This document shows positions 1-64,000 of a DNA stretch of 64,000 nt, one piece after another; within the stretch, counting starts at the first letter, position 1, and the number at the start of each line of letters is the position of its first letter. Position numbers and translations under genes: made by a program. Where the stretch lies: contig JALWZS010000038.1 of the NCBI GenBank assembly GCA_027002475.1, positions 46,032-110,031 of the forward strand, read 5' to 3'. The notes under the pieces are model-generated. The model was not told the origin of the DNA. It ran no database searches and saw only the letters and a list, made by a program, of their open reading frames with translations. This stretch comes from a bacterium (lineage in GTDB: Bacteria; Patescibacteriota; 4484-211; GCA-002791395).

Positions 1-297
1 ACATTAACGGTTGAAGCGCATAAGGCCGGCTCTCATCAAAAAAAGGGGTGGGAAGAGTTTACCGATTACGTTATACAAAGGCTCTCAAGCGATAAAGAGC
101 ACCTTGTCTTTTTGCTTTGGGGGAGATATGCCAAAGAGAAAGGTAAAAATATTGACAGGACCAAGCATTTAGTTTTGGAAGCCGCTCACCCGTCGCCTTT
201 CTCGGCAGATAAAGGTTTTTTTGGTTGTAAGCATTTTAGTAAGACCAATGAGTACCTAGAAAAACATGGGAGTTTTCCGATAGTTTGGTTGGATTAG
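1..297 (+). CDS. ung: Uracil-DNA glycosylase, C-terminal part (5' end outside window)
   Basis: Frame-1 translation from nt 1 (TLTVEAHKAGSHQKKGWEEFTDYVIQ...HPSPFSADKGFFGCKHFSKTNEYL) matches the family-1 UDG C-terminus including the HPSP(L/F)SA motif. The ORF is open to the window edge. Confidence 0.8.
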   Translation, partial: TLTVEAHKAGSHQKKGWEEFTDYVIQRLSSDKEHLVFLLWGRYAKEKGKNIDRTKHLVLEAAHPSPFSADKGFFGCKHFSKTNEYLEKHGSFPIVWLD

Positions 298-337
298 GCT
301 TTTTGTTGTAAAAAAGGGTATAATGTCCCAGTAAAAA

Positions 338-1984
338 ATGAGTAAGGTTAAGTATATTTCCCTAGGAGGCTATGGCAATGTTACTCAAAACATGCATGCC
401 TTCGAGACAGAAAAAGACATAATAATAATTGATGCTGGAATTGGTTTCCCTGATAGTGAACAGCTAGGGGTTGATGTTGTTATCCCAGACACAACTTACC
501 TAAAGAAGCGAAAACATAAAATTAGGGCACTTGTTATAAGCCATGCACACGAAGACCATATTGGTGGTGTTCCTTATGTGATTGACGATTTAGGTAATCC
601 TCCAATTTATGCAACACGCTTAGCTCGTGCTTTTTTGCAAAACAAGTTGGCAGAACATAAAAAACTAAAAGGACAAAAAATAATTACAATCCAACCCGAT
701 ACGGCCTCTCTTAATTTTGGAGACTTTGAGATCGTTCCTTACCACGTTAATCACTCTATTCCCGAGGCTCAAGGTTTTTTTATTAGGACACCAGCGGGAA
801 ACATCGTTTATTCTCCTGATTATAAGTTTGACTGGACACCTATCGATGGGCAACTATTTGAAGTGGGAAAACTTGCAAGGCTTGCAACTGAAGGGGTTTT
901 GGCTCTTTTCTCTGATTGTCTTGGTGCGACAAGAGAAGGTTTTACAAAAAGCGAAAGGTCAATTCAAGATGTGTTTGAGAATATTATGGCTGATGCCACT
1001 GGACAGGTCTTTATTACAACGATGTCCTCAAATATTTCAAGGATGCAATTAGCGATTAACGCCTCAATGAAGTTTGGGCGCAAGGTCGTTCCTGTTGGGA
1101 GGAGCATTGTGCAAAACCTTGATATAGCTAGGAACCTTGGCTACATAAAAGCCCCAGACGCAACGTTTTTAGAATTACATGAGGCAAGGCGTTATAAACC
1201 AAGTAAACTAACCTACATAATTGCTGGTAGTTTTGGCCAAGAGGGATCAGCGCTGGACAGGCTCTCTCGCGGTGAAAACAGAAGCATAAAGCTAAAAAAG
1301 AATGCAGTTGTGATCTTTTCAGCAGATCCTATTCCGGGTGTACATGTACAAGTTGGTGCAATGATTGATCGTTTAATTAGTCAAGACGTAAAAGTCGTTT
1401 ACTCTGAGATTCAAGACAACTTGCATGTTAGTGGTCATGGAATTCAGGGCGATATGGCTTTGATGATCGGTTTAACTCAACCAAAGTATTTTGTGCCAAT
1501 TGGCGGTGAGGTTAGGCACCAGCACGCGTATCGAGAGCTGGTTTCTAATATGGGATTTGATCCTAACAACGTTTTTGAGCTAAAAAGTGGTGAGACCGTT
1601 GAGTTTGCTAAAAACAGCGCCAAGCTTGGTGACAAGGTCGAGGTTAAAGACGTGTTTGTTCATGGTAAATTGGTTGGGGATGTGGGGCAAACAATTCTTA
1701 GTGAGCGCTCGCAGCTCGCTGAAGAAGGGGTTGTTGTAATTGCTCTGCGTAAAGAAGGGGAACGGCTTAGCGATAAAGTCGTTGTTGAGAGCCGTGGTTT
1801 TGTTTATCGCTCATCTCACGATGAAATAACAAAAGAGGTTGTGTCTAAGGTGAAAAAGATTATTAAAGGACGCAAGATCTCTTCGTGGAAAGAGGTAAAA
1901 GAAGATGTCGAAAAACGAATTTCTGGGTTAATTTACACACGGATTAAGCGAAGACCAATGGTTGTTGTGGTGTTAGTTAACTAA
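338..1984 (+). CDS. rnj: Ribonuclease J (metallo-beta-lactamase/beta-CASP RNase)
   Basis: 548 aa with HAHEDHIGG zinc motif near the N-terminus. Length and architecture are typical of RNase J1/J2. Confidence 0.85.
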   Translation: MSKVKYISLGGYGNVTQNMHAFETEKDIIIIDAGIGFPDSEQLGVDVVIPDTTYLKKRKHKIRALVISHAHEDHIGGVPYVIDDLGNPPIYATRLARAFLQNKLAEHKKLKGQKIITIQPDTASLNFGDFEIVPYHVNHSIPEAQGFFIRTPAGNIVYSPDYKFDWTPIDGQLFEVGKLARLATEGVLALFSDCLGATREGFTKSERSIQDVFENIMADATGQVFITTMSSNISRMQLAINASMKFGRKVVPVGRSIVQNLDIARNLGYIKAPDATFLELHEARRYKPSKLTYIIAGSFGQEGSALDRLSRGENRSIKLKKNAVVIFSADPIPGVHVQVGAMIDRLISQDVKVVYSEIQDNLHVSGHGIQGDMALMIGLTQPKYFVPIGGEVRHQHAYRELVSNMGFDPNNVFELKSGETVEFAKNSAKLGDKVEVKDVFVHGKLVGDVGQTILSERSQLAEEGVVVIALRKEGERLSDKVVVESRGFVYRSSHDEITKEVVSKVKKIIKGRKISSWKEVKEDVEKRISGLIYTRIKRRPMVVVVLVN

Positions 1985-2062
1985 CGTTAAAGGGTATTGA
2001 GAGCTTTATATTAAGCTAACTCTTTTAAATACTTCGTTTCTTGTGATACAATTCGAGCCGAT

Positions 2063-2506
2063 ATGCCAACTATCAATCAATTAATTAGAAAAGGAAGAAA
2101 AAAGGCGGTTAAAAAAGCTAAGTCTGTCGCACTGAAAGGCACGTGGCACTCAGCTAAAAGAAAGATGACCCCAACGTCTAATCCTTTAAAGCGTGGTGTT
2201 GTGTTGCAAGTTAGGACAATGACGCCTAAAAAGCCAAACTCTGCACTTCGTAAGGTGGCTCGTGTTAGGCTTTCTAATCGCAAAGAAGTTACCGTTTATA
2301 TTCCTGGCGAAGGGCACAACTTGCAAGAACATAGTGTTGTTTTAATACGTGGTGGTCGTGTAAAAGACCTTCCAGGCGTTAAATATCATGTGGTACGTGG
2401 TGCACTAGATACTGCTGGTGTACAAGGACGAAAGACTTCGAGGTCAAAATATGGTGTCAAGGCCGAGGTTAAAGGACTCGGTAAGGGAAACGCTAGCGAG
2501 GAGTAA
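2063..2506 (+). CDS. rpsL: 30S ribosomal protein S12
   Basis: [14 protein letters not shown]... is the canonical S12 N-terminus. [17 protein letters not shown] is conserved. It carries a ~15-aa basic C-terminal extension. Confidence 0.95.
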
Positions 2507-2510
2507 TAAC

Positions 2511-2981
2511 ATGCCAAGGGGACGAAAAGTACAACGAAAACAAATTAGTCCAGATGAAGTTTATGGTGACGTTAAGGTCGCTAGATTCATTAATTACGTA
2601 ATGCTTGATGGCAAAAAAGATAAGGCCAAAAAGATTGTATATACAGCTTTTGAGAAGGCTGGGGAAAAGCTGGGCGAAGAACCGTTAGCGATATTCAATA
2701 AGGTTTTAGCAACAATCAAGCCTGAAGTAGAGGTTCGCTCAAGGCGTGTTGGCGGTGCAACATATCAAATCCCTGTTCCTGTTTCACAGCGACGTGGCGA
2801 GGCTTTAGCAATGCGGTGGATTATTGACGCGGCTCGCTCAAGGCAAGGTAGTCCTATGGCAGAAAAACTAGCCGAAGAGTTGGTTAACGCATATAACGGT
2901 GAGGGCGATGCGGCAAAGAAGAGGGAAAACGTTCACAAGATGGCAGAGGCAAACCGTGCCTTTGCACACTTTAAGTGGTAA
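2511..2981 (+). CDS. rpsG: 30S ribosomal protein S7
   Basis: True start taken at the internal MPRGRKVQRKQISPDEVYGD (canonical S7 N-terminus), 4 nt after the rpsL stop. The table ORF starting at 2418 overlaps rpsL and is an artefactual extension. Confidence 0.9.
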   Translation: MPRGRKVQRKQISPDEVYGDVKVARFINYVMLDGKKDKAKKIVYTAFEKAGEKLGEEPLAIFNKVLATIKPEVEVRSRRVGGATYQIPVPVSQRRGEALAMRWIIDAARSRQGSPMAEKLAEELVNAYNGEGDAAKKRENVHKMAEANRAFAHFKW

Positions 2982-3043
2982 GGTTATGCTTGGATTTTAC
3001 TTGTTATTGACACCCCTTAGCCCTCTGTTATAATTCCTACGTC

Positions 3044-5155
3044 ATGGCAGAAAGTCATAATACAAATACACCAATTAAAGATATCCGAAACATCGGAATT
3101 ATTGCTCACATCGATGCCGGTAAAACTACTACTACAGAGCGAGTTCTTTACTACACTGGTCGTACGTACAAGATTGGTGAGGTTCACGAAGGGGAAGCCG
3201 TTATGGACTGGATGGAGCAGGAGCAAGAACGTGGAATTACGATTCAGTCTGCTGCAACCACTACCTTTTGGCTAAAACATCGTATTAACATTATTGACAC
3301 TCCAGGTCACCTTGACTTTACTGCCGAGGTTGAAAGGGCTCTTCGTGTTCTTGACGGCGCGGTAATGGTTCTTGATGCGTCTGAAGGAGTTCAGGCTCAA
3401 ACCGAAAAGGTCTCAAGGCAAGCGGATAAGTACAACGTTTCAAGGATTTTGTTTATTAACAAGATGGATAAAGTTGGTGCCGATTTTGTTATGACTATGA
3501 ACGAGGTCCGAGACAGGCTAGATTTGCCTGCAGTTGCGTACAACTTCCCTATTGGTGCGGAAGGCGATTTTAAAGGAGTTGTAGATTTACTAAACTACGA
3601 AGCTGTTGTGTGGAGTGGTGAAGAGCTTGGTGCAAAGTTTGATAAGATTCCGTTTGACGAGTATGAAGAAGCAACCGGTGAACTTAGAGAACAGGTCAAA
3701 AAGTATCGCGAGGAGCTTATTGAAAAGATTTGTGAAACCGATGATGTGTTGCTCGAAAAATACTTAAATGGAGAAGAGCCAAGTGTAGACGAGTTAAAGA
3801 TTGCACTTCGCAAAGCTGTTATAGATTTAAGGATTGTTCCTTTATTGGCTGGAAGTTCCTTAAAAAACAAAGGTGTTCAACCCTTACTTGATGCAGTTGT
3901 TTGGTATTTGCCTTCTCCGGCTGAGGTTCCTGCCGCCAAGGGCGTAAACCCTGTTACAGGCGAAGAGGAAATAAGAAAGCCTGATCCGAACGGTCCATTT
4001 GCCGCATTGGCGTTTAAGGTACAAACAGACCCTTATGTTGGGCGGTTAACTTACTTTAGGGTTTATTCTGGGACTATTAAATCCGGTGACTCTGTTTATA
4101 ACGCAACTAAAGGAGTTAAAGACCGTGTCGGTCGTATTCTTTTGATGCATGCTAACGAACGAGAAGAGGTTGAGGAACTGTCTGCTGGAAATATTGGTGC
4201 GTCAGTTGGTTTAAAGGAAACTGTAACCTCGGAGACTATTTGTTCTGTAGAAAAGCCAATTGTCTTGGATACGATTACGTTCCCTGATCCTGTTATTGCA
4301 CTAGCGATTGAGCCAAAAACCAAGGCCGACCGAGAAAAGCTAGGTGAAGGATTGCGCAAGCTTCAGGAGGAAGATCCTACATTTAAACTAAAAACCGATG
4401 AAGAAACTGGACAGGCTTTAATTTCTGGAATGGGCGAGTTACATCTTGAGATTATGGTTGATAGGTTGAAGCGAGAGTTTAAGGTCGAGACTAATGTAGG
4501 GCGCCCACAAGTTGCGTACCGTGAAGCTATTACAAAGCCTGTTAAAGACGTTGTTGGGCAGTATATTCGTCAAAGTGGTGGTCGTGGTCAATATGGGCAT
4601 GTTGTTATCGATCTAGAGCCACTAGACAGAGGTATGGGGCGCGAGTTTGTTAATGCAATTAAAGGTGGCGTAATTCCAAGCGAATTTATCGCTCCTGTTG
4701 AGAAAGGTGTTTACGAAGCATTAGATAGTGGTGTTGTAGGTGGATATCCAGTTCAAGACATACGCATAACCCTACATGACGGTTCGTATCACGAAGTCGA
4801 CTCGTCTGAGATTGCATTTAAGATGGCTGGAACAATTGCTACAAAGGAAGGACTAAAAAAGGCAGATCCGGTGCTTTTGGAACCAATTATGGAGGTTCAA
4901 GTTGTAACCCCACAGGAGTTTATGGGAGATGTTATTGGAGATCTTTCAGGAAAGCGTGGGCAAATTAAAGAAACTAGCCAGAGGGGTAACTCTGTTGAAA
5001 TCTTAGCTTACGTTCCAATTGCTGAGATGTTTGGTTATGCAACTACACTAAGGTCGATGACGCAGGGCAGGGCAAGTTTCATGATGGTCCCGGCAAGATA
5101 TGAGATCGTTCCAAAAAACATTGCAGAAAAGGTTATCTCTGGGGCTAGCGAGTAG
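3044..5155 (+). CDS. fusA: Elongation factor G
   Basis: 703 aa with the GTPase motifs AHIDAGKTT and DTPGHLDF and full EF-G domain order. Confidence 0.95.
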
Positions 5156-5239
5156 GATTATTCTTAGCTACGATGTATATATATTCGTTGGGTAGATAAT
5201 GCTATAATTCGAGTACATTTTGAAGGGGGGTGAGCAGAT

Positions 5240-6424
5240 ATGGCAAAAGAACAATTTGAACGAACAAAACCACACTTAAACGTAGGAACTATTGGTCACG
5301 TTGACCATGGTAAAACCACATTGACGGCTGCTATTACAAAGGTGCTTTCAGAGATGGGCCAAGCTGAGTTCGTTGAGTTTGAGAACATCGACAACGCTCC
5401 TGAAGAAAGAGAACGTGGAATTACGATTAACATTACTCACGTTGAGTATGAAACTCCTAATCGTCACTACGCTCACATCGATGCACCTGGTCACAGGGAC
5501 TACATCAAAAACATGATTACTGGAGCTGCTCAGATGGATGGTGCCATTTTGGTGGTGTCAGCAGCTGACGGTCCAATGCCTCAAACTAGAGAGCACATCT
5601 TGTTAGCACGTCAGGTGAACGTTCCAAAACTTATTGTGTTCATGAACAAGATGGACATGGTTGATGACCCAGAACTAGCCGATCTTGTTGAGGTCGAAAT
5701 CAGGGAGCTTCTAGAAAAGTATGAATACCCTGAGGACACTCCAATCATCCGCGGTTCAGCGTTGAAGGCTCTTGAAGGCGATGCTGAAGCAGTTGAGTCA
5801 ATCAAGAAGCTTGTTGAGACAATGGACGAGTACTTTGAGGTTCCAGAACGTGATACAGACAAGCCTTTCTTAATGCCAATTGAGGACGTATTCTCAATTG
5901 AAGGTCGAGGAACTGTCGTTACAGGTCGAATCGAGCGCGGAAAGGTGAAGGTCGGTGAAGAGGTCGAGATTGTCGGAATGAAAGATGAGACAACAAAGAC
6001 TGTCGTGACTGGTGTGGAGATGTTCAGGAAGGAACTCCAAGAGGGTATCGCTGGCGACAACGTCGGGTTACTCTTGCGTGGTATCAAGAAGGACGACGTT
6101 GAGCGAGGTCAGGTAGTAGCTGCACCAGGCTCAATAACTCCTCACACAGAGTTCGAGGCTGAGGTTTATGTTCTATCTAAAGATGAAGGTGGAAGGCACA
6201 CACCATTCTTTAGTGGATACAGACCACAGTTTTACATCAGAACTACAGACGTTACAGGTGAGGTTACACTCGCTGACGGTGTAGAGATGGTAATGCCTGG
6301 CGATAACGTTACCTTTAAGGTAAAACTCATTCAGCCAGTAGCATTAGAGGAAGGTATGCGCTTTGCTATCCGCGAAGGCGGAAGTACTGTCGGAGCTGGA
6401 GTCGTAACTAAAGTCGTTAAGTAA
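5240..6424 (+). CDS. tuf: Elongation factor Tu
   Basis: 394 aa with GHVDHGKTT and DAPGHRDY, diagnostic EF-Tu sequence throughout. Confidence 0.97.
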
Positions 6425-6531
6425 GAAAGAGTAATAAACGCGCGCTATTTACTCTTTCAACGACGCAAAAGTTGCGACCACGACTTAAATAGTCGTGCTC
6501 AGAAGATGGTCTTCTGATTTACCGCTTTGGG

Positions 6532-6540
6532 TGGTATAAT
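6532..6540 (+). promoter_or_regulatory. Extended -10 promoter element (TGgTATAAT) upstream of rpsJ
   Basis: TGnTATAAT at 6532-6540, ~110 nt upstream of the rpsJ ATG and downstream of three consecutive hairpins following tuf. No good -35. Confidence 0.35.
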
Positions 6541-6649
6541 CGGGAGACCTCTTTTGAGGGGAGTATGTTTGAGAGTTGTAGGGTTGAAGAGTTGTAGGGA
6601 AAATACTCTGCAACACGCAACACTTAAACTCTTCAACGATTAACTAAAC

Positions 6650-6955
6650 ATGGCAGGCAGAATAAGAGTACGATTACAATCTTATGACTACAAGGTGCTA
6701 GATCAAGCATCTGAGGAGATATTGGACGCAGTGTTGCAGTCTGGCGCTGAAGTTATTGGTCCTGTTCCCCTGCCTACCGTTGTTGAGAAGTTCACTGTTA
6801 TTAGAGGTCCTCACATTGATAAAAGATCTCAAGAAACCTTTGAACAGCGTACTCATAAGCGTTTAATTGATATTCTAAATCCTAATCCAAGAACACTAGA
6901 TTCCCTTTCTAACCTAGATTTGCCTGCAGGGGTAAGCATCGAGATTAAGATGTAA
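6650..6955 (+). CDS. rpsJ: 30S ribosomal protein S10
   Basis: 101 aa, [19 protein letters not shown]... is canonical S10. Confidence 0.95.
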
Positions 6956-7001
6956 CGCTTGTCTTTGCAATCCTTTTATTTATCCTTATAATTACTTTAC
7001 T

Positions 7002-8819
7002 GTGACGAGTAAGGAAATCTTAGACAAATACATCAATTTCTATAAAGAGCGTGGGCACGTGCAAATCCCTAACGTTTCTTTGGTTCCTGGTGGTGACTCT
7101 ACATTGCTTTTTGTGAACTCAGGGATGTTTCCATTAGTTCCTTACTTAGCAGGAGAGCCACATCCTGCTGGAAAACGATTAGTTAACATTCAGCGCTCTA
7201 TTAGGTTTGAAGATATTGATGAGGTTGGAGATAACCGTCATACAACGTGCTTTCATATGATTGGGAACTGGAGTCTTGGAGACTACTTTAAAAAAGAGCA
7301 ACTGCCTTGGATTTGGCAGTTTTTTGTTGAAGAGTTGGGCATGGATATTAATAAGATGTATGGGACTGTGTTTAGTGGTAATGAATATGCACCAAAGGAT
7401 GAAGTTTCGATTAGTCTCTTAAAAGAGATTTTCCCGAAGTATGGCATAGATGATCCAAAAGAAGGTGAGCGAATCTTTGCGTATGAAGGGAATTGGTGGC
7501 AGCGCGGTGATGCTATTGGTGAGCTTGGCGGTCCTGATAGCGAGGTGTTTGTCTATATTGGAGACGAGGGCACAGGATTTGGTAAAGACCCTGAGGAGTA
7601 CGAAGATGAATTTCTGGAAATAGGCAACTCGGTTTTTATGCAGTTTGTTAAAACCGAAAATGGTTGGGAGGAGTTACCTCAAAAAAACGTTGACTTTGGT
7701 GGAGGATTTGAGCGGATTGCGCTAGTTGTTCAGGGTAAAAAGGATATCTTTGAAACAGATAACTTTTGGCCAATTATTGAAAAGATTGAGGAACTTTCTG
7801 GGAAGAGTTACTACGAGAGTGAAGAAATAAAAAGAGTTATGCGGATTTTGGCCGACCATATACGCTCGTCTACGTTTATCGCTATGGATGGCGTTGTTCC
7901 AAGTAATAAAGATCAAGGATATGCTCTTCGTCGATTCCTTCGTCGTATGGTAAGGTTTGCAAGAAAAATTGGAATTAACGAAAACGTTGCTGGCTCGCTT
8001 GTCCCGACTGTTGCCAGTATGTTTGAGTGGTTGTATCCAGATTTGCCAAGCAAACAAGCAAACATAATTAGCTTGTTTGTTGAGGAAGAGGAAAAATTTG
8101 GTAAAACTCTTGCTAAGGCGGCTAAAAAGGTTTCAAAAAGACTAGACAATTTTGGTGGAGACTCGGCAAATCTAGCTGAGATTGCCTTTGACCTTTTTCA
8201 ATCCATGGGGTATCCACCAGAGATGTTGTTAGAAGATGCAACCGATAGAGGGATTGAGGTTAATGACGAGGAATTCTACAAAGTATATAAGGATAAGTTT
8301 AAAAAACACCAGGAAGGTTCAAGGCAAGGTGCTGAGGCTAAATTTAAAGGGGGATTGGCGGATCATAGTGAACAGGTTGTCAAATACCATACAACGACAC
8401 ATTTACTCCATTGGGCACTAAGACAGGTACTAGGAGAAAATGTTGTTCAACACGGTAGCAATATCACAGGAGAGCGCTTAAGGTTTGATTTTAACCACGA
8501 TGCCAAACTAACACAGGAGGAGGTCGAAAAAGTAGAGAATTTAGTAAATGAAAAGATTAAGGAAGGGCTTAATGTCGATTTTGTAATAATGCCAAAAGAA
8601 GAGGCACTCAAAACTGGTGCAATTCATGCTTTTGGGGAAAAGTACGGAGACGACGTTAAGGTCTATTTTATCGGGGATTCGTTAGAAAATGCAGTAAGTA
8701 AGGAGTTTTGTGGTGGTCCACACGTTAAAAACACCTCTAAGCTAGATCCGATAAAAATATATAAGCAAGAGTCTGTAGGGAAAGGTGTTAGAAGGATATA
8801 TGCCAAGAAGGTGGAATAG
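7002..8819 (+). CDS. alaS: Alanine--tRNA ligase, short form ending after the editing domain
   Basis: GTG start. Class II AlaRS catalytic core (FYKERGH, SLVPGGDSTLLFVNSGM) plus editing-domain Zn motifs HTTTHLLHWAL and CGGPHV. Only 605 aa, so no C-Ala domain. Confidence 0.85.
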   Translation: MTSKEILDKYINFYKERGHVQIPNVSLVPGGDSTLLFVNSGMFPLVPYLAGEPHPAGKRLVNIQRSIRFEDIDEVGDNRHTTCFHMIGNWSLGDYFKKEQLPWIWQFFVEELGMDINKMYGTVFSGNEYAPKDEVSISLLKEIFPKYGIDDPKEGERIFAYEGNWWQRGDAIGELGGPDSEVFVYIGDEGTGFGKDPEEYEDEFLEIGNSVFMQFVKTENGWEELPQKNVDFGGGFERIALVVQGKKDIFETDNFWPIIEKIEELSGKSYYESEEIKRVMRILADHIRSSTFIAMDGVVPSNKDQGYALRRFLRRMVRFARKIGINENVAGSLVPTVASMFEWLYPDLPSKQANIISLFVEEEEKFGKTLAKAAKKVSKRLDNFGGDSANLAEIAFDLFQSMGYPPEMLLEDATDRGIEVNDEEFYKVYKDKFKKHQEGSRQGAEAKFKGGLADHSEQVVKYHTTTHLLHWALRQVLGENVVQHGSNITGERLRFDFNHDAKLTQEEVEKVENLVNEKIKEGLNVDFVIMPKEEALKTGAIHAFGEKYGDDVKVYFIGDSLENAVSKEFCGGPHVKNTSKLDPIKIYKQESVGKGVRRIYAKKVE

Positions 8820-8842
8820 CTTCCTCATTAAGGAAAGTACAA

Positions 8843-8935
8843 GTTTCAAACGACAATACACAAATGTAAAACACGCAAAACATCATTATGTCCTCTAGTT
8901 TGTTTGGTCCTTTTAGCTTTTGCGGTTTGGTATTT
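8843..8935. repeat. CA-rich/TG-rich imperfect long palindrome (family copy 1)
   Basis: gtttcaaacgacaatacacaaatgtaaaacacgcaaaaca ... gtttgtttggtccttttagcttttgcggtttggtatttg. A CA-rich arm is followed by a partly complementary TG-rich arm. Confidence 0.4.
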
Positions 8936-8988
8936 GCCAGACACATTGCCATTTTTGTTAAAAAAAGCTACATTTAGGGTGTTAAATA

Positions 8989-10113
8989 ATGAAAGTACCA
9001 AAGTTAAAACTCTTTAGAAAAAAGGAAGACCACTTTAACATTATTGATTTGGGTACAACTAATGTTAAGGTCGCTGTCGTACGTGAAGCCGATGACTTGC
9101 GGGAACGTGAGGTACGCGGTGAAGCTACTCGCTTGCAGCCTGTTGGAAATATGTACGGTGGTCAGATAATGAATTTAGACGGCGTAATAGAGATTGTAGG
9201 GCAAGCCCTAGATGAAGCAGTTCTTAAGGCGTCGGTTAGTCCGCGTCGTACAGTTCTAGGGCTTAGCGGCGGAATAATGGTGCCGAAGTCTTTTAAGGTT
9301 CGGGTTAAAAGACAGTCGCCTGATGAGCCTTTAGATGATAAGGAGTTTGACGTCTTGGCAAAGCAGATTGAAAACAAAACGATGGATAAGGCTTTAACTG
9401 ATCTTGAAGCTCTTGGCAACGATAAGTACGTGAGGGTGGAAACGATATTTACGGATTACTTTGTAGATGGCGCTCGAGTTAGTTCTCCGCTGGGTCTTCC
9501 CGGTTCTTCGCTAGAAATTACATTACTGCACTACTTTATGGAAGAGACAAAGCTAAGAGGTTTTAATAACTTGGTAGATCAGTTGGATTTGGAAGTTGTT
9601 TCTATGGTTGATACTGCAGTTAATGCAGCAATAAATTGGATGAGCAAATACGGAGACTTTTCATTACTTGACATTGGTGGAGATGCAACTCAGATAATCG
9701 TTGTTTCCAATGGAAAGGTCGCGTTAAGCGAGTGCCTTTTTGTTGGTGGAATCGATGTTACGCAGGCTATCTCTGAAAGAGTAAAGGTTTCATATGAAGA
9801 GGCAGAGTCGTTAAAGTTAAAGTATGCCCAGGCTCAAGTTCCACATGAAAAGCTACAAGATGTGAGGAGTGCAATTACCGATGTTGTAGATATCATAATC
9901 GACGGTGTGGTAGAAGCATTTCGAAATAGTGGAATTGAGGAAATGCCAAACACTATTTTAATAGGCGGTGAGTCGCGGCATTTGCATGAGTTTAAGACTG
10001 CATTGTCCAGTTTCCCGTGGACCAAGGAACAAAACTTTAGCGTCTTTCCTAAAATAGAATTAGTGCCTGGTAAAGATCCTAATTTTGAAGGGTTACTAAA
10101 AATTGAGTTATGA
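8989..10113 (+). CDS. Actin-like ATPase of the FtsA/PilM family
   Basis: 374 aa. N-terminal IIDLGTTNVKVAVV phosphate-1 motif. LDIGGDATQIIVV (DxGGGTT-like) and VGGIDVTQAISERVKVSYEEAESLKLKY resemble FtsA/PilM. Confidence 0.55.
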   Translation: MKVPKLKLFRKKEDHFNIIDLGTTNVKVAVVREADDLREREVRGEATRLQPVGNMYGGQIMNLDGVIEIVGQALDEAVLKASVSPRRTVLGLSGGIMVPKSFKVRVKRQSPDEPLDDKEFDVLAKQIENKTMDKALTDLEALGNDKYVRVETIFTDYFVDGARVSSPLGLPGSSLEITLLHYFMEETKLRGFNNLVDQLDLEVVSMVDTAVNAAINWMSKYGDFSLLDIGGDATQIIVVSNGKVALSECLFVGGIDVTQAISERVKVSYEEAESLKLKYAQAQVPHEKLQDVRSAITDVVDIIIDGVVEAFRNSGIEEMPNTILIGGESRHLHEFKTALSSFPWTKEQNFSVFPKIELVPGKDPNFEGLLKIEL

Positions 10114-11627
10114 AAATTGTATTAAACGAACAAAATAGAATTTATCAATTAGTTAAAGCAATTAGGGAATCGTCAGATTTAGAGCTTGAGATTGTAGTGC
10201 CAAAGGACTCCTTGTTTAGAAGGAATCCTTTAAACGTCATATTCTTAAAAAATCTAGCACAACGATTTGGAAAACATGTGCAGATAACGGAAGATTCGTC
10301 GTCGAGTTCTGGTTCATCTCAGCCTAAGGCTACTGCAGCTGCAACTAAACCGCAAGAAGAAGCAGTCGAGATGATTAATGAGGAAACAACGGGAGGGTCT
10401 GCAGTTGAAAAATCAAGCGGAGAGGCAGAGACACCTATAGCCTCGCCAAAACGTTTTTCCGTTTCTCCTGTAAAGGTGTTAGCTGTTGTGTTCTCAATGT
10501 TGCTACTTATTATCATTGGCGGTGGAGCATTTGTTTACTATTACTTGCCGCAAGCAACAGTAACTCTTTTTGTTTCAGAAAAACTTATTGAAAAGAGTAC
10601 AACGGTAACTGTTGATGAAACTGCACAAAAGGTTGATATAGAAAAAAGAATTGTTCCAGGGAAAGAGGTACGTGTGTCGCTTGCTGGTGCGGATACATTT
10701 AAAGCTACTGGGGAAAAGACAATTGGTGAAAAAGCCACTGGAGTTGTAGAGATACGAAACTTTACGACGGCTGATGTTTTACTTGGTGCAGGGACAGTTC
10801 TTTCTACCCAACTAGAGGACGGTACACCACTTTCTTTTATATTGACTGAAAGTGTAACTTTGCCTCAGGCAACAACAGATGAGGATGTCCGTGTGGCTGG
10901 CAAAAAGACTGCTAGTGTAGAAGCTACCGATATTGGTGCGCAATATAACGTTAGCAGTGGGCACAAGTTCTCTGTTGCAGACTTTGATATAAACGATCTG
11001 TCTGCCGTAAACGATTCCGACTTCACTGGTGGAAGTACTGAGCAGGTAAAGATTGTGTCGGAAGATGACTTGCAGAGTGCAAAGGCAAAGCTGCAGGCAA
11101 AGCTTAAGACAGACCTAATAAATAAGCTAAAGCAGACGATTGGTAAGGACGAATTGTTCGAAGAAAAGTCGGTGTCTTTCTCAACGCTATCCGTTGATTC
11201 TAATCACGAAATTGGAGACGAGGCTGATTCGTTTACCGTAAACATGGAGCTAGAAGCAGTAGCTCTAGTTGTATCAAAAGAGGACATTAGGAGCGTATTA
11301 AAAGGAGAGTTGCTAGCTAATATTCCAGAAGGGTTTACTCTTTCTAAAAAAGATGAGGTAGTTACTATTCAAAACACCGAGGTTAAGGACGATAAGGTGC
11401 AAGTTAAGGCAAAGATTTCGTCACTTGTGGTGCCTGTTCTTGATACAAGTGAATTAAAAGAGCGACTACTCGGTAAAAGCCCTGCCGTAGCTGAGAGTAT
11501 TTTAAAAAGTATTGATAATGTTGAAGGGTATGATGTGCAGTTTTGGCCTGCGCTGCCTGAAGCAATAAGGACTTTCCCTCATATACCAGATAAACTTACT
11601 ATAAAGGTTGAGGTAAAAGCGGACTAG
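10110..11627 (+). CDS. Hypothetical bitopic membrane protein (cytoplasmic N-domain, one TM, ~360-aa exported domain)
   Basis: 505 aa. Start overlaps the upstream stop (ATGA). Single hydrophobic helix VLAVVFSMLLLIIIGGGAFVYYYL at ~aa 120-145. Ser-rich linker. No recognised domain. Confidence 0.5.
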   Translation: MKIVLNEQNRIYQLVKAIRESSDLELEIVVPKDSLFRRNPLNVIFLKNLAQRFGKHVQITEDSSSSSGSSQPKATAAATKPQEEAVEMINEETTGGSAVEKSSGEAETPIASPKRFSVSPVKVLAVVFSMLLLIIIGGGAFVYYYLPQATVTLFVSEKLIEKSTTVTVDETAQKVDIEKRIVPGKEVRVSLAGADTFKATGEKTIGEKATGVVEIRNFTTADVLLGAGTVLSTQLEDGTPLSFILTESVTLPQATTDEDVRVAGKKTASVEATDIGAQYNVSSGHKFSVADFDINDLSAVNDSDFTGGSTEQVKIVSEDDLQSAKAKLQAKLKTDLINKLKQTIGKDELFEEKSVSFSTLSVDSNHEIGDEADSFTVNMELEAVALVVSKEDIRSVLKGELLANIPEGFTLSKKDEVVTIQNTEVKDDKVQVKAKISSLVVPVLDTSELKERLLGKSPAVAESILKSIDNVEGYDVQFWPALPEAIRTFPHIPDKLTIKVEVKAD

Positions 11628-11631
11628 CATC

Positions 11632-12015
11632 GTGAGAATTCTTGCAATTGACCTTGGGTATAAACACACCGGACTGGCTATGTTTGATGAAACTCTTGGA
11701 ATTTCGCCTCTTGCAAATGTTGAACACAAAGACTTATACGAACTGCTTTCTAAGCTAATGCGTTTTATTGAGGATTATGGTTTTGACAAGATTCTTGTAG
11801 GCGATATGGGGGGCGGGGAAAACGAAGAGTACCTTAATAAGTTTGTAGATATTTTGCAAAGCCGCTTAAATTTAAAGTGTGAGATCGTGAGTGAGCGGTA
11901 TTCATCGAAACAAGCAACTAAGGAAATACAAAATACCGGCAATGTGGAGGTAAAAAAAGATCATGCATCTGCAGCGGTACAAATCTTAAGAGACTACGTA
12001 GTCAGGGATTTGTAG
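11632..12015 (+). CDS. ruvX: Putative pre-16S rRNA nuclease / Holliday-junction resolvase-like YqgF (RuvX)
   Basis: 127 aa, GTG start. MRILAIDLGYKHTGLAMFDE matches the RuvX/YqgF N-terminus (RNase H-fold). The position downstream of alaS matches conserved alaS-ruvX synteny. Confidence 0.8.
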   Translation: MRILAIDLGYKHTGLAMFDETLGISPLANVEHKDLYELLSKLMRFIEDYGFDKILVGDMGGGENEEYLNKFVDILQSRLNLKCEIVSERYSSKQATKEIQNTGNVEVKKDHASAAVQILRDYVVRDL

Positions 12016-12058
12016 GGTTGCGTTTTGGTATATGCATGAGATATATTAATAAAAGACT

Positions 12059-15000
12059 ATGAAACTAAAACTGCCTAGTTTGGTTGTTCTTATTTTAATT
12101 GGCTCATTTGCCTTGGGTAGTGTATTTATTGCTCCGCCAACAAGCGCTGATATTTTTGGCGGTGGAAGTAATTCTGGTGGTAGTATTTTTGGGAATATCT
12201 CTGATGGTGTTAGTGGTATCTTTGATGGGATAAGAGAGGCGTTCCCTGGCGGTGCAGTTATTCCTGCTGACTTACCAACGCCAACCCCAACGCCTGTTGG
12301 ATATACTTCGCCTCCTCCACAACCCCCAGCGTCGCTTGGTGATGTTCGTGAATTGAAACTAAGATTAGAATGGGATACGCTAAGCCTTGGTGGTGAGGCT
12401 GTGTACCCACAAGAAAAAGATCCACTGGTTTGTATACATCTCGGTGACGATCTTGCTGTGAGTGAGGGGTTCTCTGAGTGCGCTGGCCGTGGGTATCCTG
12501 GTGCGGTTGCTTGCGATAGGTGCGGGTTCGCCGATATAAATGATTATGCATTTGACGCCCAAAACCGTTTGGTGCGCAAAGACGTCTTAGGTATGAAGGT
12601 GGAAGCTGGTGCGGATAGTCCGCCGCCACCATCATCGCCACCTGACGGGGGACCTACGGTGGTAGCACCTTATGTGTGGGAGGTTTGTGTGCCTAGGCAA
12701 GAATGTAAGGTGGCTGACTTGACGCATGCGATTGTTGGGTGGTGTGGTCAAAATCCAGTTATTCAGAATACAGCAGGATTTAGTGCGAAAATACCAATTA
12801 ACTCTACTGGACCTAATTCATTCACGTTGCCGAATGCAGTGTCGAATAAGTATATTCGTAGGGATGGTTATGCGTTTAGGTGTGTGATTGCAGACTGTGA
12901 AAGCGGTACGTGTTCTCATGATAATTATGTTGAATTTCAGACTATGATTTACCCATCTAACGCAATCTCGATGTACTTAACTGTAGAAAATCCGTCTCAG
13001 ATCCATACAATAAATAATATTTTAATAAAATCAAATACACTAACCTTTGCTAAAGAAGGAGAAACTCCTCTACCTCACAATCTAGATTACTTAGTAGCTC
13101 AAAATGACAACAATCATAATAATCCACCTGTGGCAAATGATTTTTATAAGAATGACTATAAGCCAAGCGCCACTGGAGCACCTACTGAGGGATGGGGTTA
13201 TAAGCATGGTAATAACCTTACAGACTCGACTACAATAAATGTGAGTGGGGTCGATTTTAAAGTTAAAAAGGACACCTCTGATCCAAGTAGAGATGTTTAT
13301 TATTTTGAGTATGGCCCTTTTGACTTAGCCCCTGGACAAACTAAAAAACTACCTTACCAACCAGCTAGTGCCGAGTTTTCTATGATACCTGGGACGGCTG
13401 CAACAGTACCAGGGAGTGGACCGTCATTGGTACCACTTGCCAAACCATGTGAATGTCAGTCAGTTAAACTGCATGACGTATTAGGTACACCTCCAAATGG
13501 CTGTAATCAAGTAATAACTAATCCAACAATTAATCAGTGTCGTTTGTATTATGGAATAGGCGCAAAGCGTAATGAGGGTGGGACCATCGTTAACTATGCA
13601 GATCACTCAGGAGGATACTCTTGTGACTTGCAAGGAATAACAGTTGATGGTTGTCCACCGCCATGGTGCTTTGACGGAGCGGTCAGTCAAGTTGGTCCAA
13701 TGGACGAATGCGAAAAGATTATACAAAGGTATCCAGAGTTAGACCAGCACCCTGGTGGTCCAAATGGAAAAATAGATAACCCACAAGACTTAAATCTTGA
13801 TGGTGATTTCGATGATCCGGGTGAAGACGAATGGTGGTTCTGGAATATGTCGTCGCAGGGACCTGAGTCATTAAGTTCCTTGGGCTCGCTGGCAAAGGCG
13901 ATATTGCCCAGAGAGTTAGTGTCATTCTTTGGTGGTAAGGCCAAAGATGTCCCCGCTGAACTAGCATCTGTCAACGATGTGTCGGCGTTTGGATGTCCAC
14001 AACCGTGTCAAAACCAGCCGCCACCAGGAGTACAAGGTAAAGGTGGTATTATCCCAAGAGACTTTAACTTCATATGTGATCCGGATGACAAATACGATAG
14101 TGGAGATATGGTTGAAGAAAAGCGTTGTAGTGGAGTCGATTTTGATCCAGCTAAGAACAACAAGACAATTATCCCTCCTATAAATACGAACCACCCAGAT
14201 TTGGCGTATGATCAAATGCTTTTTAAAACATACCGTGACGTGACTGCATTAAAGGGATGTGGTTATAACGCTTCGTCGAATAATTCAGTAATTGGTCCTA
14301 TTCAAGTCGTTGCAGAATATGGCGGACGTGGCGATGCGCGCACTGGTAGATCTGTTCTCTTGGCGTCTATACCAATCGGTGGACGTATTTTAGACGACCA
14401 AGCCAGACCATATGGTTGGCCTGTAACCGGGGAGATTGAGCAAGACTGGGGTTACACTGGGCAAGCGGCAAATCAGGGTCCGTACCGTTCGACTCCATCA
14501 AGCGAGTACGGTGAGTACCGTTATTGTTCTCCTACAGATGCTATGCTCTCGCCTGACGAATTGCTTGCTACGAAGGTCTCTTGTCCTGATATTCCTGATT
14601 CGGACATAGATCAGGCAAACAATAATGCAAAGCCTAAAGCTGATTTAGTTGCTGCAATTAGTAATCCTGGCTCGATTATTAGGAACTGGGTTGCGTGTAC
14701 CCCTAATCCAAATGATGACTGTTGGCAGGAAACTATTGATAATGTAGATAAGTGTTATAACGCGGTGGTTAAAGGCGCTATGGATACAGGGAACGACCCT
14801 GCAATGGCGTTAGCTATTTGGTTGGAGGAGTCTGGCGCAAGTAACTATATGCACTTTCCTGACGTTGCGGACTTTGGATGCACAGCGGCAACACATAATA
14901 ATTTCAATGTACAGCTAGAGTGTTTCAACGGCTTGCAGGATAGTTACTATGACTGGATTCACAATCCAGCTAATTCTGCCAGAGATTGTGTAAAAAATGC

Positions 15001-15211
15001 TCCTACTGGAGAATTAAGCATAGATAAATTCCTGCTCTTGTTCCAAGGTGGTTATCGTGCTTGCGATGAGAATAATCAAGCGGGGAATCAGCACTTTAGG
15101 GATAGAATAAAGGATGCTTATAAAATTACCCAGAAAGACGGAAGGTCGCTTGAAATACCTTGTACTCTAAAATCAACTAAATGGGATGATCCGACATGTC
15201 CACAGCCATGA
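12059..15211 (+). CDS. Large secreted Cys-rich, Pro-rich protein of unknown function
   Basis: 1050 aa. Signal peptide MKLKLPSLVVLILIGSFALGSVFIAPPTSA, then a Gly/Ser-rich segment, PTPTPTP and PPPPSSPP tracts, and many Cys. The C-terminal region (LAIWLEESGASNY...) is weakly lysozyme/SLT-like. Confidence 0.7.
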   Translation: MKLKLPSLVVLILIGSFALGSVFIAPPTSADIFGGGSNSGGSIFGNISDGVSGIFDGIREAFPGGAVIPADLPTPTPTPVGYTSPPPQPPASLGDVRELKLRLEWDTLSLGGEAVYPQEKDPLVCIHLGDDLAVSEGFSECAGRGYPGAVACDRCGFADINDYAFDAQNRLVRKDVLGMKVEAGADSPPPPSSPPDGGPTVVAPYVWEVCVPRQECKVADLTHAIVGWCGQNPVIQNTAGFSAKIPINSTGPNSFTLPNAVSNKYIRRDGYAFRCVIADCESGTCSHDNYVEFQTMIYPSNAISMYLTVENPSQIHTINNILIKSNTLTFAKEGETPLPHNLDYLVAQNDNNHNNPPVANDFYKNDYKPSATGAPTEGWGYKHGNNLTDSTTINVSGVDFKVKKDTSDPSRDVYYFEYGPFDLAPGQTKKLPYQPASAEFSMIPGTAATVPGSGPSLVPLAKPCECQSVKLHDVLGTPPNGCNQVITNPTINQCRLYYGIGAKRNEGGTIVNYADHSGGYSCDLQGITVDGCPPPWCFDGAVSQVGPMDECEKIIQRYPELDQHPGGPNGKIDNPQDLNLDGDFDDPGEDEWWFWNMSSQGPESLSSLGSLAKAILPRELVSFFGGKAKDVPAELASVNDVSAFGCPQPCQNQPPPGVQGKGGIIPRDFNFICDPDDKYDSGDMVEEKRCSGVDFDPAKNNKTIIPPINTNHPDLAYDQMLFKTYRDVTALKGCGYNASSNNSVIGPIQVVAEYGGRGDARTGRSVLLASIPIGGRILDDQARPYGWPVTGEIEQDWGYTGQAANQGPYRSTPSSEYGEYRYCSPTDAMLSPDELLATKVSCPDIPDSDIDQANNNAKPKADLVAAISNPGSIIRNWVACTPNPNDDCWQETIDNVDKCYNAVVKGAMDTGNDPAMALAIWLEESGASNYMHFPDVADFGCTAATHNNFNVQLECFNGLQDSYYDWIHNPANSARDCVKNAPTGELSIDKFLLLFQGGYRACDENNQAGNQHFRDRIKDAYKITQKDGRSLEIPCTLKSTKWDDPTCPQP

Positions 15212-17361
15212 TGAATAGAAAAAGAATACTAGCAATAATAGGAGGAATCGGAATAGCGTTATTTGTATTCTTCGGTACTCGATTTGTCGCGTATAAAACA
15301 GATAATAGTCTATTCCAAAACGAGGTGCGAGCGAGCGGGTCGGTTCAGTGGGGGATAAACATAGATCCAGCAAATCCAGACGGACATCCTTCTGCTGCAA
15401 GTCTTGGTAATGCAGGTTGGGTGAGGGTTGAGTTTAAGGACTGCAGTGATACAGATCCTGTCGGTGCGACTACTATCAGTCAATACACGAATGTTTTGTC
15501 TGAGTATCATAACGCAGGGATGAAGGTACTACTAATACTTGATTATCTAAGCTATCCAAATGCAGCAGATAATATAGATAAATTTGCGAAAAGGGTGGAG
15601 CATGTTGCAGAGAAACTTGGACATGATCTTAATTATATTGACGCGTATGAAATATGGAATGAAGAAGATCTTGCATCAATATACCCTCTTGATACTGCAA
15701 CTTATGCCAGTGTACTATCAGCACTATCTAGTGCAATAAGAGCTAAAGACCCAGGTAAACCCATTGTAATGGGAGGGTTGGCGTCGGGGCAGCCAAGTTA
15801 TGTAAGTTCTGTCAAGAACGCATTAGGAGGTAACCTTGATGCAGTTGATGCAATAGGAGTTCACCCTTACACAAAAGACGTTGACGGATATCCTGGGGGA
15901 GGGACAGGCGACATTATCGAGCTCATAGATCAATATAGGGCTGTGGCAGATAATAAGCCTATTTGGATTACTGAGATGGGGCTTGATACTACCGATGAGG
16001 CGCAGCAAGCGAATTATATTTTAAAATTAGATCAAGAGTTAAATAAACCAAGCAATGCGGGACATGTACCTGTTGTTACTTGGTTCGCCTGGAGTGATGG
16101 AATGGTATCTCCTTTTGGTATTGTAAAGGATTATTCGATAGCTAAGGCATCATATAATTCTTATTTTAATGTGCTTGGCGTATCGATACCAACGGTACGA
16201 GCACAATCGAGTGTCTCTGATATCTCTCCAGAAGGTGGAACTAGTTGTGGTGGGGCGCCAGAAAATCCGGGTCTAACTGCAAAAGAGGGATACATTCATC
16301 CAGGAATTGACATTAGACCGCAAAGGGGTGTTGCTAGCTCAAGCTATGTATACAGTACGCATGCGGGTTTTGTAACTTATGCTGGTCCTGCTCCTGTCAG
16401 TATTAAAGAACGCGGTTGGATGGTGCAAATTGAATCAGACTTAAATAGAGATAATGTGCCTGATGTAATCACTCGTTATACCCACATGATGCCAAATAGT
16501 TTAAGAATAAATGATGTTTGGTACAGGCGTTTTGCTTTTACTCCTGAGTATTTTGTTAGCTTGATTAATGGTATGGACGGAATAGAAAAGTTGCCGTTTG
16601 GGTATGGACCATATGTGGCTAGGAACCAGCTTTTGGGTATGGTTGGGGATAGTGGCAGTCCAGGGCATGTTCATATTCAGTACGAGATTTTGACGAATAG
16701 ATTTAGGTCGCTATATGGATTGGGGCTAGATACTGATGTGCCATATGCATGTTCAGACTCGCCATATGTTGAAGCTTGTTCGCCAGATGCTGGTAGACCA
16801 GGATTTTTCTTCCCACAGAATAGCAGAAAGCCTGCTAGGGTTCGTGGGCCTGTGTACTCAAATGCAGGGTTTGTAACTCCTCCACCAGCATTAACTCCAA
16901 TTGTGATTACTCCAACGCCAGCACCAGCGACTCCTACGCCTGATCCAAACCTACCAACACCGACTCCTGGTCCTACAGCAACTCCAGGTCCAACTCCTCC
17001 TGTAGGACCTGGTTGTGCTGACTTTGATTGCTTCACTATGTGTGCCAGCGTTGATGCTAGCAATACACTTTACGTTGAACTTTTCTGGAATTTCCACGAT
17101 CCCTCAACGAATCCTGGCGCATGTTATTGTGGTGACTTAAGCGATCATGAAATTAGGATCAATGGGGTTTCTTTTGGGCGACCGGCGGAGCTTAATGTGA
17201 TATCAGCTGCCCTGCCTCATAGGGTTTGGACTAACGGTGGGCACTCTGTGGGAGATCAGGTCTGCCGCTATAAAGGGAATTATGTTGCAGTGCCTGGATG
17301 GGACGATGCATGTAGACAACAGAACGATTGGGCTCAGTGTGTTAATGCGGTAGCTAGATAA
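15196..17361 (+). CDS. Membrane-anchored multidomain protein: clan GH-A glycoside hydrolase + M23 peptidase + PT linker + Cys-rich C-terminal module
   Basis: 721 aa. N-terminal TM helix. (beta/alpha)8 glycosidase signatures YEIWNEEDL (acid/base) and IWITEMGLD (nucleophile). M23 motifs HPGIDI (HxxxD) and GHVHIQYE (HxH). PT-rich linker TPTPAPATPTPDPNLPTPTPGPTATPGPTPP. C-terminal module with 10 Cys. Confidence 0.65.
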   Translation: MSTAMMNRKRILAIIGGIGIALFVFFGTRFVAYKTDNSLFQNEVRASGSVQWGINIDPANPDGHPSAASLGNAGWVRVEFKDCSDTDPVGATTISQYTNVLSEYHNAGMKVLLILDYLSYPNAADNIDKFAKRVEHVAEKLGHDLNYIDAYEIWNEEDLASIYPLDTATYASVLSALSSAIRAKDPGKPIVMGGLASGQPSYVSSVKNALGGNLDAVDAIGVHPYTKDVDGYPGGGTGDIIELIDQYRAVADNKPIWITEMGLDTTDEAQQANYILKLDQELNKPSNAGHVPVVTWFAWSDGMVSPFGIVKDYSIAKASYNSYFNVLGVSIPTVRAQSSVSDISPEGGTSCGGAPENPGLTAKEGYIHPGIDIRPQRGVASSSYVYSTHAGFVTYAGPAPVSIKERGWMVQIESDLNRDNVPDVITRYTHMMPNSLRINDVWYRRFAFTPEYFVSLINGMDGIEKLPFGYGPYVARNQLLGMVGDSGSPGHVHIQYEILTNRFRSLYGLGLDTDVPYACSDSPYVEACSPDAGRPGFFFPQNSRKPARVRGPVYSNAGFVTPPPALTPIVITPTPAPATPTPDPNLPTPTPGPTATPGPTPPVGPGCADFDCFTMCASVDASNTLYVELFWNFHDPSTNPGACYCGDLSDHEIRINGVSFGRPAELNVISAALPHRVWTNGGHSVGDQVCRYKGNYVAVPGWDDACRQQNDWAQCVNAVAR

Positions 17362-17366
17362 ATATT

Positions 17367-18356
17367 ATGTTGGATAAAATACGACAATTTACAATTTTAA
17401 CGAAAGCAATGAGTGCGTTCGTCAAGCTAGTTGCAATGGTTATAGTCGTTATCCTTTTGGTGTGGCAGTTGACTGGTCATAAGACAAATGTTGTTGAACA
17501 GAATGCCATAACTAGCTCAACATTTAGCATGGTTGATGCATTAAATACCGTACCTGTTGATGTTAACCTAGAAAAAGATGTCGACAAGTTTGAGGTTTAT
17601 AAAATGCCAATGTTTGCGTTGTCGTTACCTGATGCTAATTTATTTTCAGATGTAACCGCACAATTTGTTGCGCACGCGTTAGGGTTTACTCCAAAGGCTC
17701 AAGTTATGAACTCGGGAGATTTTGCGGGTTATAAGGAAGACGTCAAAACTTTAACTTTTGACAGAAAGTTAGGACAAGTCAACTACTCAACTATTTTAAG
17801 CATTGTTAATAAGGCTATTCCTAAGAGTGAGGCGTCACATAAGGATGTACAAAGTGCAGTTAAAAAGTTTTTTGAGAACTCGAAACTTCCTACTACGTTT
17901 TTTGACTTAGAGAATCTTGAGTATCAATCCATGGTGATGGATTCGGTTGGGGTTTTGTCCCCGGCGGTGTTGACTTCAGGGCGATTAACGAAGGTCGTGA
18001 TTCCTTATCAAGTTTCTGGGGTGCGCATACTACTACCAATTGAGAGTTATATGGTGGTAGATGGTAATGGCACTATTCGACTGATGACATTGTTTTTCCC
18101 GAACATTACTTTAACTGACAAAATGTACACGTTAATGAGTTGGTCTTCGGCAAAAAAGATTGCGCAGTCTGGTGGCGCCGCTGTTATTAGTTATGCTGCT
18201 AATTCTACCAAGGATTTTAGTATTGAGAAATCTTACGCAGCGTATTACATTAATCAAAGAGAATTTTACTCGATCGACAAAAGAAGGATTTTAAAACCAA
18301 TATATGTTTTTGAAGGAGATGGTGGTGTATTAGCAGTACCGGCAGAAAAATTATAA
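17367..18356 (+). CDS. Hypothetical membrane-anchored protein
   Basis: 329 aa, one N-terminal TM (FVKLVAMVIVVILLVWQL). No recognised domain. Starts 6 nt after the upstream stop. Confidence 0.5.
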   Translation: MLDKIRQFTILTKAMSAFVKLVAMVIVVILLVWQLTGHKTNVVEQNAITSSTFSMVDALNTVPVDVNLEKDVDKFEVYKMPMFALSLPDANLFSDVTAQFVAHALGFTPKAQVMNSGDFAGYKEDVKTLTFDRKLGQVNYSTILSIVNKAIPKSEASHKDVQSAVKKFFENSKLPTTFFDLENLEYQSMVMDSVGVLSPAVLTSGRLTKVVIPYQVSGVRILLPIESYMVVDGNGTIRLMTLFFPNITLTDKMYTLMSWSSAKKIAQSGGAAVISYAANSTKDFSIEKSYAAYYINQREFYSIDKRRILKPIYVFEGDGGVLAVPAEKL

Positions 18357-18358
18357 AG

Positions 18359-20659
18359 ATGATTATAAATAAACTTTATACGAAGTTAATTGCATTAACG
18401 GCAGTGGTTTCAGTTGTTGCCGTAGTGCTGTTTGTGCTTGTCGTTCAAGAGGAAAAGCCAACTGCAGTTACCAGTACCGAACCAGTAAGCGCGGCAACCT
18501 GTGATCATTGGTTGGAAAGCGAACCGTTTTATACTAATACCACTAGATCCCATCCTTTGCCATCATTTGCTGCAGGAAACTACTACTACGTTATGTTGAA
18601 GACTCCTGCATCCCACGCAAAATATGCAGAGATATTAAGCGATGGGAGTTTAGGTGAGTGGAAGGTTGCGACTAAGGGAGAGAGCGATAATTCAGGGAGG
18701 GGATATAATGCTGTTTCGTTTGATGGAACTGGTTATTTGTTGCGCTATGGACGTGTCTTGAAGCAGATCACTAGCGCAGATGGAGACATTGTTAACGAGG
18801 CAGATGTTGGGAATGGACCTAATAACGTTGGTGGACATGGTTACTATTGGTTGGGTTCCGTTCTTGCTGATTTTGGGGCAACTCGTTGGGTATATATCTT
18901 TGGTGGCTTTGACTTAGATCCTCATGTTTATGTATTTGACGGCACTTATCGTTCCAACAACTTGGCTAGCGCAAGTACTTGGTCTTGGACCCATATAGGC
19001 AAGAAGTTTCCAGGGGCTTACCCATACAAGGGGGCTTTTTATAAAGCTTCTGACGCATATGGGTTTATTTATGTGGCGGATCGCGACGGAACATTGTATA
19101 AGATACGTGTTGACTCTAATGGTAATTTAGGAACGTGGTCCTCTGCTGGTGTAAACTTTCCATCCGCCGATCGTGGGGATTATTTTGTTGCCAACAACAA
19201 GCTATGGGTGATTAGAGGGTCAAAGGTTTACTATGGAGATATTGATTCTTCCAGCGGGAACATATCCGCTTTTGATGATTCGCCACCTGATTTGCCAGGA
19301 CCTCAAATAGAGATGGATTGGGGGGACGGGCATAATGAAGGTAATTCGTGGGCAATAGTAAATGATGTGATTTATGTCACGGGTCCAGATAGGGTTTACT
19401 ATCTTCCATTAAGTGGCGGTTGTACGCGTGGTGGCGGTGGCGGTGGTTGGACGCCTGGTGTTGGTGGGGCTATAACTTGTAACGTTAAAGAATGGATTGC
19501 AAACGGCCCAAACGTTTTGACCGATCCAATAATATGTCCACGTCCTGAAGCGAGTAAGATAAATCCAGATTATTGTGCCGAAAACCCAACAGATGAAGTC
19601 TGCTTAAATCCTCCACCTCCATCAAGTCGGTGTGTGGACGGTGAAAAGTGTAAATTTAATTTCCAGCCCGATAAGATAGCTCAAATCCCGATGGATAAAG
19701 ATTATGGACAACATGATGGAACTGGGATAATGGCTGGCAAGCGTCAATATCGATATTATGACTACGACAATGATGTATTTATAGATGTCCCACCATATTG
19801 GTTCGGTAGCGGAGGAGGAAGTTTAATTGAAGCTAGTCTGACAAGTACTTCCCCAGCGCCTTATGATGGTTTGTCTGATCCAAGTATAACGGATGAAGCT
19901 CCGTGTGGTTGGCCAACTAATACATCTCATAGAAATGTTTATGCTGGATGTGGCTTCCCTTATACGGCTCACGATCGCGACACTTCAGGTGTAAATGGGA
20001 TTTGTCCAGAAGATATGAACCCACAAGCTCCAATTAGTTCTTGCGCTACAGAGGCATCTAACTATCATAACACTAATAATGGAACAGATATAACAGGTTA
20101 TGCAACTATTTATGCTACGCAAAAGGGGACCGCTTATAGGTGTGTGGATACATTGGATACTGACTACGGTGCCCATGGCTATGGAGTATTTACTGTAGTT
20201 CGAGGGGAGTATTTCACTACCTTAAGTGTACATTTTAGGCCAGTCCCTGCAGTTGATAGTGTTCCAGAATTAACCGATCCAAATGGGAGTCATTTATGTT
20301 GGGGGACAAAGCTTGTAAAAAAATGGGATGTTCAAAGGGGTGATGCCTTGGGAGAGGTTGGGCTTACTGGTTATACGAACGGTCCACACGTACATTATGT
20401 TATATTCCGAAACACCTTGCCCGATTCTAGTAATCCTTCTAAAAAGCTTCCTGATTGGAACCAACCAATCTGCGCCGCTTCGTTTATGGACTTGAACAAT
20501 GATTATTGTCAAGGGTTACCTCCTCAAACAATGAGTGCAAACCCATTTAGTAGCGTAGGCGCTTTTGTTAATAGTATCAATCCGTTTAGTTCTAATACAC
20601 AAGAGAGTACGCCTACACAAGAGAGTGCGCCAGATAGTAATTCTGATTATCGGGGCTAG
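18359..20659 (+). CDS. Membrane-anchored protein with Kelch-like beta-propeller repeats, poly-Gly/Cys-rich segment and C-terminal M23-like peptidase domain
   Basis: 766 aa. N-terminal TM. Repeated blade-like units (YVFDG, IYVADRDGTLYKI, LWVIRGSKVYYGDI). GGGGGGW tract. C-terminal GYTNGPHVHYVIF has the M23 HxH motif. Confidence 0.6.
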   Translation: MIINKLYTKLIALTAVVSVVAVVLFVLVVQEEKPTAVTSTEPVSAATCDHWLESEPFYTNTTRSHPLPSFAAGNYYYVMLKTPASHAKYAEILSDGSLGEWKVATKGESDNSGRGYNAVSFDGTGYLLRYGRVLKQITSADGDIVNEADVGNGPNNVGGHGYYWLGSVLADFGATRWVYIFGGFDLDPHVYVFDGTYRSNNLASASTWSWTHIGKKFPGAYPYKGAFYKASDAYGFIYVADRDGTLYKIRVDSNGNLGTWSSAGVNFPSADRGDYFVANNKLWVIRGSKVYYGDIDSSSGNISAFDDSPPDLPGPQIEMDWGDGHNEGNSWAIVNDVIYVTGPDRVYYLPLSGGCTRGGGGGGWTPGVGGAITCNVKEWIANGPNVLTDPIICPRPEASKINPDYCAENPTDEVCLNPPPPSSRCVDGEKCKFNFQPDKIAQIPMDKDYGQHDGTGIMAGKRQYRYYDYDNDVFIDVPPYWFGSGGGSLIEASLTSTSPAPYDGLSDPSITDEAPCGWPTNTSHRNVYAGCGFPYTAHDRDTSGVNGICPEDMNPQAPISSCATEASNYHNTNNGTDITGYATIYATQKGTAYRCVDTLDTDYGAHGYGVFTVVRGEYFTTLSVHFRPVPAVDSVPELTDPNGSHLCWGTKLVKKWDVQRGDALGEVGLTGYTNGPHVHYVIFRNTLPDSSNPSKKLPDWNQPICAASFMDLNNDYCQGLPPQTMSANPFSSVGAFVNSINPFSSNTQESTPTQESAPDSNSDYRG

Positions 20660-20662
20660 AAA

Positions 20663-21703
20663 ATGACTAAAAAAAAGAAGCAACTAATAATAGGTGGTGT
20701 TGTTGGGTTTATGTTAATTCTTGCATTGGCATATTCTTTGCCACGTTTAACTCACACAGTTACAAGTCCAGAGCCAACTGCAGCGCCACCAGCGGAAATA
20801 ACCCCAAAGGAGCTGCGTAGCGTAAAAGCTATTGAAGCGTCTGATGATTTAAGTGATATGGTCTTTAATGAAGCAAAGGGACTGTATTATATTTCAAGTT
20901 TCGACGAAGGCAAGATTTATGCTATTGGGCTTGAGAGTCAGACCGTAGATGGGGAGATTCCTGTTGTTGCACCAAATAGAATGTTACTAAACCCTGCAAT
21001 AAATAAAATGTATGTTACTTCAGCCGATACGGTAAAAGAGGTTGGTTTAAATAACTTTACGGTTGAGAGAAGTGTTAAAACAGGAGTTCATCCATTAGAG
21101 CTATTGGTTGCAGATAGTGGAAAACGCTTATTTGTTGTGAACGAATTCTCTGATAATGTGGCAGTTATTGATACAGATTCATTCTCGCTTATCGCAACCA
21201 TTCCCGTCGGTAAGAGGCCAGTTGATATTGCAAAGGATAGAAACGGTGAATTCGTTTACGTTGTCAATAAAGAGGATGCATCGGTCTCTAAGATATCGGT
21301 TAGTAATTTAAGTGTGGTATCAACAATTGAAAATGTTGGGCGACCGGTTGTAATTGAAGCATACCCCGGTAAAGACTTGATGCTAATCTTAGATCAATAC
21401 GGCGATAATGTAATTGTACTTGATACAAATACGGACAAAATCGTTAAAACAATTAAAACTGTAGATTATCCTGCTGCTATTGCATTCGATCTTGGTAACA
21501 ATCGCTTTTTTGTTTCAAGTTTTACAAAAAGCTCTATTGGCATAATTGACATTGAAAAAGAAGCAATGGTATCTGAACTGCAACTTGGAACTGCATTCCA
21601 ACCAATCTCTGGGCTTAACAATATGATTTACAACGCACAAAGCAAGTCACTTATTGTTACAAACACAAATACCGGCAAGGTCTTTTTCGTGCCGGTTGAC
21701 TAA
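20663..21703 (+). CDS. YVTN-family beta-propeller repeat protein, membrane-anchored
   Basis: 346 aa. N-terminal TM. Repeated ~40-aa units (KMYVTSADTVKEVGL, RLFVVNEFSDNVAVIDTDS, FVYVVNKEDASVSKIS, RFFVSSFTKSSIGIIDI) typical of YVTN/NHL-type propellers. Confidence 0.6.
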   Translation: MTKKKKQLIIGGVVGFMLILALAYSLPRLTHTVTSPEPTAAPPAEITPKELRSVKAIEASDDLSDMVFNEAKGLYYISSFDEGKIYAIGLESQTVDGEIPVVAPNRMLLNPAINKMYVTSADTVKEVGLNNFTVERSVKTGVHPLELLVADSGKRLFVVNEFSDNVAVIDTDSFSLIATIPVGKRPVDIAKDRNGEFVYVVNKEDASVSKISVSNLSVVSTIENVGRPVVIEAYPGKDLMLILDQYGDNVIVLDTNTDKIVKTIKTVDYPAAIAFDLGNNRFFVSSFTKSSIGIIDIEKEAMVSELQLGTAFQPISGLNNMIYNAQSKSLIVTNTNTGKVFFVPVD

Positions 21704-21754
21704 TGCCTGTTTAAGCCTTGACACTGCTATATTCTGTATCTATACTGAAGACGT

Positions 21755-22285
21755 ATGTTCTCTAAAATCTTACTGCGCCTTTTAAAAGAAGCTTTGTTCC
21801 CGGCAGTGCTAGTGCTGCTTACTAAGGTTGCAGCCATCATGATTTTTGTGCATGCATTTTCTTTAGCTTGGAGCTTGGAGGTTAAGACATTTATTCCTGA
21901 TTTTACATTCGAAAACCAAGACGTTTCTGTTTTTGTTAATTCGTACTCTAACCTGTTTGTATTTTTAGTTGTTGTGTTTGGGTTTGCTTGGGTATTAGCT
22001 AGAGCGTATTACTTTCACGATACACATATAAAGCCGTCTTTAATTCTAAGGCTTTTGTCATGGAATTTAACCGGACTTTTAACAAGTAGTCACGAAATTT
22101 ATCACAAAGGAGTTGTTTGGATTTCTTATCTATGGCTAATAACACTCCTTATTGGAGTGCATACATTGCTTGGCATTAATTATGTTTGGGTTTTTGTGTT
22201 TGCGTTGGCTTCAAGCGTACTTGCAACTTGGTACTTTATTGCTGACGTAGAAAGGGAACTAGTTCATCATGAAAGCACTATCTAA
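21755..22285 (+). CDS. Hypothetical polytopic membrane protein (~4 TM)
   Basis: 176 aa with four hydrophobic segments. The 3' end overlaps the next gene. Confidence 0.45.
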   Translation: MFSKILLRLLKEALFPAVLVLLTKVAAIMIFVHAFSLAWSLEVKTFIPDFTFENQDVSVFVNSYSNLFVFLVVVFGFAWVLARAYYFHDTHIKPSLILRLLSWNLTGLLTSSHEIYHKGVVWISYLWLITLLIGVHTLLGINYVWVFVFALASSVLATWYFIADVERELVHHESTI

Positions 22286-23036
22286 TCTCGCACTAACACT
22301 AATTTTATTTGGTCTATTTATGGTACCTGTGATTGCTATTCATAGGATGGTTTCTTTTGAGACTGTACCAAATAAAGGTGTTGTTGCTGGAGCTAGAACT
22401 ATCGACTCAAGTGATTTAAATATAATTCCAAATACGTCCGATTTTGATAAGTATGCAAGTTTTGCACCACATTCATTTGAGAATGGAGTTTATAAAGACA
22501 ACGTTACGGTAACATCTTTTCAACGACAGCAAGCAACGTACCGTGGACTTTATACACTTTACAATGTTTCAAAAGATCCAATAAAGCTAACAATTGTAGG
22601 CGATATTGCAGTACCTACCGATGCGACGTTTGATAGGATTGTTTTAGGGTTTGGCAATAACACTTTTGGTGAAAAGCTGTCTGCAGATCTTAAAAAGGGT
22701 ACGTCATTAATCCCAATGGATGTGCCTCTAGAAGGGGTTAATGTGGGGGATAAGATTTTAATTGGAGATGAATTAGTAAGTGTACTTCGAATTACCCCAA
22801 CTCATTTAGTAACAATGCCACTACAAAACACACATAAAGCAGGTGAAAAGATGTATCCTCAATCTGTAGTTCTAACACCAGGTGAAATTGTTTTCCCTGA
22901 ATCAGGGGTATATGTTCTAGAGGCAGGTGAAAAGGTTTTGGTCAACCTTGAAGTAAAAGGCTCTGCAAGGTTGTTGCAGCAAGATCAAAAAGTAACGGTT
23001 CCGCTCGAAATTAGAGCACAAAGATTAGACTCTTAA
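22269..23036 (+). CDS. Hypothetical secreted protein
   Basis: 255 aa, N-terminal signal/TM (LALTLILFGLFMVPVIAI). Last gene of the plus-strand operon. Confidence 0.45.
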   Translation: MKALSNLALTLILFGLFMVPVIAIHRMVSFETVPNKGVVAGARTIDSSDLNIIPNTSDFDKYASFAPHSFENGVYKDNVTVTSFQRQQATYRGLYTLYNVSKDPIKLTIVGDIAVPTDATFDRIVLGFGNNTFGEKLSADLKKGTSLIPMDVPLEGVNVGDKILIGDELVSVLRITPTHLVTMPLQNTHKAGEKMYPQSVVLTPGEIVFPESGVYVLEAGEKVLVNLEVKGSARLLQQDQKVTVPLEIRAQRLDS

Positions 23037-23055
23037 ACGGTTTTAGCCTCTTTGC

Positions 23056-24870
23056 TTACAAATCCGCAGCAGTCAATATATCAAAACGTGTTGTCCAAAT
23101 AGCGTCTGTTCCAGGAGATTTTAGGTTAAAGACAAACTTAAATCGATTGGCGTCGATATCAACAACAGAGCCATTGTTAAAATACACACGAACTGTTTTG
23201 GTTTGGGCTGTATTTGCCCCCGACTTTCCGTTTTCGTCAAGCACTTCAATGGCATTAAAGTTGGTGATTGGGGTTATTCCTGATTTGTTTAGTGCGTCAA
23301 CGATCTCACTTGATGTAAGCTCGCCAATTTGGTTGTTGTAACTTTCTGGGAGAAGTGCAGCATTGGCTAAATCTGTAACTTGCTCAATTGATAGCCATGG
23401 TTCATCTCCCCATGCCTTGTGATACCACGGAGAACCTGCGTAATCTTTACCCTCGTAGGGCTTCCCTTTGGCGTCAAAGTCGGCGATACTAACTGAGTAT
23501 GGTCGGTAACCGCCCCATACCTGTTGAGTGGTTAAAGTAAATCCGCCAGCCCCAATCGAGTACCATGCCTCAATTGGCTCGCCTTGATAAGTAATTACAA
23601 TTCCGCGTGTACTCTCTACAGCTTCTCTCCAGTACTCTCCGCACAAACCGTTGACCTTACTATCTCCAACATATACCTGACATTGTTGTGTCGTACAAAT
23701 AGGGTTTTGACCGTTATTGGTGTACTTTAGCGCATATGTGCGTGATATTATTGCTTGGACTTTAAGAATCTCAATGCCGCCTCGATCAGGCTTGCCCCAG
23801 CACGATGGCATTTCTCCTATTCCGAGTAGGTACTTGTCTTCAAATGGGAGTGTTCTTCCGTCTGTTAAGGTGATTGTTTTTGGTGCGTCCCATTTTTGTA
23901 GTTCTACGCCCTTAAAATACGCTTTTATTATCTCGTCTGCTGTTTGCCCAGCGACAGCACGCCCTAGTGCTCCATATTGGCTTAACCCGACCCGATGAGG
24001 ATATCCATATGTCCAAAATGAGAAATAGACCTTACCATCCTTAGGTGGGGATTTCTCTATCGCTGCCTCGTCTATTTCGATGTTTCCAACAGACGTTGAA
24101 GCTAGCGCTGCTGCTGCTTTTCTTGCTAAGATATCGCGTTGCTTTTGGGTTAGCTGATTTATCTTTTCGTCAATACCAATTAATGCTTGGTTTAAGTCTT
24201 GCATTCTAGCTTGTGCGGCAGCAAGATTGCTTTGTGTTTTAGAAATCTCTCCTTGAAGCGCATTTTGTTTAGCCACAAGTTCTTGCTTTTGTATAGTTAA
24301 CTCGTCTTTTATCTTTGCTAAGACTTCTCGAATATCCTGAATAGTTTGGAGTTGCTCGCCGAGGTTATCTGCATCCCGCTTTATCGAATACGTGACTGCT
24401 CTTTTGTAAATTAGGTTTTTTGTTAAATCTTTTAGCGTCTTTGCTGCAAAAATATGCGATAGCCATCCTGGAGCTTGCTGCATATACATCTGCCTTATGG
24501 CTTCGTGCATTAGTTCTAATCGTTCATTAATTAACTTTTCTGTTTCATCAATTTGCGCGTTTACCTTTTCAAGCTCGGCCTCCTTTTCCTTAATTGATTC
24601 TTGAGTAACTGCAACTTGCTGTTTGGTTGATTGATAGCTTTGTTGCATCGAAACTAAAGAATTTTCATACTGCGCCTTTAGTGCTTTTAGTTGGTCTAGC
24701 GCTTTTTGGTTAGCATCTTTTTGCTCTTTAGCTTTTTGTAGTTCTTCTTGAGTTTGGTCGAGTTGTTTGTCTAAATCGCTTAATGAATCCCCAAATGTGC
24801 GTGGTACAAATATAAAAGTTGCGATTAGTATAAGTACTCCGGTTAGTATAAGTGGAAACTTCCTGTTCAT
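23056..24870 (-). CDS. SpoIID/LytB-domain protein with long N-terminal coiled coil
   Basis: 604 aa. Signal/TM, then ~250 aa of heptad-rich coiled coil (LDKQLDQTQEELQKAKEQ...). The C-terminal domain carries the SpoIID/LytB signature YLLGIGEMPSCWG...LKVQAIISRTYA...CTTQQCQVYVG. Confidence 0.7.
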   Translation of the reverse strand: MNRKFPLILTGVLILIATFIFVPRTFGDSLSDLDKQLDQTQEELQKAKEQKDANQKALDQLKALKAQYENSLVSMQQSYQSTKQQVAVTQESIKEKEAELEKVNAQIDETEKLINERLELMHEAIRQMYMQQAPGWLSHIFAAKTLKDLTKNLIYKRAVTYSIKRDADNLGEQLQTIQDIREVLAKIKDELTIQKQELVAKQNALQGEISKTQSNLAAAQARMQDLNQALIGIDEKINQLTQKQRDILARKAAAALASTSVGNIEIDEAAIEKSPPKDGKVYFSFWTYGYPHRVGLSQYGALGRAVAGQTADEIIKAYFKGVELQKWDAPKTITLTDGRTLPFEDKYLLGIGEMPSCWGKPDRGGIEILKVQAIISRTYALKYTNNGQNPICTTQQCQVYVGDSKVNGLCGEYWREAVESTRGIVITYQGEPIEAWYSIGAGGFTLTTQQVWGGYRPYSVSIADFDAKGKPYEGKDYAGSPWYHKAWGDEPWLSIEQVTDLANAALLPESYNNQIGELTSSEIVDALNKSGITPITNFNAIEVLDENGKSGANTAQTKTVRVYFNNGSVVDIDANRFKFVFNLKSPGTDAIWTTRFDILTAADL

Positions 24871-24975
24871 TGTAATTTAATGATAGCAAATATCTTGCTT
24901 GGCGTATGTTGTGTAGAGCTTGAGGTCTTATTAATTTTGGCGCGAAAATAACTGTATAATCAAGAGAGCTAAACC

Positions 24976-25806
24976 ATGATAGATACTCACGCACATCTTT
25001 ATTTTGATTCCTTTAATGACGATAGAGAAGAGGTTATTAAAAGGATTGACGATGAATTAGATGCAGTTATCAACATAGGAATTGATACTACGTCAAATAA
25101 AAAGGTCATTGAGTTAGCGCAAAACAATGACAGGCTTTTTGCGGTAGTCGGTTTTAATCCAGAAGCAGTTGTTAAGCTTTTGGAGTCAGATAAAAACACT
25201 GATGACTTGCAAATAGAGTTGGGAGAACTGCTTTTACCGAGAAACAAAATCGTCGGGATTGGTGAGATTGGGCTAGATTATTACTGGAAAGAGTTTGCCG
25301 CAGAAAGCCAACGGGAACTACAAAAAAAAGGCTTTAGAGCGCAGGTAGAATTTGCAATAAAAAATGAGCTGCCGATTGTTATCCATTCTCGCGACGCCTT
25401 TTTCGATACGTTTAAAATATTAAGTGATTATAAAGACGAGTCTTATTTCAAGGGCGTTTGGCACTCATTTACCATAGATAAATCAGGTGGCGCTAATGGT
25501 GTTAGTCCAAAGGAGCAGTTGGAAAAGGTGCTAGGCTTAGGTCTTTACATCGGGGTTAACGGGATTGTCACATTTCCTTCGGCTAGGGGTTTACAAGAAC
25601 TAATAAAGGAGGCTCCATTAGGTCGAGTGCTTTTAGAAACAGACTCGCCATTTCTTGCTCCTCAGCCAAAGCGTGGGAAACGCAACGAGCCGGTATTTGT
25701 GCGCTTTGTGGCTAAAAAGATTGCGGAAATAAAAGGAGCATCAGTTAATGATGTTGCTATTCAAACAGATAGGAACGCAAAGGAGTTGTTTGGGTTGGAG
25801 AGTTGA
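24976..25806 (+). CDS. tatD: TatD-family metal-dependent DNase/hydrolase
   Basis: 276 aa. MIDTHAHLYFDSF and GEIGLDYY motifs are diagnostic. Confidence 0.85.
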   Translation: MIDTHAHLYFDSFNDDREEVIKRIDDELDAVINIGIDTTSNKKVIELAQNNDRLFAVVGFNPEAVVKLLESDKNTDDLQIELGELLLPRNKIVGIGEIGLDYYWKEFAAESQRELQKKGFRAQVEFAIKNELPIVIHSRDAFFDTFKILSDYKDESYFKGVWHSFTIDKSGGANGVSPKEQLEKVLGLGLYIGVNGIVTFPSARGLQELIKEAPLGRVLLETDSPFLAPQPKRGKRNEPVFVRFVAKKIAEIKGASVNDVAIQTDRNAKELFGLES

Positions 25807-25896
25807 AGGGTTGGAGGGTTGACGTATGAAGCGCCCAAAACGGTGAGAGATCGCCACGCATTTGCTCTGCAAATACTCGCGATGCAGTAGGCGTAA

Positions 25897-26259
25897 GTGG
25901 CGGGTTATAATGTTGTTATGTTTAAAGATAGACGGGTTCTTTTGTATACAATTGCCGCAATATTTATTAGCCAGTTGACCTTTTGGTTGGTGTTTTTATA
26001 TTACGATCAGTTGCCGCCTCAAATCCCGCTATGGAATTTGTCTAGCTGCGTTGAGTGTACCTTGGCTTCAACTGCGAACATATGGTATTTGCCTGGTCTT
26101 TCGATAGGTATTGTTGCATTGCATTTACTAATAACACTTTTTATTAACAAAACAAAGCCATTTATGGTTAATTTCGTTATGGGAACAACGCTTCCTATGA
26201 GCCTGTTTTTGCTTGGGGCAACGGTTAGACTGTTGGGGTTAGTGCTCGGTTGGTTTTAG
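25897..26259 (+). CDS. Hypothetical small membrane protein (occupies the position expected for rplO)
   Basis: 120 aa, GTG start (alternative ATG at 25918), three hydrophobic helices. Immediately upstream of secY. Confidence 0.4.
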   Translation: MAGYNVVMFKDRRVLLYTIAAIFISQLTFWLVFLYYDQLPPQIPLWNLSSCVECTLASTANIWYLPGLSIGIVALHLLITLFINKTKPFMVNFVMGTTLPMSLFLLGATVRLLGLVLGWF

Positions 26260-26303
26260 ATTAAAGCCTAAACTAAGGACTATTCTTTCAATGGTAGAAT
26301 AGT

Positions 26304-27605
26304 ATGGTTATGGTAGAAAAGATAGTTAATTTTTTGCGAAACGCATGGAGTACTCCTGACCTTAGGAAGAAGTTAATATTTACATTCATAATAATAACAA
26401 TTTACAGGCTTGTTGCGCATGTGCCTTTGCCTGGTGTTAACTTAAGTGCACTTCGGACACTGTTTGAGCAGTCTCAATTTTTAGGACTTCTTAACATGTT
26501 TTCAGGTGGTGCACTAGCTAACTTTTCAATAATCGCACTAGGACTTAACCCTTACATTAATGCCTCAATTATCTTTCAGCTTGCAGGGATGGTTATTCCA
26601 AAGCTTGAGGAGCTACAAAAAGAAGGAGAGCAAGGGCAGCGCAAAATTAATCAATGGACACGAATTCTTAGCGTACCATTGGCTGCAGTGCAGTCTTTAT
26701 CTGTTTACTTTATATTAAGGCAGTCTCATATCATTGACTCTTTAACACCGCTTAGTCTGTTGGCGATGATTGCAACTTTAACTGCAGGTTCGATTCTTGC
26801 TGTCTGGCTTGGTGAGCTTTTGACCGAGTATGGGATTGGTAATGGGATTTCAATTCTTATTAGCGTTGGTATCATCTCTGGTTTGCCAACTCAAATTACG
26901 CAGCTTCTTTCTACAAGAACATCGGAAGATACATTTAACTTAATTGTATTTTTGGTTTTGGCAATAGTTACTATCGTGGCAATTGTAATTGTTAACGAAG
27001 GGAGGCGGCAGATTCCCGTCCAGTATGCCAGAAGAGTTCATGGGGCAAAACAAGGGATTAGCCAAATGACATATTTGCCGCTTAGGGTAAATCAGGCGGG
27101 AGTTATTCCAATCATCTTTGCTGTGTCTCTTGTTTTAATTCCAGGAACTGTTGCAAACTTTTTACAAGGGATTGATAACGCACAAGTTGCAGATATAGCG
27201 CGCGCAATGGCTAATTTCTTTAATCAAACAAGCTTTACGTACATGGCGACGTATTTTGTTCTTGTTGTGGCATTTACGTTCTTTTACACTGCGGTCACAT
27301 TTAATCCAGACAGAATTGCCGAAAACTTACAGCAGCAAGGTGGTTTCATTCCTGGTGTTAGGCCTGGAAAAGCGACCTCGGAGTATTTAAATAGGCTTCT
27401 TACACGTATAACGGTACCTGGCGCGTTGTTCTTGGGAGTAATCGCCATCTTGCCGATTTTGGTTAGAATGGCATTTCCTACAATTGGTTCCATTGTGACT
27501 TTGGGCGGGACAAGTCTTTTAATTCTTGTTTCAGTTACAGTTGAAACATTAAGGACAATGGAATCGATGATGGTAATGCGCGGATACGATAAATTTATCT
27601 CTTAG
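26304..27605 (+). CDS. secY: Preprotein translocase subunit SecY
   Basis: 433 aa, 10 TM. Conserved SecY N-terminus (DLRKKLIFTFIIITIYRLVAHVPLPGV) and GNGISILI motif. Confidence 0.95.
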   Translation: MVMVEKIVNFLRNAWSTPDLRKKLIFTFIIITIYRLVAHVPLPGVNLSALRTLFEQSQFLGLLNMFSGGALANFSIIALGLNPYINASIIFQLAGMVIPKLEELQKEGEQGQRKINQWTRILSVPLAAVQSLSVYFILRQSHIIDSLTPLSLLAMIATLTAGSILAVWLGELLTEYGIGNGISILISVGIISGLPTQITQLLSTRTSEDTFNLIVFLVLAIVTIVAIVIVNEGRRQIPVQYARRVHGAKQGISQMTYLPLRVNQAGVIPIIFAVSLVLIPGTVANFLQGIDNAQVADIARAMANFFNQTSFTYMATYFVLVVAFTFFYTAVTFNPDRIAENLQQQGGFIPGVRPGKATSEYLNRLLTRITVPGALFLGVIAILPILVRMAFPTIGSIVTLGGTSLLILVSVTVETLRTMESMMVMRGYDKFIS

Positions 27606-27606
27606 C

Positions 27607-28182
27607 ATGATTCTTTTGGTAATGGGACCGCAAGGTTCTGGGAAATCGACTCAAGGCAAGCTCTTGGCAAAAAAATATGGGTTAACGTTCATTTCGACTG
27701 GAGAGATTTTTAGAAGTCTCTATAAAAGCGGCGACAAGATCGGTATTGAAGCGGAAAAATATTGGGGAAACGGTGAGCTAGTTCCAGATGAAATAGTTTT
27801 AAAAGTTTTAAAAGAGTACTTTAGGCTAAATCCAAGTAACAAAGGGTATGTTGTCGATGGTTTTCCGCGCAGAAAATCGCAGTTTCATCTTATGGAAGAG
27901 GCTTTCCCAGAGCCAGTTACAGTCTTAGTGTTTTTAACGCTTACCGGTGGGATTATTAAGCAACGACTAAAAAAGCGCTGGCACCTAGAACATAGACCCG
28001 ATGAGCAGCCAAAAGCCATAAAGAAGCGCTTAGAGATATATGCAAAAGAAACCGAACCTCTCATAAAAGAATTTAAAAAACATGGCGTTCCAGTCATTGA
28101 AATTGATGCGTCGCCTAGCATAGAGGAAATCTTTAGCAATATAGAGGGCGCTCTTAAAGAAAGGAATCTTATTGATGGATGA
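27607..28182 (+). CDS. adk: Adenylate kinase
   Basis: 191 aa. P-loop GPQGSGKSTQ. Lies in the conserved secY-adk-map order. Confidence 0.9.
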   Translation: MILLVMGPQGSGKSTQGKLLAKKYGLTFISTGEIFRSLYKSGDKIGIEAEKYWGNGELVPDEIVLKVLKEYFRLNPSNKGYVVDGFPRRKSQFHLMEEAFPEPVTVLVFLTLTGGIIKQRLKKRWHLEHRPDEQPKAIKKRLEIYAKETEPLIKEFKKHGVPVIEIDASPSIEEIFSNIEGALKERNLIDG

Positions 28183-28936
28183 GGTAACACTAAAAACTCC
28201 AGAAGAGATAGAAATAATGCATCAAAACGGCAAGATTTTAGCTCAAATCATGCGTGAGCTATTAGGAATGGTTGAGCCGGGCATAACAACTCTTGATATA
28301 GACAAGAAGGCTGATGAATTGGTTACTAAGCACGGCGTCAAGGCTGCATTTAAAGGTTTTGAGGGGTATCCGTATGGTCTTGTTGCGTGTGTGAATGAAG
28401 AGGTGGTTCATGGCATGCCAGCAAAGGATAAGGTGTTAAAAGATGGGGACGTTTTAACCCTTGATTATGGTGTGTATGCAAATGGTTTTTACTCAGATAT
28501 GGCGCGCACTATTGTTGTTGGTGCTTCAACTCCAAAACTGGATGCTTTCTTAGAAACGGGTAAAAAGGCGCTACTTAATGCAATTGATAAGGCAAAGGTG
28601 GGTGGGCATCTTGGTGACATTGGGCATGCAATTCAGTCAACGGTTGAGGGCAATGGTTACTCTGTAGTTAGGGCATTTGTTGGACATGGCGTCGGTCGCG
28701 AATTGCATGAAGAGCCACAGGTTTATGGTGTTGGTGTGCCCGGGCGCGGGATGGTGCTTAGGGAAGGTTTGGTGATTGCGATTGAAGTAATGTATATGAT
28801 GGGCTCATATGAGGTAGAAATGCTTGATGATGGTTGGACTGCGGTAACGGCTGATGGCTCTATCTCTGGAATGTTTGAAAATACGGTTGCAATTACACGA
28901 AAAGGTCCACTAATCCTGACTCCGTTACCGCTATAA
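28172..28936 (+). CDS. map: Methionine aminopeptidase type I
   Basis: 254 aa. MetAP fold signatures (GHGVGRELHEEP, metal-ligand D/H/E pattern). Confidence 0.9.
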   Translation: MMDEVTLKTPEEIEIMHQNGKILAQIMRELLGMVEPGITTLDIDKKADELVTKHGVKAAFKGFEGYPYGLVACVNEEVVHGMPAKDKVLKDGDVLTLDYGVYANGFYSDMARTIVVGASTPKLDAFLETGKKALLNAIDKAKVGGHLGDIGHAIQSTVEGNGYSVVRAFVGHGVGRELHEEPQVYGVGVPGRGMVLREGLVIAIEVMYMMGSYEVEMLDDGWTAVTADGSISGMFENTVAITRKGPLILTPLPL

Positions 28937-28988
28937 TTTTTGTTTTCTTCTTACCTTTTGGCTATAAGATATATAATGTTTGTAAGGC

Positions 28989-29861
28989 ATGGAAGCTAGT
29001 AAACACTTATTGGTACTACGCGCAATTATAGAGAACAAAAACAATAGTCTCTTGTTAGTCAAACGCTCAATGGATAGGAGTTATAACCCGGGAAAGTGGG
29101 AATTACCGGGTGGTAAAGTAGCTCCCGGCCAGAGTTTAGGGGATGCATTGGATCGGATAGTCCATGAAGAGTTAGGTGTTATAACACAAGGTGCGCTTAA
29201 TCGCCATTACGTAATTGATAAGCTTGTTACAGATGGTAAGTACAAGGGATTTACTTATGTTGAAGTGGCAACGCCGGCATATTATGCGGGTGGTGTGCCA
29301 AAAGTTGGGTCTGTGGATTTGGTTTCATATGACTGGGTGCCTATGGGCAAGGTGCTTGATTATGATTTATCGTTTGAATCTAAAAAGAATTTAGTAAAAT
29401 ATCTTGCAGATGTCAACGCTAGTTCGTCGAAGACGGCTAATGTTATCTTAGTTTCTAGGGCGCTTATTTCAAATGATAAAGGAGAGTTTTTGTTAATAAA
29501 GCGCGCCAGCACAGAGAGATATCCTGATAAGTGGGAGATACCTGGTGGAAAATTAGATTCGTTTGAATCGCTTGAAGCGAATCTAGTTCGTGAGGTGTTG
29601 GAAGAAACTGGTCTTTTAATTGAGAACATCTATCCAAACATCCACTCATACGTAAAGGTTGGTAATCAAGGTGAGCAAAAGGGGATAACATTTGTAAATA
29701 TTATGAGTGTAGCTAAGGCTAAAACACAAAAGATCAGATTGGGTCCAGATCACAGTGAATATAAATGGTTGCGACCAAATGAGATATTAAACTTACCGCT
29801 AGTTGATTATGTTAAGCTGCCGCTCACTGAGGTGTTATATAAACTTAATGCTAATTCATGA
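28989..29861 (+). CDS. Tandem NUDIX hydrolase (two Nudix boxes)
   Basis: 290 aa. Two GX5EX7REUXEEXGU boxes: GGKVAPGQSLGDALDRIVHEELGV and GGKLDSFESLEANLVREVLEETGL. Confidence 0.7.
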   Translation: MEASKHLLVLRAIIENKNNSLLLVKRSMDRSYNPGKWELPGGKVAPGQSLGDALDRIVHEELGVITQGALNRHYVIDKLVTDGKYKGFTYVEVATPAYYAGGVPKVGSVDLVSYDWVPMGKVLDYDLSFESKKNLVKYLADVNASSSKTANVILVSRALISNDKGEFLLIKRASTERYPDKWEIPGGKLDSFESLEANLVREVLEETGLLIENIYPNIHSYVKVGNQGEQKGITFVNIMSVAKAKTQKIRLGPDHSEYKWLRPNEILNLPLVDYVKLPLTEVLYKLNANS

Positions 29862-29907
29862 ACTTGAGTTTTTGCGCTTACTGATATAAAATTCCCACGT
29901 ACGAACT

Positions 29908-30147
29908 ATGGCAAATACAAAAGAAACTATAGTAAAAAGTGGTGAGGTGCTTGAGACCTTGCCAAATACTATGTTTCGGGTACAATTGGATGGCGAATCT
30001 GAGGGTGATGAAGGGCGAGTGATTACTGCAGTTATTGCAGGAAAACTTAGAAAGCATTACATTCGGATTTTGCCAGGCGATCGAGTTGATGTTGAGTTTT
30101 CACCATACGACTTAGATCGTGGGCGAATAGTATATAGATACAAATAA
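29908..30147 (+). CDS. infA: Translation initiation factor IF-1
   Basis: 79 aa S1-like fold ([14 protein letters not shown]...[27 protein letters not shown]) with a ~8-aa acidic insertion (GESEGDEG). Confidence 0.9.
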
Positions 30148-30148
30148 T

Positions 30149-30262
30149 ATGAAAGTCAGACCATCGGTAAAAAAAATGTGTGATAATTGCAAGATTGTAA
30201 GGCGCAAAGGCGTTGTTAGGGTTATATGTAGCAATCCTAAGCACAAGCAAAGACAAGGTTAA
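30149..30262 (+). CDS. rpmJ: 50S ribosomal protein L36
   Basis: Not in the ORF table (37 aa). Manual translation gives [37 protein letters not shown], canonical L36 with the C-x2-C...C-x4-H zinc ribbon. Sits between infA and rpsM. Confidence 0.8.
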
Positions 30263-30263
30263 T

Positions 30264-30653
30264 ATGGCAAGGATTTTAGGAGTTGATATACCAGATAATA
30301 AAAAGGTTCCTTACGCATTAAGGTACATCAAAGGTGTGGGACCAGCTATTGCCAACGAAGTAGTCGAGCGTTTAGGGTTAGACCCCAACATGCGAGCTAA
30401 AGACTTAACCGAAGAAGACTTAAGTAAGATCGCTAACCTTTTGGATAAAGAATATATTGTAGAGGGTGAACTGATTCGTAGGGTTAAAGATAATATTAAG
30501 CGTTTGATTGACATTAAAAGTTACCGTGGGAAAAGGCATCGACTTAGCCTTCCTGTGCGAGGACAGCGAACAAGGTATAATGCCAGAACTAGAAAAGGGC
30601 CACGTAAGGTGGTGTCTGGTGTTAGTGTAAGAAAAGCTGTAAGTAAGACCTAA
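30264..30653 (+). CDS. rpsM: 30S ribosomal protein S13
   Basis: Start set at MARILGVDIPDNKKV (canonical S13 N-terminus), 1 nt after the rpmJ stop. The table ORF from 30213 is an upstream extension. Confidence 0.9.
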   Translation: MARILGVDIPDNKKVPYALRYIKGVGPAIANEVVERLGLDPNMRAKDLTEEDLSKIANLLDKEYIVEGELIRRVKDNIKRLIDIKSYRGKRHRLSLPVRGQRTRYNARTRKGPRKVVSGVSVRKAVSKT

Positions 30654-30658
30654 AGAAT

Positions 30659-31051
30659 ATGGCTAAAACGAAACCAACAAAGAAAAAAAAGAAAAACCTT
30701 AAATTACCTAAAGAAGGTAAGGTTTATGTAACATCTACGTTTAATAACACAATCCTTACTGTTACTGATGTTGAGGGTAAGGTTATTACATGGGGAAGTG
30801 CTGGTACTGCAGGCTTTAAGGGAACCCGTAAGTCAACGCCTTTTGCAGCAACAACCAGTGCGCAAAAAGTGGCTGATGATATTAAAAGCAGAGGGATGGA
30901 AACTGTTGATATTTACATAAAGGGAATTGGAATGGGGCGAGATGCAGCAATTAGGGCAATTAGAGCTGCAGGACTAGATGTTCGCTCAATTTCAGATATT
31001 AGCCCAATGCCACACAATGGCTGCAGGCCACGCAAGAGACCAAGGAATTAA
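30659..31051 (+). CDS. rpsK: 30S ribosomal protein S11
   Basis: 130 aa. GVAHINSTFNNTI-type core (YVTSTFNNTILTVTD) and C-terminal PHNGCRPRKRPR. Confidence 0.9.
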   Translation: MAKTKPTKKKKKNLKLPKEGKVYVTSTFNNTILTVTDVEGKVITWGSAGTAGFKGTRKSTPFAATTSAQKVADDIKSRGMETVDIYIKGIGMGRDAAIRAIRAAGLDVRSISDISPMPHNGCRPRKRPRN

Positions 31052-31052
31052 T

Positions 31053-31625
31053 ATGGCACGATATACAGGACCAGATAAAAAATATAAGAAGCGTTTTGCA
31101 CTGCTAGCTGACTCGGGAAGTACTGCAAATGCTAGGACTAGGTTTCGCAGAAAATCCGTCTATGGTGTTAGGCTAGAGGAGAAACAAAAGCTTAAATTTA
31201 TTTATGGCGTACTAGAAAAGCAATTTAGGCGATATTATAACGAGGCAAGGCGTGAGGCAGCTAACACTGGTCTTATTTTAATGCGACTTCTTGAGATGCG
31301 GCTTGATAATGTTGTGTATAGACTTGGCTTTGCAAAGACAAGAAGGGCGGCGCGTCAGCTTGTGAATCACGGTCATGTTTTGGTAAATGATAAAAAGGTT
31401 GATATCCCGTCGTATAATGTCAAGGTCGATGACGTCATTACGCTAAAGCAGAAGTCTTTAGAAATTCCAGACGTTAAGAAAATGCTTAATAATGAAGAGG
31501 ATTATACGGTTCCTAGTTGGTTGGCTAGGAAAGGACCGGTTGGTATGGTAAAATCTGTCCCAGCCGAAGATGATATGAGGACTGATGTTGATGTTCAGTT
31601 AATCATAGAGTATTATTCGAGGTAG
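31053..31625 (+). CDS. rpsD: 30S ribosomal protein S4
   Basis: Start set at MARYTGPDKKYKKRF (canonical S4 N-terminus) directly after the rpsK stop. The table ORF from 30978 overlaps rpsK. Confidence 0.9.
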   Translation: MARYTGPDKKYKKRFALLADSGSTANARTRFRRKSVYGVRLEEKQKLKFIYGVLEKQFRRYYNEARREAANTGLILMRLLEMRLDNVVYRLGFAKTRRAARQLVNHGHVLVNDKKVDIPSYNVKVDDVITLKQKSLEIPDVKKMLNNEEDYTVPSWLARKGPVGMVKSVPAEDDMRTDVDVQLIIEYYSR

Positions 31626-31643
31626 TTATTAGCGGTAAATAAG

Positions 31644-32549
31644 ATGAAATACGAAATAAAATACAAAGTAGTTGAAGAACCATCTGCAAACCGACAGATC
31701 GTTGAGATACAGCCACTAGAGCGCGGCTTTGGTCACACTTTAGGGAATGTTTTAAGGCGTGTTATGCTAGGTCACTTATCGGGTGCTGCAATAACTAAGG
31801 TTAAAATTGATGGGATTCAGCATGAATTTTCTCCAATTGCAGGTGTTCACGAAGATGTAGTTGATTTAATCCAAAATCTAAAGAAGGTTGACTTTAAGAT
31901 GGATCAAATTAAAACCCACATTGTTACGCTAAATGCTAGCGGTGCAGGCGAAGTTAAGGCAGGAGATCTTAAATGTCCTACGGGTATAGAGGTTGTTAAT
32001 AAGGATTTACACATTGCAACTCTTTCTGATAAAAAAAGCAAGCTTTCCATGGAGCTAACCGTTGAGTACGGTAAGGGGTATAAATTGCCTGAATCGGTTG
32101 AGAAAAAACAAGTAGGTGTTATCCCAGTTGACGCAAACTTTTCTCCAATTGTGCTTGTTTCATACACAGTTGAAAGCGCTCGTGTCGGTCGAGAGGCAAA
32201 CCTCGATAAGTTGGTTATGGACATTACAACAGATGGTTCGATTGAACCAAAAACTGCTCTGCAACAGGCAAGTGCCATTCTTGTTGAGTACTTCCAACTT
32301 TTAGCGGGAGATACTGAAGTTTATAAGGAGGAGGTTAAGCAAGAAGCAACTCCTGCCGAAGCAAATACTGAAACCAAAGTGTATATAGAGGAATTAGGGC
32401 TTCCAACTCGAGTAATAAACACTCTTAAAAAGGCAGGATATGAGACTGCAGAGGATATCAAAGCGGCGGGTGAATCTGGTCTTGCCAATGTGAAAAACAT
32501 TGGACCAAAGACTGTAGCGTCGTTACTCAAAAAAGTTGAAGAGCTTTAA
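31644..32549 (+). CDS. rpoA: DNA-directed RNA polymerase alpha subunit (short, 301 aa)
   Basis: N-terminal domain signature (PLERGFGHTLGNVLRRVML). Reduced C-terminal domain with an HhH-like segment. Confidence 0.9.
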   Translation: MKYEIKYKVVEEPSANRQIVEIQPLERGFGHTLGNVLRRVMLGHLSGAAITKVKIDGIQHEFSPIAGVHEDVVDLIQNLKKVDFKMDQIKTHIVTLNASGAGEVKAGDLKCPTGIEVVNKDLHIATLSDKKSKLSMELTVEYGKGYKLPESVEKKQVGVIPVDANFSPIVLVSYTVESARVGREANLDKLVMDITTDGSIEPKTALQQASAILVEYFQLLAGDTEVYKEEVKQEATPAEANTETKVYIEELGLPTRVINTLKKAGYETAEDIKAAGESGLANVKNIGPKTVASLLKKVEEL

Positions 32550-32606
32550 TAAAAGTCCTCTTTATTCTATATTCTTCCTCGCGTCTTTACCTGCAGAAAG
32601 GTAAGT

Positions 32607-32984
32607 ATGAATAAAAGAAAAAATACAGTAAAACTAAGCAGAGATAAAGGGCACCGCGATGCGCTTCTTAGAAATATGGCGCAAGATCTTATTTTGCGAG
32701 AGAAAATTAAGACCACATTGGCTAAAGCAAAGGCGTTACGACCGTTTGTTGAGCCATTGATTACAAGAGCACGTGAAGATACTCCACATAACCGCCGATT
32801 GGTGGGTAGGGTTTTGTACACAAAAGAAGCACTCGACAAGTTGTTTAAAGAAGTTGCTCCACGATATCGAGAGCGTAAAGGTGGTTACACTCGTATAGTA
32901 AAATTAGGTGCACGTTCAGGAGATGCTGCCGAAGCGGCAGTAATTATGTTGGTTGAAGAAAAAAAGGAAGATAAAAAGAAATGA
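32607..32984 (+). CDS. rplQ: 50S ribosomal protein L17
   Basis: 125 aa. TLAKAKALRPFVEPLITRA and GGYTRIVKLGARSGDAAEAAVI are canonical. Has a Lys-rich tail. Confidence 0.9.
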   Translation: MNKRKNTVKLSRDKGHRDALLRNMAQDLILREKIKTTLAKAKALRPFVEPLITRAREDTPHNRRLVGRVLYTKEALDKLFKEVAPRYRERKGGYTRIVKLGARSGDAAEAAVIMLVEEKKEDKKK

Positions 32985-33412
32985 AAACGAAAAACGTAGT
33001 AAAGCCAAAAAAAATTGAAAGGAAATGGTATGTCGTTGATGCTAAGGGTAAGGTAGTTGGACGGTTGGCGTCTAAAATCGCTACCGTTTTACAAGGGAAA
33101 AATAATCCATACTATAGTCCACAGTGGGACATGGGAGATCACGTAGTTGTTATAAATTCTGACGAAGTTGTGTTTACAGGTAAAAAGGAAACCGATAAGG
33201 TGTACTATCGCCATACTGGATATCCTGGAGGTATTAAAGGCGAAACCCCACGTGATGTTAGACTTCGGGATTCCCGCTTGATTATTGAACGTGCAGTTAG
33301 GCGCATGCTCCCTAAAAATAAATTAGCTAAAGAGATGATAAAGAAATTGCATGTGTTTAAAGATGATAAGCACACGTATGAGGCTCAAAAGCCACAAACG
33401 CTAGATATATAA
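32981..33412 (+). CDS. rplM: 50S ribosomal protein L13
   Basis: 143 aa. KWYVVDAKGKVVGRLAS... is the canonical L13 N-terminus. Confidence 0.9.
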   Translation: MKTKNVVKPKKIERKWYVVDAKGKVVGRLASKIATVLQGKNNPYYSPQWDMGDHVVVINSDEVVFTGKKETDKVYYRHTGYPGGIKGETPRDVRLRDSRLIIERAVRRMLPKNKLAKEMIKKLHVFKDDKHTYEAQKPQTLDI

Positions 33413-33420
33413 AAACTAAC

Positions 33421-33834
33421 ATGGCAAAAGAAGAAACTAAAAAAGACAAAATAGTTTGGATATCAGGGCGAAGAAAGACCTCTGTTGCTCGAGTAAAAAT
33501 GAGCAAGGGCAAAGGGGCATTTACTATTGATGAGAAAAGCATAGAAGAGGTATTTCCTCAACTCCTTGATAGAGAAAAATTACTTAAGCCGTTTAAGGTA
33601 GCTGGGCGTGACGTAAAAGGTTATGACATTTCAATTAAGCTTTCTGGTGGTGGGAAAAAGAGTCAATTGATTGCTGCACAGTTAGGGCTTGCAAAGGCTT
33701 TGGTTGAAATGGAAGCTAACTTAAGACCACTTCTTAAAGATGCAGATCTTCTAACTCGAGATCCAAGAATGAAGGAGCGAAAGAAATACGGATTGAAGCG
33801 TGCACGTAAAGCTCCTCAATTTAGTAAGAGGTAA
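33421..33834 (+). CDS. rpsI: 30S ribosomal protein S9
   Basis: 137 aa. GRRKTSVARV motif and C-terminal KRARKAPQFSKR. Confidence 0.9.
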   Translation: MAKEETKKDKIVWISGRRKTSVARVKMSKGKGAFTIDEKSIEEVFPQLLDREKLLKPFKVAGRDVKGYDISIKLSGGGKKSQLIAAQLGLAKALVEMEANLRPLLKDADLLTRDPRMKERKKYGLKRARKAPQFSKR

Positions 33835-33898
33835 CCTTTTACTCTCAAGTTAAATCCTACTAAATGAAAAGGCATAGAATTGCCTGCTACGTCGCTAG

Positions 33899-33921
33899 AT
33901 TTAAGAGCTTACCTCTTAAAT
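33899..33921. terminator. Conserved AT-rich hairpin ATTTAAGAG-CTTAC-CTCTTAAAT between convergent rpsI and HD gene (copy 1 of 2)
   Basis: Perfect 9-bp inverted repeat with 5-nt loop, sitting between two convergent stop codons. A near-identical 23-mer is at 57675-57697. Confidence 0.4.
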
Positions 33922-33925
33922 CGAT

Positions 33926-34576
33926 CTATTCTTGATTGATATCTTTTGAAAGTAGCGCGATGTTATACCTAAGCTTTTTAAGTAAAGTGCATTCGGGATA
34001 CTTTTTTTCTATTAATTCTAGATGTTCCTTCCAACGTTTGAGTTTTTCGGTAGGAGAAAAGTGAAAAACACTCCAAGGTATGACCTTACCCTGCTCGAGC
34101 ATCCTAACTAGATCGTTTGTGTTCTCAATCATATCTGCGCATTTGATAAAAAGCGCCTTTTCTGGCGCTTCCTTTAGCCTATCAAAGGAGTCCTGCTTCC
34201 TAAGAGAGCGGTTCTTGATTGTTTTGTCATCAGATAGTGCCCATACAATGTCCGCGATTTCTGGGGTTAGCTCGTATCCGAGTGTTGATTTAGCTACATT
34301 ATTGTTATGCTCTTCGTCGTTTTCGTCTTCTAAAACATCGTGAACAATCGCAGCAGCAATTAACTCATTTGACGCGCCTGCTTGATAGAGAATGTGGGCT
34401 ACTCGTAGTGGATGGATTAAGTATGGAGCATTTTCGATTCTTCTTTTTTTGCCGTTGTGTTTTTTCTTGGCAATTTCTATAGCTTTTGTTATTAACGGGG
34501 AGTTTGGCAGATTACTTATGAGTTTATCGATTTCGTTAGCCATAAATATAGGCAGAATTTTCTCATAAAGAGACAT
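33926..34576 (-). CDS. Stand-alone HD-domain (p)ppGpp hydrolase-like protein (RelA/SpoT-HD / Mesh1-SAH family)
   Basis: 216 aa. APYLIHPLRVAHIL...AAAIVHDVLED matches the RSH hydrolase HD signature (HPLxVA...HDVxED). No synthetase domain. Confidence 0.65.
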   Translation of the reverse strand: MSLYEKILPIFMANEIDKLISNLPNSPLITKAIEIAKKKHNGKKRRIENAPYLIHPLRVAHILYQAGASNELIAAAIVHDVLEDENDEEHNNNVAKSTLGYELTPEIADIVWALSDDKTIKNRSLRKQDSFDRLKEAPEKALFIKCADMIENTNDLVRMLEQGKVIPWSVFHFSPTEKLKRWKEHLELIEKKYPECTLLKKLRYNIALLSKDINQE

Positions 34577-35431
34577 CTAGTGCAAAGTATTTTTCCGGTA
34601 CCACTCGAACAAGAATTGACCTGCATAAAGGGCATACCCGCCAAACTGTTGCTTGGTAAACTCACGGTATTCTTGATACTTTAAGTTTCCTGATAAGCCG
34701 TAAAGATCTACTAATATTCGTTTTCCCCATACATCCATTGGCGTTACGTTCTCAAACCCTGCAGCAAATGCCAGTACGCAGTCCGCAATTTTATCTCCGA
34801 CTCCATGAAGTTTTAGTAACTCTTCTCTTAACTTAGTTTCATTCATCTGTAAATATCTTTCACTTAGTCGTTTTTCCGTTAGTAATTTGGCAGTTTCTTT
34901 TAAGTATTTTGCTCGAAATCCTACACTTGTTTTTTGTAGGTCTTTGATGCTAAGAGATGCAATCTTTTTAGCGGTAGGGAATAAATTGACCTTGCCTATT
35001 CCTGGAATATTTATCTTTTCTCCAAATAGCTTAGAAAGTTTCCTAACCGATCTTCGAATAGATTTTATATTGTTATTTGCAGAAATAATAAAAGTTAGCA
35101 CCGTGTAGTTAAACGGTTGTTTTAAGACTCTTATGTTAGGGTGTGTTTTTATGGCTTTCGCAATTATTGGATCTTGTTTGATAGTTTCAATTATTTTCAT
35201 ATAGTCTTTTTTTATTTGAAAGTACTCTTTTATAAAGCTAAGGTCGTTTTGTTTAGGATATGTTTGCCAATAAAGAGTATCTTTTGTTGGTCTAATGACG
35301 ATAGCATTGGTGTCTGTTGTTCCAAGGTAAGTTTTATTATCAGACAATTTATCCCAGCTAAATGACTGTCCTCCAAGCAAGGTTAAGTCGTAATTGAAAT
35401 CGGTTAACGGAATTTTATTAAAGCTAGCCAT
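34577..35431 (-). CDS. HhH-GPD DNA glycosylase/AP lyase, Ogg-like (8-oxoguanine)
   Basis: 284 aa. HhH-GPD signature LKLHGVGDKIADCVLAFAAG...TPMDVW (Lys and Asp catalytic pair). Abuts the HD gene with no gap, so likely an operon. Confidence 0.7.
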   Translation of the reverse strand: MASFNKIPLTDFNYDLTLLGGQSFSWDKLSDNKTYLGTTDTNAIVIRPTKDTLYWQTYPKQNDLSFIKEYFQIKKDYMKIIETIKQDPIIAKAIKTHPNIRVLKQPFNYTVLTFIISANNNIKSIRRSVRKLSKLFGEKINIPGIGKVNLFPTAKKIASLSIKDLQKTSVGFRAKYLKETAKLLTEKRLSERYLQMNETKLREELLKLHGVGDKIADCVLAFAAGFENVTPMDVWGKRILVDLYGLSGNLKYQEYREFTKQQFGGYALYAGQFLFEWYRKNTLH

Positions 35432-35464
35432 AGTTTTTAATTATAGCGTTAAAAAGTAACTTGC

Positions 35465-35493
35465 TTGACAAGGGCGACGCTATGGGTTAGTAT
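35465..35493 (+). promoter_or_regulatory. Near-consensus sigma70 promoter (TTGACA-N17-TAGTAT)
   Basis: TTGACA at 35465-35470, 17-nt spacer, TAGTAT at 35488-35493. Drives the small ORF plus a structured ~250-nt leader upstream of the ABC transporter. Confidence 0.5.
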
Positions 35494-35522
35494 GCTTGCG
35501 CCCCATGATTACAAATAAAAAT

Positions 35523-35639
35523 ATGACAACAAAACAAATTAAACAATTAATAAGGGTTGAAGTGGCTGTAGCTACCTTAAGCCTTGCCTGCGCTGGCTAC
35601 TGTAGTCGGCACATACTTTCGGATCCGCCTCGTCATTAA
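35523..35639 (+). CDS. Hypothetical 38-aa small ORF (possible leader or precursor peptide) in the ABC-transporter 5' region
   Basis: ATG..TAA giving MTTKQIKQLIRVEVAVATLSLACAGYCSRHILSDPPRH. Begins ~25 nt after the predicted TSS. No clear SD. Followed by an 11-bp bulged hairpin (gtaccgacttgc-atta-gcaagcggtac at 35650-35676). Confidence 0.25.
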   Translation: MTTKQIKQLIRVEVAVATLSLACAGYCSRHILSDPPRH

Positions 35640-35741
35640 CCGGAAACTGTACCGACTTGCATTAGCAAGCGGTACGGCTAAACGGTCTTTTAAAACTAAA
35701 TATCTAGTCTTTTTTCCATATTTCACTCATAGGAGGCAGAA

Positions 35742-37490
35742 ATGTCTGCAATTCGTGCTTTACTCGAGGTTTTTGCTGTCTTTTGGGACATCGTCAAATC
35801 GGTCAGGAGGAGTTTCTACTTTTTCTTTGTACTGATTGTTGTCTATCAAGTGGTGAGTATCGTTGATACGTATGTACTAACATACTCAATCGAGTTTGTC
35901 GGCAAGCATAACGATTGGCAAAGTATTGCTGTTCTCGTTTTGGCGGTATATCTGTTTGACGAGTTTTTCAATCGTTATGACAACTACGTGGATTGGATAA
36001 TTATCATCAAGATTCTTAATCCTATCTACGTATACGTTAAGAAGATGACGCTAGATAGGTTTCTTAGCATGGACTTGTCTTGGCATCATCGCCAACGCTC
36101 TGGAGACCTTTTAACACGTGTTCAGCACGGAATCGACAAGCTGGACTCCATGGCGAACGACATTAGCTGGGAGTTAGCACCGACATTAGTTCAGTTCGTG
36201 CTCTCACTGGCTCCTCTCCTGTGGTTCAGCCCAATCTCGGCAGGGATTCTTGTTCTTTCGCTGCCGCTCTTTTTGCTGTTGTCCGTAAAAAAGCACAGGG
36301 CACAAAAGGAGCTACGCAAAGTTCGACACGACCACTACGCAGAAACTGGAGCGATTGCAATGGAGGCAGTAAACCACATCTCTACTGTTCAACTGTATTC
36401 GTTGCAAGAGCGCTTCATGGGCATGCTTAAAAACTCTCTTCAGATAATCACTGACGCGTTAACGAAAGAGGTTCATCTCGGGATCTATCGCTATGGTCGC
36501 TGGCAAAACCGCATTACGACGTGGGCTAAGCGCGCTGTAATGTTTCTTCTGATCTTACAGGTTCAACGTGGCGAAATAACCTTAGCTCAAGTGATCTTCC
36601 TCTGGGCAATTGTGGAAAAGCTTGTTCACTCGTTTTGGCGATTTGGTAGGTTGTATGACCATGCAGCCGATTCGTCGGAGGCGATATCAAGACTAGCTAA
36701 AATTCGTGATCTTAACTCCGGGATTAGTGTAGGTTCGCGCAATGCGCTTCCTGAGGACAAAACGCTTGAGCTTAACGGTGTTTCCTTTGCTTATAACGGT
36801 GGGGGCGACGCCTTAACTAACGTAACTTTTGGCTTCCAAGCAGGTAAGAGTTATGCCCTGATTGGTCCTTCTGGGGCAGGCAAATCAACGCTTGTTAAGC
36901 TTTTGATGCGCCTTATTGAGCCAACGCAGGGTGTTGTTACTCTCGGCGGAATCGATGTTAAAGAGTTTGGGCTTGAGAGCTTACGCTCTCTTTTCGCTGT
37001 TGTTGAGCAGGAGCCACCTGTAATCAATGACACGATTGCAGCAAACATTGCCTTGGGTAGTAGGAATGCTTCGTTTACTCAAATTGTAGCAGCGGCAAAA
37101 GCAGCCGACTTGCACGGTACGATTGAAGCGATGCCTGAGGGTTACGACACGAACGTTGGCGAGCGTGGTGTCCATCTATCTGGAGGACAAAAGCAACGTC
37201 TTGCAATCGCTCGTGCCTTTTTGCGAGATGCCCCGTTTCTGGTACTCGATGAACCTACCTCCGCATTGGACTCAGTTACGGAGAAGCGCATTCAGGAAAC
37301 TCTCAACGCCTTTCTAACTGACTCCGCAAAGACGGTCATAATCATTGCCCATCGCCTCTCTACAATTCGACATGTGGACGAGATAATCGTTTTGGACAAC
37401 GGGCGGGTTGTAGAGCAAGGCTCTCACAAAGAGTTACTTGCCCGTGGTGGTCTTTATGCCACTATGTGGTATGAGCAAGTAGGAGATTAG
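35742..37490 (+). CDS. ABC transporter, fused permease/ATP-binding protein (exporter type)
   Basis: 582 aa. N-terminal 6-TM domain with no C39 peptidase domain. Walker A GPSGAGKST, signature LSGGQKQRLAIARAF, Walker B LVLDEPTSALD. SD ggagg upstream. GC content visibly higher than the neighbours. Confidence 0.85.
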   Translation: MSAIRALLEVFAVFWDIVKSVRRSFYFFFVLIVVYQVVSIVDTYVLTYSIEFVGKHNDWQSIAVLVLAVYLFDEFFNRYDNYVDWIIIIKILNPIYVYVKKMTLDRFLSMDLSWHHRQRSGDLLTRVQHGIDKLDSMANDISWELAPTLVQFVLSLAPLLWFSPISAGILVLSLPLFLLLSVKKHRAQKELRKVRHDHYAETGAIAMEAVNHISTVQLYSLQERFMGMLKNSLQIITDALTKEVHLGIYRYGRWQNRITTWAKRAVMFLLILQVQRGEITLAQVIFLWAIVEKLVHSFWRFGRLYDHAADSSEAISRLAKIRDLNSGISVGSRNALPEDKTLELNGVSFAYNGGGDALTNVTFGFQAGKSYALIGPSGAGKSTLVKLLMRLIEPTQGVVTLGGIDVKEFGLESLRSLFAVVEQEPPVINDTIAANIALGSRNASFTQIVAAAKAADLHGTIEAMPEGYDTNVGERGVHLSGGQKQRLAIARAFLRDAPFLVLDEPTSALDSVTEKRIQETLNAFLTDSAKTVIIIAHRLSTIRHVDEIIVLDNGRVVEQGSHKELLARGGLYATMWYEQVGD

Positions 37491-37499
37491 AGTAGCCTA

Positions 37500-37534
37500 A
37501 GGGGTGTGTGCCTTAAGCGCACGCCCCTTTTTTC
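37500..37534 (+). terminator. Rho-independent terminator after the ABC transporter
   Basis: 12-bp stem aggggtgtgtgc/gcgcacgcccct (two G-U pairs), loop cttaa, followed by a T6 run. Confidence 0.65.
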
Positions 37535-37554
37535 ATTTGTATGAAGTAGAGTCC

Positions 37555-38256
37555 TTAGTTCAGATTATAAGTTTCTTCCCAGAAGATCTTCATGTTTGTT
37601 TGTACAAGGGCGTCTGTGTGGAAGATCGCATGAATGTTGTTTACTTTGATAGTACTGTGTATTTCCTGACTTAGGATACTCTCTAGCTCTTTGACTACAA
37701 TTGCAAAATCTACGTTTGGCGTTTGAATATCTCCAATAGTAAGATGTGCCTTAAAATTTTCAAATATTCGATAATATCCGTACCTGACCAGGAACTCTTG
37801 GTCTTTCTGGCTAAGTTCGTTGTTTTTGCACCTTATCAAATCCTTTTCGCGTATTTCGTTCGTATGAAACTTGTCTAATAAGTTGGTAAAAAGCATGTGC
37901 TTTTCTAATAGATTGGCACCTGTTACTGGTAGATAAACAAACCCATTGTCTTTAACTTCGATTCCGCCGATTTGCACCGTGAAAGCAGGCATATTGGAAA
38001 CAAGGCTTGTTAGTGCTTGCTGTACGTCTGTAAGGTGTGACTCTTTTAACGGTGTTATCGCATATGTTATATGAGGAGTCGGTGTGTTGTACGTACTGTT
38101 GTAGCGTTTAGCTAAAAATTCTTTGGCTTGTTTTATCCTGTCCTTATTAATCTTGGAAGCAATTGAAAAGACAGTATTTATGACATTAAGTTTCGTACCA
38201 TTAATAATTGCTTCTTCCATACGCAGGAGAATAACAAGTTCTAATTCGCAAGGCAA
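37555..38256 (-). CDS. 2H phosphoesterase family protein (LigT-like 2'-5' RNA ligase / cyclic phosphodiesterase)
   Basis: 233 aa with two H-x-T-x motifs (PHITYA and AHLTIG) at the spacing typical of the 2H superfamily. Confidence 0.5.
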   Translation of the reverse strand: MPCELELVILLRMEEAIINGTKLNVINTVFSIASKINKDRIKQAKEFLAKRYNSTYNTPTPHITYAITPLKESHLTDVQQALTSLVSNMPAFTVQIGGIEVKDNGFVYLPVTGANLLEKHMLFTNLLDKFHTNEIREKDLIRCKNNELSQKDQEFLVRYGYYRIFENFKAHLTIGDIQTPNVDFAIVVKELESILSQEIHSTIKVNNIHAIFHTDALVQTNMKIFWEETYNLN

Positions 38257-38318
38257 CTTTTTGCAATCGTATTTCTCACTGCCGGCTAGTTCTAACCGGC
38301 AGGACAGAAACAGACAAA

Positions 38319-39119
38319 CTACTCTAGGTATTTGTCGATGACTGCTTTAATGACAGCATACGGTTGTGCACCTACAACCATTTCTCCTTCAAACTCACCA
38401 GAATCTGTATTCTTACCGATGAAGAATGTAGGAGTGCCTGTAGCTCCATATTTTTGCGCGTCGGCAAGGTCGTTTTGGACCTCGTCTTTGTACTTCTCTG
38501 AGTCCAAACACTGCTTAAACTTATTTGCGTCAAGACCTAGGTCTTTTGCGATTGTGTACAACTCCGACTTTGGCATTCCATTTCCATTTGAGTTGGTTTT
38601 GTTAAATATCTCGTCATGATACTTAAAATATGTTTCGTCATCGCCTTGCTCGCGGGCACAGTTGGCAGCTATGGCTTCCTGTGTGGCTAGTGGATCATGA
38701 AACGAAAGAGGTAAGTCGCGATATACGTATCTTAATCTTCCTGTATCTATATAGTCGCTTTTGATTTGTGCAAAAGATTGCGTAAAGTACCGCTTACAGA
38801 AAGGACATTCGTAATCACTAAAATCCACCATTACTACTGGTGCATTTGTGTCACCAATGGCTGGGTCGTCGTCAACTGAGACAAGAACGTTTGTTGGCTG
38901 TTCTTGTTGTGGTGCTTGAGCATTGTTCCCTTGAGGTGCTTGATTGTTTGATGGTGTGGTTGTAGTGTTATTGGAATTAGCTCCATTAAGTCCGAAAAAT
39001 AATGCAACGGAGATAAGTACACCCGTTATAATTATTGCAATTGGTACGCCAAGAGCGTTATTCGGTGATGTTGCAGTGGTTTGTTGTGTGTTTGTTGTGT
39101 CTTCATTCATAGCCTTCAC
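38319..39119 (-). CDS. DsbA-like thiol:disulfide oxidoreductase, membrane-anchored with low-complexity linker
   Basis: 266 aa. N-terminal TM, Asn/Thr/Gln-rich linker (NNTTTTPSNNQAPQGNNAQAPQQEQ), thioredoxin fold with CPFC active site. Confidence 0.7.
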   Translation of the reverse strand: MKAMNEDTTNTQQTTATSPNNALGVPIAIIITGVLISVALFFGLNGANSNNTTTTPSNNQAPQGNNAQAPQQEQPTNVLVSVDDDPAIGDTNAPVVMVDFSDYECPFCKRYFTQSFAQIKSDYIDTGRLRYVYRDLPLSFHDPLATQEAIAANCAREQGDDETYFKYHDEIFNKTNSNGNGMPKSELYTIAKDLGLDANKFKQCLDSEKYKDEVQNDLADAQKYGATGTPTFFIGKNTDSGEFEGEMVVGAQPYAVIKAVIDKYLE

Positions 39120-39126
39120 CCCCTTT

Positions 39127-39903
39127 CTACTTGATAAAGTGAATAATTCGATCTTGTATGTTTATGGTTAAATCAAATGCACCAATTTTAGTGAGGAATA
39201 TGCTTAAGACGTTGATGTCCCGTGCCAAAAGAAATATTCCACCAATTGTTAAAAACAAAAGCCCAGATACAAACTGGGTGCTGTGCCATGCAAGTTTTTT
39301 GCTTCTAACATTAAAACTGATGGTTTTTCCAATTACGGTTTTTCGTATGAATGTGGAAGTGCGTAGGAACCAACTAATAAGTAGCAGTGGAATGAAAATG
39401 CCCATAATGTAAAACGATAAAAGAATGACCGCTATGTGAGTACTTTGAGTAGCTGCTGATAGGGTTAGGATTGCTCCGATTATCGGACCTGCACACGGGC
39501 TCGATCCAATGCCAGATATTATTCCCAGCAAAAAAGGTCCAGCGTGCTTTAGACCTTGTACGTTTTGGGCTTTGTTTAGTAGCCCAGATAGAATGGGAAT
39601 GTTTACGTGTTTTCCAATAAGGATGTAAACTCCTGCGGATATGAATACTAAACCTGTTAAGATTCCAACAAATGTGGGGTTTGGCCTAATCAATCGGGCG
39701 AGCGTTGCCGCTCCTAGTGCTAAGGGTATGTATATAATGGCAAGTCCCAGCGCAAACAAAAAAGTTGCCTGCAATAACTTTATTTTTCCATTGAAGGTGT
39801 AAGCAAAGTAGCTAGGGAGCACCATCGCCGTACAGGGCGAGAAAAAAGAGAGAGCGCCTCCTACAATGGAAATTATGGCAAGGAGAAGAACGGATGTAAA
39901 CAT
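39127..39903 (-). CDS. ccdA: Cytochrome c biogenesis/thiol-disulfide transporter CcdA (DsbD transmembrane domain)
   Basis: 258 aa, 6-8 TM. GGALSFFSPCTAMVLP motif with the conserved Cys pair. Confidence 0.75.
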   Translation of the reverse strand: MFTSVLLLAIISIVGGALSFFSPCTAMVLPSYFAYTFNGKIKLLQATFLFALGLAIIYIPLALGAATLARLIRPNPTFVGILTGLVFISAGVYILIGKHVNIPILSGLLNKAQNVQGLKHAGPFLLGIISGIGSSPCAGPIIGAILTLSAATQSTHIAVILLSFYIMGIFIPLLLISWFLRTSTFIRKTVIGKTISFNVRSKKLAWHSTQFVSGLLFLTIGGIFLLARDINVLSIFLTKIGAFDLTINIQDRIIHFIK

Positions 39904-39939
39904 AACTACTAAAGAGTTTAGTAGTTATGTTTGATTAGG

Positions 39940-40839
39940 TCAAGGGGCAGGCGTGTGGCATGCGGTATGTTTTGTACTGTTGAAAACATGAGTGTTGTTA
40001 GCAAACCCACCAATGCTGTTTGAAAAAACAACTAGTATAAGTGCAATAAGGACAAATGAAAGAAAAGCCTCCTTGCTAACCCTAGTTAGTTTGGCTACTT
40101 CTTCAGCATCGTTTGATACAAGCAATTCAACTCGTTCTTGTTGCATTGCACTAAATGCGACGAGGTGGGGTAAAGTATGTGTTGGGTTAGACAGTTTGGC
40201 GAGCGCGCAAAGAAGATGACGTTCGCCTACGTTTTTTATTGCAAAACTATCTGCCTCAAGCTCAATTGCAACAAGAAATGAATGCTCTATGCGAAAGAGG
40301 ACGTTTTTAATAAATGGAACCATTTTGAGTGGTAAGAGAAGTGCTTGCATAAGTAACGTTTTGAGTGATGCAAATGTTTTTGCATGATGTTGTTCGTGTG
40401 TTATGACACTAAGAAGTTCTTGTGTACTAAGTGAGTTTAGCAATGCGGACGATATGTAGATCGTAGGGCGAATAATCCCAGCACAATAAGAAAAAGGTTT
40501 TGTTGTGGGCACAACTTTTATTTTGTTTTTAATGGGTATGTTGAGGTTATTGTTTTCTGACATTTGGAGGAATGGCTTTGTTGGGATTTTTTGTGAGAGG
40601 GTTTTATATTTTAAGGCTTTGTATAACAAGTAAAAGGTGGCAGTCAGCAAGATGAAAACTAATGCTACTACTGTTAAGAACGTGGAGTATTCAGTTAGTA
40701 GTGTGTTTATTAGCGTTGTACATAATCGCAATGCTTCAGGGAATATATGTAATACTAGTTTGAGTAACTGCGCAACTAGTAAGCCTAGAAGCAGGTTGGT
40801 GCTAAATACTACAACTAACAAAAAAGTGCTTTTCGACAT
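39940..40839 (-). CDS. M56-family (BlaR1-like) membrane zinc metallopeptidase, sensor domain absent
   Basis: 299 aa, 4 TM. HEQHH (HExxH) zinc motif in the BlaR1/MecR1 arrangement. Directly downstream of the BlaI-like repressor. No extracellular penicillin-binding sensor domain. Confidence 0.65.
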   Translation of the reverse strand: MSKSTFLLVVVFSTNLLLGLLVAQLLKLVLHIFPEALRLCTTLINTLLTEYSTFLTVVALVFILLTATFYLLYKALKYKTLSQKIPTKPFLQMSENNNLNIPIKNKIKVVPTTKPFSYCAGIIRPTIYISSALLNSLSTQELLSVITHEQHHAKTFASLKTLLMQALLLPLKMVPFIKNVLFRIEHSFLVAIELEADSFAIKNVGERHLLCALAKLSNPTHTLPHLVAFSAMQQERVELLVSNDAEEVAKLTRVSKEAFLSFVLIALILVVFSNSIGGFANNTHVFNSTKHTACHTPAP

Positions 40840-40842
40840 GAT

Positions 40843-41211
40843 TTACAGTTTTGCGAGTTTAGAAATGAGTTTGTCCCTTAGATCCTTAGGAAGTCCTTCG
40901 ATCCCTGCAGCAAACTGATTTAGGGCTACTTCGCCAAACTGGTTAAAGAGCTCTTCTACCGTTAATGTAACTCGTTCTGTTGCAAATTGCTCTTTTGTAT
41001 GCTTAGGAGAATACACATACGCTTTGTTTCTTCTAGATCGAGTTAAGTGACCTTTCTTATAAAGGATATCTAGCATTGTCATCACTGTTGTGTATGCAAC
41101 CTTTTTCTTTTTCAGGAGGTTGTTTAGTACGTCTCGTACTGTGCTAGGACCTTGTTCCCATATTATTTCCATGATTTCTCGTTCGGCGTCGGTTAAATGG
41201 AGGGTTTGCAT
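40843..41211 (-). CDS. BlaI/MecI/CopY-family winged-helix transcriptional repressor
   Basis: 122 aa. LTDAEREIMEIIWEQGPSTVRDV...YTTVMTMLDILYKKGHLTR matches the penicillinase-repressor family. Confidence 0.75.
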   Translation of the reverse strand: MQTLHLTDAEREIMEIIWEQGPSTVRDVLNNLLKKKKVAYTTVMTMLDILYKKGHLTRSRRNKAYVYSPKHTKEQFATERVTLTVEELFNQFGEVALNQFAAGIEGLPKDLRDKLISKLAKL

Positions 41212-41299
41212 TTAACTACTATACCACATCGTAGCCTTTGGCTTAGATGCTTTATTATTAGTCTTGTGGGTTGGTCTAAGTTCTTGTACAATTTTAAAT

Positions 41300-42127
41300 A
41301 TGGAAGGTAGAGATAACGATAACCTTAAGGTAAACGCCGCACCAGAAGCCCAAAAAGATAACAGCAGGGAACAAGAAGAGAAAAAGCCATTTCCACTACT
41401 TTTAGTTATAGTAGCACTACTTGGTATCGCGGTTGTTGTAGGAGGTTTGTTTATATTAACCTCTAGCTCAAAAGATGAAACAGATTCTAACACTAGTGGT
41501 AAATCGCCGACTGTTGCAGTAAAGCCTTCTGATAGTGTGAAAGAAGAGGTTAAGCTACCTGAATACGAATCTGTTGGTAGTGCAAAGGCGTTAGACGAAA
41601 TTGTTAAGAGCGCACAGGAATGGGGCGGTGATGTTAAATTTGTAACTTGTTCAGGACTAGTTCTTCCCCACCGAGTGGGGGATGTTCAATACTACATCGG
41701 TGGCAATGACGGGACGTTCCCTTTATGGAGTTGTACTGTTTACTCTCCAAGTAAAAAGCAGGATACTGAAGTAGAGTGGTATAAAGGAACGGTTGAAGTT
41801 AAAGAACCTCATACAACTTGGGGTGCGCCAGGTGCCTCTGCTTATGAACAAGACCCAGATTCTAGGATATTTTATGATCCTGAGGTCTTTACTGATACGA
41901 CTACTTTAATCCCATTACTAAAGGAACAAGGAGTTGATTTCTCTAATGAATATATAACCTTTGCTTTTGGGTTCTACGGTGCGCAAAAAATATATAGCAG
42001 TAAACCAGTTTGGCAGGTAGACGTATATAGCCGAAACGAGAAGGACGACCCGACCGACAAGTATTCCCAGGGTAAAAAACTTAGAATGATTTTTATAGAT
42101 GGTCCATCTGGAGAGGTCTTAGACTAA
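41300..42127 (+). CDS. Hypothetical membrane-anchored exported protein
   Basis: Start chosen at MEGRDNDN (the table ORF starts 36 nt upstream). Charged N-terminus, one TM (LLLVIVALLGIAVVVGGLFIL), ~200-aa exported domain. No known domain. Confidence 0.45.
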   Translation: MEGRDNDNLKVNAAPEAQKDNSREQEEKKPFPLLLVIVALLGIAVVVGGLFILTSSSKDETDSNTSGKSPTVAVKPSDSVKEEVKLPEYESVGSAKALDEIVKSAQEWGGDVKFVTCSGLVLPHRVGDVQYYIGGNDGTFPLWSCTVYSPSKKQDTEVEWYKGTVEVKEPHTTWGAPGASAYEQDPDSRIFYDPEVFTDTTTLIPLLKEQGVDFSNEYITFAFGFYGAQKIYSSKPVWQVDVYSRNEKDDPTDKYSQGKKLRMIFIDGPSGEVLD

Positions 42128-42172
42128 AGCCCTCATCTGCCCCATTAAGTAGTGCGGTAAAATGTTTCTCTT

Positions 42173-42919
42173 ATGAGAAGTAACATCCTTAACAAAAACG
42201 CTTTAATTGGTATATTAACTTTTGTTGCTCTTGTTTTAGCTATAGCAAATATATCTAAAGAGTTAAAACAAACTTCAGTTACTGCGTATACTGTTGTTGC
42301 TAAGAGTCTTAATGAGTTGATATCTCCAAGTCCTACCCCTTTGCTGATTATGATAAAGAATACTAATTGGTGGGAATACCCAGACGAGATAGAAACGATT
42401 CCTCTTGGAGAGATTGGAGTAAAAACAATAGTTAATAAAAGGTACAAACTTCCTGCTAACTATGTTCCGTCAGATCTTATACAACTGCAATCAACGGTGT
42501 TTTTAAGAGTACGACCTGGAATTATGTTACAAAACGATGCAGCTAATGCGTTATACAAAATGGCGCGATCTGCTAAAGAGGATGGAATAGATTTGTTTGT
42601 GCGTTCAGGATATCGTTCTTATTCTACTCAGATCAACACGTATAACTATTGGGTTAAGTTTTTAAGCGGAGACACTGCTGCAGCGGACAAAGTTTCTGCA
42701 AGAGCAGGACATAGCGAGCATCAATTGGGCACTGCTGTTGATTTTAGTACAAACGAGGTCAGTGATGTTCTTTCACCTGGATTTGCAAACACAAAAGCAT
42801 ATAAATGGCTTTTAGAGAACGCTAATGATTTTGGGTTTAAGCTTTCCTACCCACGAGGAAAAGAATATGAGACTGGGTATTCATTTGAACCTTGGCACTG
42901 GCGATGGTGGAGTGAGTAG
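42173..42919 (+). CDS. D-alanyl-D-alanine carboxypeptidase, VanY/M15B family
   Basis: 248 aa. N-terminal TM. SGYRSYSTQ, HSEHQLGTAVDF and EPWHWRW are diagnostic M15B motifs. Confidence 0.75.
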   Translation: MRSNILNKNALIGILTFVALVLAIANISKELKQTSVTAYTVVAKSLNELISPSPTPLLIMIKNTNWWEYPDEIETIPLGEIGVKTIVNKRYKLPANYVPSDLIQLQSTVFLRVRPGIMLQNDAANALYKMARSAKEDGIDLFVRSGYRSYSTQINTYNYWVKFLSGDTAAADKVSARAGHSEHQLGTAVDFSTNEVSDVLSPGFANTKAYKWLLENANDFGFKLSYPRGKEYETGYSFEPWHWRWWSE

Positions 42920-42920
42920 T

Positions 42921-44351
42921 TTACTTTACTTGAACAACGGTCATCATTCCTGCTTCAGCATGTTCAAGTATGTGACAATGATTTACCCAATCTCCCTTAT
43001 CTAATGGGACCAACCCTAACTCAACCGACTCCTTTGGACCTAGTAGTACTGTGTCTCTGAAAAAGCCTTCATCATACGGAGCTCCGTTTTTAGTTAACAC
43101 CTTGAAAAACTGCCCATGCAAATGCATTGGGTGTAGCCTTGAAGACCTATTCACAAACTTTATTTTGTTAAACTGATTGTAAGTTAGCGTGACTGGATCG
43201 TAGTCTGGGAACGCCTTGCCGTTAATTGTCCACTCGATTCCGTATTTGCCTCCCCGTCTTGCGTCAAGCGTATATGTCTTGTCTGTAGCGACTTGTGTTG
43301 CCTCGCTCCAGTCAGGGACATTTGGATTTGTTGGGTAGCTAAAGTTTGGAGTTTCAACAGGATCCCCTTCTACTCTAATTTTGCCTAAGACATTTGCTTT
43401 CTTTGTAAAAATATCAGTTACTTCGTACTCGCCCTTGTCTTGTGGCAGTGTTATGTCGACGTCGAGGCGATTACCTGGTGCTAGGTAAAAACCGTTTGGG
43501 TCAAAGGTTTTCTTCACGTACATACCATCTACAGCAATGGCAGTAGCACTAAGTTTCGGAAAGTTTAAAAGATACACGCGCCCGTTAGACGTATTTACTA
43601 ATCTAAGTCGTATCCGTTCTCCTGGGCGAGCTGTTATTGTCTCCTGGGACTTTCCGTTAACTGTTATCAGGTTACCCCATCGGCCATCGTGCATTAAGTC
43701 ACGGATGGTGTTGAACTTCGAGTAAACTTGTGCATTTTCGTCTAAGAGCCAATCGTCTACCACCCAGACGATATCTTGGTTGTATTTGTCGCTATACTCG
43801 TCTTCAACTATAAGAGTACCGAATAAGCCTCGTTCAACTTGTTCGCTGGATCTTACGTGAGGATGAAACCAGAAAGTTCCTGCGTCCTTAGGTATGAAGT
43901 CGTATGTGAAGGAGCCTCCTGGTTGAACGGGGTCCTGTGTGACTCCCGGTACACCATCCATTGCATTAGGTACTCGTACTCCATGCCAGTGAACGGTTGT
44001 TTCTTGAGGAAGTTCGTTTCTGAATTTTATCTTTACTCTGTCGCCTAGTTTGATTTGTATGCTAGGACCTGGAACGGATCCATTGTAATTCCAAACTTTT
44101 GTTTTATAACCATCGACTATGTCTACTTCACCCTCACTAGCAGTGAGTTCCAGTTCTATGACATTACCACTTGGGGTGACATCTTTTGTGTATGCCTTGC
44201 TAAATTCTTCCCTTAGTTTTTCTTTTGTGGAGGGTGAAACGCTGGGATGCTCTGTAGTTTTTTGATAGGTGATAATTGCAAATAACGACAGCAGCGCTAT
44301 AACTCCGATTAGTATTATTAAAATATTTGATTTTATAAATAACTTATGCAT
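42921..44351 (-). CDS. Multicopper oxidase (laccase/CueO-like), membrane-anchored
   Basis: Start taken at MHKLFIKSNILIILIGVIALLSLF (the table ORF extends to 44489). Copper-binding motifs HWHG and HCHILEHAEAGMM. Three cupredoxin domains. Confidence 0.8.
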   Translation of the reverse strand: MHKLFIKSNILIILIGVIALLSLFAIITYQKTTEHPSVSPSTKEKLREEFSKAYTKDVTPSGNVIELELTASEGEVDIVDGYKTKVWNYNGSVPGPSIQIKLGDRVKIKFRNELPQETTVHWHGVRVPNAMDGVPGVTQDPVQPGGSFTYDFIPKDAGTFWFHPHVRSSEQVERGLFGTLIVEDEYSDKYNQDIVWVVDDWLLDENAQVYSKFNTIRDLMHDGRWGNLITVNGKSQETITARPGERIRLRLVNTSNGRVYLLNFPKLSATAIAVDGMYVKKTFDPNGFYLAPGNRLDVDITLPQDKGEYEVTDIFTKKANVLGKIRVEGDPVETPNFSYPTNPNVPDWSEATQVATDKTYTLDARRGGKYGIEWTINGKAFPDYDPVTLTYNQFNKIKFVNRSSRLHPMHLHGQFFKVLTKNGAPYDEGFFRDTVLLGPKESVELGLVPLDKGDWVNHCHILEHAEAGMMTVVQVK

Positions 44352-44534
44352 GTTTTTAAACGTACTTACTATACCATATAGTAGATGCGAAGTGTCACTA
44401 CATAGCGTAGGAATAAGCTTTAGGAATATGACTAGCTTAAAATATGTCTGGTTTTGACTGAAGAAATGCAATAACCGTTTTTGCCACAACGCTAGTTTGA
44501 GGTGTTTGTTCTGTTTGAAATTTGTTTTTTGAGC

Positions 44535-44611
44535 TTGGTCGGGGTGGTGGGACTTGAACCCACGACCTCACGGCCCCCAGCCGTACGCGCTAGCCGTCTG
44601 CGCCACACCCC
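44535..44611 (-). tRNA. tRNA-Pro (anticodon GGG)
   Basis: Manual fold of the reverse complement: acceptor CGGGGTG/CACCCCG, U8, D-stem GCGC/GCGC, anticodon stem TACGG/CCGTG with loop C-U-GGG-G-G, T-arm GTGGG-TTCAAGT-CCCAC, discriminator A, encoded CCA. Confidence 0.8.
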
Positions 44612-44654
44612 GATGCTTTAACGATTATACAACCTTTTAGGCTATAATTGACCA

Positions 44655-45164
44655 ATGCAAGAGGTGGATATAAATAAGATTAAGGTCTTAGCGGATTTGC
44701 ATAAGAAACACGGTAAGTCTTGGCATTTTCATATCTTAACCCCGCAGTGTTTGTTAAACACCGTCAAAAAATATGCTCTTATTCTTGAAAGCCTAACAGA
44801 TAACGAAACTCACGTTTGTTACTCAGATGAACCTTATATAGAGGTTGGGGCAGAGCTTGCAAAGCTCTTGCAGGATACGACTACTCCTAGCACTCCTGGC
44901 GAAAACGTAGATATCTCAATGGAATTATCAGATGCTATTAAACCAATTCTAAAAAGAGCAAATGAGCTGACTAACCAAAAAACTCCGTGGCACTATCATT
45001 TGCTTACGCCTGATTGTGCCCTTAATGAAGATAAGGGGAAGTGGGTAATTATCCTTGAAGACAATGGGAATGATGAGGTTCTTAAGGCTAAATACGATAA
45101 AGAACCTAAGTTTGACTTAGCTGCGCTGGAGTTACTCTTTTACCAACAAAAGAAGTCCTCTTAA
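44655..45164 (+). CDS. Hypothetical protein with internally duplicated ~60-aa domain (W-H-[FY]-H-[IL]-L-T-P-x-C ... IILE)
   Basis: 169 aa. Repeat 1 KSWHFHILTPQCLLN...YALILESLTDNE. Repeat 2 TPWHYHLLTPDCALN...KWVIILEDNGNDE. Conserved His/Cys suggest metal or nucleotide binding. Confidence 0.5.
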   Translation: MQEVDINKIKVLADLHKKHGKSWHFHILTPQCLLNTVKKYALILESLTDNETHVCYSDEPYIEVGAELAKLLQDTTTPSTPGENVDISMELSDAIKPILKRANELTNQKTPWHYHLLTPDCALNEDKGKWVIILEDNGNDEVLKAKYDKEPKFDLAALELLFYQQKKSS

Positions 45165-45213
45165 AGTCAAAATATACTCCCGATTTTTTAGTTAACGTGT
45201 TATCTTAAGTCAA

Positions 45214-45762
45214 GTGCCATACGATTTGCTTGATGTACTAAAACGTTATAAGGCCTTTGATGATAACGAAGCTTTAATGCTGGCTAAATTTATTAATTTT
45301 TTATCTTCAGGAGAAAACCACTTTGACAGAAGCCGGTTAGATGGACATGTTACTGGTTCAGCTTGGGTGCTAGATAAGTCTAAAGAATATGCTTTATTAA
45401 CACATCACTTGAAGTTAGATAAATGGTTGCAGTTGGGGGGACATTGCGATGGTAATAAAGACGTGCTTAACGTTGCTTTGACTGAGGTTAGGGAAGAGTC
45501 TGGGTTGAAGTCGGTTCGAGCCATAACAAATGCGGTGTTTGATATTGACGCGCATCGTATTCCCGTAAGGAACAATGTTCCTGCGCACTTTCACTATGAT
45601 GTGCGTTTTTTACTTGAGGCAGATAAAAATGAGACAATTAAGAAGCAAGATTTGGAGTCGAAAGAAGTCCGTTGGGTAAAGTTGCAAGATATTGAAAAGC
45701 TTGCCCCCTACGAAAGCGTAATGCGAATGGTGCGAAAATCGATGCATAATAATTGGGGCTAG
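45214..45762 (+). CDS. NUDIX hydrolase
   Basis: 182 aa. Nudix box GGHCDGNKDVLNVALTEVREESGL. Confidence 0.7.
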   Translation: MPYDLLDVLKRYKAFDDNEALMLAKFINFLSSGENHFDRSRLDGHVTGSAWVLDKSKEYALLTHHLKLDKWLQLGGHCDGNKDVLNVALTEVREESGLKSVRAITNAVFDIDAHRIPVRNNVPAHFHYDVRFLLEADKNETIKKQDLESKEVRWVKLQDIEKLAPYESVMRMVRKSMHNNWG

Positions 45763-45835
45763 ATCCGCAGTTCTAGCCAGTTAAGAATAGTTTACTCGGT
45801 ATGAATTTGTGCTATAAAGTCAATAACACTAGTGC

Positions 45836-45912
45836 GAGTCCGTAGCTCAGTTGGCTAGAGCGTTCGGGTCACATCCGAAAGGTCGCTGGTTCGAATCCAG
45901 CCGGACTCACCA
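45836..45912 (+). tRNA. tRNA-Val (anticodon CAC)
   Basis: Manual fold: acceptor GAGTCCG/CGGACTC, U8, D-arm GCTC-AGTTGGCTA-GAGC, anticodon arm TTCGG-G-U-CAC-A-T-CCGAA, T-arm GCTGG-TTCGAAT-CCAGC, discriminator A, encoded CCA. Confidence 0.85.
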
Positions 45913-45926
45913 ATTCGTACATAATT

Positions 45927-46901
45927 ATGATTATTAACGATAGAATTCACGGCGAGATTACAGTAAAAGAGCCCGTAATTGAAAGGCTTTTACAGACCAA
46001 ACCACTCGTTAGGCTTAAAGGTGTTAGTCAAGACGGAGCCCCACACTTCATTCAACCCAGAAGAAACGTTACTCGCTTTGAGCATAGTGTCGGTGTATGG
46101 TACTTATCAAATCGTTTTAATCGCCCGATTGAAGAACAAATTGCCTGTTTAATCCACGATATCCCACATACTGCCTTTTCACATGTAGCTGATTTCGTTT
46201 TTCCTAACGAAAAGCACGAATTCCACGACAGCTTTTTAACGGAAGTGGTCTTAAAGTCTGAAATACCTGCTATTTTAAAAGAACATGGAATTGATGTTGA
46301 TAATGTTTTGGATAAGGGACGATTCCCTTTGTTAGAAAACGAACTGCCAGATATCTCTTTTGACCGATGGGATTATTTTATGAGGGACGGTTATATGATC
46401 GGATTTTTGCCAAGAAAGACAATTAAACTTTTTATGGGAAGTATGTTTATAGAAAACGAACAGATTTTCTTTGTCGATGAACGAATTGCATCAATGTTTG
46501 CAATTTTATTCGTAAACTTCTCAAGGCTTATTTGGCTCGATCCTGTGTCTCATGCTAGTTTTTTCTTGCTAGCAGAAGCTGTAAAGGCGGCGATTCAAGA
46601 AGGGGTGATAGGTATGGAAGATCTGTTTTTAGTCGATGAAGACGTATTGAAAAAACTTAAGGCTTCAAATAATGAGCGTGTTAACTCATTCCTTAAGCGG
46701 TTAAAACCAGGGGAGGAATTTATTTATGTGCCAAAGGGTGAAGCAGAATTTTACGGACCCAACAAGCTAAGGTTTGTAGATCCTTTGGTTAAAAAGGATG
46801 GGGAACTTAAACGAGTTAGTGAGATTGTTCCAAGTTTGGGGTATTACTTTAAAGAATTAAAGGATAGGTACTCAATGATTGGCGTAAAGCAAGTGACATA
46901 G
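45927..46901 (+). CDS. HD-domain metal-dependent phosphohydrolase
   Basis: 324 aa. FEHSVGVW...LIHDIPHTAFSH (H...HD...H) signature. Confidence 0.65.
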   Translation: MIINDRIHGEITVKEPVIERLLQTKPLVRLKGVSQDGAPHFIQPRRNVTRFEHSVGVWYLSNRFNRPIEEQIACLIHDIPHTAFSHVADFVFPNEKHEFHDSFLTEVVLKSEIPAILKEHGIDVDNVLDKGRFPLLENELPDISFDRWDYFMRDGYMIGFLPRKTIKLFMGSMFIENEQIFFVDERIASMFAILFVNFSRLIWLDPVSHASFFLLAEAVKAAIQEGVIGMEDLFLVDEDVLKKLKASNNERVNSFLKRLKPGEEFIYVPKGEAEFYGPNKLRFVDPLVKKDGELKRVSEIVPSLGYYFKELKDRYSMIGVKQVT

Positions 46902-46988
46902 GTGATGACCGCTGCTTGAGTGGTTTATATTTACTGATTAGGAGGTATAAGTCTAGAGCTTGTTACTATTTATTCGTTTAATAGCCTG

Positions 46989-47825
46989 TTAGCCATTTAG
47001 TATCTCATTGTATATTTCACTAAGTTTGTGTCTTGTCTTTGTGTAAATCTTTTTTGGCGAAATAGACTCTTGGATTTGGTCAAGATTTAGCTTTTCGTTG
47101 TACCAGTCGTCAATTATATTTTTCCAATTTTTTGTGTAGTGGGCATAGGCTCGAAGCCTAACATACGCAAAATCTTTATAATGACCTTTTAACCTGCGAG
47201 ATGAGGCAAATACATAAATGTCTTTAGATGAGCGGACTTCGCCTAGTCTATTTACACGAATGGTTAAGTCTGCATCGTCTAAGTAAATAGGGTCAACTAT
47301 CTGCTCGTTAAATCCACCGACTTTTTCCCATGCACTTTTTCTAATGGCAAGGTTTTGAGTTGATAACGCTTGTGCCCCAAAGGCTATACGCGATAGCTTA
47401 AGTAAGCCTATCTTGTGAGCAATTTTGGTCGAAACATACGGAATAGTTCCATCGTCAAATATTGCATAACCTCCTATTGCAAGAAGATTTGGGTCGTTTT
47501 GCATCTCGTTAAATAGTTTCATTAACCAGTCTTTAGGGGGGCGGCAGTCTGCATCTGTGCTAACTATTATCTCGGCTTTAGCTACTTTAAATCCGGTGTT
47601 TCTTGCAATTGCTACTCCTTTTATTGGCTGCTCAATCAGTTTAATTCCAGGGAATTGTTTTACTATTTGGATGGTTGCGTCGGTAGAACCATTATCAACA
47701 ACAATAACTTCGTATGGATATGGAAAGTCTTGGTTTCGTACGCTTTGGAGTGTGTCATGGATAAACTCTTCTTCGTTTAGAGCTGGGATAACAACGCTAA
47801 GAACTGGAGTTTCTTCCATACTCAA
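46989..47825 (-). CDS. Family 2 glycosyltransferase
   Basis: 278 aa. LSVVIPALNEE, VVDNGSTD and TDADC (DxD) motifs. Confidence 0.75.
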   Translation of the reverse strand: MSMEETPVLSVVIPALNEEEFIHDTLQSVRNQDFPYPYEVIVVDNGSTDATIQIVKQFPGIKLIEQPIKGVAIARNTGFKVAKAEIIVSTDADCRPPKDWLMKLFNEMQNDPNLLAIGGYAIFDDGTIPYVSTKIAHKIGLLKLSRIAFGAQALSTQNLAIRKSAWEKVGGFNEQIVDPIYLDDADLTIRVNRLGEVRSSKDIYVFASSRRLKGHYKDFAYVRLRAYAHYTKNWKNIIDDWYNEKLNLDQIQESISPKKIYTKTRHKLSEIYNEILNG

Positions 47826-47879
47826 GCAATTGTAGCAAATTGATTGACTCGATCAGCAGTCCACAAGCGTGATGCGGGA

Positions 47880-49757
47880 CTATTTGCTTTGTATCGGGAT
47901 TACTACGAACGTTGGGACTTCGTCGATGCCATCTATAAATAAAGAGTCAGTTAATGGGATGGCTTCTTGAGACACTTCTCCACCTCCTTGATATCGGATT
48001 ATAGATGCCAAGTCTTGATTTAGTGCGGTTTTGGCTCGTAACGAAGCGATTTGTATGTCAACATGGTTACTATCTATGCCTGGTATCTTGTTGTTCCATA
48101 TGGCAAGAATTAAGTTGTCATGCTCTCGGAACGCCAAGCAGTGTGTTTCTTGGTTTCCAGTGTTTATATAACCAAGAGGTTCGGTCTCAGTTGTTAACAG
48201 GCGTTTATTTATGCGGGCTAACGTTTGGAATAATGGTGTGGGTTGGGTTTTATCTATGAGGTTATAGTCGTAATCGCCCTCGGCACTAAGTTGCCACCAG
48301 GCAGTAGGCAAGGCACTTGCTTTATGGATTAATATTGTTTGTAGGGCATACGCCTGCATTCTCATTTGAGCTATTGCCTCAAACTCCTCACCCGAAACTT
48401 CGATATTTAACTTGACAAGTTCACTTTTAAGTCTTCGACGAATGTCCGATATGCTATAGCCCATTTCTCCTGCGATTACGAACAAATCAGGGTTAGCATT
48501 GTTAACGACCGTAAACAAGTGACGTAGCTCGTCCATATAAGTTCCATGCTCTGACCACTTTGATGGTTGCCCATAATTGTCTGGTGTGGATATCTCTCTT
48601 ATTGTAAATCTGCCGGTACGATTTGGGTGTTTGTTGTCCAAATCTGCACGCCACGTCGGTCCTGGTTCAGTTGGTTTTGCATATCCTTTGTATGGATGCA
48701 CGGATACGAACTGGATAATGTCTGCAATTTTGTGGCCGTTTGCTGTTTGAGTCTGCAATATCTCCTTAATGTAATCTGTATCTACAAAAGCTACATCAAT
48801 CCCAATTGTGGGTGTAGGGTAGTCTTTGCCTGTATCACTAAGCTCGCGTTTGTGTCGACGTAAACTCTCGGCGACAGTTCCTACTAATCTTGCGTAATGC
48901 TCTGGTACACGTCCTTCACTTGTAAACTGTCCTGATCGTGTTTCGTCTAAAATTATTCCATGGTCCGCTGTGTTAAAGTTTGGTTCGTTCCATATAGATA
49001 GAACTGCATTAGGGTAGCGTTCATAAATTATTTTTGCATACTCGACAAACGCTTCAATTTCTGCGTCTTCTGTGGGGATATGATACTCAGTTGGGACTTC
49101 TTCGTTTGTGTACTCAACTGTACCGTCTTCGCGTTTTACTGCTTTTAATGTGGAGTTTGTTTTTTTATTACCGTTTGAGTCTTTGTATTCTACTAAGCCT
49201 GGTCCCAGCGAGATTTCAAGATATGCGTTGGCTTCATTTATAAGATGATATAGTTCGTCTATTAGTTCTAATAATTCATTTGTTTGTGCTTTGTCATTAA
49301 GTAAAATGTTGGAGATTGATAAAGGACCGTTTTCGAAGTGAATCCGTACGTATCTAGGATGTAGCTCTTTTGCGGTACGTAAACGCTCTATTTCTTCGTT
49401 TATCCTCATCTTGGCAAGTCGTTGCGCTACTTCAGCTAGAATCCTTGGGCGCTCAGTAGGCTTTTCTGTAAAGGTTTGTATCTCCTCTGGTGTGGCTAAT
49501 TGGTTTGATGATGCAAGTTGCATGAGCGTTTCTGGCGGGATTGATTTCATGCGCTCTAGATACTCTTGGGCTGAGTGGCTTCCTAATCGAATGTTTACGC
49601 CATGTAGAAATTTTTGAGTCCTGGCTGGTTGAGGGGCGGGCTCTAATGTGTCATGAGATACTACGAGCTCGAAGGGGTGGTTTATCGAGGCTTCGTTTTC
49701 TGTGCCACCAAGAGTTTTCACTATTCGATTATATCGAAACCGGTGTGCTATTATCAC
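47880..49757 (-). CDS. Clan GH-A (GH5-like) glycoside hydrolase family protein, apparently cytoplasmic
   Basis: 625 aa with no signal peptide. LSIWNEPNF (acid/base NEP) and VIAGEMGYS (nucleophile) motifs. Upstream of and co-directional with the GT2 gene. Confidence 0.55.
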   Translation of the reverse strand: MIIAHRFRYNRIVKTLGGTENEASINHPFELVVSHDTLEPAPQPARTQKFLHGVNIRLGSHSAQEYLERMKSIPPETLMQLASSNQLATPEEIQTFTEKPTERPRILAEVAQRLAKMRINEEIERLRTAKELHPRYVRIHFENGPLSISNILLNDKAQTNELLELIDELYHLINEANAYLEISLGPGLVEYKDSNGNKKTNSTLKAVKREDGTVEYTNEEVPTEYHIPTEDAEIEAFVEYAKIIYERYPNAVLSIWNEPNFNTADHGIILDETRSGQFTSEGRVPEHYARLVGTVAESLRRHKRELSDTGKDYPTPTIGIDVAFVDTDYIKEILQTQTANGHKIADIIQFVSVHPYKGYAKPTEPGPTWRADLDNKHPNRTGRFTIREISTPDNYGQPSKWSEHGTYMDELRHLFTVVNNANPDLFVIAGEMGYSISDIRRRLKSELVKLNIEVSGEEFEAIAQMRMQAYALQTILIHKASALPTAWWQLSAEGDYDYNLIDKTQPTPLFQTLARINKRLLTTETEPLGYINTGNQETHCLAFREHDNLILAIWNNKIPGIDSNHVDIQIASLRAKTALNQDLASIIRYQGGGEVSQEAIPLTDSLFIDGIDEVPTFVVIPIQSK

Positions 49758-49763
49758 ACTAGT

Positions 49764-50477
49764 ATGAAGTTGCGTCCTTATAAGAAAAATCTTGATTATT
49801 CTTACACCTTAGGTGTTCATCCTACTAGAGTTTTATTAGAGATCTCTGATATTGAAATTGTTCAAATTTTAATAAACTCTCAGTTTGAAAAATTAGATGA
49901 TGTAAAAAGCCTTGTCAAAATAGCTAAATCTCGCGGAGTGATGACGACTGTATCGGATAAAGCAATACATCGGCTAGCCCCAAAGGAAAATACAGCAGTT
50001 ATTGGCGTTTTTAAAAAGTTTGAAAGAGCTTTGGATGAGGAGCGTTCACACATAGCACTTGTTAACGTTCGAAACAGTGGAAACTTGGGAACAATAACTA
50101 GGACCATGTTGGCGTTTGGCGTAAAAGACGTGGCAATAATTAGGCCTGCAGTTGATATTTTTCACCCAAGTGTAATTGCAGCAAGTGTTGGTGCTTCTTT
50201 GAAAGTAAACTTTGAATACTTTGAATTTTTTGTGGAGTACCAACGTAAATATGAAAATCACTCGATCTACACCTTTTTTAAAGAGGCGAATACACCTCTT
50301 CAAAACGTGAAATTTAATGAACCATTTACGCTGGTCTTTGGTAATGAAAACCAAGGGCTTCCAGAAAACATTAGAAATATTGGGACGGGAGTTAGTATTC
50401 CACAAACAGATGAAGTCGAGTCTTTAAACCTTGCAATGTCGGTCGGCGTGGCGTTGTGGGAGGCGGGGAGGAAGTAG
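49764..50477 (+). CDS. SpoU/TrmH-family RNA 2'-O-methyltransferase (RlmB-like)
   Basis: Start set at MKLRPYKK (the table ORF from 49653 would overlap the convergent gene). SPOUT motifs NVRNSGNLGTITRT, LVFGNENQGLP and SLNLAMSVGVALWE. Confidence 0.75.
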   Translation: MKLRPYKKNLDYSYTLGVHPTRVLLEISDIEIVQILINSQFEKLDDVKSLVKIAKSRGVMTTVSDKAIHRLAPKENTAVIGVFKKFERALDEERSHIALVNVRNSGNLGTITRTMLAFGVKDVAIIRPAVDIFHPSVIAASVGASLKVNFEYFEFFVEYQRKYENHSIYTFFKEANTPLQNVKFNEPFTLVFGNENQGLPENIRNIGTGVSIPQTDEVESLNLAMSVGVALWEAGRK

Positions 50478-50581
50478 GCGTCGTTCCTATAAGTGGGACA
50501 CGCTGTTATCCTCGAGTAAGGACTGCGCTATTGTTTTCTTAAACCCTAGATACATGAAAAGTGGTGTGTATAATCTAGTTT

Positions 50582-51085
50582 GTGAAGATTTTAATCTTAT
50601 CTGACATACACGACAATATTTGGAATTTGCAAAAGGTAATCGATGAGCAAAAAGGCAGAATTGATGCCTTAATTACTCTTGGCGATTACTGCGCACCGTT
50701 TATTGGTAGATACCTTAAAGAATTCGATGTCCCTTCATACGCTTGTCTTGGTAATAATGATGAGGATCAGATTGGTTTAGCTAAACTTTCTGGCGAAAAC
50801 TTCGCATGGACTTTTTTGGCTCGAGAATATGGTGAGGTTGAACTAGATGGCAAGAAAATCGCGTTTTGTCATTACCCAAGATTAGCGGAGTTGTTGGCAG
50901 AAACTAATGAGTACGATTTTGTACTTCATGGGCATACTCATAGGGCTAGAGAGGAAAAGCGTGGCGAAACTTTGCTTGTTAACCCTGGTGCAGTATGTGG
51001 GATTGTTAGTGGCAAGCCAGGTCCAGCAAGCTATGCAGTACTTGATACTAGCGACAACAATGTCCAAATAATAAAAATTTCTTAA
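50582..51085 (+). CDS. YfcE/MJ0936-family metallophosphoesterase
   Basis: 167 aa, GTG start. LILSDIHDN, GDYCAP, GNNDED and HGHTH metal-binding motifs. Confidence 0.75.
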   Translation: MKILILSDIHDNIWNLQKVIDEQKGRIDALITLGDYCAPFIGRYLKEFDVPSYACLGNNDEDQIGLAKLSGENFAWTFLAREYGEVELDGKKIAFCHYPRLAELLAETNEYDFVLHGHTHRAREEKRGETLLVNPGAVCGIVSGKPGPASYAVLDTSDNNVQIIKIS

Positions 51086-51165
51086 ATTTTCTTTATGTTT
51101 TGTGTGTCTTGCGTGTGTTGACCTACATGTTAAACTAAACTCGTTAATTTACACATTTATTAGAT

Positions 51166-51897
51166 ATGCATATTTCGATTGCCGCAGAAAAAGTATTTGA
51201 AATTGCAGGTTTTCCAATAACAAACTCTATGATTGCAACAATCGTGGTTTCGGTCGCTCTAATCCTTTTTGCATTGTTTTACAAAAGTCGGCTAAAAATC
51301 GTTCCATCTAAGTTTCAAGTTGTTGTTGAGATGATCGTTGGGACAATTTACGACCTTGCCAAAAGCATCTCTCCAAAACATGCAGATGAGTTTTTCCCAT
51401 TGGTTGCAACGATTTTTATATTTGTGTTGTTTTCTAACTGGTTTGGACTTATTCCAGGACTTCCGTACGTTGGCTTTACCGAAACCGTACATGGTAAAGA
51501 GGTGTTCGTTCCGCTTTTTAGAGCAGCGACTGCAGATTTAAATACCACTTTGGCGCTCGCTACTACGTCGATGATTGCTGTGTGGTATTACAGCATTAAG
51601 CACCTAGGACTATTTGCACACTTGGGTAAGTTTATCAACTTCAAGTCTCCGATTGGCGCTTTTGTTGGTATTTTAGAGCTAGTGAGTGAGTTTTCAAAGA
51701 TAATTAGCTTTGCGTTTCGATTGTTTGGAAACATCTTTGCTGGTGAGGTGCTACTTGCAGTTATGATGTTTTTGATTCCAGCAATAATCCCACTACCGTT
51801 TTTGGGAATGGAGTTTTTCGTTGGGTTTATTCAAGCGCTGGTGTTTTCGGTTTTAACAATGGTATTTATTAGTGGAAGCTTAGAGGCGCACGGATAG
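51166..51897 (+). CDS. atpB: F0F1 ATP synthase subunit a
   Basis: 243 aa, 5 TM. FRLFGNIFAGEVLL with the essential Arg. Confidence 0.9.
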   Translation: MHISIAAEKVFEIAGFPITNSMIATIVVSVALILFALFYKSRLKIVPSKFQVVVEMIVGTIYDLAKSISPKHADEFFPLVATIFIFVLFSNWFGLIPGLPYVGFTETVHGKEVFVPLFRAATADLNTTLALATTSMIAVWYYSIKHLGLFAHLGKFINFKSPIGAFVGILELVSEFSKIISFAFRLFGNIFAGEVLLAVMMFLIPAIIPLPFLGMEFFVGFIQALVFSVLTMVFISGSLEAHG

Positions 51898-51999
51898 AGT
51901 AAAGCGCTTTCTAAGGCTTTGACTTGTAGGTTAAAATAGGGTTGCTTGTTAAGCAACATTGGGTAGAAATGAGCAGAATAGCTCATCGAGGGGGTGTAA

Positions 52000-52260
<261 letters not shown>

Positions 52261-52267
52261 AAGAAAA

Positions 52268-52762
52268 ATGGAAGCTTTGGGAATAGACCTAAAACTAATC
52301 GCCTTTCAAATGGTGAACTTCTTGATATTGATGTTCATCTTGAAGAAGTTTTTGTATAAGCCGATTCTAGACATGCTAGAAAAGCGGCGGAAGATTGCTC
52401 AGGATACGGTTTCGCTAAAAGAGGAGTTAGAGCAGAAAATCGAAAATGCAGGGAAAGAAAAAGAAGCGGTTTTAATGGAAGCTAAAAAGGAGGCGGACTC
52501 GGTCATTGAAAGTGCAAAGGAAAAAGCAGAAAGGTTAGCTGAGCAGATCGAGAAAGAGGCAAGTGAAAAAGCAATGGCCATCGTACAAAAGGGCGAGGAG
52601 ACTTTGAGGGCTAAGGAGCGAGAGCTACGAGCATCTCTTAAAAATGAGGTTGCTAAGATTGCAATCGAGACGTCAGAGCAGGTTCTTGCCAGGACTTTAG
52701 ATGAAGATGTCAAACGAACCATTGCTGAAGAGTCGATAAGGAGGTTTGCACAAGATGGCTAA
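52268..52762 (+). CDS. atpF: F0F1 ATP synthase subunit b
   Basis: 164 aa. N-terminal TM plus a long charged helix (EEL/KEK-rich). Position in the operon. Confidence 0.8.
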   Translation: MEALGIDLKLIAFQMVNFLILMFILKKFLYKPILDMLEKRRKIAQDTVSLKEELEQKIENAGKEKEAVLMEAKKEADSVIESAKEKAERLAEQIEKEASEKAMAIVQKGEETLRAKERELRASLKNEVAKIAIETSEQVLARTLDEDVKRTIAEESIRRFAQDG

Positions 52763-53087
52763 TAATGCGCAAGCTCTTGTTGATAGGTTAGTTGAATACG
52801 CTGTAAAAAACTCGGACACGCAAGTTTTAAGATACATGCGAGATAAGGCTGAAGGGGTTTTGCAGCAAAGCACGGTGCTTGTTCGACACTCAGGCGAACT
52901 AGACAAGGCGCAGCAAGCGAGTCTTTTTGAGAGTGTGAAAAAGAAATTCCCACAGGCGCAGGATATAAAACTAGAGCGAGATGATAGTTTGATTGGTGGC
53001 GTTGAGATTGTATTTAAGGATTACAGATACGATGGATCGATTAGGGGAAGGTTGGAGGAGTTAAAGACCAAATTAGTAGGAGCATAA
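52746..53087 (+). CDS. atpH: F0F1 ATP synthase subunit delta (OSCP), truncated to the C-terminal domain
   Basis: 113 aa. C-terminal OSCP signature [27 protein letters not shown]. Overlaps atpF by 17 nt. The N-terminal alpha-binding domain is absent. Confidence 0.65.
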
Positions 53088-53089
53088 AA

Positions 53090-54568
53090 ATGGACGAATT
53101 ATTAACAGATATTGAACAACAAATAGAAAGCTTTACAAGTGATCATAAGTTGCAAAACATTGGTCGTGTGAAAGCAGTTAAAGATGGTGTGATACTACTT
53201 GATGGGCTAAGCGAAGTGCAGATGTCTGAGCGAATATTCTGTAAGGATAAAGGGCTCTCCGCAATGGTTCTTAACCTTGCCGAGCATGAGGTCGGTGCGG
53301 TTGCGTTGGGTGATTACACCAAGATCTCTGAAGGAGATGTATTCGAGGTAACGGGCGAGATCATGTCTGTTAAAGCATCAGAGTCTCTTTTGGGTAGGGT
53401 GGTTAATGCTTTAGCACAGCCTATTGATGGTAAGGGGCAGATATCTAGTGAAGGTAAGCTAATGCCTGTAGAAAAGATTGCACCAGGTGTTATTGAAAGG
53501 CAATCTGTTAACACTCCACTGCAAACTGGGATTTTGGCAATAGACTCAATGGTGCCAATTGGTCGAGGGCAACGAGAATTAATTATTGGAGACAGGGGGA
53601 CAGGTAAGACTGCAATTGCAATTGATACGATTATCAACCAAAAAGACGAAGAAAATCCTGTTATTTGTATCTATAACGCAATTGGACAAAAAGAATCAAG
53701 AGTTGCGCAACTTGTTGAAAAGTTAGAACAACATGGTGCAATGGATTACACAATCGTTGTTAGCTCTCCTGCAGCTGACTCTGTTGCAATGCAGTATTTG
53801 TCTCCTTACTCGGCAACGGCAATTGCTGAGTACTTTTTAGAGCAAGGAAAGGACGTGCTTATCGTTTATGACGACTTAACGAAGCATGCATGGGCATATA
53901 GGCAAATTTCATTAATTCTTGAGCGCCCACCAGGACGAGAGGCTTACCCAGGCGATATTTTCTATTTGCACTCAAGGCTTTTGGAGCGCTCATGTCGCTT
54001 AAACGATGAAAATGGTGGTGGGTCTATAACATCGCTTCCTATTGTTGAAACGCAATTTAGCGACGTAAGTGCTTATATTCCAACAAACATCATCTCAATC
54101 ACAGATGGCCAGATTTACTTGGAAACCGACTTTTTCAACGCTGGAATTAGACCTGCTGTGGATCCTGGAAACTCGGTTTCTCGTGTTGGTGGAGCTGCAC
54201 AAATTAAGAAAATGAAAAAGGTCGCAGGGCAGTTACGCCTTGACTTGGCGCAGTTTAAGGAGCTTGAAGCTTTTGCACAGTTTGGTAGCGGAGATCTTGA
54301 TGAGCGAACAAAAGAGCGAATTGAGCGAGGTAAGAGGATCCGTGAGCTACTAAAACAGCCGCAATACCAACCACTTCCAGTAAATACTCAAATACTATTG
54401 CTCTACGCTGTAAACAACGGCTATTTGGACGAAATGCAAATAAGCCAAATAAGTGATTTTAAAGAAAAGTTCACGCTATATATGCAAACGGTTGATAACG
54501 TGGACGAACCGGATGAAATATTAAAGGACTTTTTCAAGACGTATGAGGTGAAGAAGTTAGAGAGTTGA
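53090..54568 (+). CDS. atpA: F0F1 ATP synthase subunit alpha
   Basis: 492 aa. P-loop GDRGTGKT. Conserved throughout. Confidence 0.95.
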
Positions 54569-54612
54569 AGGGTTTAAGGGTTGCGCTACTCGAAACACTT
54601 AAACTTTAAGCT

Positions 54613-54746
54613 AGAAACTTTACAAACAAATAACAAATTACAAATTCTAAGTAACAAACTTGAGGATAACTAGGCAATTCGTTTTAAGTAAAGCCCGATT
54701 ATTGTTTGTGGTGTTTGTAATTTGCGATTTGTGATTTGAAACAAAC
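54613..54746. repeat. CA-rich/TG-rich imperfect long palindrome (family copy 2), atpA-atpG spacer
   Basis: Contains the exact 18-mer AGAAACTTTACAAACAAA (54613-54630), also at 57131-57148, and TTTGTAATTTG (54714-54724), also at 57217-57227. The CA-rich arm is complementary to the TG-rich arm (caaattacaaa / tttgtaatttg). Confidence 0.55.
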
Positions 54747-55643
54747 ATGTCTCAATTAAGAGAAATAAAAAGACGAATAACATCGGTAAATAACATAAGC
54801 AAGGTCACGCATGCTATGCAGTTAGTTGCTGCATCTCGCATGAAAAAAGCACAGGATAATGCGATAAAAGGTAAGGATTACTCCGAAAAAATTAAGGAGA
54901 TAATGCTAAACCTTTCCATAAACAAAAACGTTTTAGGTAGCCCGTTTATTGAGCCGGAATATGCTCGAGAGGTAGATGGAGTTTTACTGCTTGTGTTTTC
55001 ACCTGAGCGGGGATTAGCTGGGGGATTACCCTCGAATTTACTTCGTTTCACATTAAAGTTAATAGATAGCATAAAAAAACGAGGTGAAGGAGTTGAGGTT
55101 ATTACAATTGGGAAAAAGTTAAGAGATAGTTTGATACGAAGGGGAGTTAATGTTGTTGCGGACTTTTCTGGTATGCCTGAAAAACCAACCACGGCAGATC
55201 TTCGCCCAATTCATAAAATGATTACTCAAGGCTATCTTGACAAAAAATATGGTGAGGTTGTTATGGTGTTTTCAAAATTTATTAACGCCATGACTCAAGA
55301 GCCTGTTGCAAAACTTATTCTTCCTCTTGATTTAGAGATTTTAGAAAAATATGAGCAGCGCGATGAAAATGCAAGTGTGGCAGATGGGGAGTTTGTGTTT
55401 GAGCCGACACAGCAGGTCATTTTAGACCACTTGATACCAGGGTATTTAGAGTCACAACTTTACCAGGCACGTCTTGAAAGTGTGGCTAGTGAGTACAGTG
55501 CGCGAATGGTTGCAATGAAAAATGCGACAAACAATGCCAAAGATGTTCGTTCATATTTGACACTTGAGTATAATAAGTCGAGGCAGGCTCAGATAACTAG
55601 AGAGTTGTCTGAGATTAGTGCAGGAAGGTTGGCTAGGAGTTGA
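54747..55643 (+). CDS. atpG: F0F1 ATP synthase subunit gamma
   Basis: 298 aa. Conserved N-terminal helix (LREIKRRITSVNNISKVTHAMQLVAASRMKKAQ) and C-terminal helix. Confidence 0.9.
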   Translation: MSQLREIKRRITSVNNISKVTHAMQLVAASRMKKAQDNAIKGKDYSEKIKEIMLNLSINKNVLGSPFIEPEYAREVDGVLLLVFSPERGLAGGLPSNLLRFTLKLIDSIKKRGEGVEVITIGKKLRDSLIRRGVNVVADFSGMPEKPTTADLRPIHKMITQGYLDKKYGEVVMVFSKFINAMTQEPVAKLILPLDLEILEKYEQRDENASVADGEFVFEPTQQVILDHLIPGYLESQLYQARLESVASEYSARMVAMKNATNNAKDVRSYLTLEYNKSRQAQITRELSEISAGRLARS

Positions 55644-55726
55644 GGGGCGTCGTCGCGAGCGAATCACTTAGTGATAAGCGCGGCGATCTCAGATTGCTTC
55701 TCTCGCCTGTAGCGGGATCGCAATGA

Positions 55727-57109
<1,383 letters not shown>

Positions 57110-57110
57110 G

Positions 57111-57230
57111 CAAATCCCAAATTACAAATTAGAAACTTTACAAACAAAACCCAAATGATAACTATCAAACATACTAAACATCAAGGCTTTTTGTTTGGTA
57201 CGTTTGGGATTTAGATTTTGTAATTTGAAA
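57111..57230. repeat. CA-rich/TG-rich imperfect long palindrome (family copy 3), atpD-atpC spacer
   Basis: Shares exact 18-mer and 11-mer blocks with the 54613-54746 copy. caaattacaaatt...ttttgtaatttg arms. Confidence 0.55.
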
Positions 57231-57233
57231 CGT

Positions 57234-57659
57234 ATGTTTTTGACAGTTACCACAGTTGAACGAGAGATATTAAATCGAGACGATATCACAAAGGTAACCA
57301 TTCCTACAGCGGATGGCGAAATAACCGTGCTTCCTGGTCATGTTGCGTTGATGTCAGCGCTTGGCATGGGTGAGGTTATTGCATACCCAAAAGAAGGTGA
57401 GTCGATTTCGCTTTTTGTTGATGGTGGAGTTTTACAGGTTAGTAATGATAGGGTCGAGCTTCTTGCAAATATGGCAGAACATGCTGACGAAATTGACGAA
57501 GCAAAAATTGAAGAGGCAAAACGACGCGCGGAAAAACTTCTTGAAGAAAAACCTGTTGATATTGACTTAGCGGCAGTAACAGCATCACTTAAGCGAGATG
57601 CTGCAAGGTTAAGACTTAAGCGCAAACAACGCGGCCGCACCGGCCAAGCAATGAATTAA
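57234..57659 (+). CDS. atpC: F0F1 ATP synthase subunit epsilon
   Basis: Start at MFLTVTTVEREIL (the table ORF starts 39 nt upstream). Beta-sandwich plus helical C-terminus with a basic tail. Confidence 0.85.
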   Translation: MFLTVTTVEREILNRDDITKVTIPTADGEITVLPGHVALMSALGMGEVIAYPKEGESISLFVDGGVLQVSNDRVELLANMAEHADEIDEAKIEEAKRRAEKLLEEKPVDIDLAAVTASLKRDAARLRLKRKQRGRTGQAMN

Positions 57660-57674
57660 TAGCTATAAAGCCTA

Positions 57675-57697
57675 ATTTAAGAGCTTACCGCTTAAAT
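57675..57697. terminator. Conserved AT-rich hairpin ATTTAAGAGCTTACCGCTTAAAT between convergent atpC and downstream gene (copy 2 of 2)
   Basis: 22 of 23 nt identical to 33899-33921. Stem atttaag/cttaaat. Abuts the stop of the minus-strand gene. Confidence 0.4.
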
Positions 57698-58683
57698 CAA
57701 TGTTTGTCAGAAAAAACGTCTGGATCGACTTGGTACTCAACGACCTGTACTGGTTTATCAGCAAATTCTGTGTCAACCAGTTGTTTGACTGATTCTATAG
57801 TGTCGTTAAAACTTTCACTACTTGGAGCTCCGAGTACTATAACAACGAGCGGTTCGTTGTCCTTGAAGTGTTTTCCGAACCCATGGTCGCCTAAGGCAAT
57901 ACTAAGTGCAACGCTAAGCTCCGCTTGGGCGTACTCTGGTGATAAATACTTTTCTGAGATTAAAAATGCAGGTGGAAGATTATCTATGCGCTGTGGCTGT
58001 AATCGACCTGTGGCATCAACAACAATCATTCTTGCTGTGTGCATATCTTCTGGGCGAGTCATCTCCTTTGCACTAATGTGTCTATAATCAAGTCCTGCCT
58101 CTGTAGCTAATCCTTGGGCAAAGTCAGCAGCATATAAATCGGACGGACTTAGATATTGAGTTCCCTTACCTTCTTCTTTGGTTAGTTTGTTAAAAAGATC
58201 AGTGTAGTGTTGCTGGGCTTCTTCGGGGAGTTCTTTAAAAGCTAGATTTCCAGCGCCACAACCTGCATGCGAGGTGACCACCTCAATTCCCATGTCTTTT
58301 ACTGTTTGAGTCGCGGTTTCTAGTGATGTATCGTAATTGTCTCCCATAACGATCCCGGAACCTGCAAGGGCAATAAGGTCTTCAACTGAATGGCTGCAAG
58401 CACATCCTTCGTCAATGCATACAATATGAGTTCGACCTTCTTTTGCGAAATGTTCACTTGTTAGTGTTCGTTGTAGGAATTCTTGAATTGACTGGGCTAT
58501 AGTTTCTTGCGTGCGGTTTTCTTCAGGACCATATAGCGCGTTCATGCTTTCTGATGTTTCCTGCCAGCGCTGCTCTAGTTTTTTACCTGTAAGTTCTTTG
58601 TGTGTAGGTTCGCCAGGCATAGGAAGATTATACAACACGAAAGCAGTGGTTAGTGGAGATTTTTTACTGCGATAAAAGTTCAA
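57697..58683 (-). CDS. Hypothetical protein (no recognised domain)
   Basis: 328 aa, soluble, several Cys (CIDEGCACSH, HAGCGAG). The start may be at an internal Met (MPGEPT). GC content is higher than in the neighbours. Confidence 0.5.
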   Translation of the reverse strand: MNFYRSKKSPLTTAFVLYNLPMPGEPTHKELTGKKLEQRWQETSESMNALYGPEENRTQETIAQSIQEFLQRTLTSEHFAKEGRTHIVCIDEGCACSHSVEDLIALAGSGIVMGDNYDTSLETATQTVKDMGIEVVTSHAGCGAGNLAFKELPEEAQQHYTDLFNKLTKEEGKGTQYLSPSDLYAADFAQGLATEAGLDYRHISAKEMTRPEDMHTARMIVVDATGRLQPQRIDNLPPAFLISEKYLSPEYAQAELSVALSIALGDHGFGKHFKDNEPLVVIVLGAPSSESFNDTIESVKQLVDTEFADKPVQVVEYQVDPDVFSDKH

Positions 58684-58708
58684 ATCTTTCAGGCTGTAAC
58701 AGTGGTCA

Positions 58709-58749
58709 TAAAAAAGAGCGCACCGCAGGTATGATCACTGTGCGCTCTT
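58709..58749 (-). terminator. Rho-independent terminator (minus strand) after the small TM-protein genes
   Basis: On the minus strand: aagagcgcac-N16-gtgcgctctt 10-bp stem followed by U5 (plus-strand A-run 58710-58714), 9 nt downstream of the 58758 stop. Confidence 0.55.
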
Positions 58750-58757
58750 AACGAATA

Positions 58758-58934
58758 CTAGCTTTTTGTTTTCAGGCAAATAATTGCCAGAATGATTATT
58801 GTCACCGCTAGTATCAGGAGGATTACGCCGACTGCGCGGGTTGAGACACAGTCGACGCCTGGAACAAGTATTGCCCCGACAACTGCAGTAAATGCAGCCA
58901 GAAGGAGCAGCGCATATGCGATTATGTCTTTCAT
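58758..58934 (-). CDS. Small membrane protein (58 aa, 2 TM)
   Basis: Start at MKDIIAYALLLLAAFTAVVGAILV with SD ctaAGGAGaagaatATG. The table ORF is extended upstream to 59021. Confidence 0.4.
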   Translation of the reverse strand: MKDIIAYALLLLAAFTAVVGAILVPGVDCVSTRAVGVILLILAVTIIILAIICLKTKS

Positions 58935-59017
58935 ATTCTTCTCCTTAGTTGCGGTTGTGTATACACTAATATGGCTTGGGTGATAATAGCAAAGCCGGGT
59001 GCAAGCCCCGGCTTTTT

Positions 59018-59266
59018 TCACTGGTGTGCGAATATGACTGCCTCAACAACTGCAGTTAGAAGTGACACCAGTCCGAGCGCCATCGCAATATCTTCGCTTA
59101 TTGCTGACGCGATAAGCGATAGGATGAACGTGATCCATCCTATGACGATTGCGATGACCATCGCCTTGTAACTGTTGGTTTGAGGTGATGGTTTGGCGGC
59201 TCCAACGATCACGCTAAAAAAGAAGTGCATGATCGGAGGGATGAACAATAGACCTGCTTCATCCAT
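59018..59266 (-). CDS. Small membrane protein (82 aa, 2-3 TM)
   Basis: Start at MDEAGLLFIPPIMHFFFSVIVGAA with SD caAAGGAGagaacttccATG. The table ORF is extended upstream to 59347. Confidence 0.4.
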   Translation of the reverse strand: MDEAGLLFIPPIMHFFFSVIVGAAKPSPQTNSYKAMVIAIVIGWITFILSLIASAISEDIAMALGLVSLLTAVVEAVIFAHQ

Positions 59267-59407
59267 GGAAGTTCTCTCCTTTGTGAGAAAGTTTTTCGGG
59301 CGTAATGCCCAATAGGTTAAATTGTGAGGTACACAGTGATTATACAAGAAAGCGCCTAATGGTAAAAGTTATGGGATATGCATATTCGTGTGGGATTGAC
59401 TGGTTTC

Positions 59408-59416
59408 TGATATAAT
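59408..59416 (+). promoter_or_regulatory. Extended -10 promoter TGaTATAAT for the 29-aa peptide gene
   Basis: TGnTATAAT at 59408-59416, ~60 nt upstream of the ATG at 59476. Confidence 0.35.
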
Positions 59417-59475
59417 CTCGACATCAACTAATTGTTAGCATTTGCTATCAATAGCACTCTTATCAGGAGGAAAGA

Positions 59476-59565
59476 ATGGATGAGATACAGATTCTCGTAG
59501 GCGGAGGAGCGTTTTTCATCATCATGCTGGTAGCCCTCTGGTTGCTAATCGGTCCAAGGGACTAA
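59476..59565 (+). CDS. 29-aa hydrophobic micropeptide (single TM helix)
   Basis: Near-perfect SD (tatcAGGAGGaaagaATG). MDEIQILVGGGAFFIIMLVALWLLIGPRD. Immediately followed by a strong intrinsic terminator. Confidence 0.35.
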   Translation: MDEIQILVGGGAFFIIMLVALWLLIGPRD

Positions 59566-59574
59566 TCCTCTGTT

Positions 59575-59610
59575 GGGGTAAAGTCTTTATGGCTTTACCC
59601 CTTTTTTATT
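59575..59610 (+). terminator. Rho-independent terminator
   Basis: ggggtaaag-tctttatgg-ctttacccc 9-bp GC-rich stem followed by TTTTTTATT. Confidence 0.7.
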
Positions 59611-59683
59611 CGTGCTCGATCTTGTTTGCTATTTACTTATTTCCCATTTCCTATTACTCTAAAATAAAAAGGGGGTGATTTGT

Positions 59684-59845
59684 ATGCCAGATTTTTTTAG
59701 CGACGAACAAGATAAATACCAAGAAGACCCAATGGTTACCATGGTAAAAGAACTAAAAGACATTAAAGAGTATATGAAAAGACTAACCGAAGACGTAAAG
59801 CGAATAATGGAGGATGTGAATAGGATGGAGAGGAAGCTTAAATAA
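59684..59845 (+). CDS. 53-aa highly charged, predicted helical small protein
   Basis: SD aaaaGGGGGTGatttgtATG. MPDFFSDEQDKYQEDPMVTMVKELKDIKEYMKRLTEDVKRIMEDVNRMERKLK, heptad-like and coiled-coil prone. Confidence 0.35.
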   Translation: MPDFFSDEQDKYQEDPMVTMVKELKDIKEYMKRLTEDVKRIMEDVNRMERKLK

Positions 59846-60019
59846 AGAAAGTCTAGAGTGGTAGGGTTTAAGCGTTTTAGTGTTGGAGCGTGAGTTTTTT
59901 GTATCCCATTGACCCTTTAACTCTAAGTTTGTGAAACAAACAACCCTCCAGCCCTACTATATATTGACATATATAGTCTACCTATGCTATACATTTTTCA
60001 TAGGTTATAATCAGTACGC

Positions 60020-61120
60020 ATGACATCCGATAACCAACGCCAACAAGCTGTTGCAGCAGCAATGGAACAAATTGAAAAACAGTTTGGCAAAGGCGCAATT
60101 ATGCGACTTGGCGAAAAAAGTCACATTGAAGGAGTTCAAGTTGTCCCAACAGGTTCAATTGCACTGGATCTTGCTTTAGGTATTGGTGGTGTTCCAAAAG
60201 GGCGAATTATTGAGATCTTTGGTCCTGAGTCGAGCGGAAAAACCACATTGGCTCTTCATATTCTTGGTAACGCTCAAAAACAAGGTGGAGTCGCCGCATT
60301 TGTTGACGCAGAACATGCTTTAGATCCGATTTATGCAGGTAAATTAGGCGTTGATTTAGAAAGCCTTCTTGTTGCTCAGCCTGATACGGGAGAGCAGGCA
60401 CTAGAAATTGTAGAGACACTGGTTCGTTCTGGTGGGGTTGACGTTATCGTTGTTGACTCCGTTGCAGCATTAGTGCCGCGCGCAGAGATTGAAGGTGACA
60501 TGGGCGATTCGCATATGGGTCTTCAGGCTAGACTTATGAGTCAAGCTCTTCGAAAACTAACAGGAGCAATTAATAAGTCAAACGCTACGGTTATCTTTAT
60601 TAACCAACTTCGAATGAAAATTGGTGTGATGTTCGGTAATCCTGAAACCACAACTGGTGGACGTGCATTAAAGTTTTACTCATCTGTGCGCTTAGATATC
60701 CGAAGAATTGGCTCGATAAAACAAGGTGACCAGGATTTGGGTAACCGAGTGCGTGTAAAGGTGGTTAAAAACAAGATGGCGCCGCCGTTTAAAGTTGCAG
60801 AGTTTGACATTATTTATGGTGAAGGAATTAGTAAAGAAGGGAGTCTGATTGATGTTGGGGTTGAGCTTGGAATTATAAATAAGTCTGGTTCGTGGTTTAG
60901 TTATGGGGAGCAGAAGTTAGGACAAGGTAGGGAATCCGTTCGTGAGTTACTTAAAGAAAATCAAGAGCTTGCAAAAAGGATAGAAAAAGAGATTCTAACT
61001 GAGATGAAAAATCAAGGCGCACCACTTGTTTTGGGTGTTGAGGAGGAAGATGTAAATGTAGAAAAAGAAGCTAATCCGGAGCCTGAGACGAGTGAAGAGA
61101 AGTCTAAAGGTAAAAAGTAG
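60020..61120 (+). CDS. recA: Recombinase RecA
   Basis: 366 aa. Walker [11 protein letters not shown]1/L2 loops. Acidic C-terminal tail. Confidence 0.97.
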
Positions 61121-61135
61121 CCCACTTTTACTTCG

Positions 61136-61288
61136 TAACAAATTTCAATTTACAAATTCCAAACTGGTCAAATAAACATCAAATAACAAGCTTGAATAAT
61201 CAAACGTTCAAAGTATTAGCAGTTTGTAACGTTTGTGATTTGCGTGGCTTGGAATTTGTTTGTGGTTTCGTTTTTGTGATTTGGATCT
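61136..61288. repeat. CA-rich/TG-rich imperfect long palindrome (family copy 4), downstream of recA
   Basis: acaaatttcaatttacaaattccaaac...gtttgtgatttgcgtggcttggaatttgtttgtggtttcgtttttgtgatttgg. Same arm composition and the shared TTTGTGATTTG block as the 54613-54746 copy. Confidence 0.5.
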
Positions 61289-61567
61289 TGTACTCTGTTA
61301 TTGGTGCTTGGTAAGTGCTATCATCGTTCGTCACTGCGAACGAGTAATAGCGAGTGTGGCAGTCTAACGCGTTTAGCGTCATCGCGAAAAAGTCGCATAG
61401 CGATCTGGTGTAGCGATCTAACAACGGTAGATTGCCACGCCACTTTGTGGCTCGCAACGACTAGAGTTTTAAGTGAAACTTCCTGTTTGCAATTTGATGT
61501 TTGGGGTTTGTAACTTATTTAACTTATAATGTTTGCAGTATTTGTTGTGTTTGCAACTTGACCTATT

Positions 61568-62209
61568 ATGCCTAAAGTAACGAACTTAACCCCTCAAAAA
61601 AAAGATCCACGTAGATACAATTTGTTTATTGATGATAAGTTTTTTTGTGGGATTGATGAGTCTTTGATTTTAACTTTTAAGCTTAAAAAAGGTATTGAAC
61701 TAGATAAAGAAACTCTAGAAAAAATTTTTTCACAATCAAAATTAAACAAGATTTACAACCGCGCGCTTGATTATTTAGCCAGGCGTCCAAGATCTGAAAA
61801 GGAGATGAGGGACTACATAAAAGAGAAAATCACAAAGTACAAAATACAAATTTCAAACGATGAAGATCTAAATTCTACTATCGAGAGTTTGGTTGATAGG
61901 CTGAAGTCGTTTAACTACATCAATGATTTAGAATTTGCGAAGTGGTGGGTAGAGCAACGGATTGAGCGTAGTAAACCTTCAGGTCTTATAAAAATTAAAT
62001 CGGAGCTATTTAAAAAAGGTGTCGATAAAAGTATTGTTGAAAAGGCTTGGGAAGAGTTAGCGCCTAGTGAAAAGGACTTAGCTAAAGCACATTTCGAAAA
62101 AGTTGCCAGTAAGTATGACTTAACAAACCAAAAAGATAAAAAAAGGTTGGTTAACTACATGTTACGGCAAGGGTTTAAATGGAGCATAATAAAAGATATG
62201 TTAAAATAA
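61568..62209 (+). CDS. recX: Regulatory protein RecX
   Basis: 213 aa three-helix-repeat protein (ALDYLARRPRSEKEMRDYI...). Position downstream of recA. Confidence 0.8.
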   Translation: MPKVTNLTPQKKDPRRYNLFIDDKFFCGIDESLILTFKLKKGIELDKETLEKIFSQSKLNKIYNRALDYLARRPRSEKEMRDYIKEKITKYKIQISNDEDLNSTIESLVDRLKSFNYINDLEFAKWWVEQRIERSKPSGLIKIKSELFKKGVDKSIVEKAWEELAPSEKDLAKAHFEKVASKYDLTNQKDKKRLVNYMLRQGFKWSIIKDMLK

Positions 62210-62228
62210 GCCTTGCTACAAACGAGAA

Positions 62229-63626
62229 ATGAGTGATCAGAATACGTTAGACAAGTTATTAGAAAAATTTACGGCAGATTCAAGTATCGCCAAAGAGTTA
62301 AAAGATGCAGCGCGCGAGTTGGTTCTTGAAGCAAAAACCCAAGCGCTTGATGTTAGACAACAAGCAGAATCAAAACTTGAAGAGGTCGAGGCGCAGGAGG
62401 AAACTATAAAAAAACTAAGGGGGCGTCTTGAGGCTAGAATAAAGGAACTAGACGAACTTTATGAAAAGGAGGCTAGTGAGCTAGAGAAACTTCATACACT
62501 ATCCAAAAAGGAGGCTGAGGAAAAGCTACTTAGCGTTATTGATAAAGAATTGGCGCAGGAGTATGCGAGAAGAATTAGAGAAAACGAAGACAAGATAAAG
62601 ACAGAGTCAGATAAGCGTGCAAGACAGATTCTTGTTACTGCAATGCAAAGGATTGGAACTGAAAACGTCTCGGAATATACACTTTACACAGTAGAACTTC
62701 CTGACGAAGATATAAAAGGTCGAATTATTGGTAAAGGCGGGCAGAACATAAAGGCATTCGAAGAGGCCACAGGCGTTAGTGTTGAGATTGGCGAACCAGG
62801 CGAGCCAATTGTTACCGTATCTAGTTTTGATCCTGTCAAGCGTGAAGTGGCACGGCTTGCAATGGAGAAATTAGTCGCAGATGGTCGCATTCAGCCAACT
62901 CGAATTGAGGAAATGGTAAAGTCTGCTCAAAAAGAGGTCGATCAAGTTGTTCGTGAGGCGGGTGAGGATTTGCTTTATAGAGCCGGCGTAACTGGGTTCC
63001 CACAAGAGATTGTTGAACTTCTTGGACGACTTAAATTTAGGAGCTCTTATGGACAAAACATGATCGAGCATACCTTAGAGGTGACAAAGCTTGGGTCCGC
63101 TATTGCCGCTGAGGTTGGAGCTGATGTTGAAATCGTTAAAAAGGCATGTTTGTTGCATGACATAGGGAAAGCCATTACCGCAGAAACAGACAAGGGGCAT
63201 GCCGAGGTCGGGGCTGAGCTTGCTAGACGATATGGCATTCCTGAAGAGGTGGTCGTTGCGTTCGAGGATCATCATACAGAAAACTTTAAAACTCTTGAGG
63301 CGGTTATAATGTATATTGCCGATGCTATCTCTGGTGCAAGACCAGGCGCGCGAAAAGAAGACTACGAAGGTTATGTCAAGCGAATTAAAGAACTTGAAGA
63401 AATTGCAGATTCGTTTGCTGGGGTTGAAAAAAGCTATGCACTAGCAGCTGGGAAAGAGGTTAGAGTTGTTGTTAACCCAGCAGAAATTACCGATGCGGAG
63501 ATGTTTAAACTAGCCCATGATATTGCTGCTGCTATTCATGACAAAATAACAGATTTTCCTGCACCAATTCGAGTAAACGTTGTACGTGAAACTAGGGCCA
63601 GCGCTCTGGCAAAGCCTGGCAATTAA
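62229..63626 (+). CDS. rny: Ribonuclease Y (KH + HD domains), no N-terminal membrane anchor
   Basis: 465 aa. Coiled-coil N-region. KH motif IIGKGGQNIKAFEEATGV. HD motif LLHDIGKA. It begins directly with a charged helix, with no TM. Confidence 0.9.
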   Translation: MSDQNTLDKLLEKFTADSSIAKELKDAARELVLEAKTQALDVRQQAESKLEEVEAQEETIKKLRGRLEARIKELDELYEKEASELEKLHTLSKKEAEEKLLSVIDKELAQEYARRIRENEDKIKTESDKRARQILVTAMQRIGTENVSEYTLYTVELPDEDIKGRIIGKGGQNIKAFEEATGVSVEIGEPGEPIVTVSSFDPVKREVARLAMEKLVADGRIQPTRIEEMVKSAQKEVDQVVREAGEDLLYRAGVTGFPQEIVELLGRLKFRSSYGQNMIEHTLEVTKLGSAIAAEVGADVEIVKKACLLHDIGKAITAETDKGHAEVGAELARRYGIPEEVVVAFEDHHTENFKTLEAVIMYIADAISGARPGARKEDYEGYVKRIKELEEIADSFAGVEKSYALAAGKEVRVVVNPAEITDAEMFKLAHDIAAAIHDKITDFPAPIRVNVVRETRASALAKPGN

Positions 63627-63643
63627 TATTTGGGCTTGCGATT

Positions 63644-64000
63644 ATGGCTACAAAAGACAAAGAACTAACTTTCCTTTTCATCGGGGATATTGTCGCAAGA
63701 CCAGGTCGACAAGTTGTAAAAGAATTACTTCCTAAGTTAAAAGAGGACTTAAGTATTGATGTAGTTATTGCAAACGTGGAAAACTTGGCTGGAGGAAAGG
63801 GGATTACGAACTCCACTATTTACGAGATGATGAGTGCTGGTGTAGATTTATTTACTGGCGGAAATCATATCTTCTTCCAAGAAGAGTCGCAGGAGCTTTT
63901 AAACGATGAATCGCTTAACATTATCCGTCCTGCTAATTACAGCGAGGATACTCCCGGACGTGGGTTTTTATTTTACGAACATAATGGGGTCAAAATTTTA
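63644..64000 (+). CDS. ymdB: YmdB-like metallophosphoesterase (2',3'-cyclic-nucleotide phosphodiesterase), 3' end outside window
   Basis: LTFLFIGDIVARPGRQVV...VIANVENLAGGKGIT...GGNHIF matches the YmdB/TIGR00282 N-terminus. Conserved rny-ymdB adjacency. Confidence 0.8.
   Translation, partial: MATKDKELTFLFIGDIVARPGRQVVKELLPKLKEDLSIDVVIANVENLAGGKGITNSTIYEMMSAGVDLFTGGNHIFFQEESQELLNDESLNIIRPANYSEDTPGRGFLFYEHNGVKIL

Follow-up and report, generated by a model that had tools for sequence, protein, structure and literature searches.

Octamer-repeat hairpins near gene boundaries in an uncultured CPR bacterium

A degenerate octamer dispersed among unrelated genes

The stretch of DNA analysed here, a window of 64,000 nucleotides, carries among others the genes tuf, rpsJ, ruvX, tatD, atpA, atpG and recA, and a short G/T-rich repeat recurs in the spacers and at the ends of several of them (Table 1). 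The host is an uncultured CPR/WWE3-like bacterium with a small genome and 41% GC. A preliminary description of the repeat had pointed to two 24-mers, GAGAGTTGAAGGGTTGGAGGGTTG at 25798-25821 (tatD) and GAGAGTTGAAGGGTTTAAGGGTTG at 54560-54583 (atpA). These are indeed identical at 22 of 24 positions, and in both the TGA lies inside AGT-TGA-AGG, with both proteins ending in -LES. The reported tandem version, GAGAGTTGTAGGGTTGAAGAGTTGTAGGG, was present between tuf and rpsJ at 6571-6599, and the downstream block said to be shared by the rpsJ and atpA copies, ACACTTAAACT, was found exactly twice in the window, at 6620-6630 and 54595-54605. The 8-nt periodicity had been missed: the repeated motif is a degenerate tandem octamer, (N-A-G-R-G-T-T-K)n, and TRF reported a period of 8 or 16 at all three loci originally named (rpsJ, tatD and atpA). 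Also missed were the element upstream of recA and the complementary octamer arrays that the rpsJ and recA loci carry on the minus strand.

Table 1. Positions of the octamer-repeat features in the window.
Feature	Position	Strand	Basis	5' arm or array	3' arm
Octamer-repeat hairpin in the rpsJ 5' leader, between tuf and rpsJ	6567..6637	+	Sequence, octamer scan, fold	6571-6602: GAGAGTTG TAGGGTTG AAGAGTTG TAGGGAAA	~6606-6638, including ACACTTAAACT
Doubtful one-to-two-unit match over the ruvX TAG stop	12005..12022	+	Octamer score 12/14	GGGATTTG TAGGGTTG CG	
Array at the tatD 3' end	25790..25823	+	Sequence, TRF	TTGGGTTG GAGAGTTG AAGGGTTG GAGGGTTG AC	
Octamer-repeat hairpin at the atpA 3' end	54555..54612	+	Sequence, fold, relatives	54560-54583: GAGAGTTG AAGGGTTT AAGGGTTG	54592-54611: GAAACACTTAAACTTTAAGC
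Octamer-repeat hairpin between a conserved 56-aa ORF and the recA promoter	59858..59960	+	Octamer scan, fold	59854-59894: TAGAGTGG TAGGGTTT AAGCGTTT TAGTGTTG GAGCGTGA	~59905-59957

With up to three mismatches the 15-mer matched 10 times in the window against 2.3 expected, a count reached in none of 100 shuffles, and two-unit octamer matches numbered 12 against 1-3 in 20 shuffles. This enrichment, together with the non-coding copies at rpsJ and recA, bears out the view that the repeat is genuine and dispersed. It is scarcely credible that two genes simply happen to end in Leu-Glu-Ser-stop in G/T-rich codons. The ELFGL at the TatD end is conserved and its G/T-rich codons already resemble the octamer unit, and AGTTGA closes atpG too; but the identity between tatD and atpA continues 15 nt beyond the stop into non-coding DNA, the 15-mer occurs twice in exact form within 64 kb, and coincidence is contradicted by the shared 3' arm and by the non-coding copies, each with its matching complementary arm.

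At the rpsJ, atpA and recA loci a complementary array lies 10-60 nt downstream of the G/T array and the two form imperfect hairpins. The motif probably represents a small lineage-specific family of palindromic, hairpin-forming intergenic repeats with arms of 2-5 units of G/T-rich NAGRGTTK. A full element would likely consist of a G/T-rich array, a spacer of 10-60 nt and a complementary A/C-rich array; since the downstream array is complementary, the G/T arm comes first on either strand. Half elements consisting of the first array, such as that at tatD, probably exist as well. The family is thin, with four good copies in the roughly 84 kb of the genome examined (the window and 10 kb on each side).

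Individual elements and their counterparts in relatives

In the rpsJ leader, octamer matches were found at 6571 and 6579 on the plus strand and at 6633 on the minus strand. The hairpin had a minimum free energy of -30.6 kcal/mol (z = -4.5; 0 of 200 shuffles as good), and the sense strand folded at -27.8 against -16.8 for the antisense. The preliminary description had proposed RNA structure involving the downstream block, and the prediction placed ACACTTAAACT in the 3' arm. The rpsJ and atpA copies have both arms in common, GAGAGTTGNAGGGTT and AACACTTAAACT, and between the minus-strand arm at rpsJ and the plus-strand arm at atpA 20 of 22 positions agree (pattern GTTGAAGRGTTTAAGKGTTGCG), which suggests a common origin of the copies. 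Upstream of recA, the stop of the 56-aa ORF (59843-59845) precedes the array by 8 nt; matches were found at 59854 and 59862 on the plus strand and 59956 on the minus strand, and the hairpin folded at -30.8 kcal/mol (z = -2.55). The atpA hairpin, with the TGA of the gene inside its 5' arm at 54566-54568, was weaker than these two (-18.4 kcal/mol, z = -1.4; strand folds of -14.2 sense and -8.6 antisense).

The array at tatD spans the last five codons and the stop, TGA at 25804-25806. A complementary partner is absent, and a fold search of the array gave no significant structure (z = +0.85). TRF described it as 1.9 copies of a 16-nt unit, GGGTTGGAGAGTTGAA, with 93% match, and this period points to a 16-nt tandem duplication of the gene's end. 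The match over the ruvX stop formed no hairpin (fold z = -1.0), and its TTGTAGGGTTGC is conserved in a sister genome inside an 88%-identical stretch; it is probably not a family member and may be part of the promoter of the next gene. A weaker copy claimed at the atpG stop proved to belong to the AtpG coding sequence, which is conserved there, and the GC-rich hairpin after it is also conserved but is a different one; atpG also ends in AGTTGA.

Over 62 kb of the sister genome (~80% nucleotide identity) only the atpA copy and the doubtful ruvX unit are kept. Its atpA element differs by two G-to-A changes in the 5' arm and one loop change. The flanks of the rpsJ and recA sites are conserved in it, and an unrelated hairpin lies between them; more distant relatives have no insert at these sites. 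Among orthologous rpsJ leaders without the element, one has a different hairpin (L135), one a small unrelated hairpin (L133) and one none (L132). At the recA site L123 has an unrelated AC-first hairpin between near-identical flanks and L124 no insert. L124 also lacks the atpA element, its atpA and atpG overlapping without a spacer, and L125 has the element in a diverged form. The elements thus appear, from these comparisons, to be lineage-specific inserts and not conserved signals, and the suggestion of a conserved 3' signal or regulator site falls with the replacement or absence of the element at rpsJ and recA.

The proposal that an inserted repeat re-terminated the genes holds in its first half, given the relatives without the repeat and the overlap of atpA and atpG in one of them; re-termination of tatD does not. 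The sister tatD (L130) ends in ...GGATTAAAAAGTTGA with no array past the stop, and its protein is of equal length, ends in ...ELFGLKS* and has AGTTGA at the same position, from which the tatD stop and C-terminus appear to be older than the array. TatD tails differ among relatives, as do AtpA tails past ...TYE[VI]K, KLES occurring solely here and in the sister genome; the nucleotide repeat is not a by-product of protein conservation. Taken together, the preliminary interpretation stands for a dispersed, inserted repeat with RNA structure, and fails for the re-termination of tatD, the conserved signal and the atpG copy.

Origin and possible roles of the hairpins

The favoured reading, at a probability of about 0.6, is that these are repeat palindromes generated by slippage or insertion, and that they are tolerated, or of slight benefit, as stem-loops in the RNA where cistrons meet. 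Such elements would appear and turn over fast in transcribed spacers, arising when 8- or 16-nt units slip during replication or are duplicated in tandem, and spreading among loci by copy-and-paste or gene conversion. Since neither target-site duplications nor terminal repeats nor a mobilising enzyme came to light, it is the sequence sharing between copies that suggests copy-and-paste; no transposase or RAYT gene is present in the window. The elements are proposed to adjoin or overlap stop codons because they are tolerated there. Pure (AGGGTTGA)n or (TAGGGTTG)n arrays have a stop in all three frames within eight codons and their complements none, and the window's G/T arms close two to three frames; arms with TGA- or TAG-containing units close most frames in a few codons, so that a gene running into one would lose or change only 2-4 C-terminal residues. 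The stop-less units AGGGTTTC and AGGGTTGC are common in other phyla, so this argument is not general. The octamer family occurs in many phyla; among 126 AGRGTTK arrays from other phyla, a complementary array lay within 200 nt downstream in 24 and upstream in 0, and a co-oriented ORF stop lay within 60 nt of the array start in 46, compared with 17 on the opposite strand.

In mRNA the elements would form imperfect stem-loops with G-U pairs at cistron boundaries, acting as decay barriers or segment boundaries or remaining neutral. In every octamer hairpin, here and in relatives, the sense strand folded 5-11 kcal/mol better than the antisense, a bias that could come from transcription-associated C-to-T mutation instead of selection. 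Alternatively, the stem-loops might be selected RNA cis-elements that set the stability or processing of mRNA segments, through RNase Y/J or as barriers to 3' exonucleases, or that bring about factor-dependent termination where cistrons end, for example tuning ATP synthase subunit ratios and rpsJ expression. The folding bias is consistent with such a role, and RNase J and RNase Y are encoded in the window. In Xanthomonas, G-rich arrays are the site of a transcript start or stop more often than control repeats are (PMC4692102). Two genomes have some hairpin at the rpsJ and recA sites, and the atpA hairpin is maintained by two compensatory pair changes when this lineage is compared with L125 (three sequences, in a repetitive, slip-prone alignment), which together hint at selection for structure over neutrality. 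Selection for such a role is nonetheless considered rather unlikely: relatives at 80-89% protein identity do without a hairpin at these sites, the tatD copy forms none, and position is kept where sequence is not. A terminator reading was rejected when no T-run was found at the elements.

A role in translation, which the preliminary description had suggested in the form of translational coupling, is quite improbable. The G/T arm would supply stops and SD-like GGAG/GAGG strings that hold ribosomes for re-initiation, or else ribosomes would stall at the stop because of the hairpin, so that less of the upstream gene's product is made. Stops do lie inside the array at atpA and tatD, and the small ORF before recA stops just ahead of the array there; reading frames that run into G/T arrays are soon closed, and atpG and rpsJ have no SD adjoining their ATG. 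Liang, Rudd and Deutscher reportedly found in 2015 that REP elements about 15 nt or less from a stop codon lower translation in E. coli. However, the tatD stop is ancestral and was not donated by the array, and the elements are not read as a device for supplying stop codons. The rpsJ copy lies ~140 nt from the preceding stop and behind its own promoter, the recA copy is followed by a promoter and not by a coupled cistron, the next start codon is 90-180 nt away past further hairpins, and what SD-like strings the arms at atpA and rpsJ contain are weak.

A DNA-level signal is a further reading, in which the octamers would be iterated sites bound by a regulator, by a nucleoid protein or by a system for recombination or DNA uptake. 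In its favour, there are promoters close to the copies at rpsJ and recA and to the tatD copy, in the last case that of the following gene; operators, too, can be made of iterated and inverted half-sites; and the family is found in many phyla. This too is judged very improbable: the flanking genes are functionally unrelated, the adjoining promoters are ~100% conserved and the sites themselves are not, and the units are too degenerate for signals of the uptake-sequence type. In B-DNA an 8-bp spacing places successive sites on different helical faces, and the strand-specific G-U pairing points to RNA.

Relation to described repeat classes

A search of Rfam gave no family matching the elements. 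REP/BIME/REPIN sequences are imperfect palindromes, short and scattered through transcribed intergenic DNA, frequently right after stop codons, and have been proposed to stabilise upstream mRNA and affect termination; in placement and shape the present elements resemble them. REPs are 20-40 nt long and not built of tandem sub-repeats, unlike the tandem octamers described here, and they are linked to a RAYT transposase, none of which is encoded in the window. They carry a conserved GTAG or CGTC head (PMC3733652), whereas GTAG occurs here in some arms (rpsJ, recA) and not in atpA or tatD.

Cyanobacterial STRR (short tandemly repeated repetitive) heptamers are likewise tandem 7-nt units dispersed in intergenic DNA, sometimes in hairpin-forming contexts. 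They are also found within a helix of RNase P RNA. They belong to a different phylum, have different units and form long, near-perfect arrays, which by description sets them apart. Rehm et al. cite them as the earliest report of such repeats (PMC4692102).

The TAACTGA heptamer direct repeats of Beggiatoaceae, Cyanobacteria and Bacteroidetes, for which an RNA-level role was proposed and never shown (MacGregor 2015, PMC4679880), share a short unit repeated two to six times, an intergenic position beside unrelated and often essential genes, including ribosomal protein genes, and a patchy phylogenetic distribution. Those arrays lie a few nucleotides upstream of start codons, have an exact unit and, with one indirect repeat among 170 sets, hardly ever occur in inverted form (PMC4679880), whereas the present ones are placed chiefly at the 3' ends of genes and pair to form hairpins.

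Among described classes the nearest is that of the G-rich GGGNATC heptamer arrays (GGGAATC / GGGGA(C/T)T) known from Xanthomonas and Nostoc. These come as convergent inverted pairs, vary between close relatives, lie within 50 bp of stop codons or overlap them on the sense strand, and have no established function (Rehm et al. 2015, PMC4692102). Like these, the present elements consist of a head-to-tail G-rich unit of 7-9 nt in non-coding DNA, often as two convergent, stem-loop-capable arrays whose G-rich strand comes first whichever strand is read; even in close relatives they differ in length and sequence, and the associated genes have no common function (PMC4692102). Here the unit, of 8 nt, is far more degenerate, the arrays are short at 2-5 units, and the host is a small-genome CPR bacterium of 41% GC instead of one with a large, high-GC genome. 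Four G3 tracts are absent, so the G-quadruplex property stressed for the Xanthomonas and Nostoc arrays is not shared. Insofar as the octamer hairpins at gene ends resemble G-rich arrays already described near stop codons, the finding is a modest and mostly ordinary one.

A degenerate octamer repeated at cistron boundaries

The 24-mers overlapping the TGA stop codons of tatD and atpA lie where a preliminary description had placed them and are identical at 22 of 24 positions. Both TatD and AtpA terminate in -LES, with the TGA lying within AGT-TGA-AGG in each gene, and the related version reported in the rpsJ leader was also recovered. By Pfam, the genes around the copies were identified as TatD, AtpA, AtpG, EF-Tu and S10. 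Repetition of the motif in the window exceeds chance. With up to three mismatches the 15-mer had 10 matches against 2.3 expected, a count reached in none of 100 shuffles, and a two-unit octamer score gave 12 matches versus 1-3 in shuffles.

The motif is a degenerate tandem octamer, N-A-G-R-G-T-T-K. TRF reported a period of 8 or 16 at 6572-6594, 25792-25822 and 54564-54583, with a period of 16 at tatD. A scan for NAGRGTTK found it at five loci, one of them doubtful, the units being degenerate and numbering only 2-5. Two of these loci were additional to those described previously, namely a full copy upstream of recA and the doubtful match at ruvX. The ruvX unit, TTGTAGGGTTGC, is conserved in the sister genome GCA_054010915.1 and lacks a hairpin; it is probably not a family member, and this single unit is probably promoter-related. 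The 56-codon reading frame preceding the recA copy (59675-59845), which matched no Pfam family, has a positional counterpart annotated as a gene in three relatives' loci (L123, L124 and L128).

In the elements at rpsJ, at atpA and upstream of recA, a G/T-rich array is followed, after a spacer, by the complementary A/C-rich array, so that a complementary array lies downstream in three of the four good copies. The block ACACTTAAACT, which occurs exactly twice in the window (6620-6630 and 54595-54605), is the second arm of the element, and RNA structure involving this downstream block was supported. The octamer scan also found minus-strand units at the rpsJ and recA loci. The minus-strand arm at rpsJ matches the plus-strand arm at atpA at 20 of 22 positions, and this match across strands, with both arms shared, argues for a common descent of the rpsJ and atpA copies.

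Predicted folding energies are listed in the table. For every octamer hairpin, in the window and in relatives, the sense RNA folds 5-11 kcal/mol better than the antisense, a bias that points to G-U pairs in the mRNA. This would be compatible with structure at the RNA level; a transcription-associated C-to-T bias could also yield the same. When every unit contains TGA or TAG, a pure array stops all three reading frames within 8 codons and its complement is free of stops; the G/T arms of the window close two to three frames. Because the G/T arms close frames so quickly, a palindrome landing G/T arm first on the 3' end of a gene would be harmless, an argument that does not apply to the stop-free units present elsewhere. 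Intrinsic termination was rejected as a role, as a terminator scan found no T-run at any octamer copy; its sole terminator-like match, at 6548-6561, corresponds to the small conserved stem that precedes the rpsJ element.

Octamer copies and other spacer elements (window coordinates unless a locus is named; L123 and L135 belong to the sister genome; for rpsJ and atpA the position is that of the 5' array, and MFE and z refer to the whole hairpin).
Feature	Position	MFE (kcal/mol)	z	Remark
Octamer, rpsJ leader	6571-6599	-30.6	-4.5	
Octamer, tatD 3' end	25798-25821		+0.85	no significant fold
Octamer, atpA 3' end	54560-54583	-18.4	-1.4	
Octamer, recA upstream	59854-59957	-30.8	-2.55	full copy from octamer scan; between conserved 56-aa ORF and recA promoter
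Octamer, ruvX stop				weak one-to-two-unit match from octamer scan; doubtful
A/C-first hairpin family	54606-54746, 57108-57235, 61140-61300			
A/C-first hairpin family	8835-8965			possible copy
A/C-first hairpin family	L123 17199-17352; L135 9918-10000			
GC-rich hairpins	55644-55735			atpG-atpD spacer
GC-rich hairpins	25826-25890, 61320-61470			

Turnover of the elements among relatives

Judged from its AtpA, TatD and S10 homologues, the host would be an uncultured CPR bacterium near candidate division WWE3; the GC content of the window is 41%. The sister genome shares approximately 80% nucleotide identity with it, and its AtpA and TatD are 95% and 75% identical to those of the window. The sister retains the octamer hairpin between atpA and atpG; its 5' arm differs by two G-to-A changes and its loop by a single change. 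At this site a more distant relative (L125, AtpA 83% identical) carries an octamer-like hairpin that has diverged, its TAA stop lying within the array, and the three-sequence alignment contains two compensatory pair changes. In another (L124, 80% identical) atpA and atpG overlap and the spacer is absent. Beyond the conserved ...DFFKTYE[VI]K, all relatives have a short, variable AtpA tail, and alignment of the C-termini restricted KLES to the window and its sister. These last residues are therefore lineage-specific, and the element modifies the last codons of atpA.

The suggestion that the array had supplied the stop codon of tatD did not hold. The sister TatD has the same length, ends in ...ELFGLKS and carries AGTTGA at the same position, with no array 3' of it, and hence the tatD stop and C-terminus are older than the array. 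TRF resolves the tatD array as a tandem duplication of 16 nt in which the end of tatD itself was copied, and the element possibly modified one tatD codon (K in the sister, E here).

The two remaining sites differ among relatives as well. Upstream of recA, the end of the small reading frame and the recA promoter are near-identical in the sister, the approximately 115 nt between them cannot be aligned, and the sister site holds a different hairpin with its A/C-rich arm first; in L124 the insert is absent. In the rpsJ leader, the promoter and a small 5' stem are common to five relatives. This stem is followed by the octamer hairpin in the window, by an unrelated A/C-first hairpin in the sister, by nothing in L132 and by a small unrelated hairpin in L133 and L134. 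The array complement CUCUUCAAC resembles boxA, GCUCUUUAACAA, and rpsJ encodes NusE. A conserved boxA/Nus regulator was nevertheless rejected, since orthologous rpsJ leaders lack the element.

Only the atpA copy and the ruvX unit were found in 62 kb of the sister genome, and no further octamer copy was present in an extra 20 kb flanking the window, which brings the source-genome coverage for the repeat count to approximately 84 kb. These counts indicate that the family expanded in the window's own lineage. The octamer elements are thus inserts that turn over rather than conserved signals. Of the explanations offered in the preliminary description, an inserted repeat, here a dispersed one with RNA hairpin potential, fits the comparison, and a conserved 3' signal does not, the element being absent or replaced in relatives. 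The weaker copy proposed at the atpG stop was discarded, as that stretch belongs to conserved coding sequence; the GC-rich hairpin that comes after it is also conserved and is a different one.

The reading we favor, with a probability of roughly 60%, is a lineage-specific family of octamer-array palindromes, which slippage or duplication would produce and copying between loci would spread, and whose stem-loops at cistron boundaries would be tolerated or mildly useful. The finding alone reveals no new mechanism. It does indicate that a streamlined CPR genome of about 1 Mb (contigs of relatives reach 1.1 Mb) still bears fast-evolving hairpin repeats inside essential operons, in atp, in the rpsJ leader and upstream of recA, where they are able to alter the final few codons of a gene, which is relevant to the annotation of gene ends and spacers in CPR metagenome-assembled genomes.

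Neighboring spacer elements and the rpsJ leader

A second dispersed hairpin family has the opposite topology, with an A/C-rich arm of ACAAAT(T)-type heptamers followed by an ATTTGTG-type arm. Both the core and the 3' end, TTTTGTGATTTGAAAC, are conserved among its members. Three copies, at atpG, atpC and the sister rpsJ, end 4-12 nt short of the start codon, and the family occupies non-orthologous sites in the window and its sister. GC-rich hairpins that contain GCGATC and CGTCACTGCGA motifs make up a third type of spacer element, whose atpG-atpD copy is conserved in L123 and partly in L125. Perfect TATAAT boxes (25906-25920 and 60006-60022) precede two ATG codons by 6 and 8 nt, an in-frame one at 25918 in the 120-aa reading frame after tatD and that of recA at 60020. 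The spacing suggests leaderless or near-leaderless mRNAs for these two genes, and both regions are almost identical in the sister.

The gene order around rpsJ (window 5240-8819; L126 1-8015) is unusual, since rpsJ stands apart from the L3-L4-L23...L15 cluster. That cluster is located upstream, separated by genes for an AAA ATPase, UDG and RNase J, and rpsJ is a solitary gene that follows rpsL-rpsG-fusA-tuf, precedes alaS and has a promoter of its own, an arrangement shared by WWE3 relatives. The promoter (6532-6561) is of the extended -10 type, TGGTATAAT. The small 5'-terminal stem that follows it, CCUC-UUUU-GAGG, is kept in five relatives and is altered on both sides in L133 and L134, to CCUCC-AGC-GGAGG; the sole SD-like string of the leader is paired within it. 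That the rpsJ hairpin might bring the upstream GAGG near the rpsJ AUG is speculation, and is kept as such because the GAGG is itself paired in this conserved stem.

Comparison with known repeat classes

At the gathering threshold of Rfam 15 only two tRNAs passed in the window, and permissive scans of the three hairpins returned only generic hairpin models far below threshold. A literature search for the literal repeat strings gave no match. REP/REPIN elements are imperfect palindromes of 20-40 nt, whereas the octamer hairpins measure 58-103 nt and are made of sub-repeats. The conserved GTAG or CGTC head of REP/REPIN has a counterpart in the GTAG of the rpsJ and recA arms and is absent at atpA and tatD. 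REP/REPIN are also accompanied by a RAYT (Y1 transposase) gene, and none was seen in the window or flanking loci: no transposase or RAYT domain occurred among the scanned window ORFs or the precomputed Pfam lists of overlapping and flanking loci, several ORFs at 20.6-35.5 kb being covered only via syntenic orthologues in L130 of the sister genome. MITEs are defined by terminal inverted repeats and a target-site duplication; on comparing filled and empty sites at rpsJ and recA, a duplication was unreadable because the flanks are too diverged or the element is replaced.

Closest among the described classes are the G-rich heptamers that Rehm et al. (2015, PMC4692102) reported from Xanthomonas and Nostoc, with closely matching properties. 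Those arrays are dispersed and non-coding, form approximately 70 convergent inverted pairs per Xanthomonas genome and differ between close relatives, and no function was found for them. Short-unit arrays beside unrelated essential genes have a second precedent in the TAACTGA heptamer repeats (MacGregor 2015, PMC4679880).

Genome contigs were also scanned with the over-degenerate pattern AGRGTTKNAGRGTTKNAGRGTT, which gave a pattern-biased sample of matches from unrelated phyla, with ORFs taken as crude stop-to-stop calls; the source genome was not among the matches listed. For the 126 AGRGTTK arrays among the matches listed, a complementary array occurred within 200 nt downstream in 24 cases and upstream in none, the G/T arm thus coming first in all pairs (24:0), and in 46 arrays the start had a co-oriented ORF stop no more than 60 nt away, compared to 17 when the opposite strand was taken as sense. 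Downstream-only pairing and co-oriented stops mirror the Xanthomonas pattern. A metagenome scan with the tighter GAGAGTTGNAGGGTTKNAGRGTTG gave 30 matches, mostly (AGRGTTGG)n arrays, all from unrelated genomes (26-69% GC) and none WWE3-like. Tandem octamers such as AGGGTTGA, AGAGTTGA, AGGGTTTC and AGRGTTGG are present among the scan matches (L002-L121 and L137-L166) in Bacteroidota, Verrucomicrobiota, Acidobacteriota, Chloroflexota, Gemmatimonadota and other groups, at 26-69% GC and often next to arrays built from different 7-9-nt units. At contig ends, a few AGGGTTTT arrays are eukaryotic-telomere-like and may be contamination.

The 24:0 topology and the 46 versus 17 stops, as for the Xanthomonas heptamers, hint that convergent pairs of G/T-rich 7-8-nt arrays after stop codons form one pan-bacterial 3'-end class with a shared, unrecognized function, which we consider quite improbable. 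Such a function may, for example, be a factor-dependent bidirectional transcript-end signal or an RNA-protection signal read by conserved machinery, and the WWE3 copies would then be the first CPR representatives of the class. The link among G/T-rich long-unit arrays, convergent pairing and stop codons appears general.

The octamer family shares with the class of Rehm et al. the head-to-tail iteration of G-rich 6-9-nt units and the convergent pairs, seen in three of four good copies. It also shares the position of the G-rich strand, on the coding strand and within 50 bp of a stop codon or overlapping it, the rpsJ leader excepted: the array overlaps the stop at tatD, at atpA and, if that doubtful match is counted, at ruvX, and upstream of recA it begins 8 nt beyond the point where the 56-aa ORF stops. 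It differs in lacking the four G3 tracts that confer G-quadruplex potential, and a canonical quadruplex was rejected on this count (three GGG tracts at tatD, two each at rpsJ and atpA). Rehm-type arrays are over-represented genome-wide, at tens to hundreds, and the octamer family is known here from approximately 84 kb. It adds a further data point to the tendency of G-rich long-unit repeats to be associated with stop codons.

Follow-up and report, generated by a model that had tools for sequence, protein, structure and literature searches.

The str-S10-spc-alpha gene cluster is the textbook case of a gene order fixed over billions of years, a rigidity that has been explained by operon concatenation and by gene dosage near the replication origin. 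The stretch of DNA analysed here (64 kb, called the window below) comes from a metagenome-derived genome of candidate division WWE3 (Patescibacteria/CPR) and departs from that order. As the initial annotation had reported, the rpsJ-rplC and rplO-secY adjacencies are broken: alaS begins 46 nt after rpsJ, and tatD and a membrane-protein ORF come before secY, with 19,348 bp between rpsJ and secY. Where, then, are the genes from rplC to rplO, and how did other genes come to stand between rpsJ and secY? The relevant features are as follows; gene identities in the window are Pfam profile matches, except rpmJ, which was read from its translation.

1..297, plus strand: 3' end of a UDG gene (PF03167 UDG, 224 aa, in the L167/L169 gene calls)
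338..1984, plus: rnj (RNase J; RNase_J beta-CASP and C-terminal domains), which now precedes rpsL
2063..6424, plus: str block
2063-2506, plus: rpsL
2451 or about 2511 to 2981, plus: rpsG
3044-5155, plus: fusA
5240-6424, plus: tuf
6425..6649, plus: tuf-rpsJ spacer, 225 nt, containing the TGGTATAAT motif
6650..6955, plus: rpsJ (S10; Ribosomal_S10, E=1.5e-31), final gene of the relocated str+rpsJ block
6956..7001, plus: junction 1 (rpsJ/alaS), 46-nt spacer, from sequence and pattern scan
7002-8819, plus: alaS, short 605-aa form
8989-10113, plus: FtsA/PilM-like gene
10110-11627, plus: orf505
11632-12015, plus: ruvX
12059-21703, plus: five large ORFs of 1050, 721, 329, 766 and 346 aa, matching GH5, M23 and beta-propeller families weakly
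up to 23036, plus: two small ORFs (176 and 255 aa) after the five large ones
23056-24870, minus: SpoIID-like gene (SpoIID), sole minus-strand gene of the array
24976-25806, plus: tatD (TatD_DNase, E=4.9e-68)
25919..26259, plus: small membrane-protein gene, new upstream neighbour of secY
26260..26303, plus: junction 2 (membrane ORF/secY), 44-nt spacer, from sequence
26304..33834, plus: spc tail, alpha block and rplM-rpsI
26304-27605, plus: secY
28989-29861, plus: NUDIX gene between map and infA, a lineage-specific insert
30149-30262, plus: rpmJ
about 30264-30653, plus: rpsM

The gap contains no ribosomal protein genes, an early observation that both Pfam and a tblastn search of the window bear out. 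Eighteen Pfam-verified ribosomal proteins (L3 to S5) from a canonical WWE3 locus gave a best E of 0.15 against the window, and neither rplC..rplO genes nor remnants of them were found within its 64 kb; rpoB and rpoC likewise had no match there. The initial annotation was thus right that the genes are absent from the window, but they are intact just to its left. The rnj product shares 100% identity with P0121, and through rnj we reached contig L167, which matches window positions 1-11984 at 99.992% nucleotide identity (1 mismatch in 11,984 nt); an independent Logan assembly, L168, matches positions 1-2353 at 100%. These two contigs, one near-identical and one identical, place the rplC..rplO block nearby: it begins about 10.0 kb, and ends about 1.65 kb, to the left of window position 1. 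It is present in full across L167 and L169, with L168 carrying rplN onward, and gene calls and Pfam give the canonical order rplC-rplD-rplW-rplB-rpsS-rplV-rpsC-rplP-rpmC-rpsQ-rplN-rplX-rplE-rpsN-rpsH-rplF-rplR-rpsE-rplO. Because rpmD (L30) is absent between rpsE and rplO, the gene count is 19 instead of the suggested 20 or so. No ribosomal protein gene has been lost: gene loss was considered and rejected, the rplC..rplO genes (the L3-L15 block) being intact upstream.

After rplO come an AAA ATPase, UDG and rnj (L167, L168), and the full order is tRNA-Cys, rplC..rplO, AAA-UDG-rnj, rpsL..rpsJ, alaS through tatD and the membrane protein, and secY..rpsI, an array of about 44 kb on one strand except for spoIID. 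The right block runs secY, adk, map, NUDIX, infA, rpmJ and rpsM, then rpsK, rpsD, rpoA, rplQ, rplM and rpsI; its order from secY to rplQ had been described as canonical, which holds apart from the previously unlisted NUDIX gene, and rplM and rpsI extend it to 33834.

The same order occurs in GCA_013335095.1 (where a single 536-kb contig carries the abutting or overlapping loci L170, L002 and L165), SRR33151386 / GCA_054010915.1, JGI Ga0606628_0000418, GCA_020429745.1 and L003; in GCA_040960375.1 (a 1.13-Mb contig) the observation covers the right junction. Adjacency of rpsJ and alaS is found in L167 and L177, and also in L002, where one more ORF intervenes, and in L175, where the two genes are 0.9 kb apart. 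The series tatD, membrane ORF, secY appears as called genes in L163, L164 and L165, and in L161, L162 and L166 tatD is followed by secY after an uncalled gap. Three relatives preserve junction 2, as do their independent Logan assemblies, and rplO followed by AAA-UDG-rnj also recurs in relatives' loci. The segment between the junctions (6956-26303) is present in every clade member examined: the ORF series 12059..23036 has a homologous series in L161, L163 and L165, where the SpoIID-like gene keeps its position and strand. The small membrane ORF (113 aa from the ATG at 25919, or 120 aa from the GTG at 25897) has no Pfam family, and an ORF of 112-113 aa occupies the equivalent site in L163, L164 and L165, with 38% identity in L163. 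With at least five independently assembled WWE3 relatives sharing the order, the arrangement is an inherited, vertically transmitted lineage trait, neither a misassembly nor a foreign island. The initial annotation had set its reading against the case in which close relatives share the arrangement, and that is the case. After rpsJ, the closest locus by S10 identity (L001, 84%) has no alaS but a DUF4143 ATPase and genes on the minus strand, so that either the region downstream of rpsJ is still changing or the short L001 contig is chimeric.

How unusual the two breaks are differs between them. The rpsJ-rplC junction had been counted among the most conserved adjacencies in bacteria, a view that is weaker for this phylum: the canonical order is found in 50 of 74 determinable loci (mostly Patescibacteria by record title, with a minority mislabelled or from other phyla) and is loosened or broken in the other 24. 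In 19 of the 74, rplC lies 1-7.4 kb downstream of rpsJ, and in three other lineages (CPR3 L019, L036 and Woesebacteria L041) it is absent within 3-10 kb of rpsJ. Linkage of rplO and secY is kept in 33 of 34 determinable loci and broken only in the window's clade. A break between rpsJ and rplC is therefore common in Patescibacteria, and one between rplO and secY is rare (1/34 loci).

Outgroups indicate where the pieces came from. The nearest, L004, has rpoB-rpoC-str-rpsJ, a 3.6-kb insert and then rplC; the WWE3-labelled L006 has a fully canonical cluster; and the rpoC-rpsL adjacency is found in L004 and many other loci. A metagenome scan seeded with rnj returned distant relatives only (≤46% identity) and revealed an AAA-UDG-rnj...alaS neighbourhood. 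In these distant relatives rnj precedes ftsK, not rpsL, within a separate rpsO-pnp-AAA-UDG-rnj-ftsK-RodZ-like neighbourhood, and most carry alaS and orf505 a few kb further downstream; L081 and L176 read pnp-AAA-UDG-rnj-ftsK-HTH_25, with no str genes between. The genes rnj, alaS and orf505 are neighbours in at least 30 distant Patescibacteria contigs, spoIID and tatD also adjoin this neighbourhood, and ruvX was seen there in L081, the one locus annotated in full.

Because distant relatives hold a canonical cluster and a separate rnj neighbourhood, two old neighbourhoods appear to have become interleaved. We consider it very probable that the str-S10-spc-alpha supercluster of this WWE3 lineage was divided into three blocks, each intact, which were permuted and interleaved with the second neighbourhood. 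The ancestor would have carried a canonical rpoBC-str-S10-spc-alpha cluster and, separately, rpsO-pnp-AAA-UDG-rnj-ftsK-RodZ-like...alaS-orf505-ruvX. Cuts would have fallen at rpoC/rpsL, rpsJ/rplC and rplO/secY, and the merger would have taken at least two or three transposition-like events (duplication then loss, or several inversions), whose number, order and mechanism are read from few outgroups. With everything still co-directional inside a span of about 44 kb, the array has probably kept its gene dosage and its co-orientation with replication.

As in Archaea, S10 now travels together with the str genes. The rplC block would have to use a new promoter downstream of tRNA-Cys, and alaS and secY could depend on promoter-like sites or on read-through from upstream. 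Upstream of rplC, a permissive Rfam scan found the tRNA-Cys and no r-protein leader, and at gathering thresholds Rfam gave two tRNAs in the whole window and nothing else. The RNA of the tuf-rpsJ spacer is predicted to be strongly structured (fold energy -91.8 kcal/mol, z-score -8.7 versus shuffles); the permissive Rfam scan of this spacer gave no credible match and no r-protein leader, a miRNA match being spurious. A sigma-70 promoter is predicted before fusA at 3007-3034 (12/12 consensus plus a TG extension), and the junction 1 spacer contains a promoter-like TTGCAA-16-TATAAT and no detected terminator-like site, consensus matches that serve as hints only since the promoter and terminator scans were not enriched over shuffles.

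One could go further and propose that the array is a selected, co-directional expression unit of about 44 kb, joining r-proteins to RNase J (RNA decay), an AAA ATPase, UDG/RuvX repair, alaS and the cell envelope, with S10 (NusE) moved by selection to the EF-G/EF-Tu unit in convergence with Archaea and cyanobacteria. We hold this to be unlikely; were it true, the clade would be a natural experiment on the supercluster's usual rigidity.

Among other explanations for the split, an inversion or a pair of them around the origin or terminus of replication might come to mind, symmetric inversions being the commonest large rearrangements in bacteria. This is very unlikely here, as the three r-protein blocks and both filler segments share one orientation and GC skew is positive throughout. 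The single inversion entertained by the initial annotation is excluded because all blocks keep their orientation; three or more nested inversions would be needed, which amounts to a form of transposition-like history. It is at least as improbable that the permuted order is ancestral to WWE3 or a wider group and that other WWE3 regained the canonical order or received it by transfer. With just a handful of outgroups compared, this reading keeps some room, but the canonical majority among the surveyed loci, the canonical cluster of L006 and the rpoBC-str-rpsJ-...-rplC order of L004 all stand against it, and independent re-creation of three exact canonical adjacencies is far less parsimonious.

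There is similarly little chance that a foreign 19-kb island landed between rpsJ and secY and displaced or deleted the L3-L15 genes. The large, poorly annotated and possibly secreted proteins in mid-segment resemble island-type cargo, and several ORFs of 6956-26303 lack any Pfam family, but no integrase or transposase family is among the segment's Pfam matches, long flanking repeats were not found around it, GC content and GC skew run continuously across both junctions, and its distribution among the clade members examined is not patchy. Moreover, alaS, ruvX and tatD are single-copy housekeeping genes, alaS, orf505, spoIID and tatD (and, in L081, ruvX) belong to an old neighbourhood of rnj seen in distant Patescibacteria, and the L3-L15 genes are intact upstream. 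Of the insertion with relocation first suggested, the translocation-type rearrangement therefore stands and the foreign insertion does not. When repeats or mobile-element genes were sought at the junctions as recombination mediators, only a short G/T-rich octamer-periodic repeat was found; it lies close to each junction and also at two intergenic sites unrelated to them, and was dismissed as a recombination substrate. A chimeric contig at either or both junctions, a concern for a metagenome-derived window whose exact rpsJ product was not found in the gene index, has a negligible chance of being the explanation and is excluded as the misassembly first feared, since both junctions recur across samples, independent assemblies, assemblers and species, with short spacers (46 and 44 nt) and continuous composition.

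The preferred history, a permutation of three intact blocks, has consequences for how the cluster is understood. This clade tolerates a permuted block order and cuts within both the S10 operon and the spc operon, while the blocks stay intact, co-directional and within about 44 kb; within-block order, orientation and proximity would thus be the hard constraints, and the exact junctions soft ones. Phylogenomic and binning pipelines built on 16 syntenic r-proteins in a single stretch of contig will meet S10 not upstream of L3 but about 8.3 kb downstream of L15, and annotators of such windows could wrongly infer gene loss.

Compared with the canonical cluster, the array keeps the internal rplC..rplO order and lacks the rpsJ-rplC, rplO-secY and rpoC-rpsL adjacencies, with rnj preceding rpsL. 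It resembles other Patescibacteria with insertions at rpsJ/rplC, unlike which it also breaks rplO-secY; in a known case of rplO-secY loss only secY moved, whereas here secY stays with adk-map-infA-alpha and the upstream r-protein block is separated. In cyanobacteria and plastids, rps10 stands at the end of the str operon. In Archaea, uS10 is unlinked to uL3-uL4-uL23 (PMC10833476). The present arrangement is like the archaeal one in that S10 follows tuf, apart from an L3 cluster that begins its own unit; it differs from the archaeal and cyanobacterial type in that rplO is also parted from secY, with AAA-UDG-rnj after rplO, and in that the L3-L15 block lies upstream of str. In a published series on the cluster most breaks fall at operon boundaries, via small insertions (2019, PMC6735719). 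Gene content is the same here and all blocks are co-directional, but the order is permuted, with S10'/spc' ahead of str, the breaks lie within the S10 operon (behind its first gene), within spc (before secY) and at the rpoC/rpsL operon boundary, and the blocks are separated by other genes, over about 3.6 kb and 19.3 kb. The rearrangement is an independent, recent event within a bacterial phylum that is otherwise mostly canonical.

In the WWE3 subclade to which the window belongs, the supercluster rpoBC-str-S10-spc-alpha has been permuted and interleaved with other genes. ORF listing and Pfam scans reproduced the gene content of the initial annotation, which had overlooked the final rplM-rpsI pair and a NUDIX gene separating map from infA:

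Left block, plus strand: rnj (338-1984), rpsL, rpsG, fusA, tuf and rpsJ (6650-6955)
Filler between rpsJ and secY, first part, plus strand: alaS (starting 46 nt 3' of rpsJ), an FtsA/PilM-like gene, orf505 and ruvX
Filler, middle, plus strand: five large poorly annotated ORFs and two small ORFs
Filler, end: a SpoIID-like gene (minus strand), tatD and a membrane ORF of 113-120 aa
Right block, plus strand: secY (from 26304, 44 nt 3' of the membrane ORF), adk, map, NUDIX, infA, rpmJ (30149-30262), rpsM, rpsK, rpsD, rpoA, rplQ, rplM and rpsI (to 33834)
34-64 kb: unrelated housekeeping genes, two tRNAs, an ATP synthase operon, recA, recX and rny

The NUDIX gene (28989-29861; 290 aa, two NUDIX matches) lies in the spc tail; its presence in the window and the sister species (L161, L162) and absence from the related loci L163 and L165 mark it as a small insertion that entered the cluster very recently. 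AlaS (7002-8819) has only 605 aa, comprising the catalytic core and tRNA_SAD but no C-terminal domain, and is 585-610 aa long in relatives. A three-domain multicopper oxidase gene (42921-44489, minus strand) adjoins tRNA-Pro in this reduced genome. The nearest S10 proteins among GTDB species representatives (84%, 80% and 79% identity) belong to MAGs labelled WWE3 or 'Saccharibacteria', the latter label coming from automated pipelines, and the named homologues of secY, rnj and L4 come from 'candidate division WWE3 bacterium'; together they indicate that the window derives from a WWE3 (Patescibacteria/CPR) genome.

The reported lack of rplC..rplO genes between rpsJ and secY was confirmed, as tblastn with 18 Pfam-verified r-proteins (L3 to S5) from the canonical WWE3 locus L006 detected neither genes nor remnants of this block in the whole 64 kb (best E=0.15). 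A search elsewhere, as the initial annotation had proposed, located the block intact ~1.65 kb to the left of window position 1. The window RNase J is 100% identical to protein record P0121. The ENA contig of that record, L167, agrees with window 1-11984 at 99.992% of nucleotides, and an independent Logan contig (L168), which begins inside the block at rplN, matches window 1-2353 at 100%. Taken together, L167 and a further locus, L169, carry 5' of rnj the series rplC-rplD-rplW-rplB-rpsS-rplV-rpsC-rplP-rpmC-rpsQ-rplN-rplX-rplE-rpsN-rpsH-rplF-rplR-rpsE-rplO, 19 closely packed genes with L30 missing, at ~-9957 to ~-1648 in window coordinates. Next come the genes of an AAA ATPase (387 aa) and a UDG (224 aa); window 1-297 is the last 297 nt of the UDG gene. 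Upstream of rplC are tRNA-Cys(GCA), minus-strand bPH_2-like, DUF5657 and orf569 genes, and then comF-like and smpB. The array from rplC to rpsI spans ~44 kb, with spoIID as its sole opposite-strand gene. A tRNA gene bounds the relocated block on its 5' side: tRNA-Cys(GCA) directly precedes rplC in 4/4 clade genomes (L169 9159-9232, L170 9248-9321, L172 9266-9339 and, on the opposite strand, L173 9218-9292), and in L172 and L173 tmRNA adjoins smpB another ~4 kb upstream. L3 in this clade (L169 9589-10050; equivalents in L170, L172 and L173) has 151-157 aa, compared with 190 aa in L006 and ~210 aa in model bacteria.

Comparison with close relatives, also suggested initially, recovered the same order in several samples and species, which rules out an assembly artefact. 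GCA_013335095.1, whose reads were also assembled independently by Logan, carries three loci on one 536-kb contig (L170/L002 overlapping by ~4.8 kb, L002/L165 by ~400 bp) in the order tRNA-Cys, rplC..rplO, AAA, UDG, rnj, str, rpsJ, orf347, alaS, ..., spoIID (minus), tatD, 113-aa ORF, secY, ..., rpsI. The order recurs in SRR33151386/GCA_054010915.1 (secY 97%, ~81% nucleotide identity) and L003; GCA_020429745.1 has L18-S5-L15-AAA-NUDIX-UDG-rnj-str-rpsJ-alaS, a JGI contig has rplC..rplO-AAA-rnj-rpsL-rpsG-[four inserted genes]-fusA-tuf-rpsJ with alaS 0.9 kb beyond rpsJ, and GCA_040960375.1 shows the right junction. Near-identical sister species aside, SecY proteins of the clade are 70-77% identical to that of the window, RNase J proteins 58-63% and L4 proteins 51-58%, so that the arrangement is older than considerable divergence. 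The permuted order is thus an inherited trait of this subclade and no artefact. The closest S10 relative, L001, shares rnj-str-rpsJ; in place of alaS, its rpsJ is followed by a DUF4143/AAA_14 ATPase (7692-8993) and, on the minus strand, by glycosyl- and methyltransferase genes. Either the region 3' of rpsJ has gone on being rearranged, or this short contig is chimeric. The str operon is itself broken in relatives: in L175 (12673-15642) rpsG and fusA are separated by an HTH gene, RadC and two ORFs, and L006 and L007 have gaps of ~3.6-5 kb at that place.

The nearest outgroup (L004, S10 72%) reads rpoB-rpoC-rpsL-rpsG-fusA-tuf-rpsJ, a 3.6-kb insert (its plus strand holding an ABC-F-type ATPase and an unannotated ORF, its minus strand another) and then rplC onwards, and the canonical order runs as far as secY in L006 and in most other Patescibacteria. 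In ~30 or more contigs of more distant Patescibacteria, AAA, rnj and alaS-orf505 are neighbours with no str genes between. The sole fully annotated one, L081, has infB-x-pnp-AAA-UDG-rnj-ftsK-HTH_25(RodZ-like)-alaS-orf734-sortase-ruvX, orf734 being an orf505 homologue; a relative labelled WWE3 has rpsO-pnp-orf310-UDG-rnj-ftsK-HTH_25, and two contigs have rnj-spoIID(minus)-...-tatD. The filler that surrounds the r-protein blocks is thus a separate old neighbourhood. Five adjacencies were gained (tRNA-Cys|rplC, rplO|AAA, rnj|rpsL, rpsJ|alaS, membrane ORF|secY), and rpoC|rpsL, rpsJ|rplC, rplO|secY, pnp|AAA and rnj|ftsK were lost. The change requires a minimum of two or three events of transposition type, whether these were duplications followed by loss, direct transpositions or nested inversions, in an order that can only be inferred. 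Of the inversion or translocation first proposed, translocation is broadly right; a single inversion is ruled out, because every block keeps the same orientation and GC skew is positive throughout. A foreign insertion, one form of the other initial proposal, fails on the old rnj neighbourhood and the intact rplC..rplO block nearby. Dispersal of the supercluster or invasion by foreign DNA is rejected, the blocks being permuted and interleaved.

A consensus scan found no terminator-like site after rpsJ or the membrane ORF. The 46-nt rpsJ-alaS spacer contains a consensus match, TTGCAA-16-TATAAT, and promoter and terminator matches showed no enrichment over shuffles. The rpsG/fusA gap (3007-3034) holds a perfect sigma-70 consensus (TTGACA, 16 nt, TATAAT, upstream TG), suggesting an internal promoter within the str block. 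The tuf-rpsJ spacer (6425-6649, 225 nt), which includes TGGTATAAT, is very strongly structured, with several long hairpins and a fold energy of -91.8 kcal/mol (z = -8.7), and matches no Rfam family. In L001, L002, L003 and L175 the spacer has only 70-162 nt; it may act in processing or stability, or as a leader. Four intergenic sites (6567-6602, 25794-25821, 54556-54583, 59858-59885) carry a G/T-rich repeat with a period of 8 nt, GGGTTGAA/GAGTTGTA-like; 6 matches were counted where 0.46 would be expected. Close by are partner tracts rich in A/C and in T/G (54601-54738, 57119-57161, 61147-61510), some of them within the ATP synthase operon or in the recA-recX gap, which with the repeat may constitute a family of G.U-rich RNA hairpins.

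Both broken junctions had been counted among the most conserved in bacteria, a claim that is weaker for rpsJ-rplC in Patescibacteria. S5-L15-secY, by contrast, is unbroken in 33/34 determinable loci, the lone exception being a locus of the window's clade. Among 74 classifiable loci of 80 rpsJ loci retrieved, rplC lies <1 kb from rpsJ in 50 and 1-7.4 kb 3' of it in 19 (at least 2 kb in eight to nine), and five have no rplC within 3-10 kb (two from the window's clade and one each from CPR3, Woesebacteria and a further genome). With 24/74 loosened or broken, rpsJ|rplC is a recurrent soft spot in Patescibacteria. In cyanobacteria and plastids, rps10 stands at the end of str. The soft spot agrees with Archaea, where uS10 is universally apart from uL3-uL4-uL23 (PMC10833476). 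No description of r-protein cluster rearrangement in Patescibacteria was found in the literature searched, and the clade offers a natural test of the constraints on the str-S10-spc-alpha cluster. In the Brandis survey of Gammaproteobacteria and Bacilli (PMC8046335), secY was outside spc in one species only, gene insertions lay behind 67% of events (77/115), and disconnection of operon pairs typically started with small insertions between operons. In the window's clade two of the three cuts interrupt classical operons, S10 and spc. The change is one of gene order, of an already known type, and no new kind of system.

What the first reader, a model, noticed from the sequence alone, without database searches (positions are those of the whole stretch)
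12059..24870. Eight-gene operon of giant Cys-rich secreted protein, two M23 peptidase fusions, two beta-propellers and membrane proteins, faced by a SpoIID-like coiled-coil protein: candidate envelope-lytic / cell-cell interaction system
From 12059 to 23036 eight plus-strand genes are packed with stops and starts overlapping or within 6 nt, so they are almost certainly one transcript. All eight products carry a signal peptide or an N-terminal TM anchor. The gene products are listed below.
- A 1050-aa Gly/Pro/Cys-rich secreted protein with a weakly lysozyme-like C-terminus (LAIWLEESGASNY).
- A fusion of a clan GH-A glycosidase (EIWNEEDL / ITEMG) with an M23 metallopeptidase (HPGIDI / HVHIQ), a PT-rich linker and a 10-Cys C-terminal module.
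- A TM protein of unknown function.
- A Kelch-like propeller with a poly-Gly tract and an M23-like domain (GPHVHY).
- A YVTN propeller.
- A 4-TM membrane protein and a secreted protein.
The convergent downstream gene encodes a SpoIID/LytB domain (peptidoglycan lytic-transglycosylase/amidase-activator family) behind a ~250-aa coiled-coil stalk. Glycan-cleaving, peptide-cleaving, propeller and stalk modules together in one locus resemble neither a standard divisome nor a sporulation locus. They would fit a surface apparatus for remodelling or attacking peptidoglycan, for example host or prey attachment in an episymbiont. The locus also lies inside a disrupted ribosomal superoperon (see the separate finding), which suggests acquisition. 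None of the larger proteins beyond the motif-bearing segments is recognisable, so most of the ~3,900 aa encoded here is undescribed.
Basis: partly seen in the sequence, partly recalled or inferred. Interest (0 to 1): 0.78.

Follow-up and report, generated by a model that had tools for sequence, protein, structure and literature searches.

The report
WWE3 cell-wall-cutting gene cassette
A tiny uncultivated bacterium (candidate division WWE3) carries a conserved block of seven membrane-anchored or secreted proteins with several cell-wall-cutting enzyme modules; related copies sit inside its relatives' type IV secretion gene clusters, so it probably opens a cell wall, its own or a host's.

Summary
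The locus is real, but it has seven plus-strand genes, not eight (12059-23036), plus the convergent SpoIID-like gene.

**Confirmed**
- All products have an N-terminal hydrophobic segment.
- O2 is a PslG-like clan GH-A glycosidase plus an M23-type domain.
- O4 ends in a LytM-like domain.
- O5 is a YVTN propeller.

**Not supported**
- No Kelch family matched O4.
- There is no sign of recent acquisition. The order S10-AlaRS-FtsA-like-505aa-RuvX-O1…O7-SpoIID-TatD is kept in WWE3 relatives at 30-60% protein identity, and there are no phage, tRNA or repeat signals.

**New**
- The cassette O1 core + M23, O3, O4 C-terminal half and O5 recurs, collinear, inside WWE3 type IV secretion-like clusters (pilin-like, PrgI/VirB3, VirB4).
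- In most O1-core proteins the O2-type M23 domain is fused to the core.
- The O1 core is very rare: about 26 of the 150 listed hits (188 in all) among 1.84 billion representatives.
- The lysozyme-like domain defines an undescribed family, seen next to M23, VanY, amidase, SLT and CHAP domains.

**Reading:** a lineage-specific peptidoglycan-breaching cassette, paralogous to the T4SS hydrolase module. Its target (self or host) is unresolved. It is a new variant of a known kind, of moderate interest.

The parts
8989..10113 (+). FtsA/PilM-like actin-fold protein (374 aa). Conserved upstream neighbour and probable start of the transcription unit.
   Evidence: PF14450 FtsA 1.2e-12 and PilM_2 7e-8. 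TIGR01174 5e-24, below its cut-off. Promoter-like site at 8946-8974. Orthologues sit directly upstream of the cassette in L002, L004, L005, L006, L007, L011, L013 and L021.
10110..11627 (+). Bitopic 505-aa protein of unknown function, with one TM segment at about aa 123-141. Its start overlaps the FtsA-like stop by 4 nt.
   Evidence: Hydropathy. Only weak Baseplate_J and GlxA-barrel hits. No PDB sequence relative. Co-conserved with the cassette.
11632..12015 (+). RuvX (YqgF) nuclease, 43 nt upstream of O1.
   Evidence: PF03652 8e-17. No promoter-like match in the gap 12016-12058.
12059..15211 (+). O1: secreted 1050-aa protein with 34 Cys, made of a signal peptide, a Cys-rich core and a lysozyme-fold domain.
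   Evidence: N-terminal hydrophobic segment aa 7-25 followed by TSA/DI. No Pfam, NCBIfam, PHROG or PDB sequence hit. Eleven homologues among 5.8 billion clusters.
12341..14548 (+). O1 Cys-rich core (aa ~95-830), fold unknown. Ends with RPYGWPVTGEIEQDWG, which resembles the first strand of an M23 domain.
   Evidence: Many invariant Cys and motifs in alignments A1 and A2. About 26 of the 150 listed hits (188 hits in all, among 1.84 billion representatives) cover it. AlphaFold model poor, pLDDT 48. Foldseek found nothing significant. Relatives insert CBM60 or VanY domains, or fuse an M23 domain after it.
14639..15208 (+). O1 C-terminal lysozyme-fold domain (aa 861-1050). Candidate catalytic residues E923/E924-S925 and D938.
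15196..17361 (+). O2: N-terminally anchored 721-aa fusion protein. The database start is 4 codons later (717 aa).
15328..16185 (+). O2 clan GH-A (PslG/GH39/GH5-like) glycosidase domain with both catalytic Glu motifs (WNEE, ITEMG).
   Evidence: PF00150 9e-7, above its cut-off. PslG 4zn2 at 1.3e-5 aligns WNE and TE. In homologues this domain is fused to Amidase_2, SH3b, M23 or C39-like domains.
16228..16935 (+). O2 M23-type domain (aa 345-580). HPGID is invariant. The second motif reads HVHIQ.
   Evidence: PF01551 1.2e-4, below its cut-off. Homologues carry PF01551. Invariant H24, D28 and H86 in A9. Weak PDB profile hits to M23 enzymes. This domain is the C-terminal fusion partner of most O1-core proteins.
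16936..17358 (+). O2 Pro/Thr linker and C-terminal 8-Cys module.
   Evidence: Sequence. The module is found only in the closest relative, P0002.
17367..18356 (+). O3: bitopic 329-aa protein of unknown fold. It always follows the O1-core/M23 gene or genes.
   Evidence: TM at aa 14-32. No Pfam, NCBIfam or PDB hit. hhalign 99.5% to the O3-like proteins of T4SS-type clusters.
18359..20659 (+). O4: anchored 766-aa protein with a ~50-aa repeat domain (aa 45-352), a poly-Gly tract, a Cys-containing middle part and a LytM-like C-terminal domain (aa ~520-700).
   Evidence: Self-hhalign offset of ~50 aa at 91%. No Kelch hit in 10 orthologues. Profile against TagE M23 at 1.8e-5. HVH is present, but the first zinc motif reads NNGTD. 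Orthologues add an N-terminal S8 subtilase. aa 362-753 are homologous to the O4-like proteins of T4SS-type clusters at 99.9%.
20663..21703 (+). O5: anchored YVTN/YncE-type beta-propeller.
   Evidence: TIGR02276 4e-18 and PF21783 3.7e-7, both above their cut-offs. hhalign 97.7% to the O5-like proteins in T4SS-type clusters L014 and L015.
21718..21746 (+). Sigma-70-like promoter match (TTGACA, 17 nt, TATACT) in the O5-O6 gap.
   Evidence: Best match (11 of 12) in 6500-26300. Sequence. This is a consensus match only; promoter-like sites are not enriched over shuffles.
21755..22285 (+). O6: ~4-TM membrane protein, 176 aa, of unknown family.
   Evidence: Hydropathy. No family hits. Not detectably related to PrgI/VirB3 (hhalign below 1%). 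Orthologues in L002, L004, L007 and L011.
22269..23036 (+). O7: anchored or secreted 255-aa protein of unknown family.
   Evidence: Orthologues in L002, L004, L007 and L011. No homology to proteins of the T4SS-type clusters.
23056..24870 (-). Convergent SpoIID/LytB-domain protein (604 aa): N-terminal anchor, ~230-aa coiled coil (24106-24789) and SpoIID domain (23446-24033).
   Evidence: PF08486 3.4e-14 and TIGR02669 2e-36, above their cut-offs. SpoIID structures 4rwr and 5i1t at 1e-12 to 2e-10. About 50% identical orthologues in the same convergent position in L002 and L007.

Best explanation
The locus is a vertically inherited cell-envelope operon specific to candidate division WWE3 (Candidate Phyla Radiation, CPR). 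It encodes a membrane-anchored or secreted multi-enzyme cassette that cuts peptidoglycan in both of its bond classes.

**Glycan cutters**
- O1's C-terminal lysozyme-fold domain.
- The neighbouring SpoIID-like lytic transglycosylase.
- O2's PslG-like GH-A domain may add a further polysaccharide specificity.

**Peptide cutters**
- O2's M23-type domain.
- O4's LytM-like domain, which could instead be regulatory.
- S8 or VanY modules take this role in relatives.

**Probable scaffold or targeting parts:** the Cys-rich O1 core, O3, the O4 repeat domain and the O5 propeller.

The five-gene core (O1-O5) is a paralogue of a cassette embedded in WWE3 type IV secretion-like clusters. The most likely job is therefore the one VirB1, PrgK and TraG do for monoderm T4SSs: locally opening a cell wall so that an envelope-spanning or cell-cell contact structure can be built or can act.

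**Shown:** location signals, domain identities, the lysozyme fold, conserved synteny, homology and collinearity with T4SS-embedded cassettes, and the O1-core/M23 fusions.

**Inferred:** enzymatic activity, complex formation, co-transcription, and whether the wall being cut belongs to the cell itself or to a host.
For: - **Location.** N-terminal anchor or signal on all products.
- **O2.** PF00150 is above its cut-off. The PslG alignment covers both catalytic Glu residues. HPGID is invariant in the M23-type domain.
- **O4.** LytM-like by profile.
- **SpoIID-like neighbour**.
- **Synteny.** FtsA-like-505aa-RuvX-O1-O2-O3-O4-O5-O6-O7-SpoIID(-)-TatD is kept whole in L002 and L007. The stretches covered in L004, L011 and L021 keep the same order, and L013 keeps it as far as O1.
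- **T4SS-type clusters.**
  - L010: a weak T4SS_pilin hit, O1core-M23, O3-like, a GH5 protein, PrgI (2e-11) and VirB4 (1e-24).
  - L015: pilin-like, O1core-M23, O3-like, O4-like, O5-like, PrgI-like and VirB4-like.
  - hhalign support: 99.5% for O3, 99.9% for O4 and 97.7% for O5.
- **Functional link between O1 and O2.** The O2-type M23 domain is fused C-terminally to the O1 core in 12 O1-core proteins.
- **Tandem duplication** of the cassette in L012.
- **Literature.**
  - Patescibacterial T4SSs resemble monoderm conjugation systems and lack relaxases.
  - Their VirB1 and VirB8 homologues are mostly undetected.
  - Peptidase and lysozyme homologues next to virB4 are essential for epibiotic growth (PMC12102498; PMC10633639).
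Against: - The 64-kb window has no VirB4, PrgI/VirB3 or pilin gene.
- O6 and O7 show no homology to T4SS proteins.
- The window-type cassette sits among housekeeping genes, next to an FtsA-like gene. That fits a self-directed growth or division role equally well.
- Both M23 calls are below Pfam's gathering score in the window proteins.
- O2's second zinc motif reads HVHIQ. The profile alignment places Gln where the zinc-binding His is expected.
- O4 lacks the His of HxxxD.
- The O1 core (about 730 aa), O3, O6 and O7 have no assignable fold.
- No activity, expression or localisation data exist.
Confidence: 0.55

Rival explanations
1. Self-directed autolysin complex for growth or division. The cassette, together with the FtsA-like protein, the 505-aa bitopic protein and the coiled-coil SpoIID-like enzyme, remodels or splits the cell's own wall, for example at the septum. 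Its resemblance to the T4SS cassette would reflect only common ancestry of the hydrolase modules.
For: - Fixed position next to FtsA-like, RuvX and SpoIID-like genes among housekeeping genes, in all window-type relatives.
- No promoter-like site between RuvX and O1.
- No VirB4 or PrgI in the window.
- From general knowledge: 'coiled coil + wall hydrolase' is the architecture of the division hydrolases and activators EnvC, PcsB and CwlO.
Against: - The FtsA-like protein scores below the FtsA equivalog cut-off and also hits PilM.
- A division machine would be expected outside this narrow lineage. The O1 core appears in only about 26 of the 150 listed hits (188 in all) among 1.84 billion representatives.
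- Module content is highly variable between relatives: S8, VanY, CBM60 and GH domains are swapped, and O2 ranges from 578 to 1675 aa. This is unusual for core division proteins.
Confidence: 0.25
2. Host-directed attack or attachment apparatus of an episymbiont. The secreted O1 and the anchored hydrolases digest the wall or surface polysaccharide of a host cell at the contact site, independently of any T4SS.
For: - Homologues carry carbohydrate-binding modules: CBM60 in O1 relatives, and CBM6 and CBM35 with the lysozyme-like domain.
- The PslG-like domain suggests an exopolysaccharide substrate.
- Rapid module swapping is typical of interaction or arms-race proteins.
- Cultivated CPR bacteria grow as epibionts (PMC10633639).
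Against: - Nothing is known about the lifestyle of this WWE3 organism.
- Most products are membrane-anchored rather than released, which limits their reach.
- No adhesin family was detected.
- No immunity-like gene was recognised.
Confidence: 0.15
3. Recently acquired island (prophage, ICE remnant or other horizontally transferred block) that disrupted a ribosomal superoperon.
For: - The r-protein gene order is indeed rearranged. The L3-L15 block lies upstream of RNase J-S12-S7-EF-G-EF-Tu-S10, and SecY follows the locus.
- GC of the cassette is slightly higher than that of its flanks: 0.43-0.44 against 0.40-0.41.
- The cassette is related to T4SS-cluster genes, and such clusters are often mobile elsewhere.
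Against: - The same order, S12-S7-EF-G-EF-Tu-S10-AlaRS-FtsA-like-505aa-RuvX-O1…, is found in relatives with 37-58% O1 identity.
- The GC difference lies within the window's own range of 0.38-0.46.
- No PHROG hits beyond trivial ones.
- No relatives in viral contigs.
- No plasmid or phage tblastn hits for the lysozyme-like domain.
- No tRNA within 19 kb and no flanking direct repeats.
- No integrase or relaxase ORF was recognised.
Confidence: 0.03

Closest known systems
Cell-wall hydrolases of monoderm conjugative T4SSs (PrgK of pCF10, TraG of pIP501, CD419/Orf17-type of Tn916-like elements; the VirB1 function)
   Same: - N-terminally anchored, multi-module peptidoglycan hydrolases that combine a lysozyme/SLT-fold glycosidase with a peptidase (LytM in PrgK).
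- Encoded inside T4SS clusters.
- WWE3 relatives place the homologous cassette between pilin-like genes and PrgI/VirB4.
   Different: - The modules are spread over several genes.
- No CHAP/NlpC-P60 domain was found.
- There is a 730-aa Cys-rich core of unknown fold.
- Extra partners are present: O3, the propellers and a GH-A domain.
- The window copy has no VirB4, VirB3 or pilin nearby.
- Sequence similarity of the lysozyme-like domain to SLT models is nil.
Patescibacterial T4SS of Southlakia epibionticum (SEML1_0006-0019) and the CPR T4SS class described in PMC12102498
   Same: - A monoderm-type T4SS without a relaxase, with pilin-like genes, in CPR genomes.
- Peptidase and lysozyme homologues next to virB4 are reported as essential for epibiotic growth.
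   Different: - It belongs to a different CPR lineage (Saccharimonadia versus WWE3).
- No sequence comparison with the SEML1 proteins was possible here.
- The window locus is a copy of the accessory cassette without the ATPase.
SpoIID/SpoIIP/SpoIIM engulfment machinery of endospore formers
   Same: - A SpoIID-domain lytic transglycosylase works together with a peptide-cleaving partner and a membrane protein.
- A degenerate LytM protein (SpoIIQ) takes part in the same process (general knowledge).
   Different: - No SpoIIP or SpoIIM family hit.
- CPR bacteria are not known to sporulate.
- The SpoIID-like protein carries a long coiled coil, and its conserved segments align in a different order from 4rwr.
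PslG (GH39-like endoglycosidase of Pseudomonas Psl exopolysaccharide)
   Same: It is the best solved relative of O2's N-terminal domain. Both catalytic Glu motifs align.
   Different: - Only 1.3e-5 over about 120 residues.
- O2's domain is fused to an M23-type domain, and its homologues are fused to amidase or SH3b modules. This points to a wall-associated substrate.
- The substrate is unknown.
LytM-domain factors with degenerate active sites (EnvC, NlpD, SpoIIQ, DipM)
   Same: O4's C-terminal domain keeps the HxH region but lacks the His of HxxxD. DipM and other M23 structures are hit by the profile.
   Different: - A conserved His lies 6-7 residues upstream and could substitute, so inactivity is not established.
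- O4 has a repeat domain, and its relatives have an S8 protease, that these factors lack.

Membership tests
Lysozyme-like superfamily (g-type lysozyme / SLT lytic transglycosylase / GH73): O1 aa 861-1050 | Alpha-helical lysozyme fold | tested here: met
Lysozyme-like superfamily: O1 aa 861-1050 | Catalytic Glu at the C-terminal end of a helix (the E-S motif of family-1 lytic transglycosylases) | tested here: met
   The helix at model residues 54-65 ends in W-L-E63-E64-S65. E63 and E64 are at least 90% conserved in 28 diverse sequences. Superposition on a catalytic Glu was not inspected residue by residue.
Pfam SLT (PF01464) or any curated lysozyme family: O1 aa 861-1050 | Match to the family's sequence model | tested here: not met
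   No Pfam or NCBIfam hit for O1. No PDB sequence hit with the 28-sequence profile at E up to 10. One of 48 domain-bearing proteins has a Pfam SLT hit; whether it overlaps this domain was not determined.
Peptidase M23 (PF01551): O2 aa 345-580 | HxxxD zinc motif | tested here: met
   In HPGIDI, H24 and D28 are invariant in 13 sequences.
Peptidase M23: O2 aa 345-580 | HxH motif (catalytic His and third zinc ligand) | tested here: inconclusive
   The window protein reads G-H-V-H-I-Q-Y-E. The profile-to-PDB alignment puts H-I-Q where H-L-H is expected. The fused relatives read Q-L-H or H-L-H. No His in this motif is invariant.
Peptidase M23: O2 | Score above Pfam's gathering threshold | tested here: not met
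   22.6 bits against 28.7. Homologues P0005, P0010 and P0013 carry precomputed PF01551 hits.
Peptidase M23 / LytM: O4 aa ~520-700 | HxxxD and HxH motifs | tested here: inconclusive
   HVH is present. The first motif is NNGTD here, and Y..MD or G..VD in orthologues, so the His is absent. Pfam gives 22.5 bits, below 28.7. The orthologue profile hits TagE M23 at 1.8e-5. Four of 10 orthologues hit PF01551, the best at 3e-9.
Clan GH-A glycoside hydrolase (GH5/GH39, PslG-like): O2 aa ~45-330 | Family model above cut-off, plus the acid/base (N-E) and nucleophile (T-E) glutamates | tested here: met
   PF00150 29.1 bits against 23.5. The PslG alignment pairs eiWNEedl with qvWNEpnl and iWiTEmG with iWsTEwG. 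The substrate is not testable here.
Kelch beta-propeller: O4 aa 45-352 | Match to Kelch repeat models | tested here: not met
   No Kelch hit at E up to 0.1 in O4 or in 9 relatives. Internal ~50-aa repeats were detected (self-hhalign 91%). A propeller is therefore possible, but its family is unassigned.
YVTN/YncE beta-propeller: O5 | Repeat and family models above cut-off | tested here: met
   TIGR02276 65.1 bits against 27.85. PF21783 30.2 bits against 27.1.
SpoIID/LytB: 23056-24870(-) | Domain models above cut-off and similarity to solved SpoIID structures | tested here: met
   PF08486 53.7 bits against 23. TIGR02669 126 bits against 83. 4rwr at 9e-13. Catalytic residues were not checked.
Type IV secretion system (monoderm MPF-FATA-like): the window locus as a T4SS cluster | VirB4 ATPase in the cluster (the signature protein) | tested here: not met
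   No tblastn hit for WWE3 VirB4, PrgI, pilin-like or other T4SS-cluster proteins anywhere in the 64-kb window.
Type IV secretion system: the window locus | VirB3/PrgI-like small membrane protein | tested here: not met
   O6 against WWE3 PrgI-like proteins gives hhalign probability 0.2%. The topology also differs, ~4 TM against 1-2. No PF12666 hit.
Type IV secretion system: accessory hydrolase cassette | Homologous genes embedded in bona fide T4SS clusters | tested here: met
   L010 carries PrgI (2e-11) and VirB4-like domains (1e-24) beside O1core-M23 and O3-like genes. L014 and L015 add O4-like and O5-like genes. hhalign gives 97.7-99.9%.
VirB8-like (NTF2-fold) T4SS subunit: O3 | NTF2-like fold behind an N-terminal TM helix | not tested
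This is a hypothesis only.

The most novel reading that the evidence does not exclude
The window-type locus is a T4SS-derived extracellular 'wall-breaching' machine that has lost its ATPase. In this reading WWE3 cells duplicated the hydrolase and scaffold module of their secretion system: O1 core, a split M23 domain shared between O1 and O2, O3 as a cryptic VirB8-like subunit, a LytM-like protein and a propeller. They then fixed the copy at a housekeeping site, under an FtsA/PilM-like partner, to open the wall of a host cell at the contact site. If so, the O1 core and the new lysozyme-like family would be the missing VirB1/VirB8-type components of CPR secretion systems.
Probability: 0.2. Interest if true: 0.8.

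Novelty: new variant of a known kind. Interest (0 to 1): 0.55.

Why it matters
CPR/Patescibacteria make up a large share of bacterial diversity and appear to live on other cells. How they breach walls at the contact site is largely unknown.

The published survey of their T4SSs could not find VirB1- and VirB8-type components in most classes (PMC12102498). This locus offers the following:
- Concrete candidate genes for that function in WWE3.
- An undescribed lysozyme-fold domain family of about 160 clusters. It has no curated model and sits next to M23, VanY, amidase and CHAP modules.
- A very rare 730-aa Cys-rich core.
- A gene-fusion link between O1 and O2.
- A paralogous cassette without a VirB4 that is fixed among housekeeping genes.

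It yields testable enzymes (E924, H368/D372) for zymography on self and host sacculi. The kind of system, multi-module wall hydrolases serving an envelope machine, is already known, so the novelty lies in the parts and the arrangement.

Tried and rejected
- **Full-length O1 structure.** The AlphaFold model from a 12-sequence alignment was poor (pLDDT 48). Foldseek against the PDB gave nothing significant, best E 0.28. It was not used.
- **Sequence searches for the unknown proteins.**
  - PDB profile searches for O1, O3, O7, the 505-aa protein and the lysozyme-like domain found nothing.
  - Pfam at E up to 10 on eight O3 relatives gave no consistent family.
- **O6 as PrgI/VirB3, and O7 as one of the 229-, 419- or 434-aa T4SS-cluster proteins.** Rejected; hhalign probability below 1%.
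- **T4SS genes elsewhere in the window.** None found.
- **Phage or mobile origin.** Rejected on these results:
  - no meaningful PHROG hits;
  - no relatives in viral contigs;
  - no plasmid or phage tblastn hits for the lysozyme-like domain;
  - no nearby tRNA;
  - no flanking repeats.
- **Exact look-up of O2 from its first ATG.** It failed because databases start the gene 4 codons later (P0001).
- **Source names for lysozyme-domain proteins.** All are unnamed metagenomic proteins.
- **Walking along the 114-kb source contig to look for virB4.** Not possible, because only window-encoded proteins can be looked up.
- **Sporulation-type DMP machine.** Considered and rejected; no SpoIIP or SpoIIM was found.

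Full report
**1. What is in the sequence**

Between 12059 and 23036 the plus strand carries seven ORFs, not eight.

| Gene | Coordinates | Length |
|---|---|---|
| O1 | 12059-15211 | 1050 aa |
| O2 | 15196-17361 | 721 aa |
| O3 | 17367-18356 | 329 aa |
| O4 | 18359-20659 | 766 aa |
| O5 | 20663-21703 | 346 aa |
| O6 | 21755-22285 | 176 aa |
| O7 | 22269-23036 | 255 aa |

A 604-aa gene converges on them at 23056-24870. The junctions are -16, +5, +2, +3, +51 and -17 nt.

The 51-nt O5-O6 gap holds the best sigma-70-like match of the surrounding 20 kb: TTGACA, 17 nt, TATACT, at 21718-21746. Promoter-like sites as a class are not enriched over shuffles.

The 43-nt gap between RuvX and O1 has no such match. 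The three upstream genes are packed just as tightly: an FtsA/PilM-like gene at 8989-10113, a 505-aa bitopic protein at 10110-11627, and RuvX at 11632-12015. The transcription unit therefore probably begins upstream of the reported start, and O6-O7 may have their own promoter.

A hydropathy scan shows an N-terminal hydrophobic segment in all seven products and in the convergent protein. O6 has about four. O1's N-terminus looks like a cleavable signal peptide (…PPTSA/DIF).

**2. Organism and conservation**

O2 is 100% identical to a database protein on a 114-kb NCBI contig, which also appears as ENA scaffolds of the metagenome assembly JOHN19-1_SAMN10217877_METAG. Named relatives are 'candidate division WWE3 bacterium'.

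| Relatives | Gene order kept |
|---|---|
| L002, L007 | FtsA-like, ~500-aa bitopic protein, RuvX, O1-O7, SpoIID-like (convergent), TatD |
| L004, L011 | Same order; the sequence held ends in O7 |
| L021 | S12, S7, EF-G, EF-Tu and S10 upstream; the sequence held ends in O5 |
| L013 | Same order as far as O1 |
| L006 | O5 moved ahead of O1 |

Protein identities to the window range from about 30 to 60%.

The window's own upstream flank reads L3…L15, AAA, UDG, RNase J, S12, S7, EF-G, EF-Tu, S10, AlaRS. The ribosomal superoperon is therefore rearranged, but the arrangement is shared with divergent relatives.

Other signals also argue against recent acquisition:
- GC of the cassette (0.43-0.44) lies inside the window's range of 0.38-0.46.
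- There are no tRNAs within 19 kb and no flanking repeats.
- There are no meaningful PHROG hits.
- No relatives were found in viral contigs.

**3. Protein by protein**

*O1*
- It has no Pfam, NCBIfam, PHROG or PDB sequence match. Only 11 homologues were found among 5.8 billion clusters.
- Alignment shows a Cys-rich core (aa ~95-830) with many invariant Cys and motifs, followed by a C-terminal ~190-aa domain present in only some members. Other members insert CBM60 or VanY, or end in M23 instead.
- An exhaustive profile search of 1.84 billion representatives found 188 hits. About 26 of the 150 listed cover the core. The rest match only the C-terminal domain, which occurs in proteins of many lengths.
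- In 48 of those proteins the co-resident Pfam domains are M23 (8), VanY (2), Amidase_2, SLT, CHAP and CBM6/35.
- The full-length AlphaFold model was poor (pLDDT 48).
- The C-terminal domain, modelled with a 28-sequence alignment, gave pLDDT 91.5 and pTM 0.88.
- The nearly invariant W-[LI]-E-E-S-G-A-S motif (E923, E924, S925) ends a helix, as the catalytic Glu does in these enzymes. D938 is also nearly invariant.
- No relative of the domain was found in plasmid or phage collections.

*O2*
- aa ~45-330 is a clan GH-A domain (PF00150 above its cut-off).
- Its closest solved relative is PslG, with both catalytic Glu motifs aligned.
- In homologues this domain is fused to Amidase_2, SH3b, M23 or C39-like modules, which suggests a wall-associated substrate.
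- aa 345-580 is an M23-type domain. HPGID is invariant, and so is the central His. Pfam scores below its gathering threshold.
- The second zinc motif is unusual: H-V-H-I-Q here, against Q-L-H or H-L-H in fused relatives.
- This M23 subtype is the conserved part of O2 across relatives.
- It is fused directly after the O1 core in 12 O1-core proteins. That is a Rosetta-stone argument that O1 and O2 work together.
- O1's core ends with RPYGWPVTGEIEQDWG. This resembles the first strand of an M23 domain, and O2 lacks such a strand. Strand complementation between the two is possible but is pure inference.
- The Pro/Thr linker is present. The module after it has 8 Cys and occurs only in the nearest relative.

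*O3*
- A bitopic protein with no detectable family.
- It invariably follows the O1-core/M23 gene or genes.

*O4*
- aa 45-352 contain ~50-aa internal repeats (self-hhalign 91%). No Kelch or other propeller model matches in 10 relatives.
- A poly-Gly tract and a Cys-containing segment follow.
- The C-terminal domain is LytM-like (profile against TagE at 1.8e-5). HVH is kept, but the His of HxxxD is missing.
- Orthologues add an N-terminal S8 subtilase.

*O5, O6, O7*
- O5 is an anchored YVTN/YncE propeller.
- O6 (~4 TM) and O7 have no family assignment.

*The convergent protein*
- It combines an anchor, a ~230-aa coiled coil and a SpoIID/LytB domain.

**4. The link to type IV secretion**

More divergent O1 relatives (L008-L010, L014, L015) encode a single 680-760-aa protein made of the O1 core plus the M23 domain, followed by an O3-like gene.

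In L010 the neighbours, in order, are:
- a PMT_2 protein
- a DUF2298 protein
- a weak T4SS-pilin hit
- a 1466-aa protein
- O1core-M23
- O3-like
- a GH5 protein
- a 434-aa protein
- PrgI (VirB3-like, 2e-11)
- a CarboxypepD_reg protein
- a 229-aa protein
- a VirB4-like ATPase (TraG P-loop 1e-24; CagE_TrbE_VirB)

L015 has the order: pilin-like ×2, a 1295-aa protein, O1core-M23, O3-like, O4-like (equal to O4 aa 362-753), an O5-like propeller, PrgI-like, further proteins, and VirB4-like.

Profile-profile comparison supports the homologies at 99.5% for O3, 99.9% for O4 and 97.7% for O5. O6 and O7 have no counterpart (below 1%). L012 carries two cassettes in tandem. The 64-kb window itself has no VirB4, PrgI or pilin-like gene.

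Published work gives the context (PMC12102498; PMC10633639):
- Patescibacterial T4SSs are homologous to monoderm conjugation machines and usually lack a relaxase.
- Their VirB1 and VirB8 homologues are mostly undetectable.
- In Southlakia epibionticum the T4SS genes are essential for epibiotic growth, including peptidase and lysozyme homologues beside virB4.

**5. Interpretation**

*Shown*
- An extracytoplasmic, lineage-restricted, syntenically stable cassette.
- It combines a lysozyme-fold glycosidase, a GH-A glycosidase, one M23-type and one LytM-like domain, a propeller and unknown scaffold proteins.
- A SpoIID-type enzyme lies next to it.
- Its five-gene core is paralogous to a cassette embedded in T4SS-like clusters of the same phylum.

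*Inferred*
- The products form a membrane-proximal complex that opens peptidoglycan locally. This is the role VirB1, PrgK and TraG play for monoderm T4SSs.

*Unresolved*
- The target wall may be the cell's own, for assembly of an envelope structure or for division. The housekeeping context and the FtsA-like neighbour favour that reading.
- Or it may be a host's. The carbohydrate-binding modules in relatives, the rapid module swapping and the CPR lifestyle favour that.

I give 0.55 to the general explanation. The remainder is split among a purely self-directed autolysin role (0.25), a T4SS-independent host-attack role (0.15) and recent acquisition (0.03).

**6. Novelty**

Multi-module wall hydrolases that serve envelope machines are a known kind of system. 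Four things are new here:
- the parts: a very rare 730-aa Cys-rich core, an uncurated lysozyme-fold family, and O3, O6 and O7;
- the fission and fusion pattern linking O1 and O2;
- the collinearity with T4SS clusters;
- the existence of a copy without a VirB4, fixed among housekeeping genes.

That makes it a new variant of a known kind and moderately interesting (0.55). It would be more interesting if the T4SS-derived, host-directed reading proves right.

The gene count, the 'Kelch' label, the single-transcript claim and the acquisition inference were not.

Noticed in passing
window 23056-24870 (-): The two conserved SpoIID segments align to solved SpoIID (4rwr) in swapped order. Query aa 286-326 match SpoIID 279-319, while query aa 365-463 match SpoIID 85-194. 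This suggests a circularly permuted or rearranged SpoIID domain behind the coiled coil.
   Followed up: no
window 38319-39119 (-) and 39127-39903 (-): A DsbA-like thioredoxin and a DsbD_TM-like membrane protein lie side by side. An extracytoplasmic disulfide system fits the many cysteines of O1 (34), O4 (16) and O2 (12).
   Followed up: no
window 1-8819 and L019 (upstream of the window): The ribosomal protein gene order is rearranged. The L3…L15 block precedes AAA, UDG, RNase J, S12, S7, EF-G, EF-Tu and S10. AlaRS and the cassette then separate S10 from SecY-Adk. The S12…S10-AlaRS-cassette part is shared with relative L021.
   Followed up: partly
window ~12520-12650 (O1 aa ~156-198): The ENA assembly of the same sample is broken inside O1. 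Scaffold_343 ends about 590 nt into O1, and scaffold_382 starts with the last 894 aa. The break lies near the Pro-rich low-complexity stretch, so it may reflect strain variation or an assembly problem there.
   Followed up: no
L012:126-11416: Two cassettes in tandem on one metagenomic contig: O1-M23-O3-O4-like-O5, then O1-O3-O4-like. The cassette therefore behaves as a duplicating unit.
   Followed up: partly
window 25897-26259 (+): A small ~3-TM protein (120 aa) with no family hit lies between TatD and SecY. It is conserved in the same place in L007 (48% identity).
   Followed up: no
L021:13035-18062 and L021:19067-22384: In the closest relative, O2 is 1675 aa and O4 is 1105 aa, against 721 and 766 aa here. 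The enzyme-bearing genes expand and contract strongly between near relatives, while O3 and O5 keep their size.
   Followed up: no
L022:13862-20483: Next to an M23+PPC homologue of O2 (P0013) lies a Piwi-domain (prokaryotic Argonaute) gene, followed by an N6/N4 methyltransferase and a ResIII helicase. This is probably a defence island unrelated to the cassette.
   Followed up: no
window 42921-44489 (-): A three-domain multicopper oxidase, which is unexpected in a reduced CPR genome.
   Followed up: no
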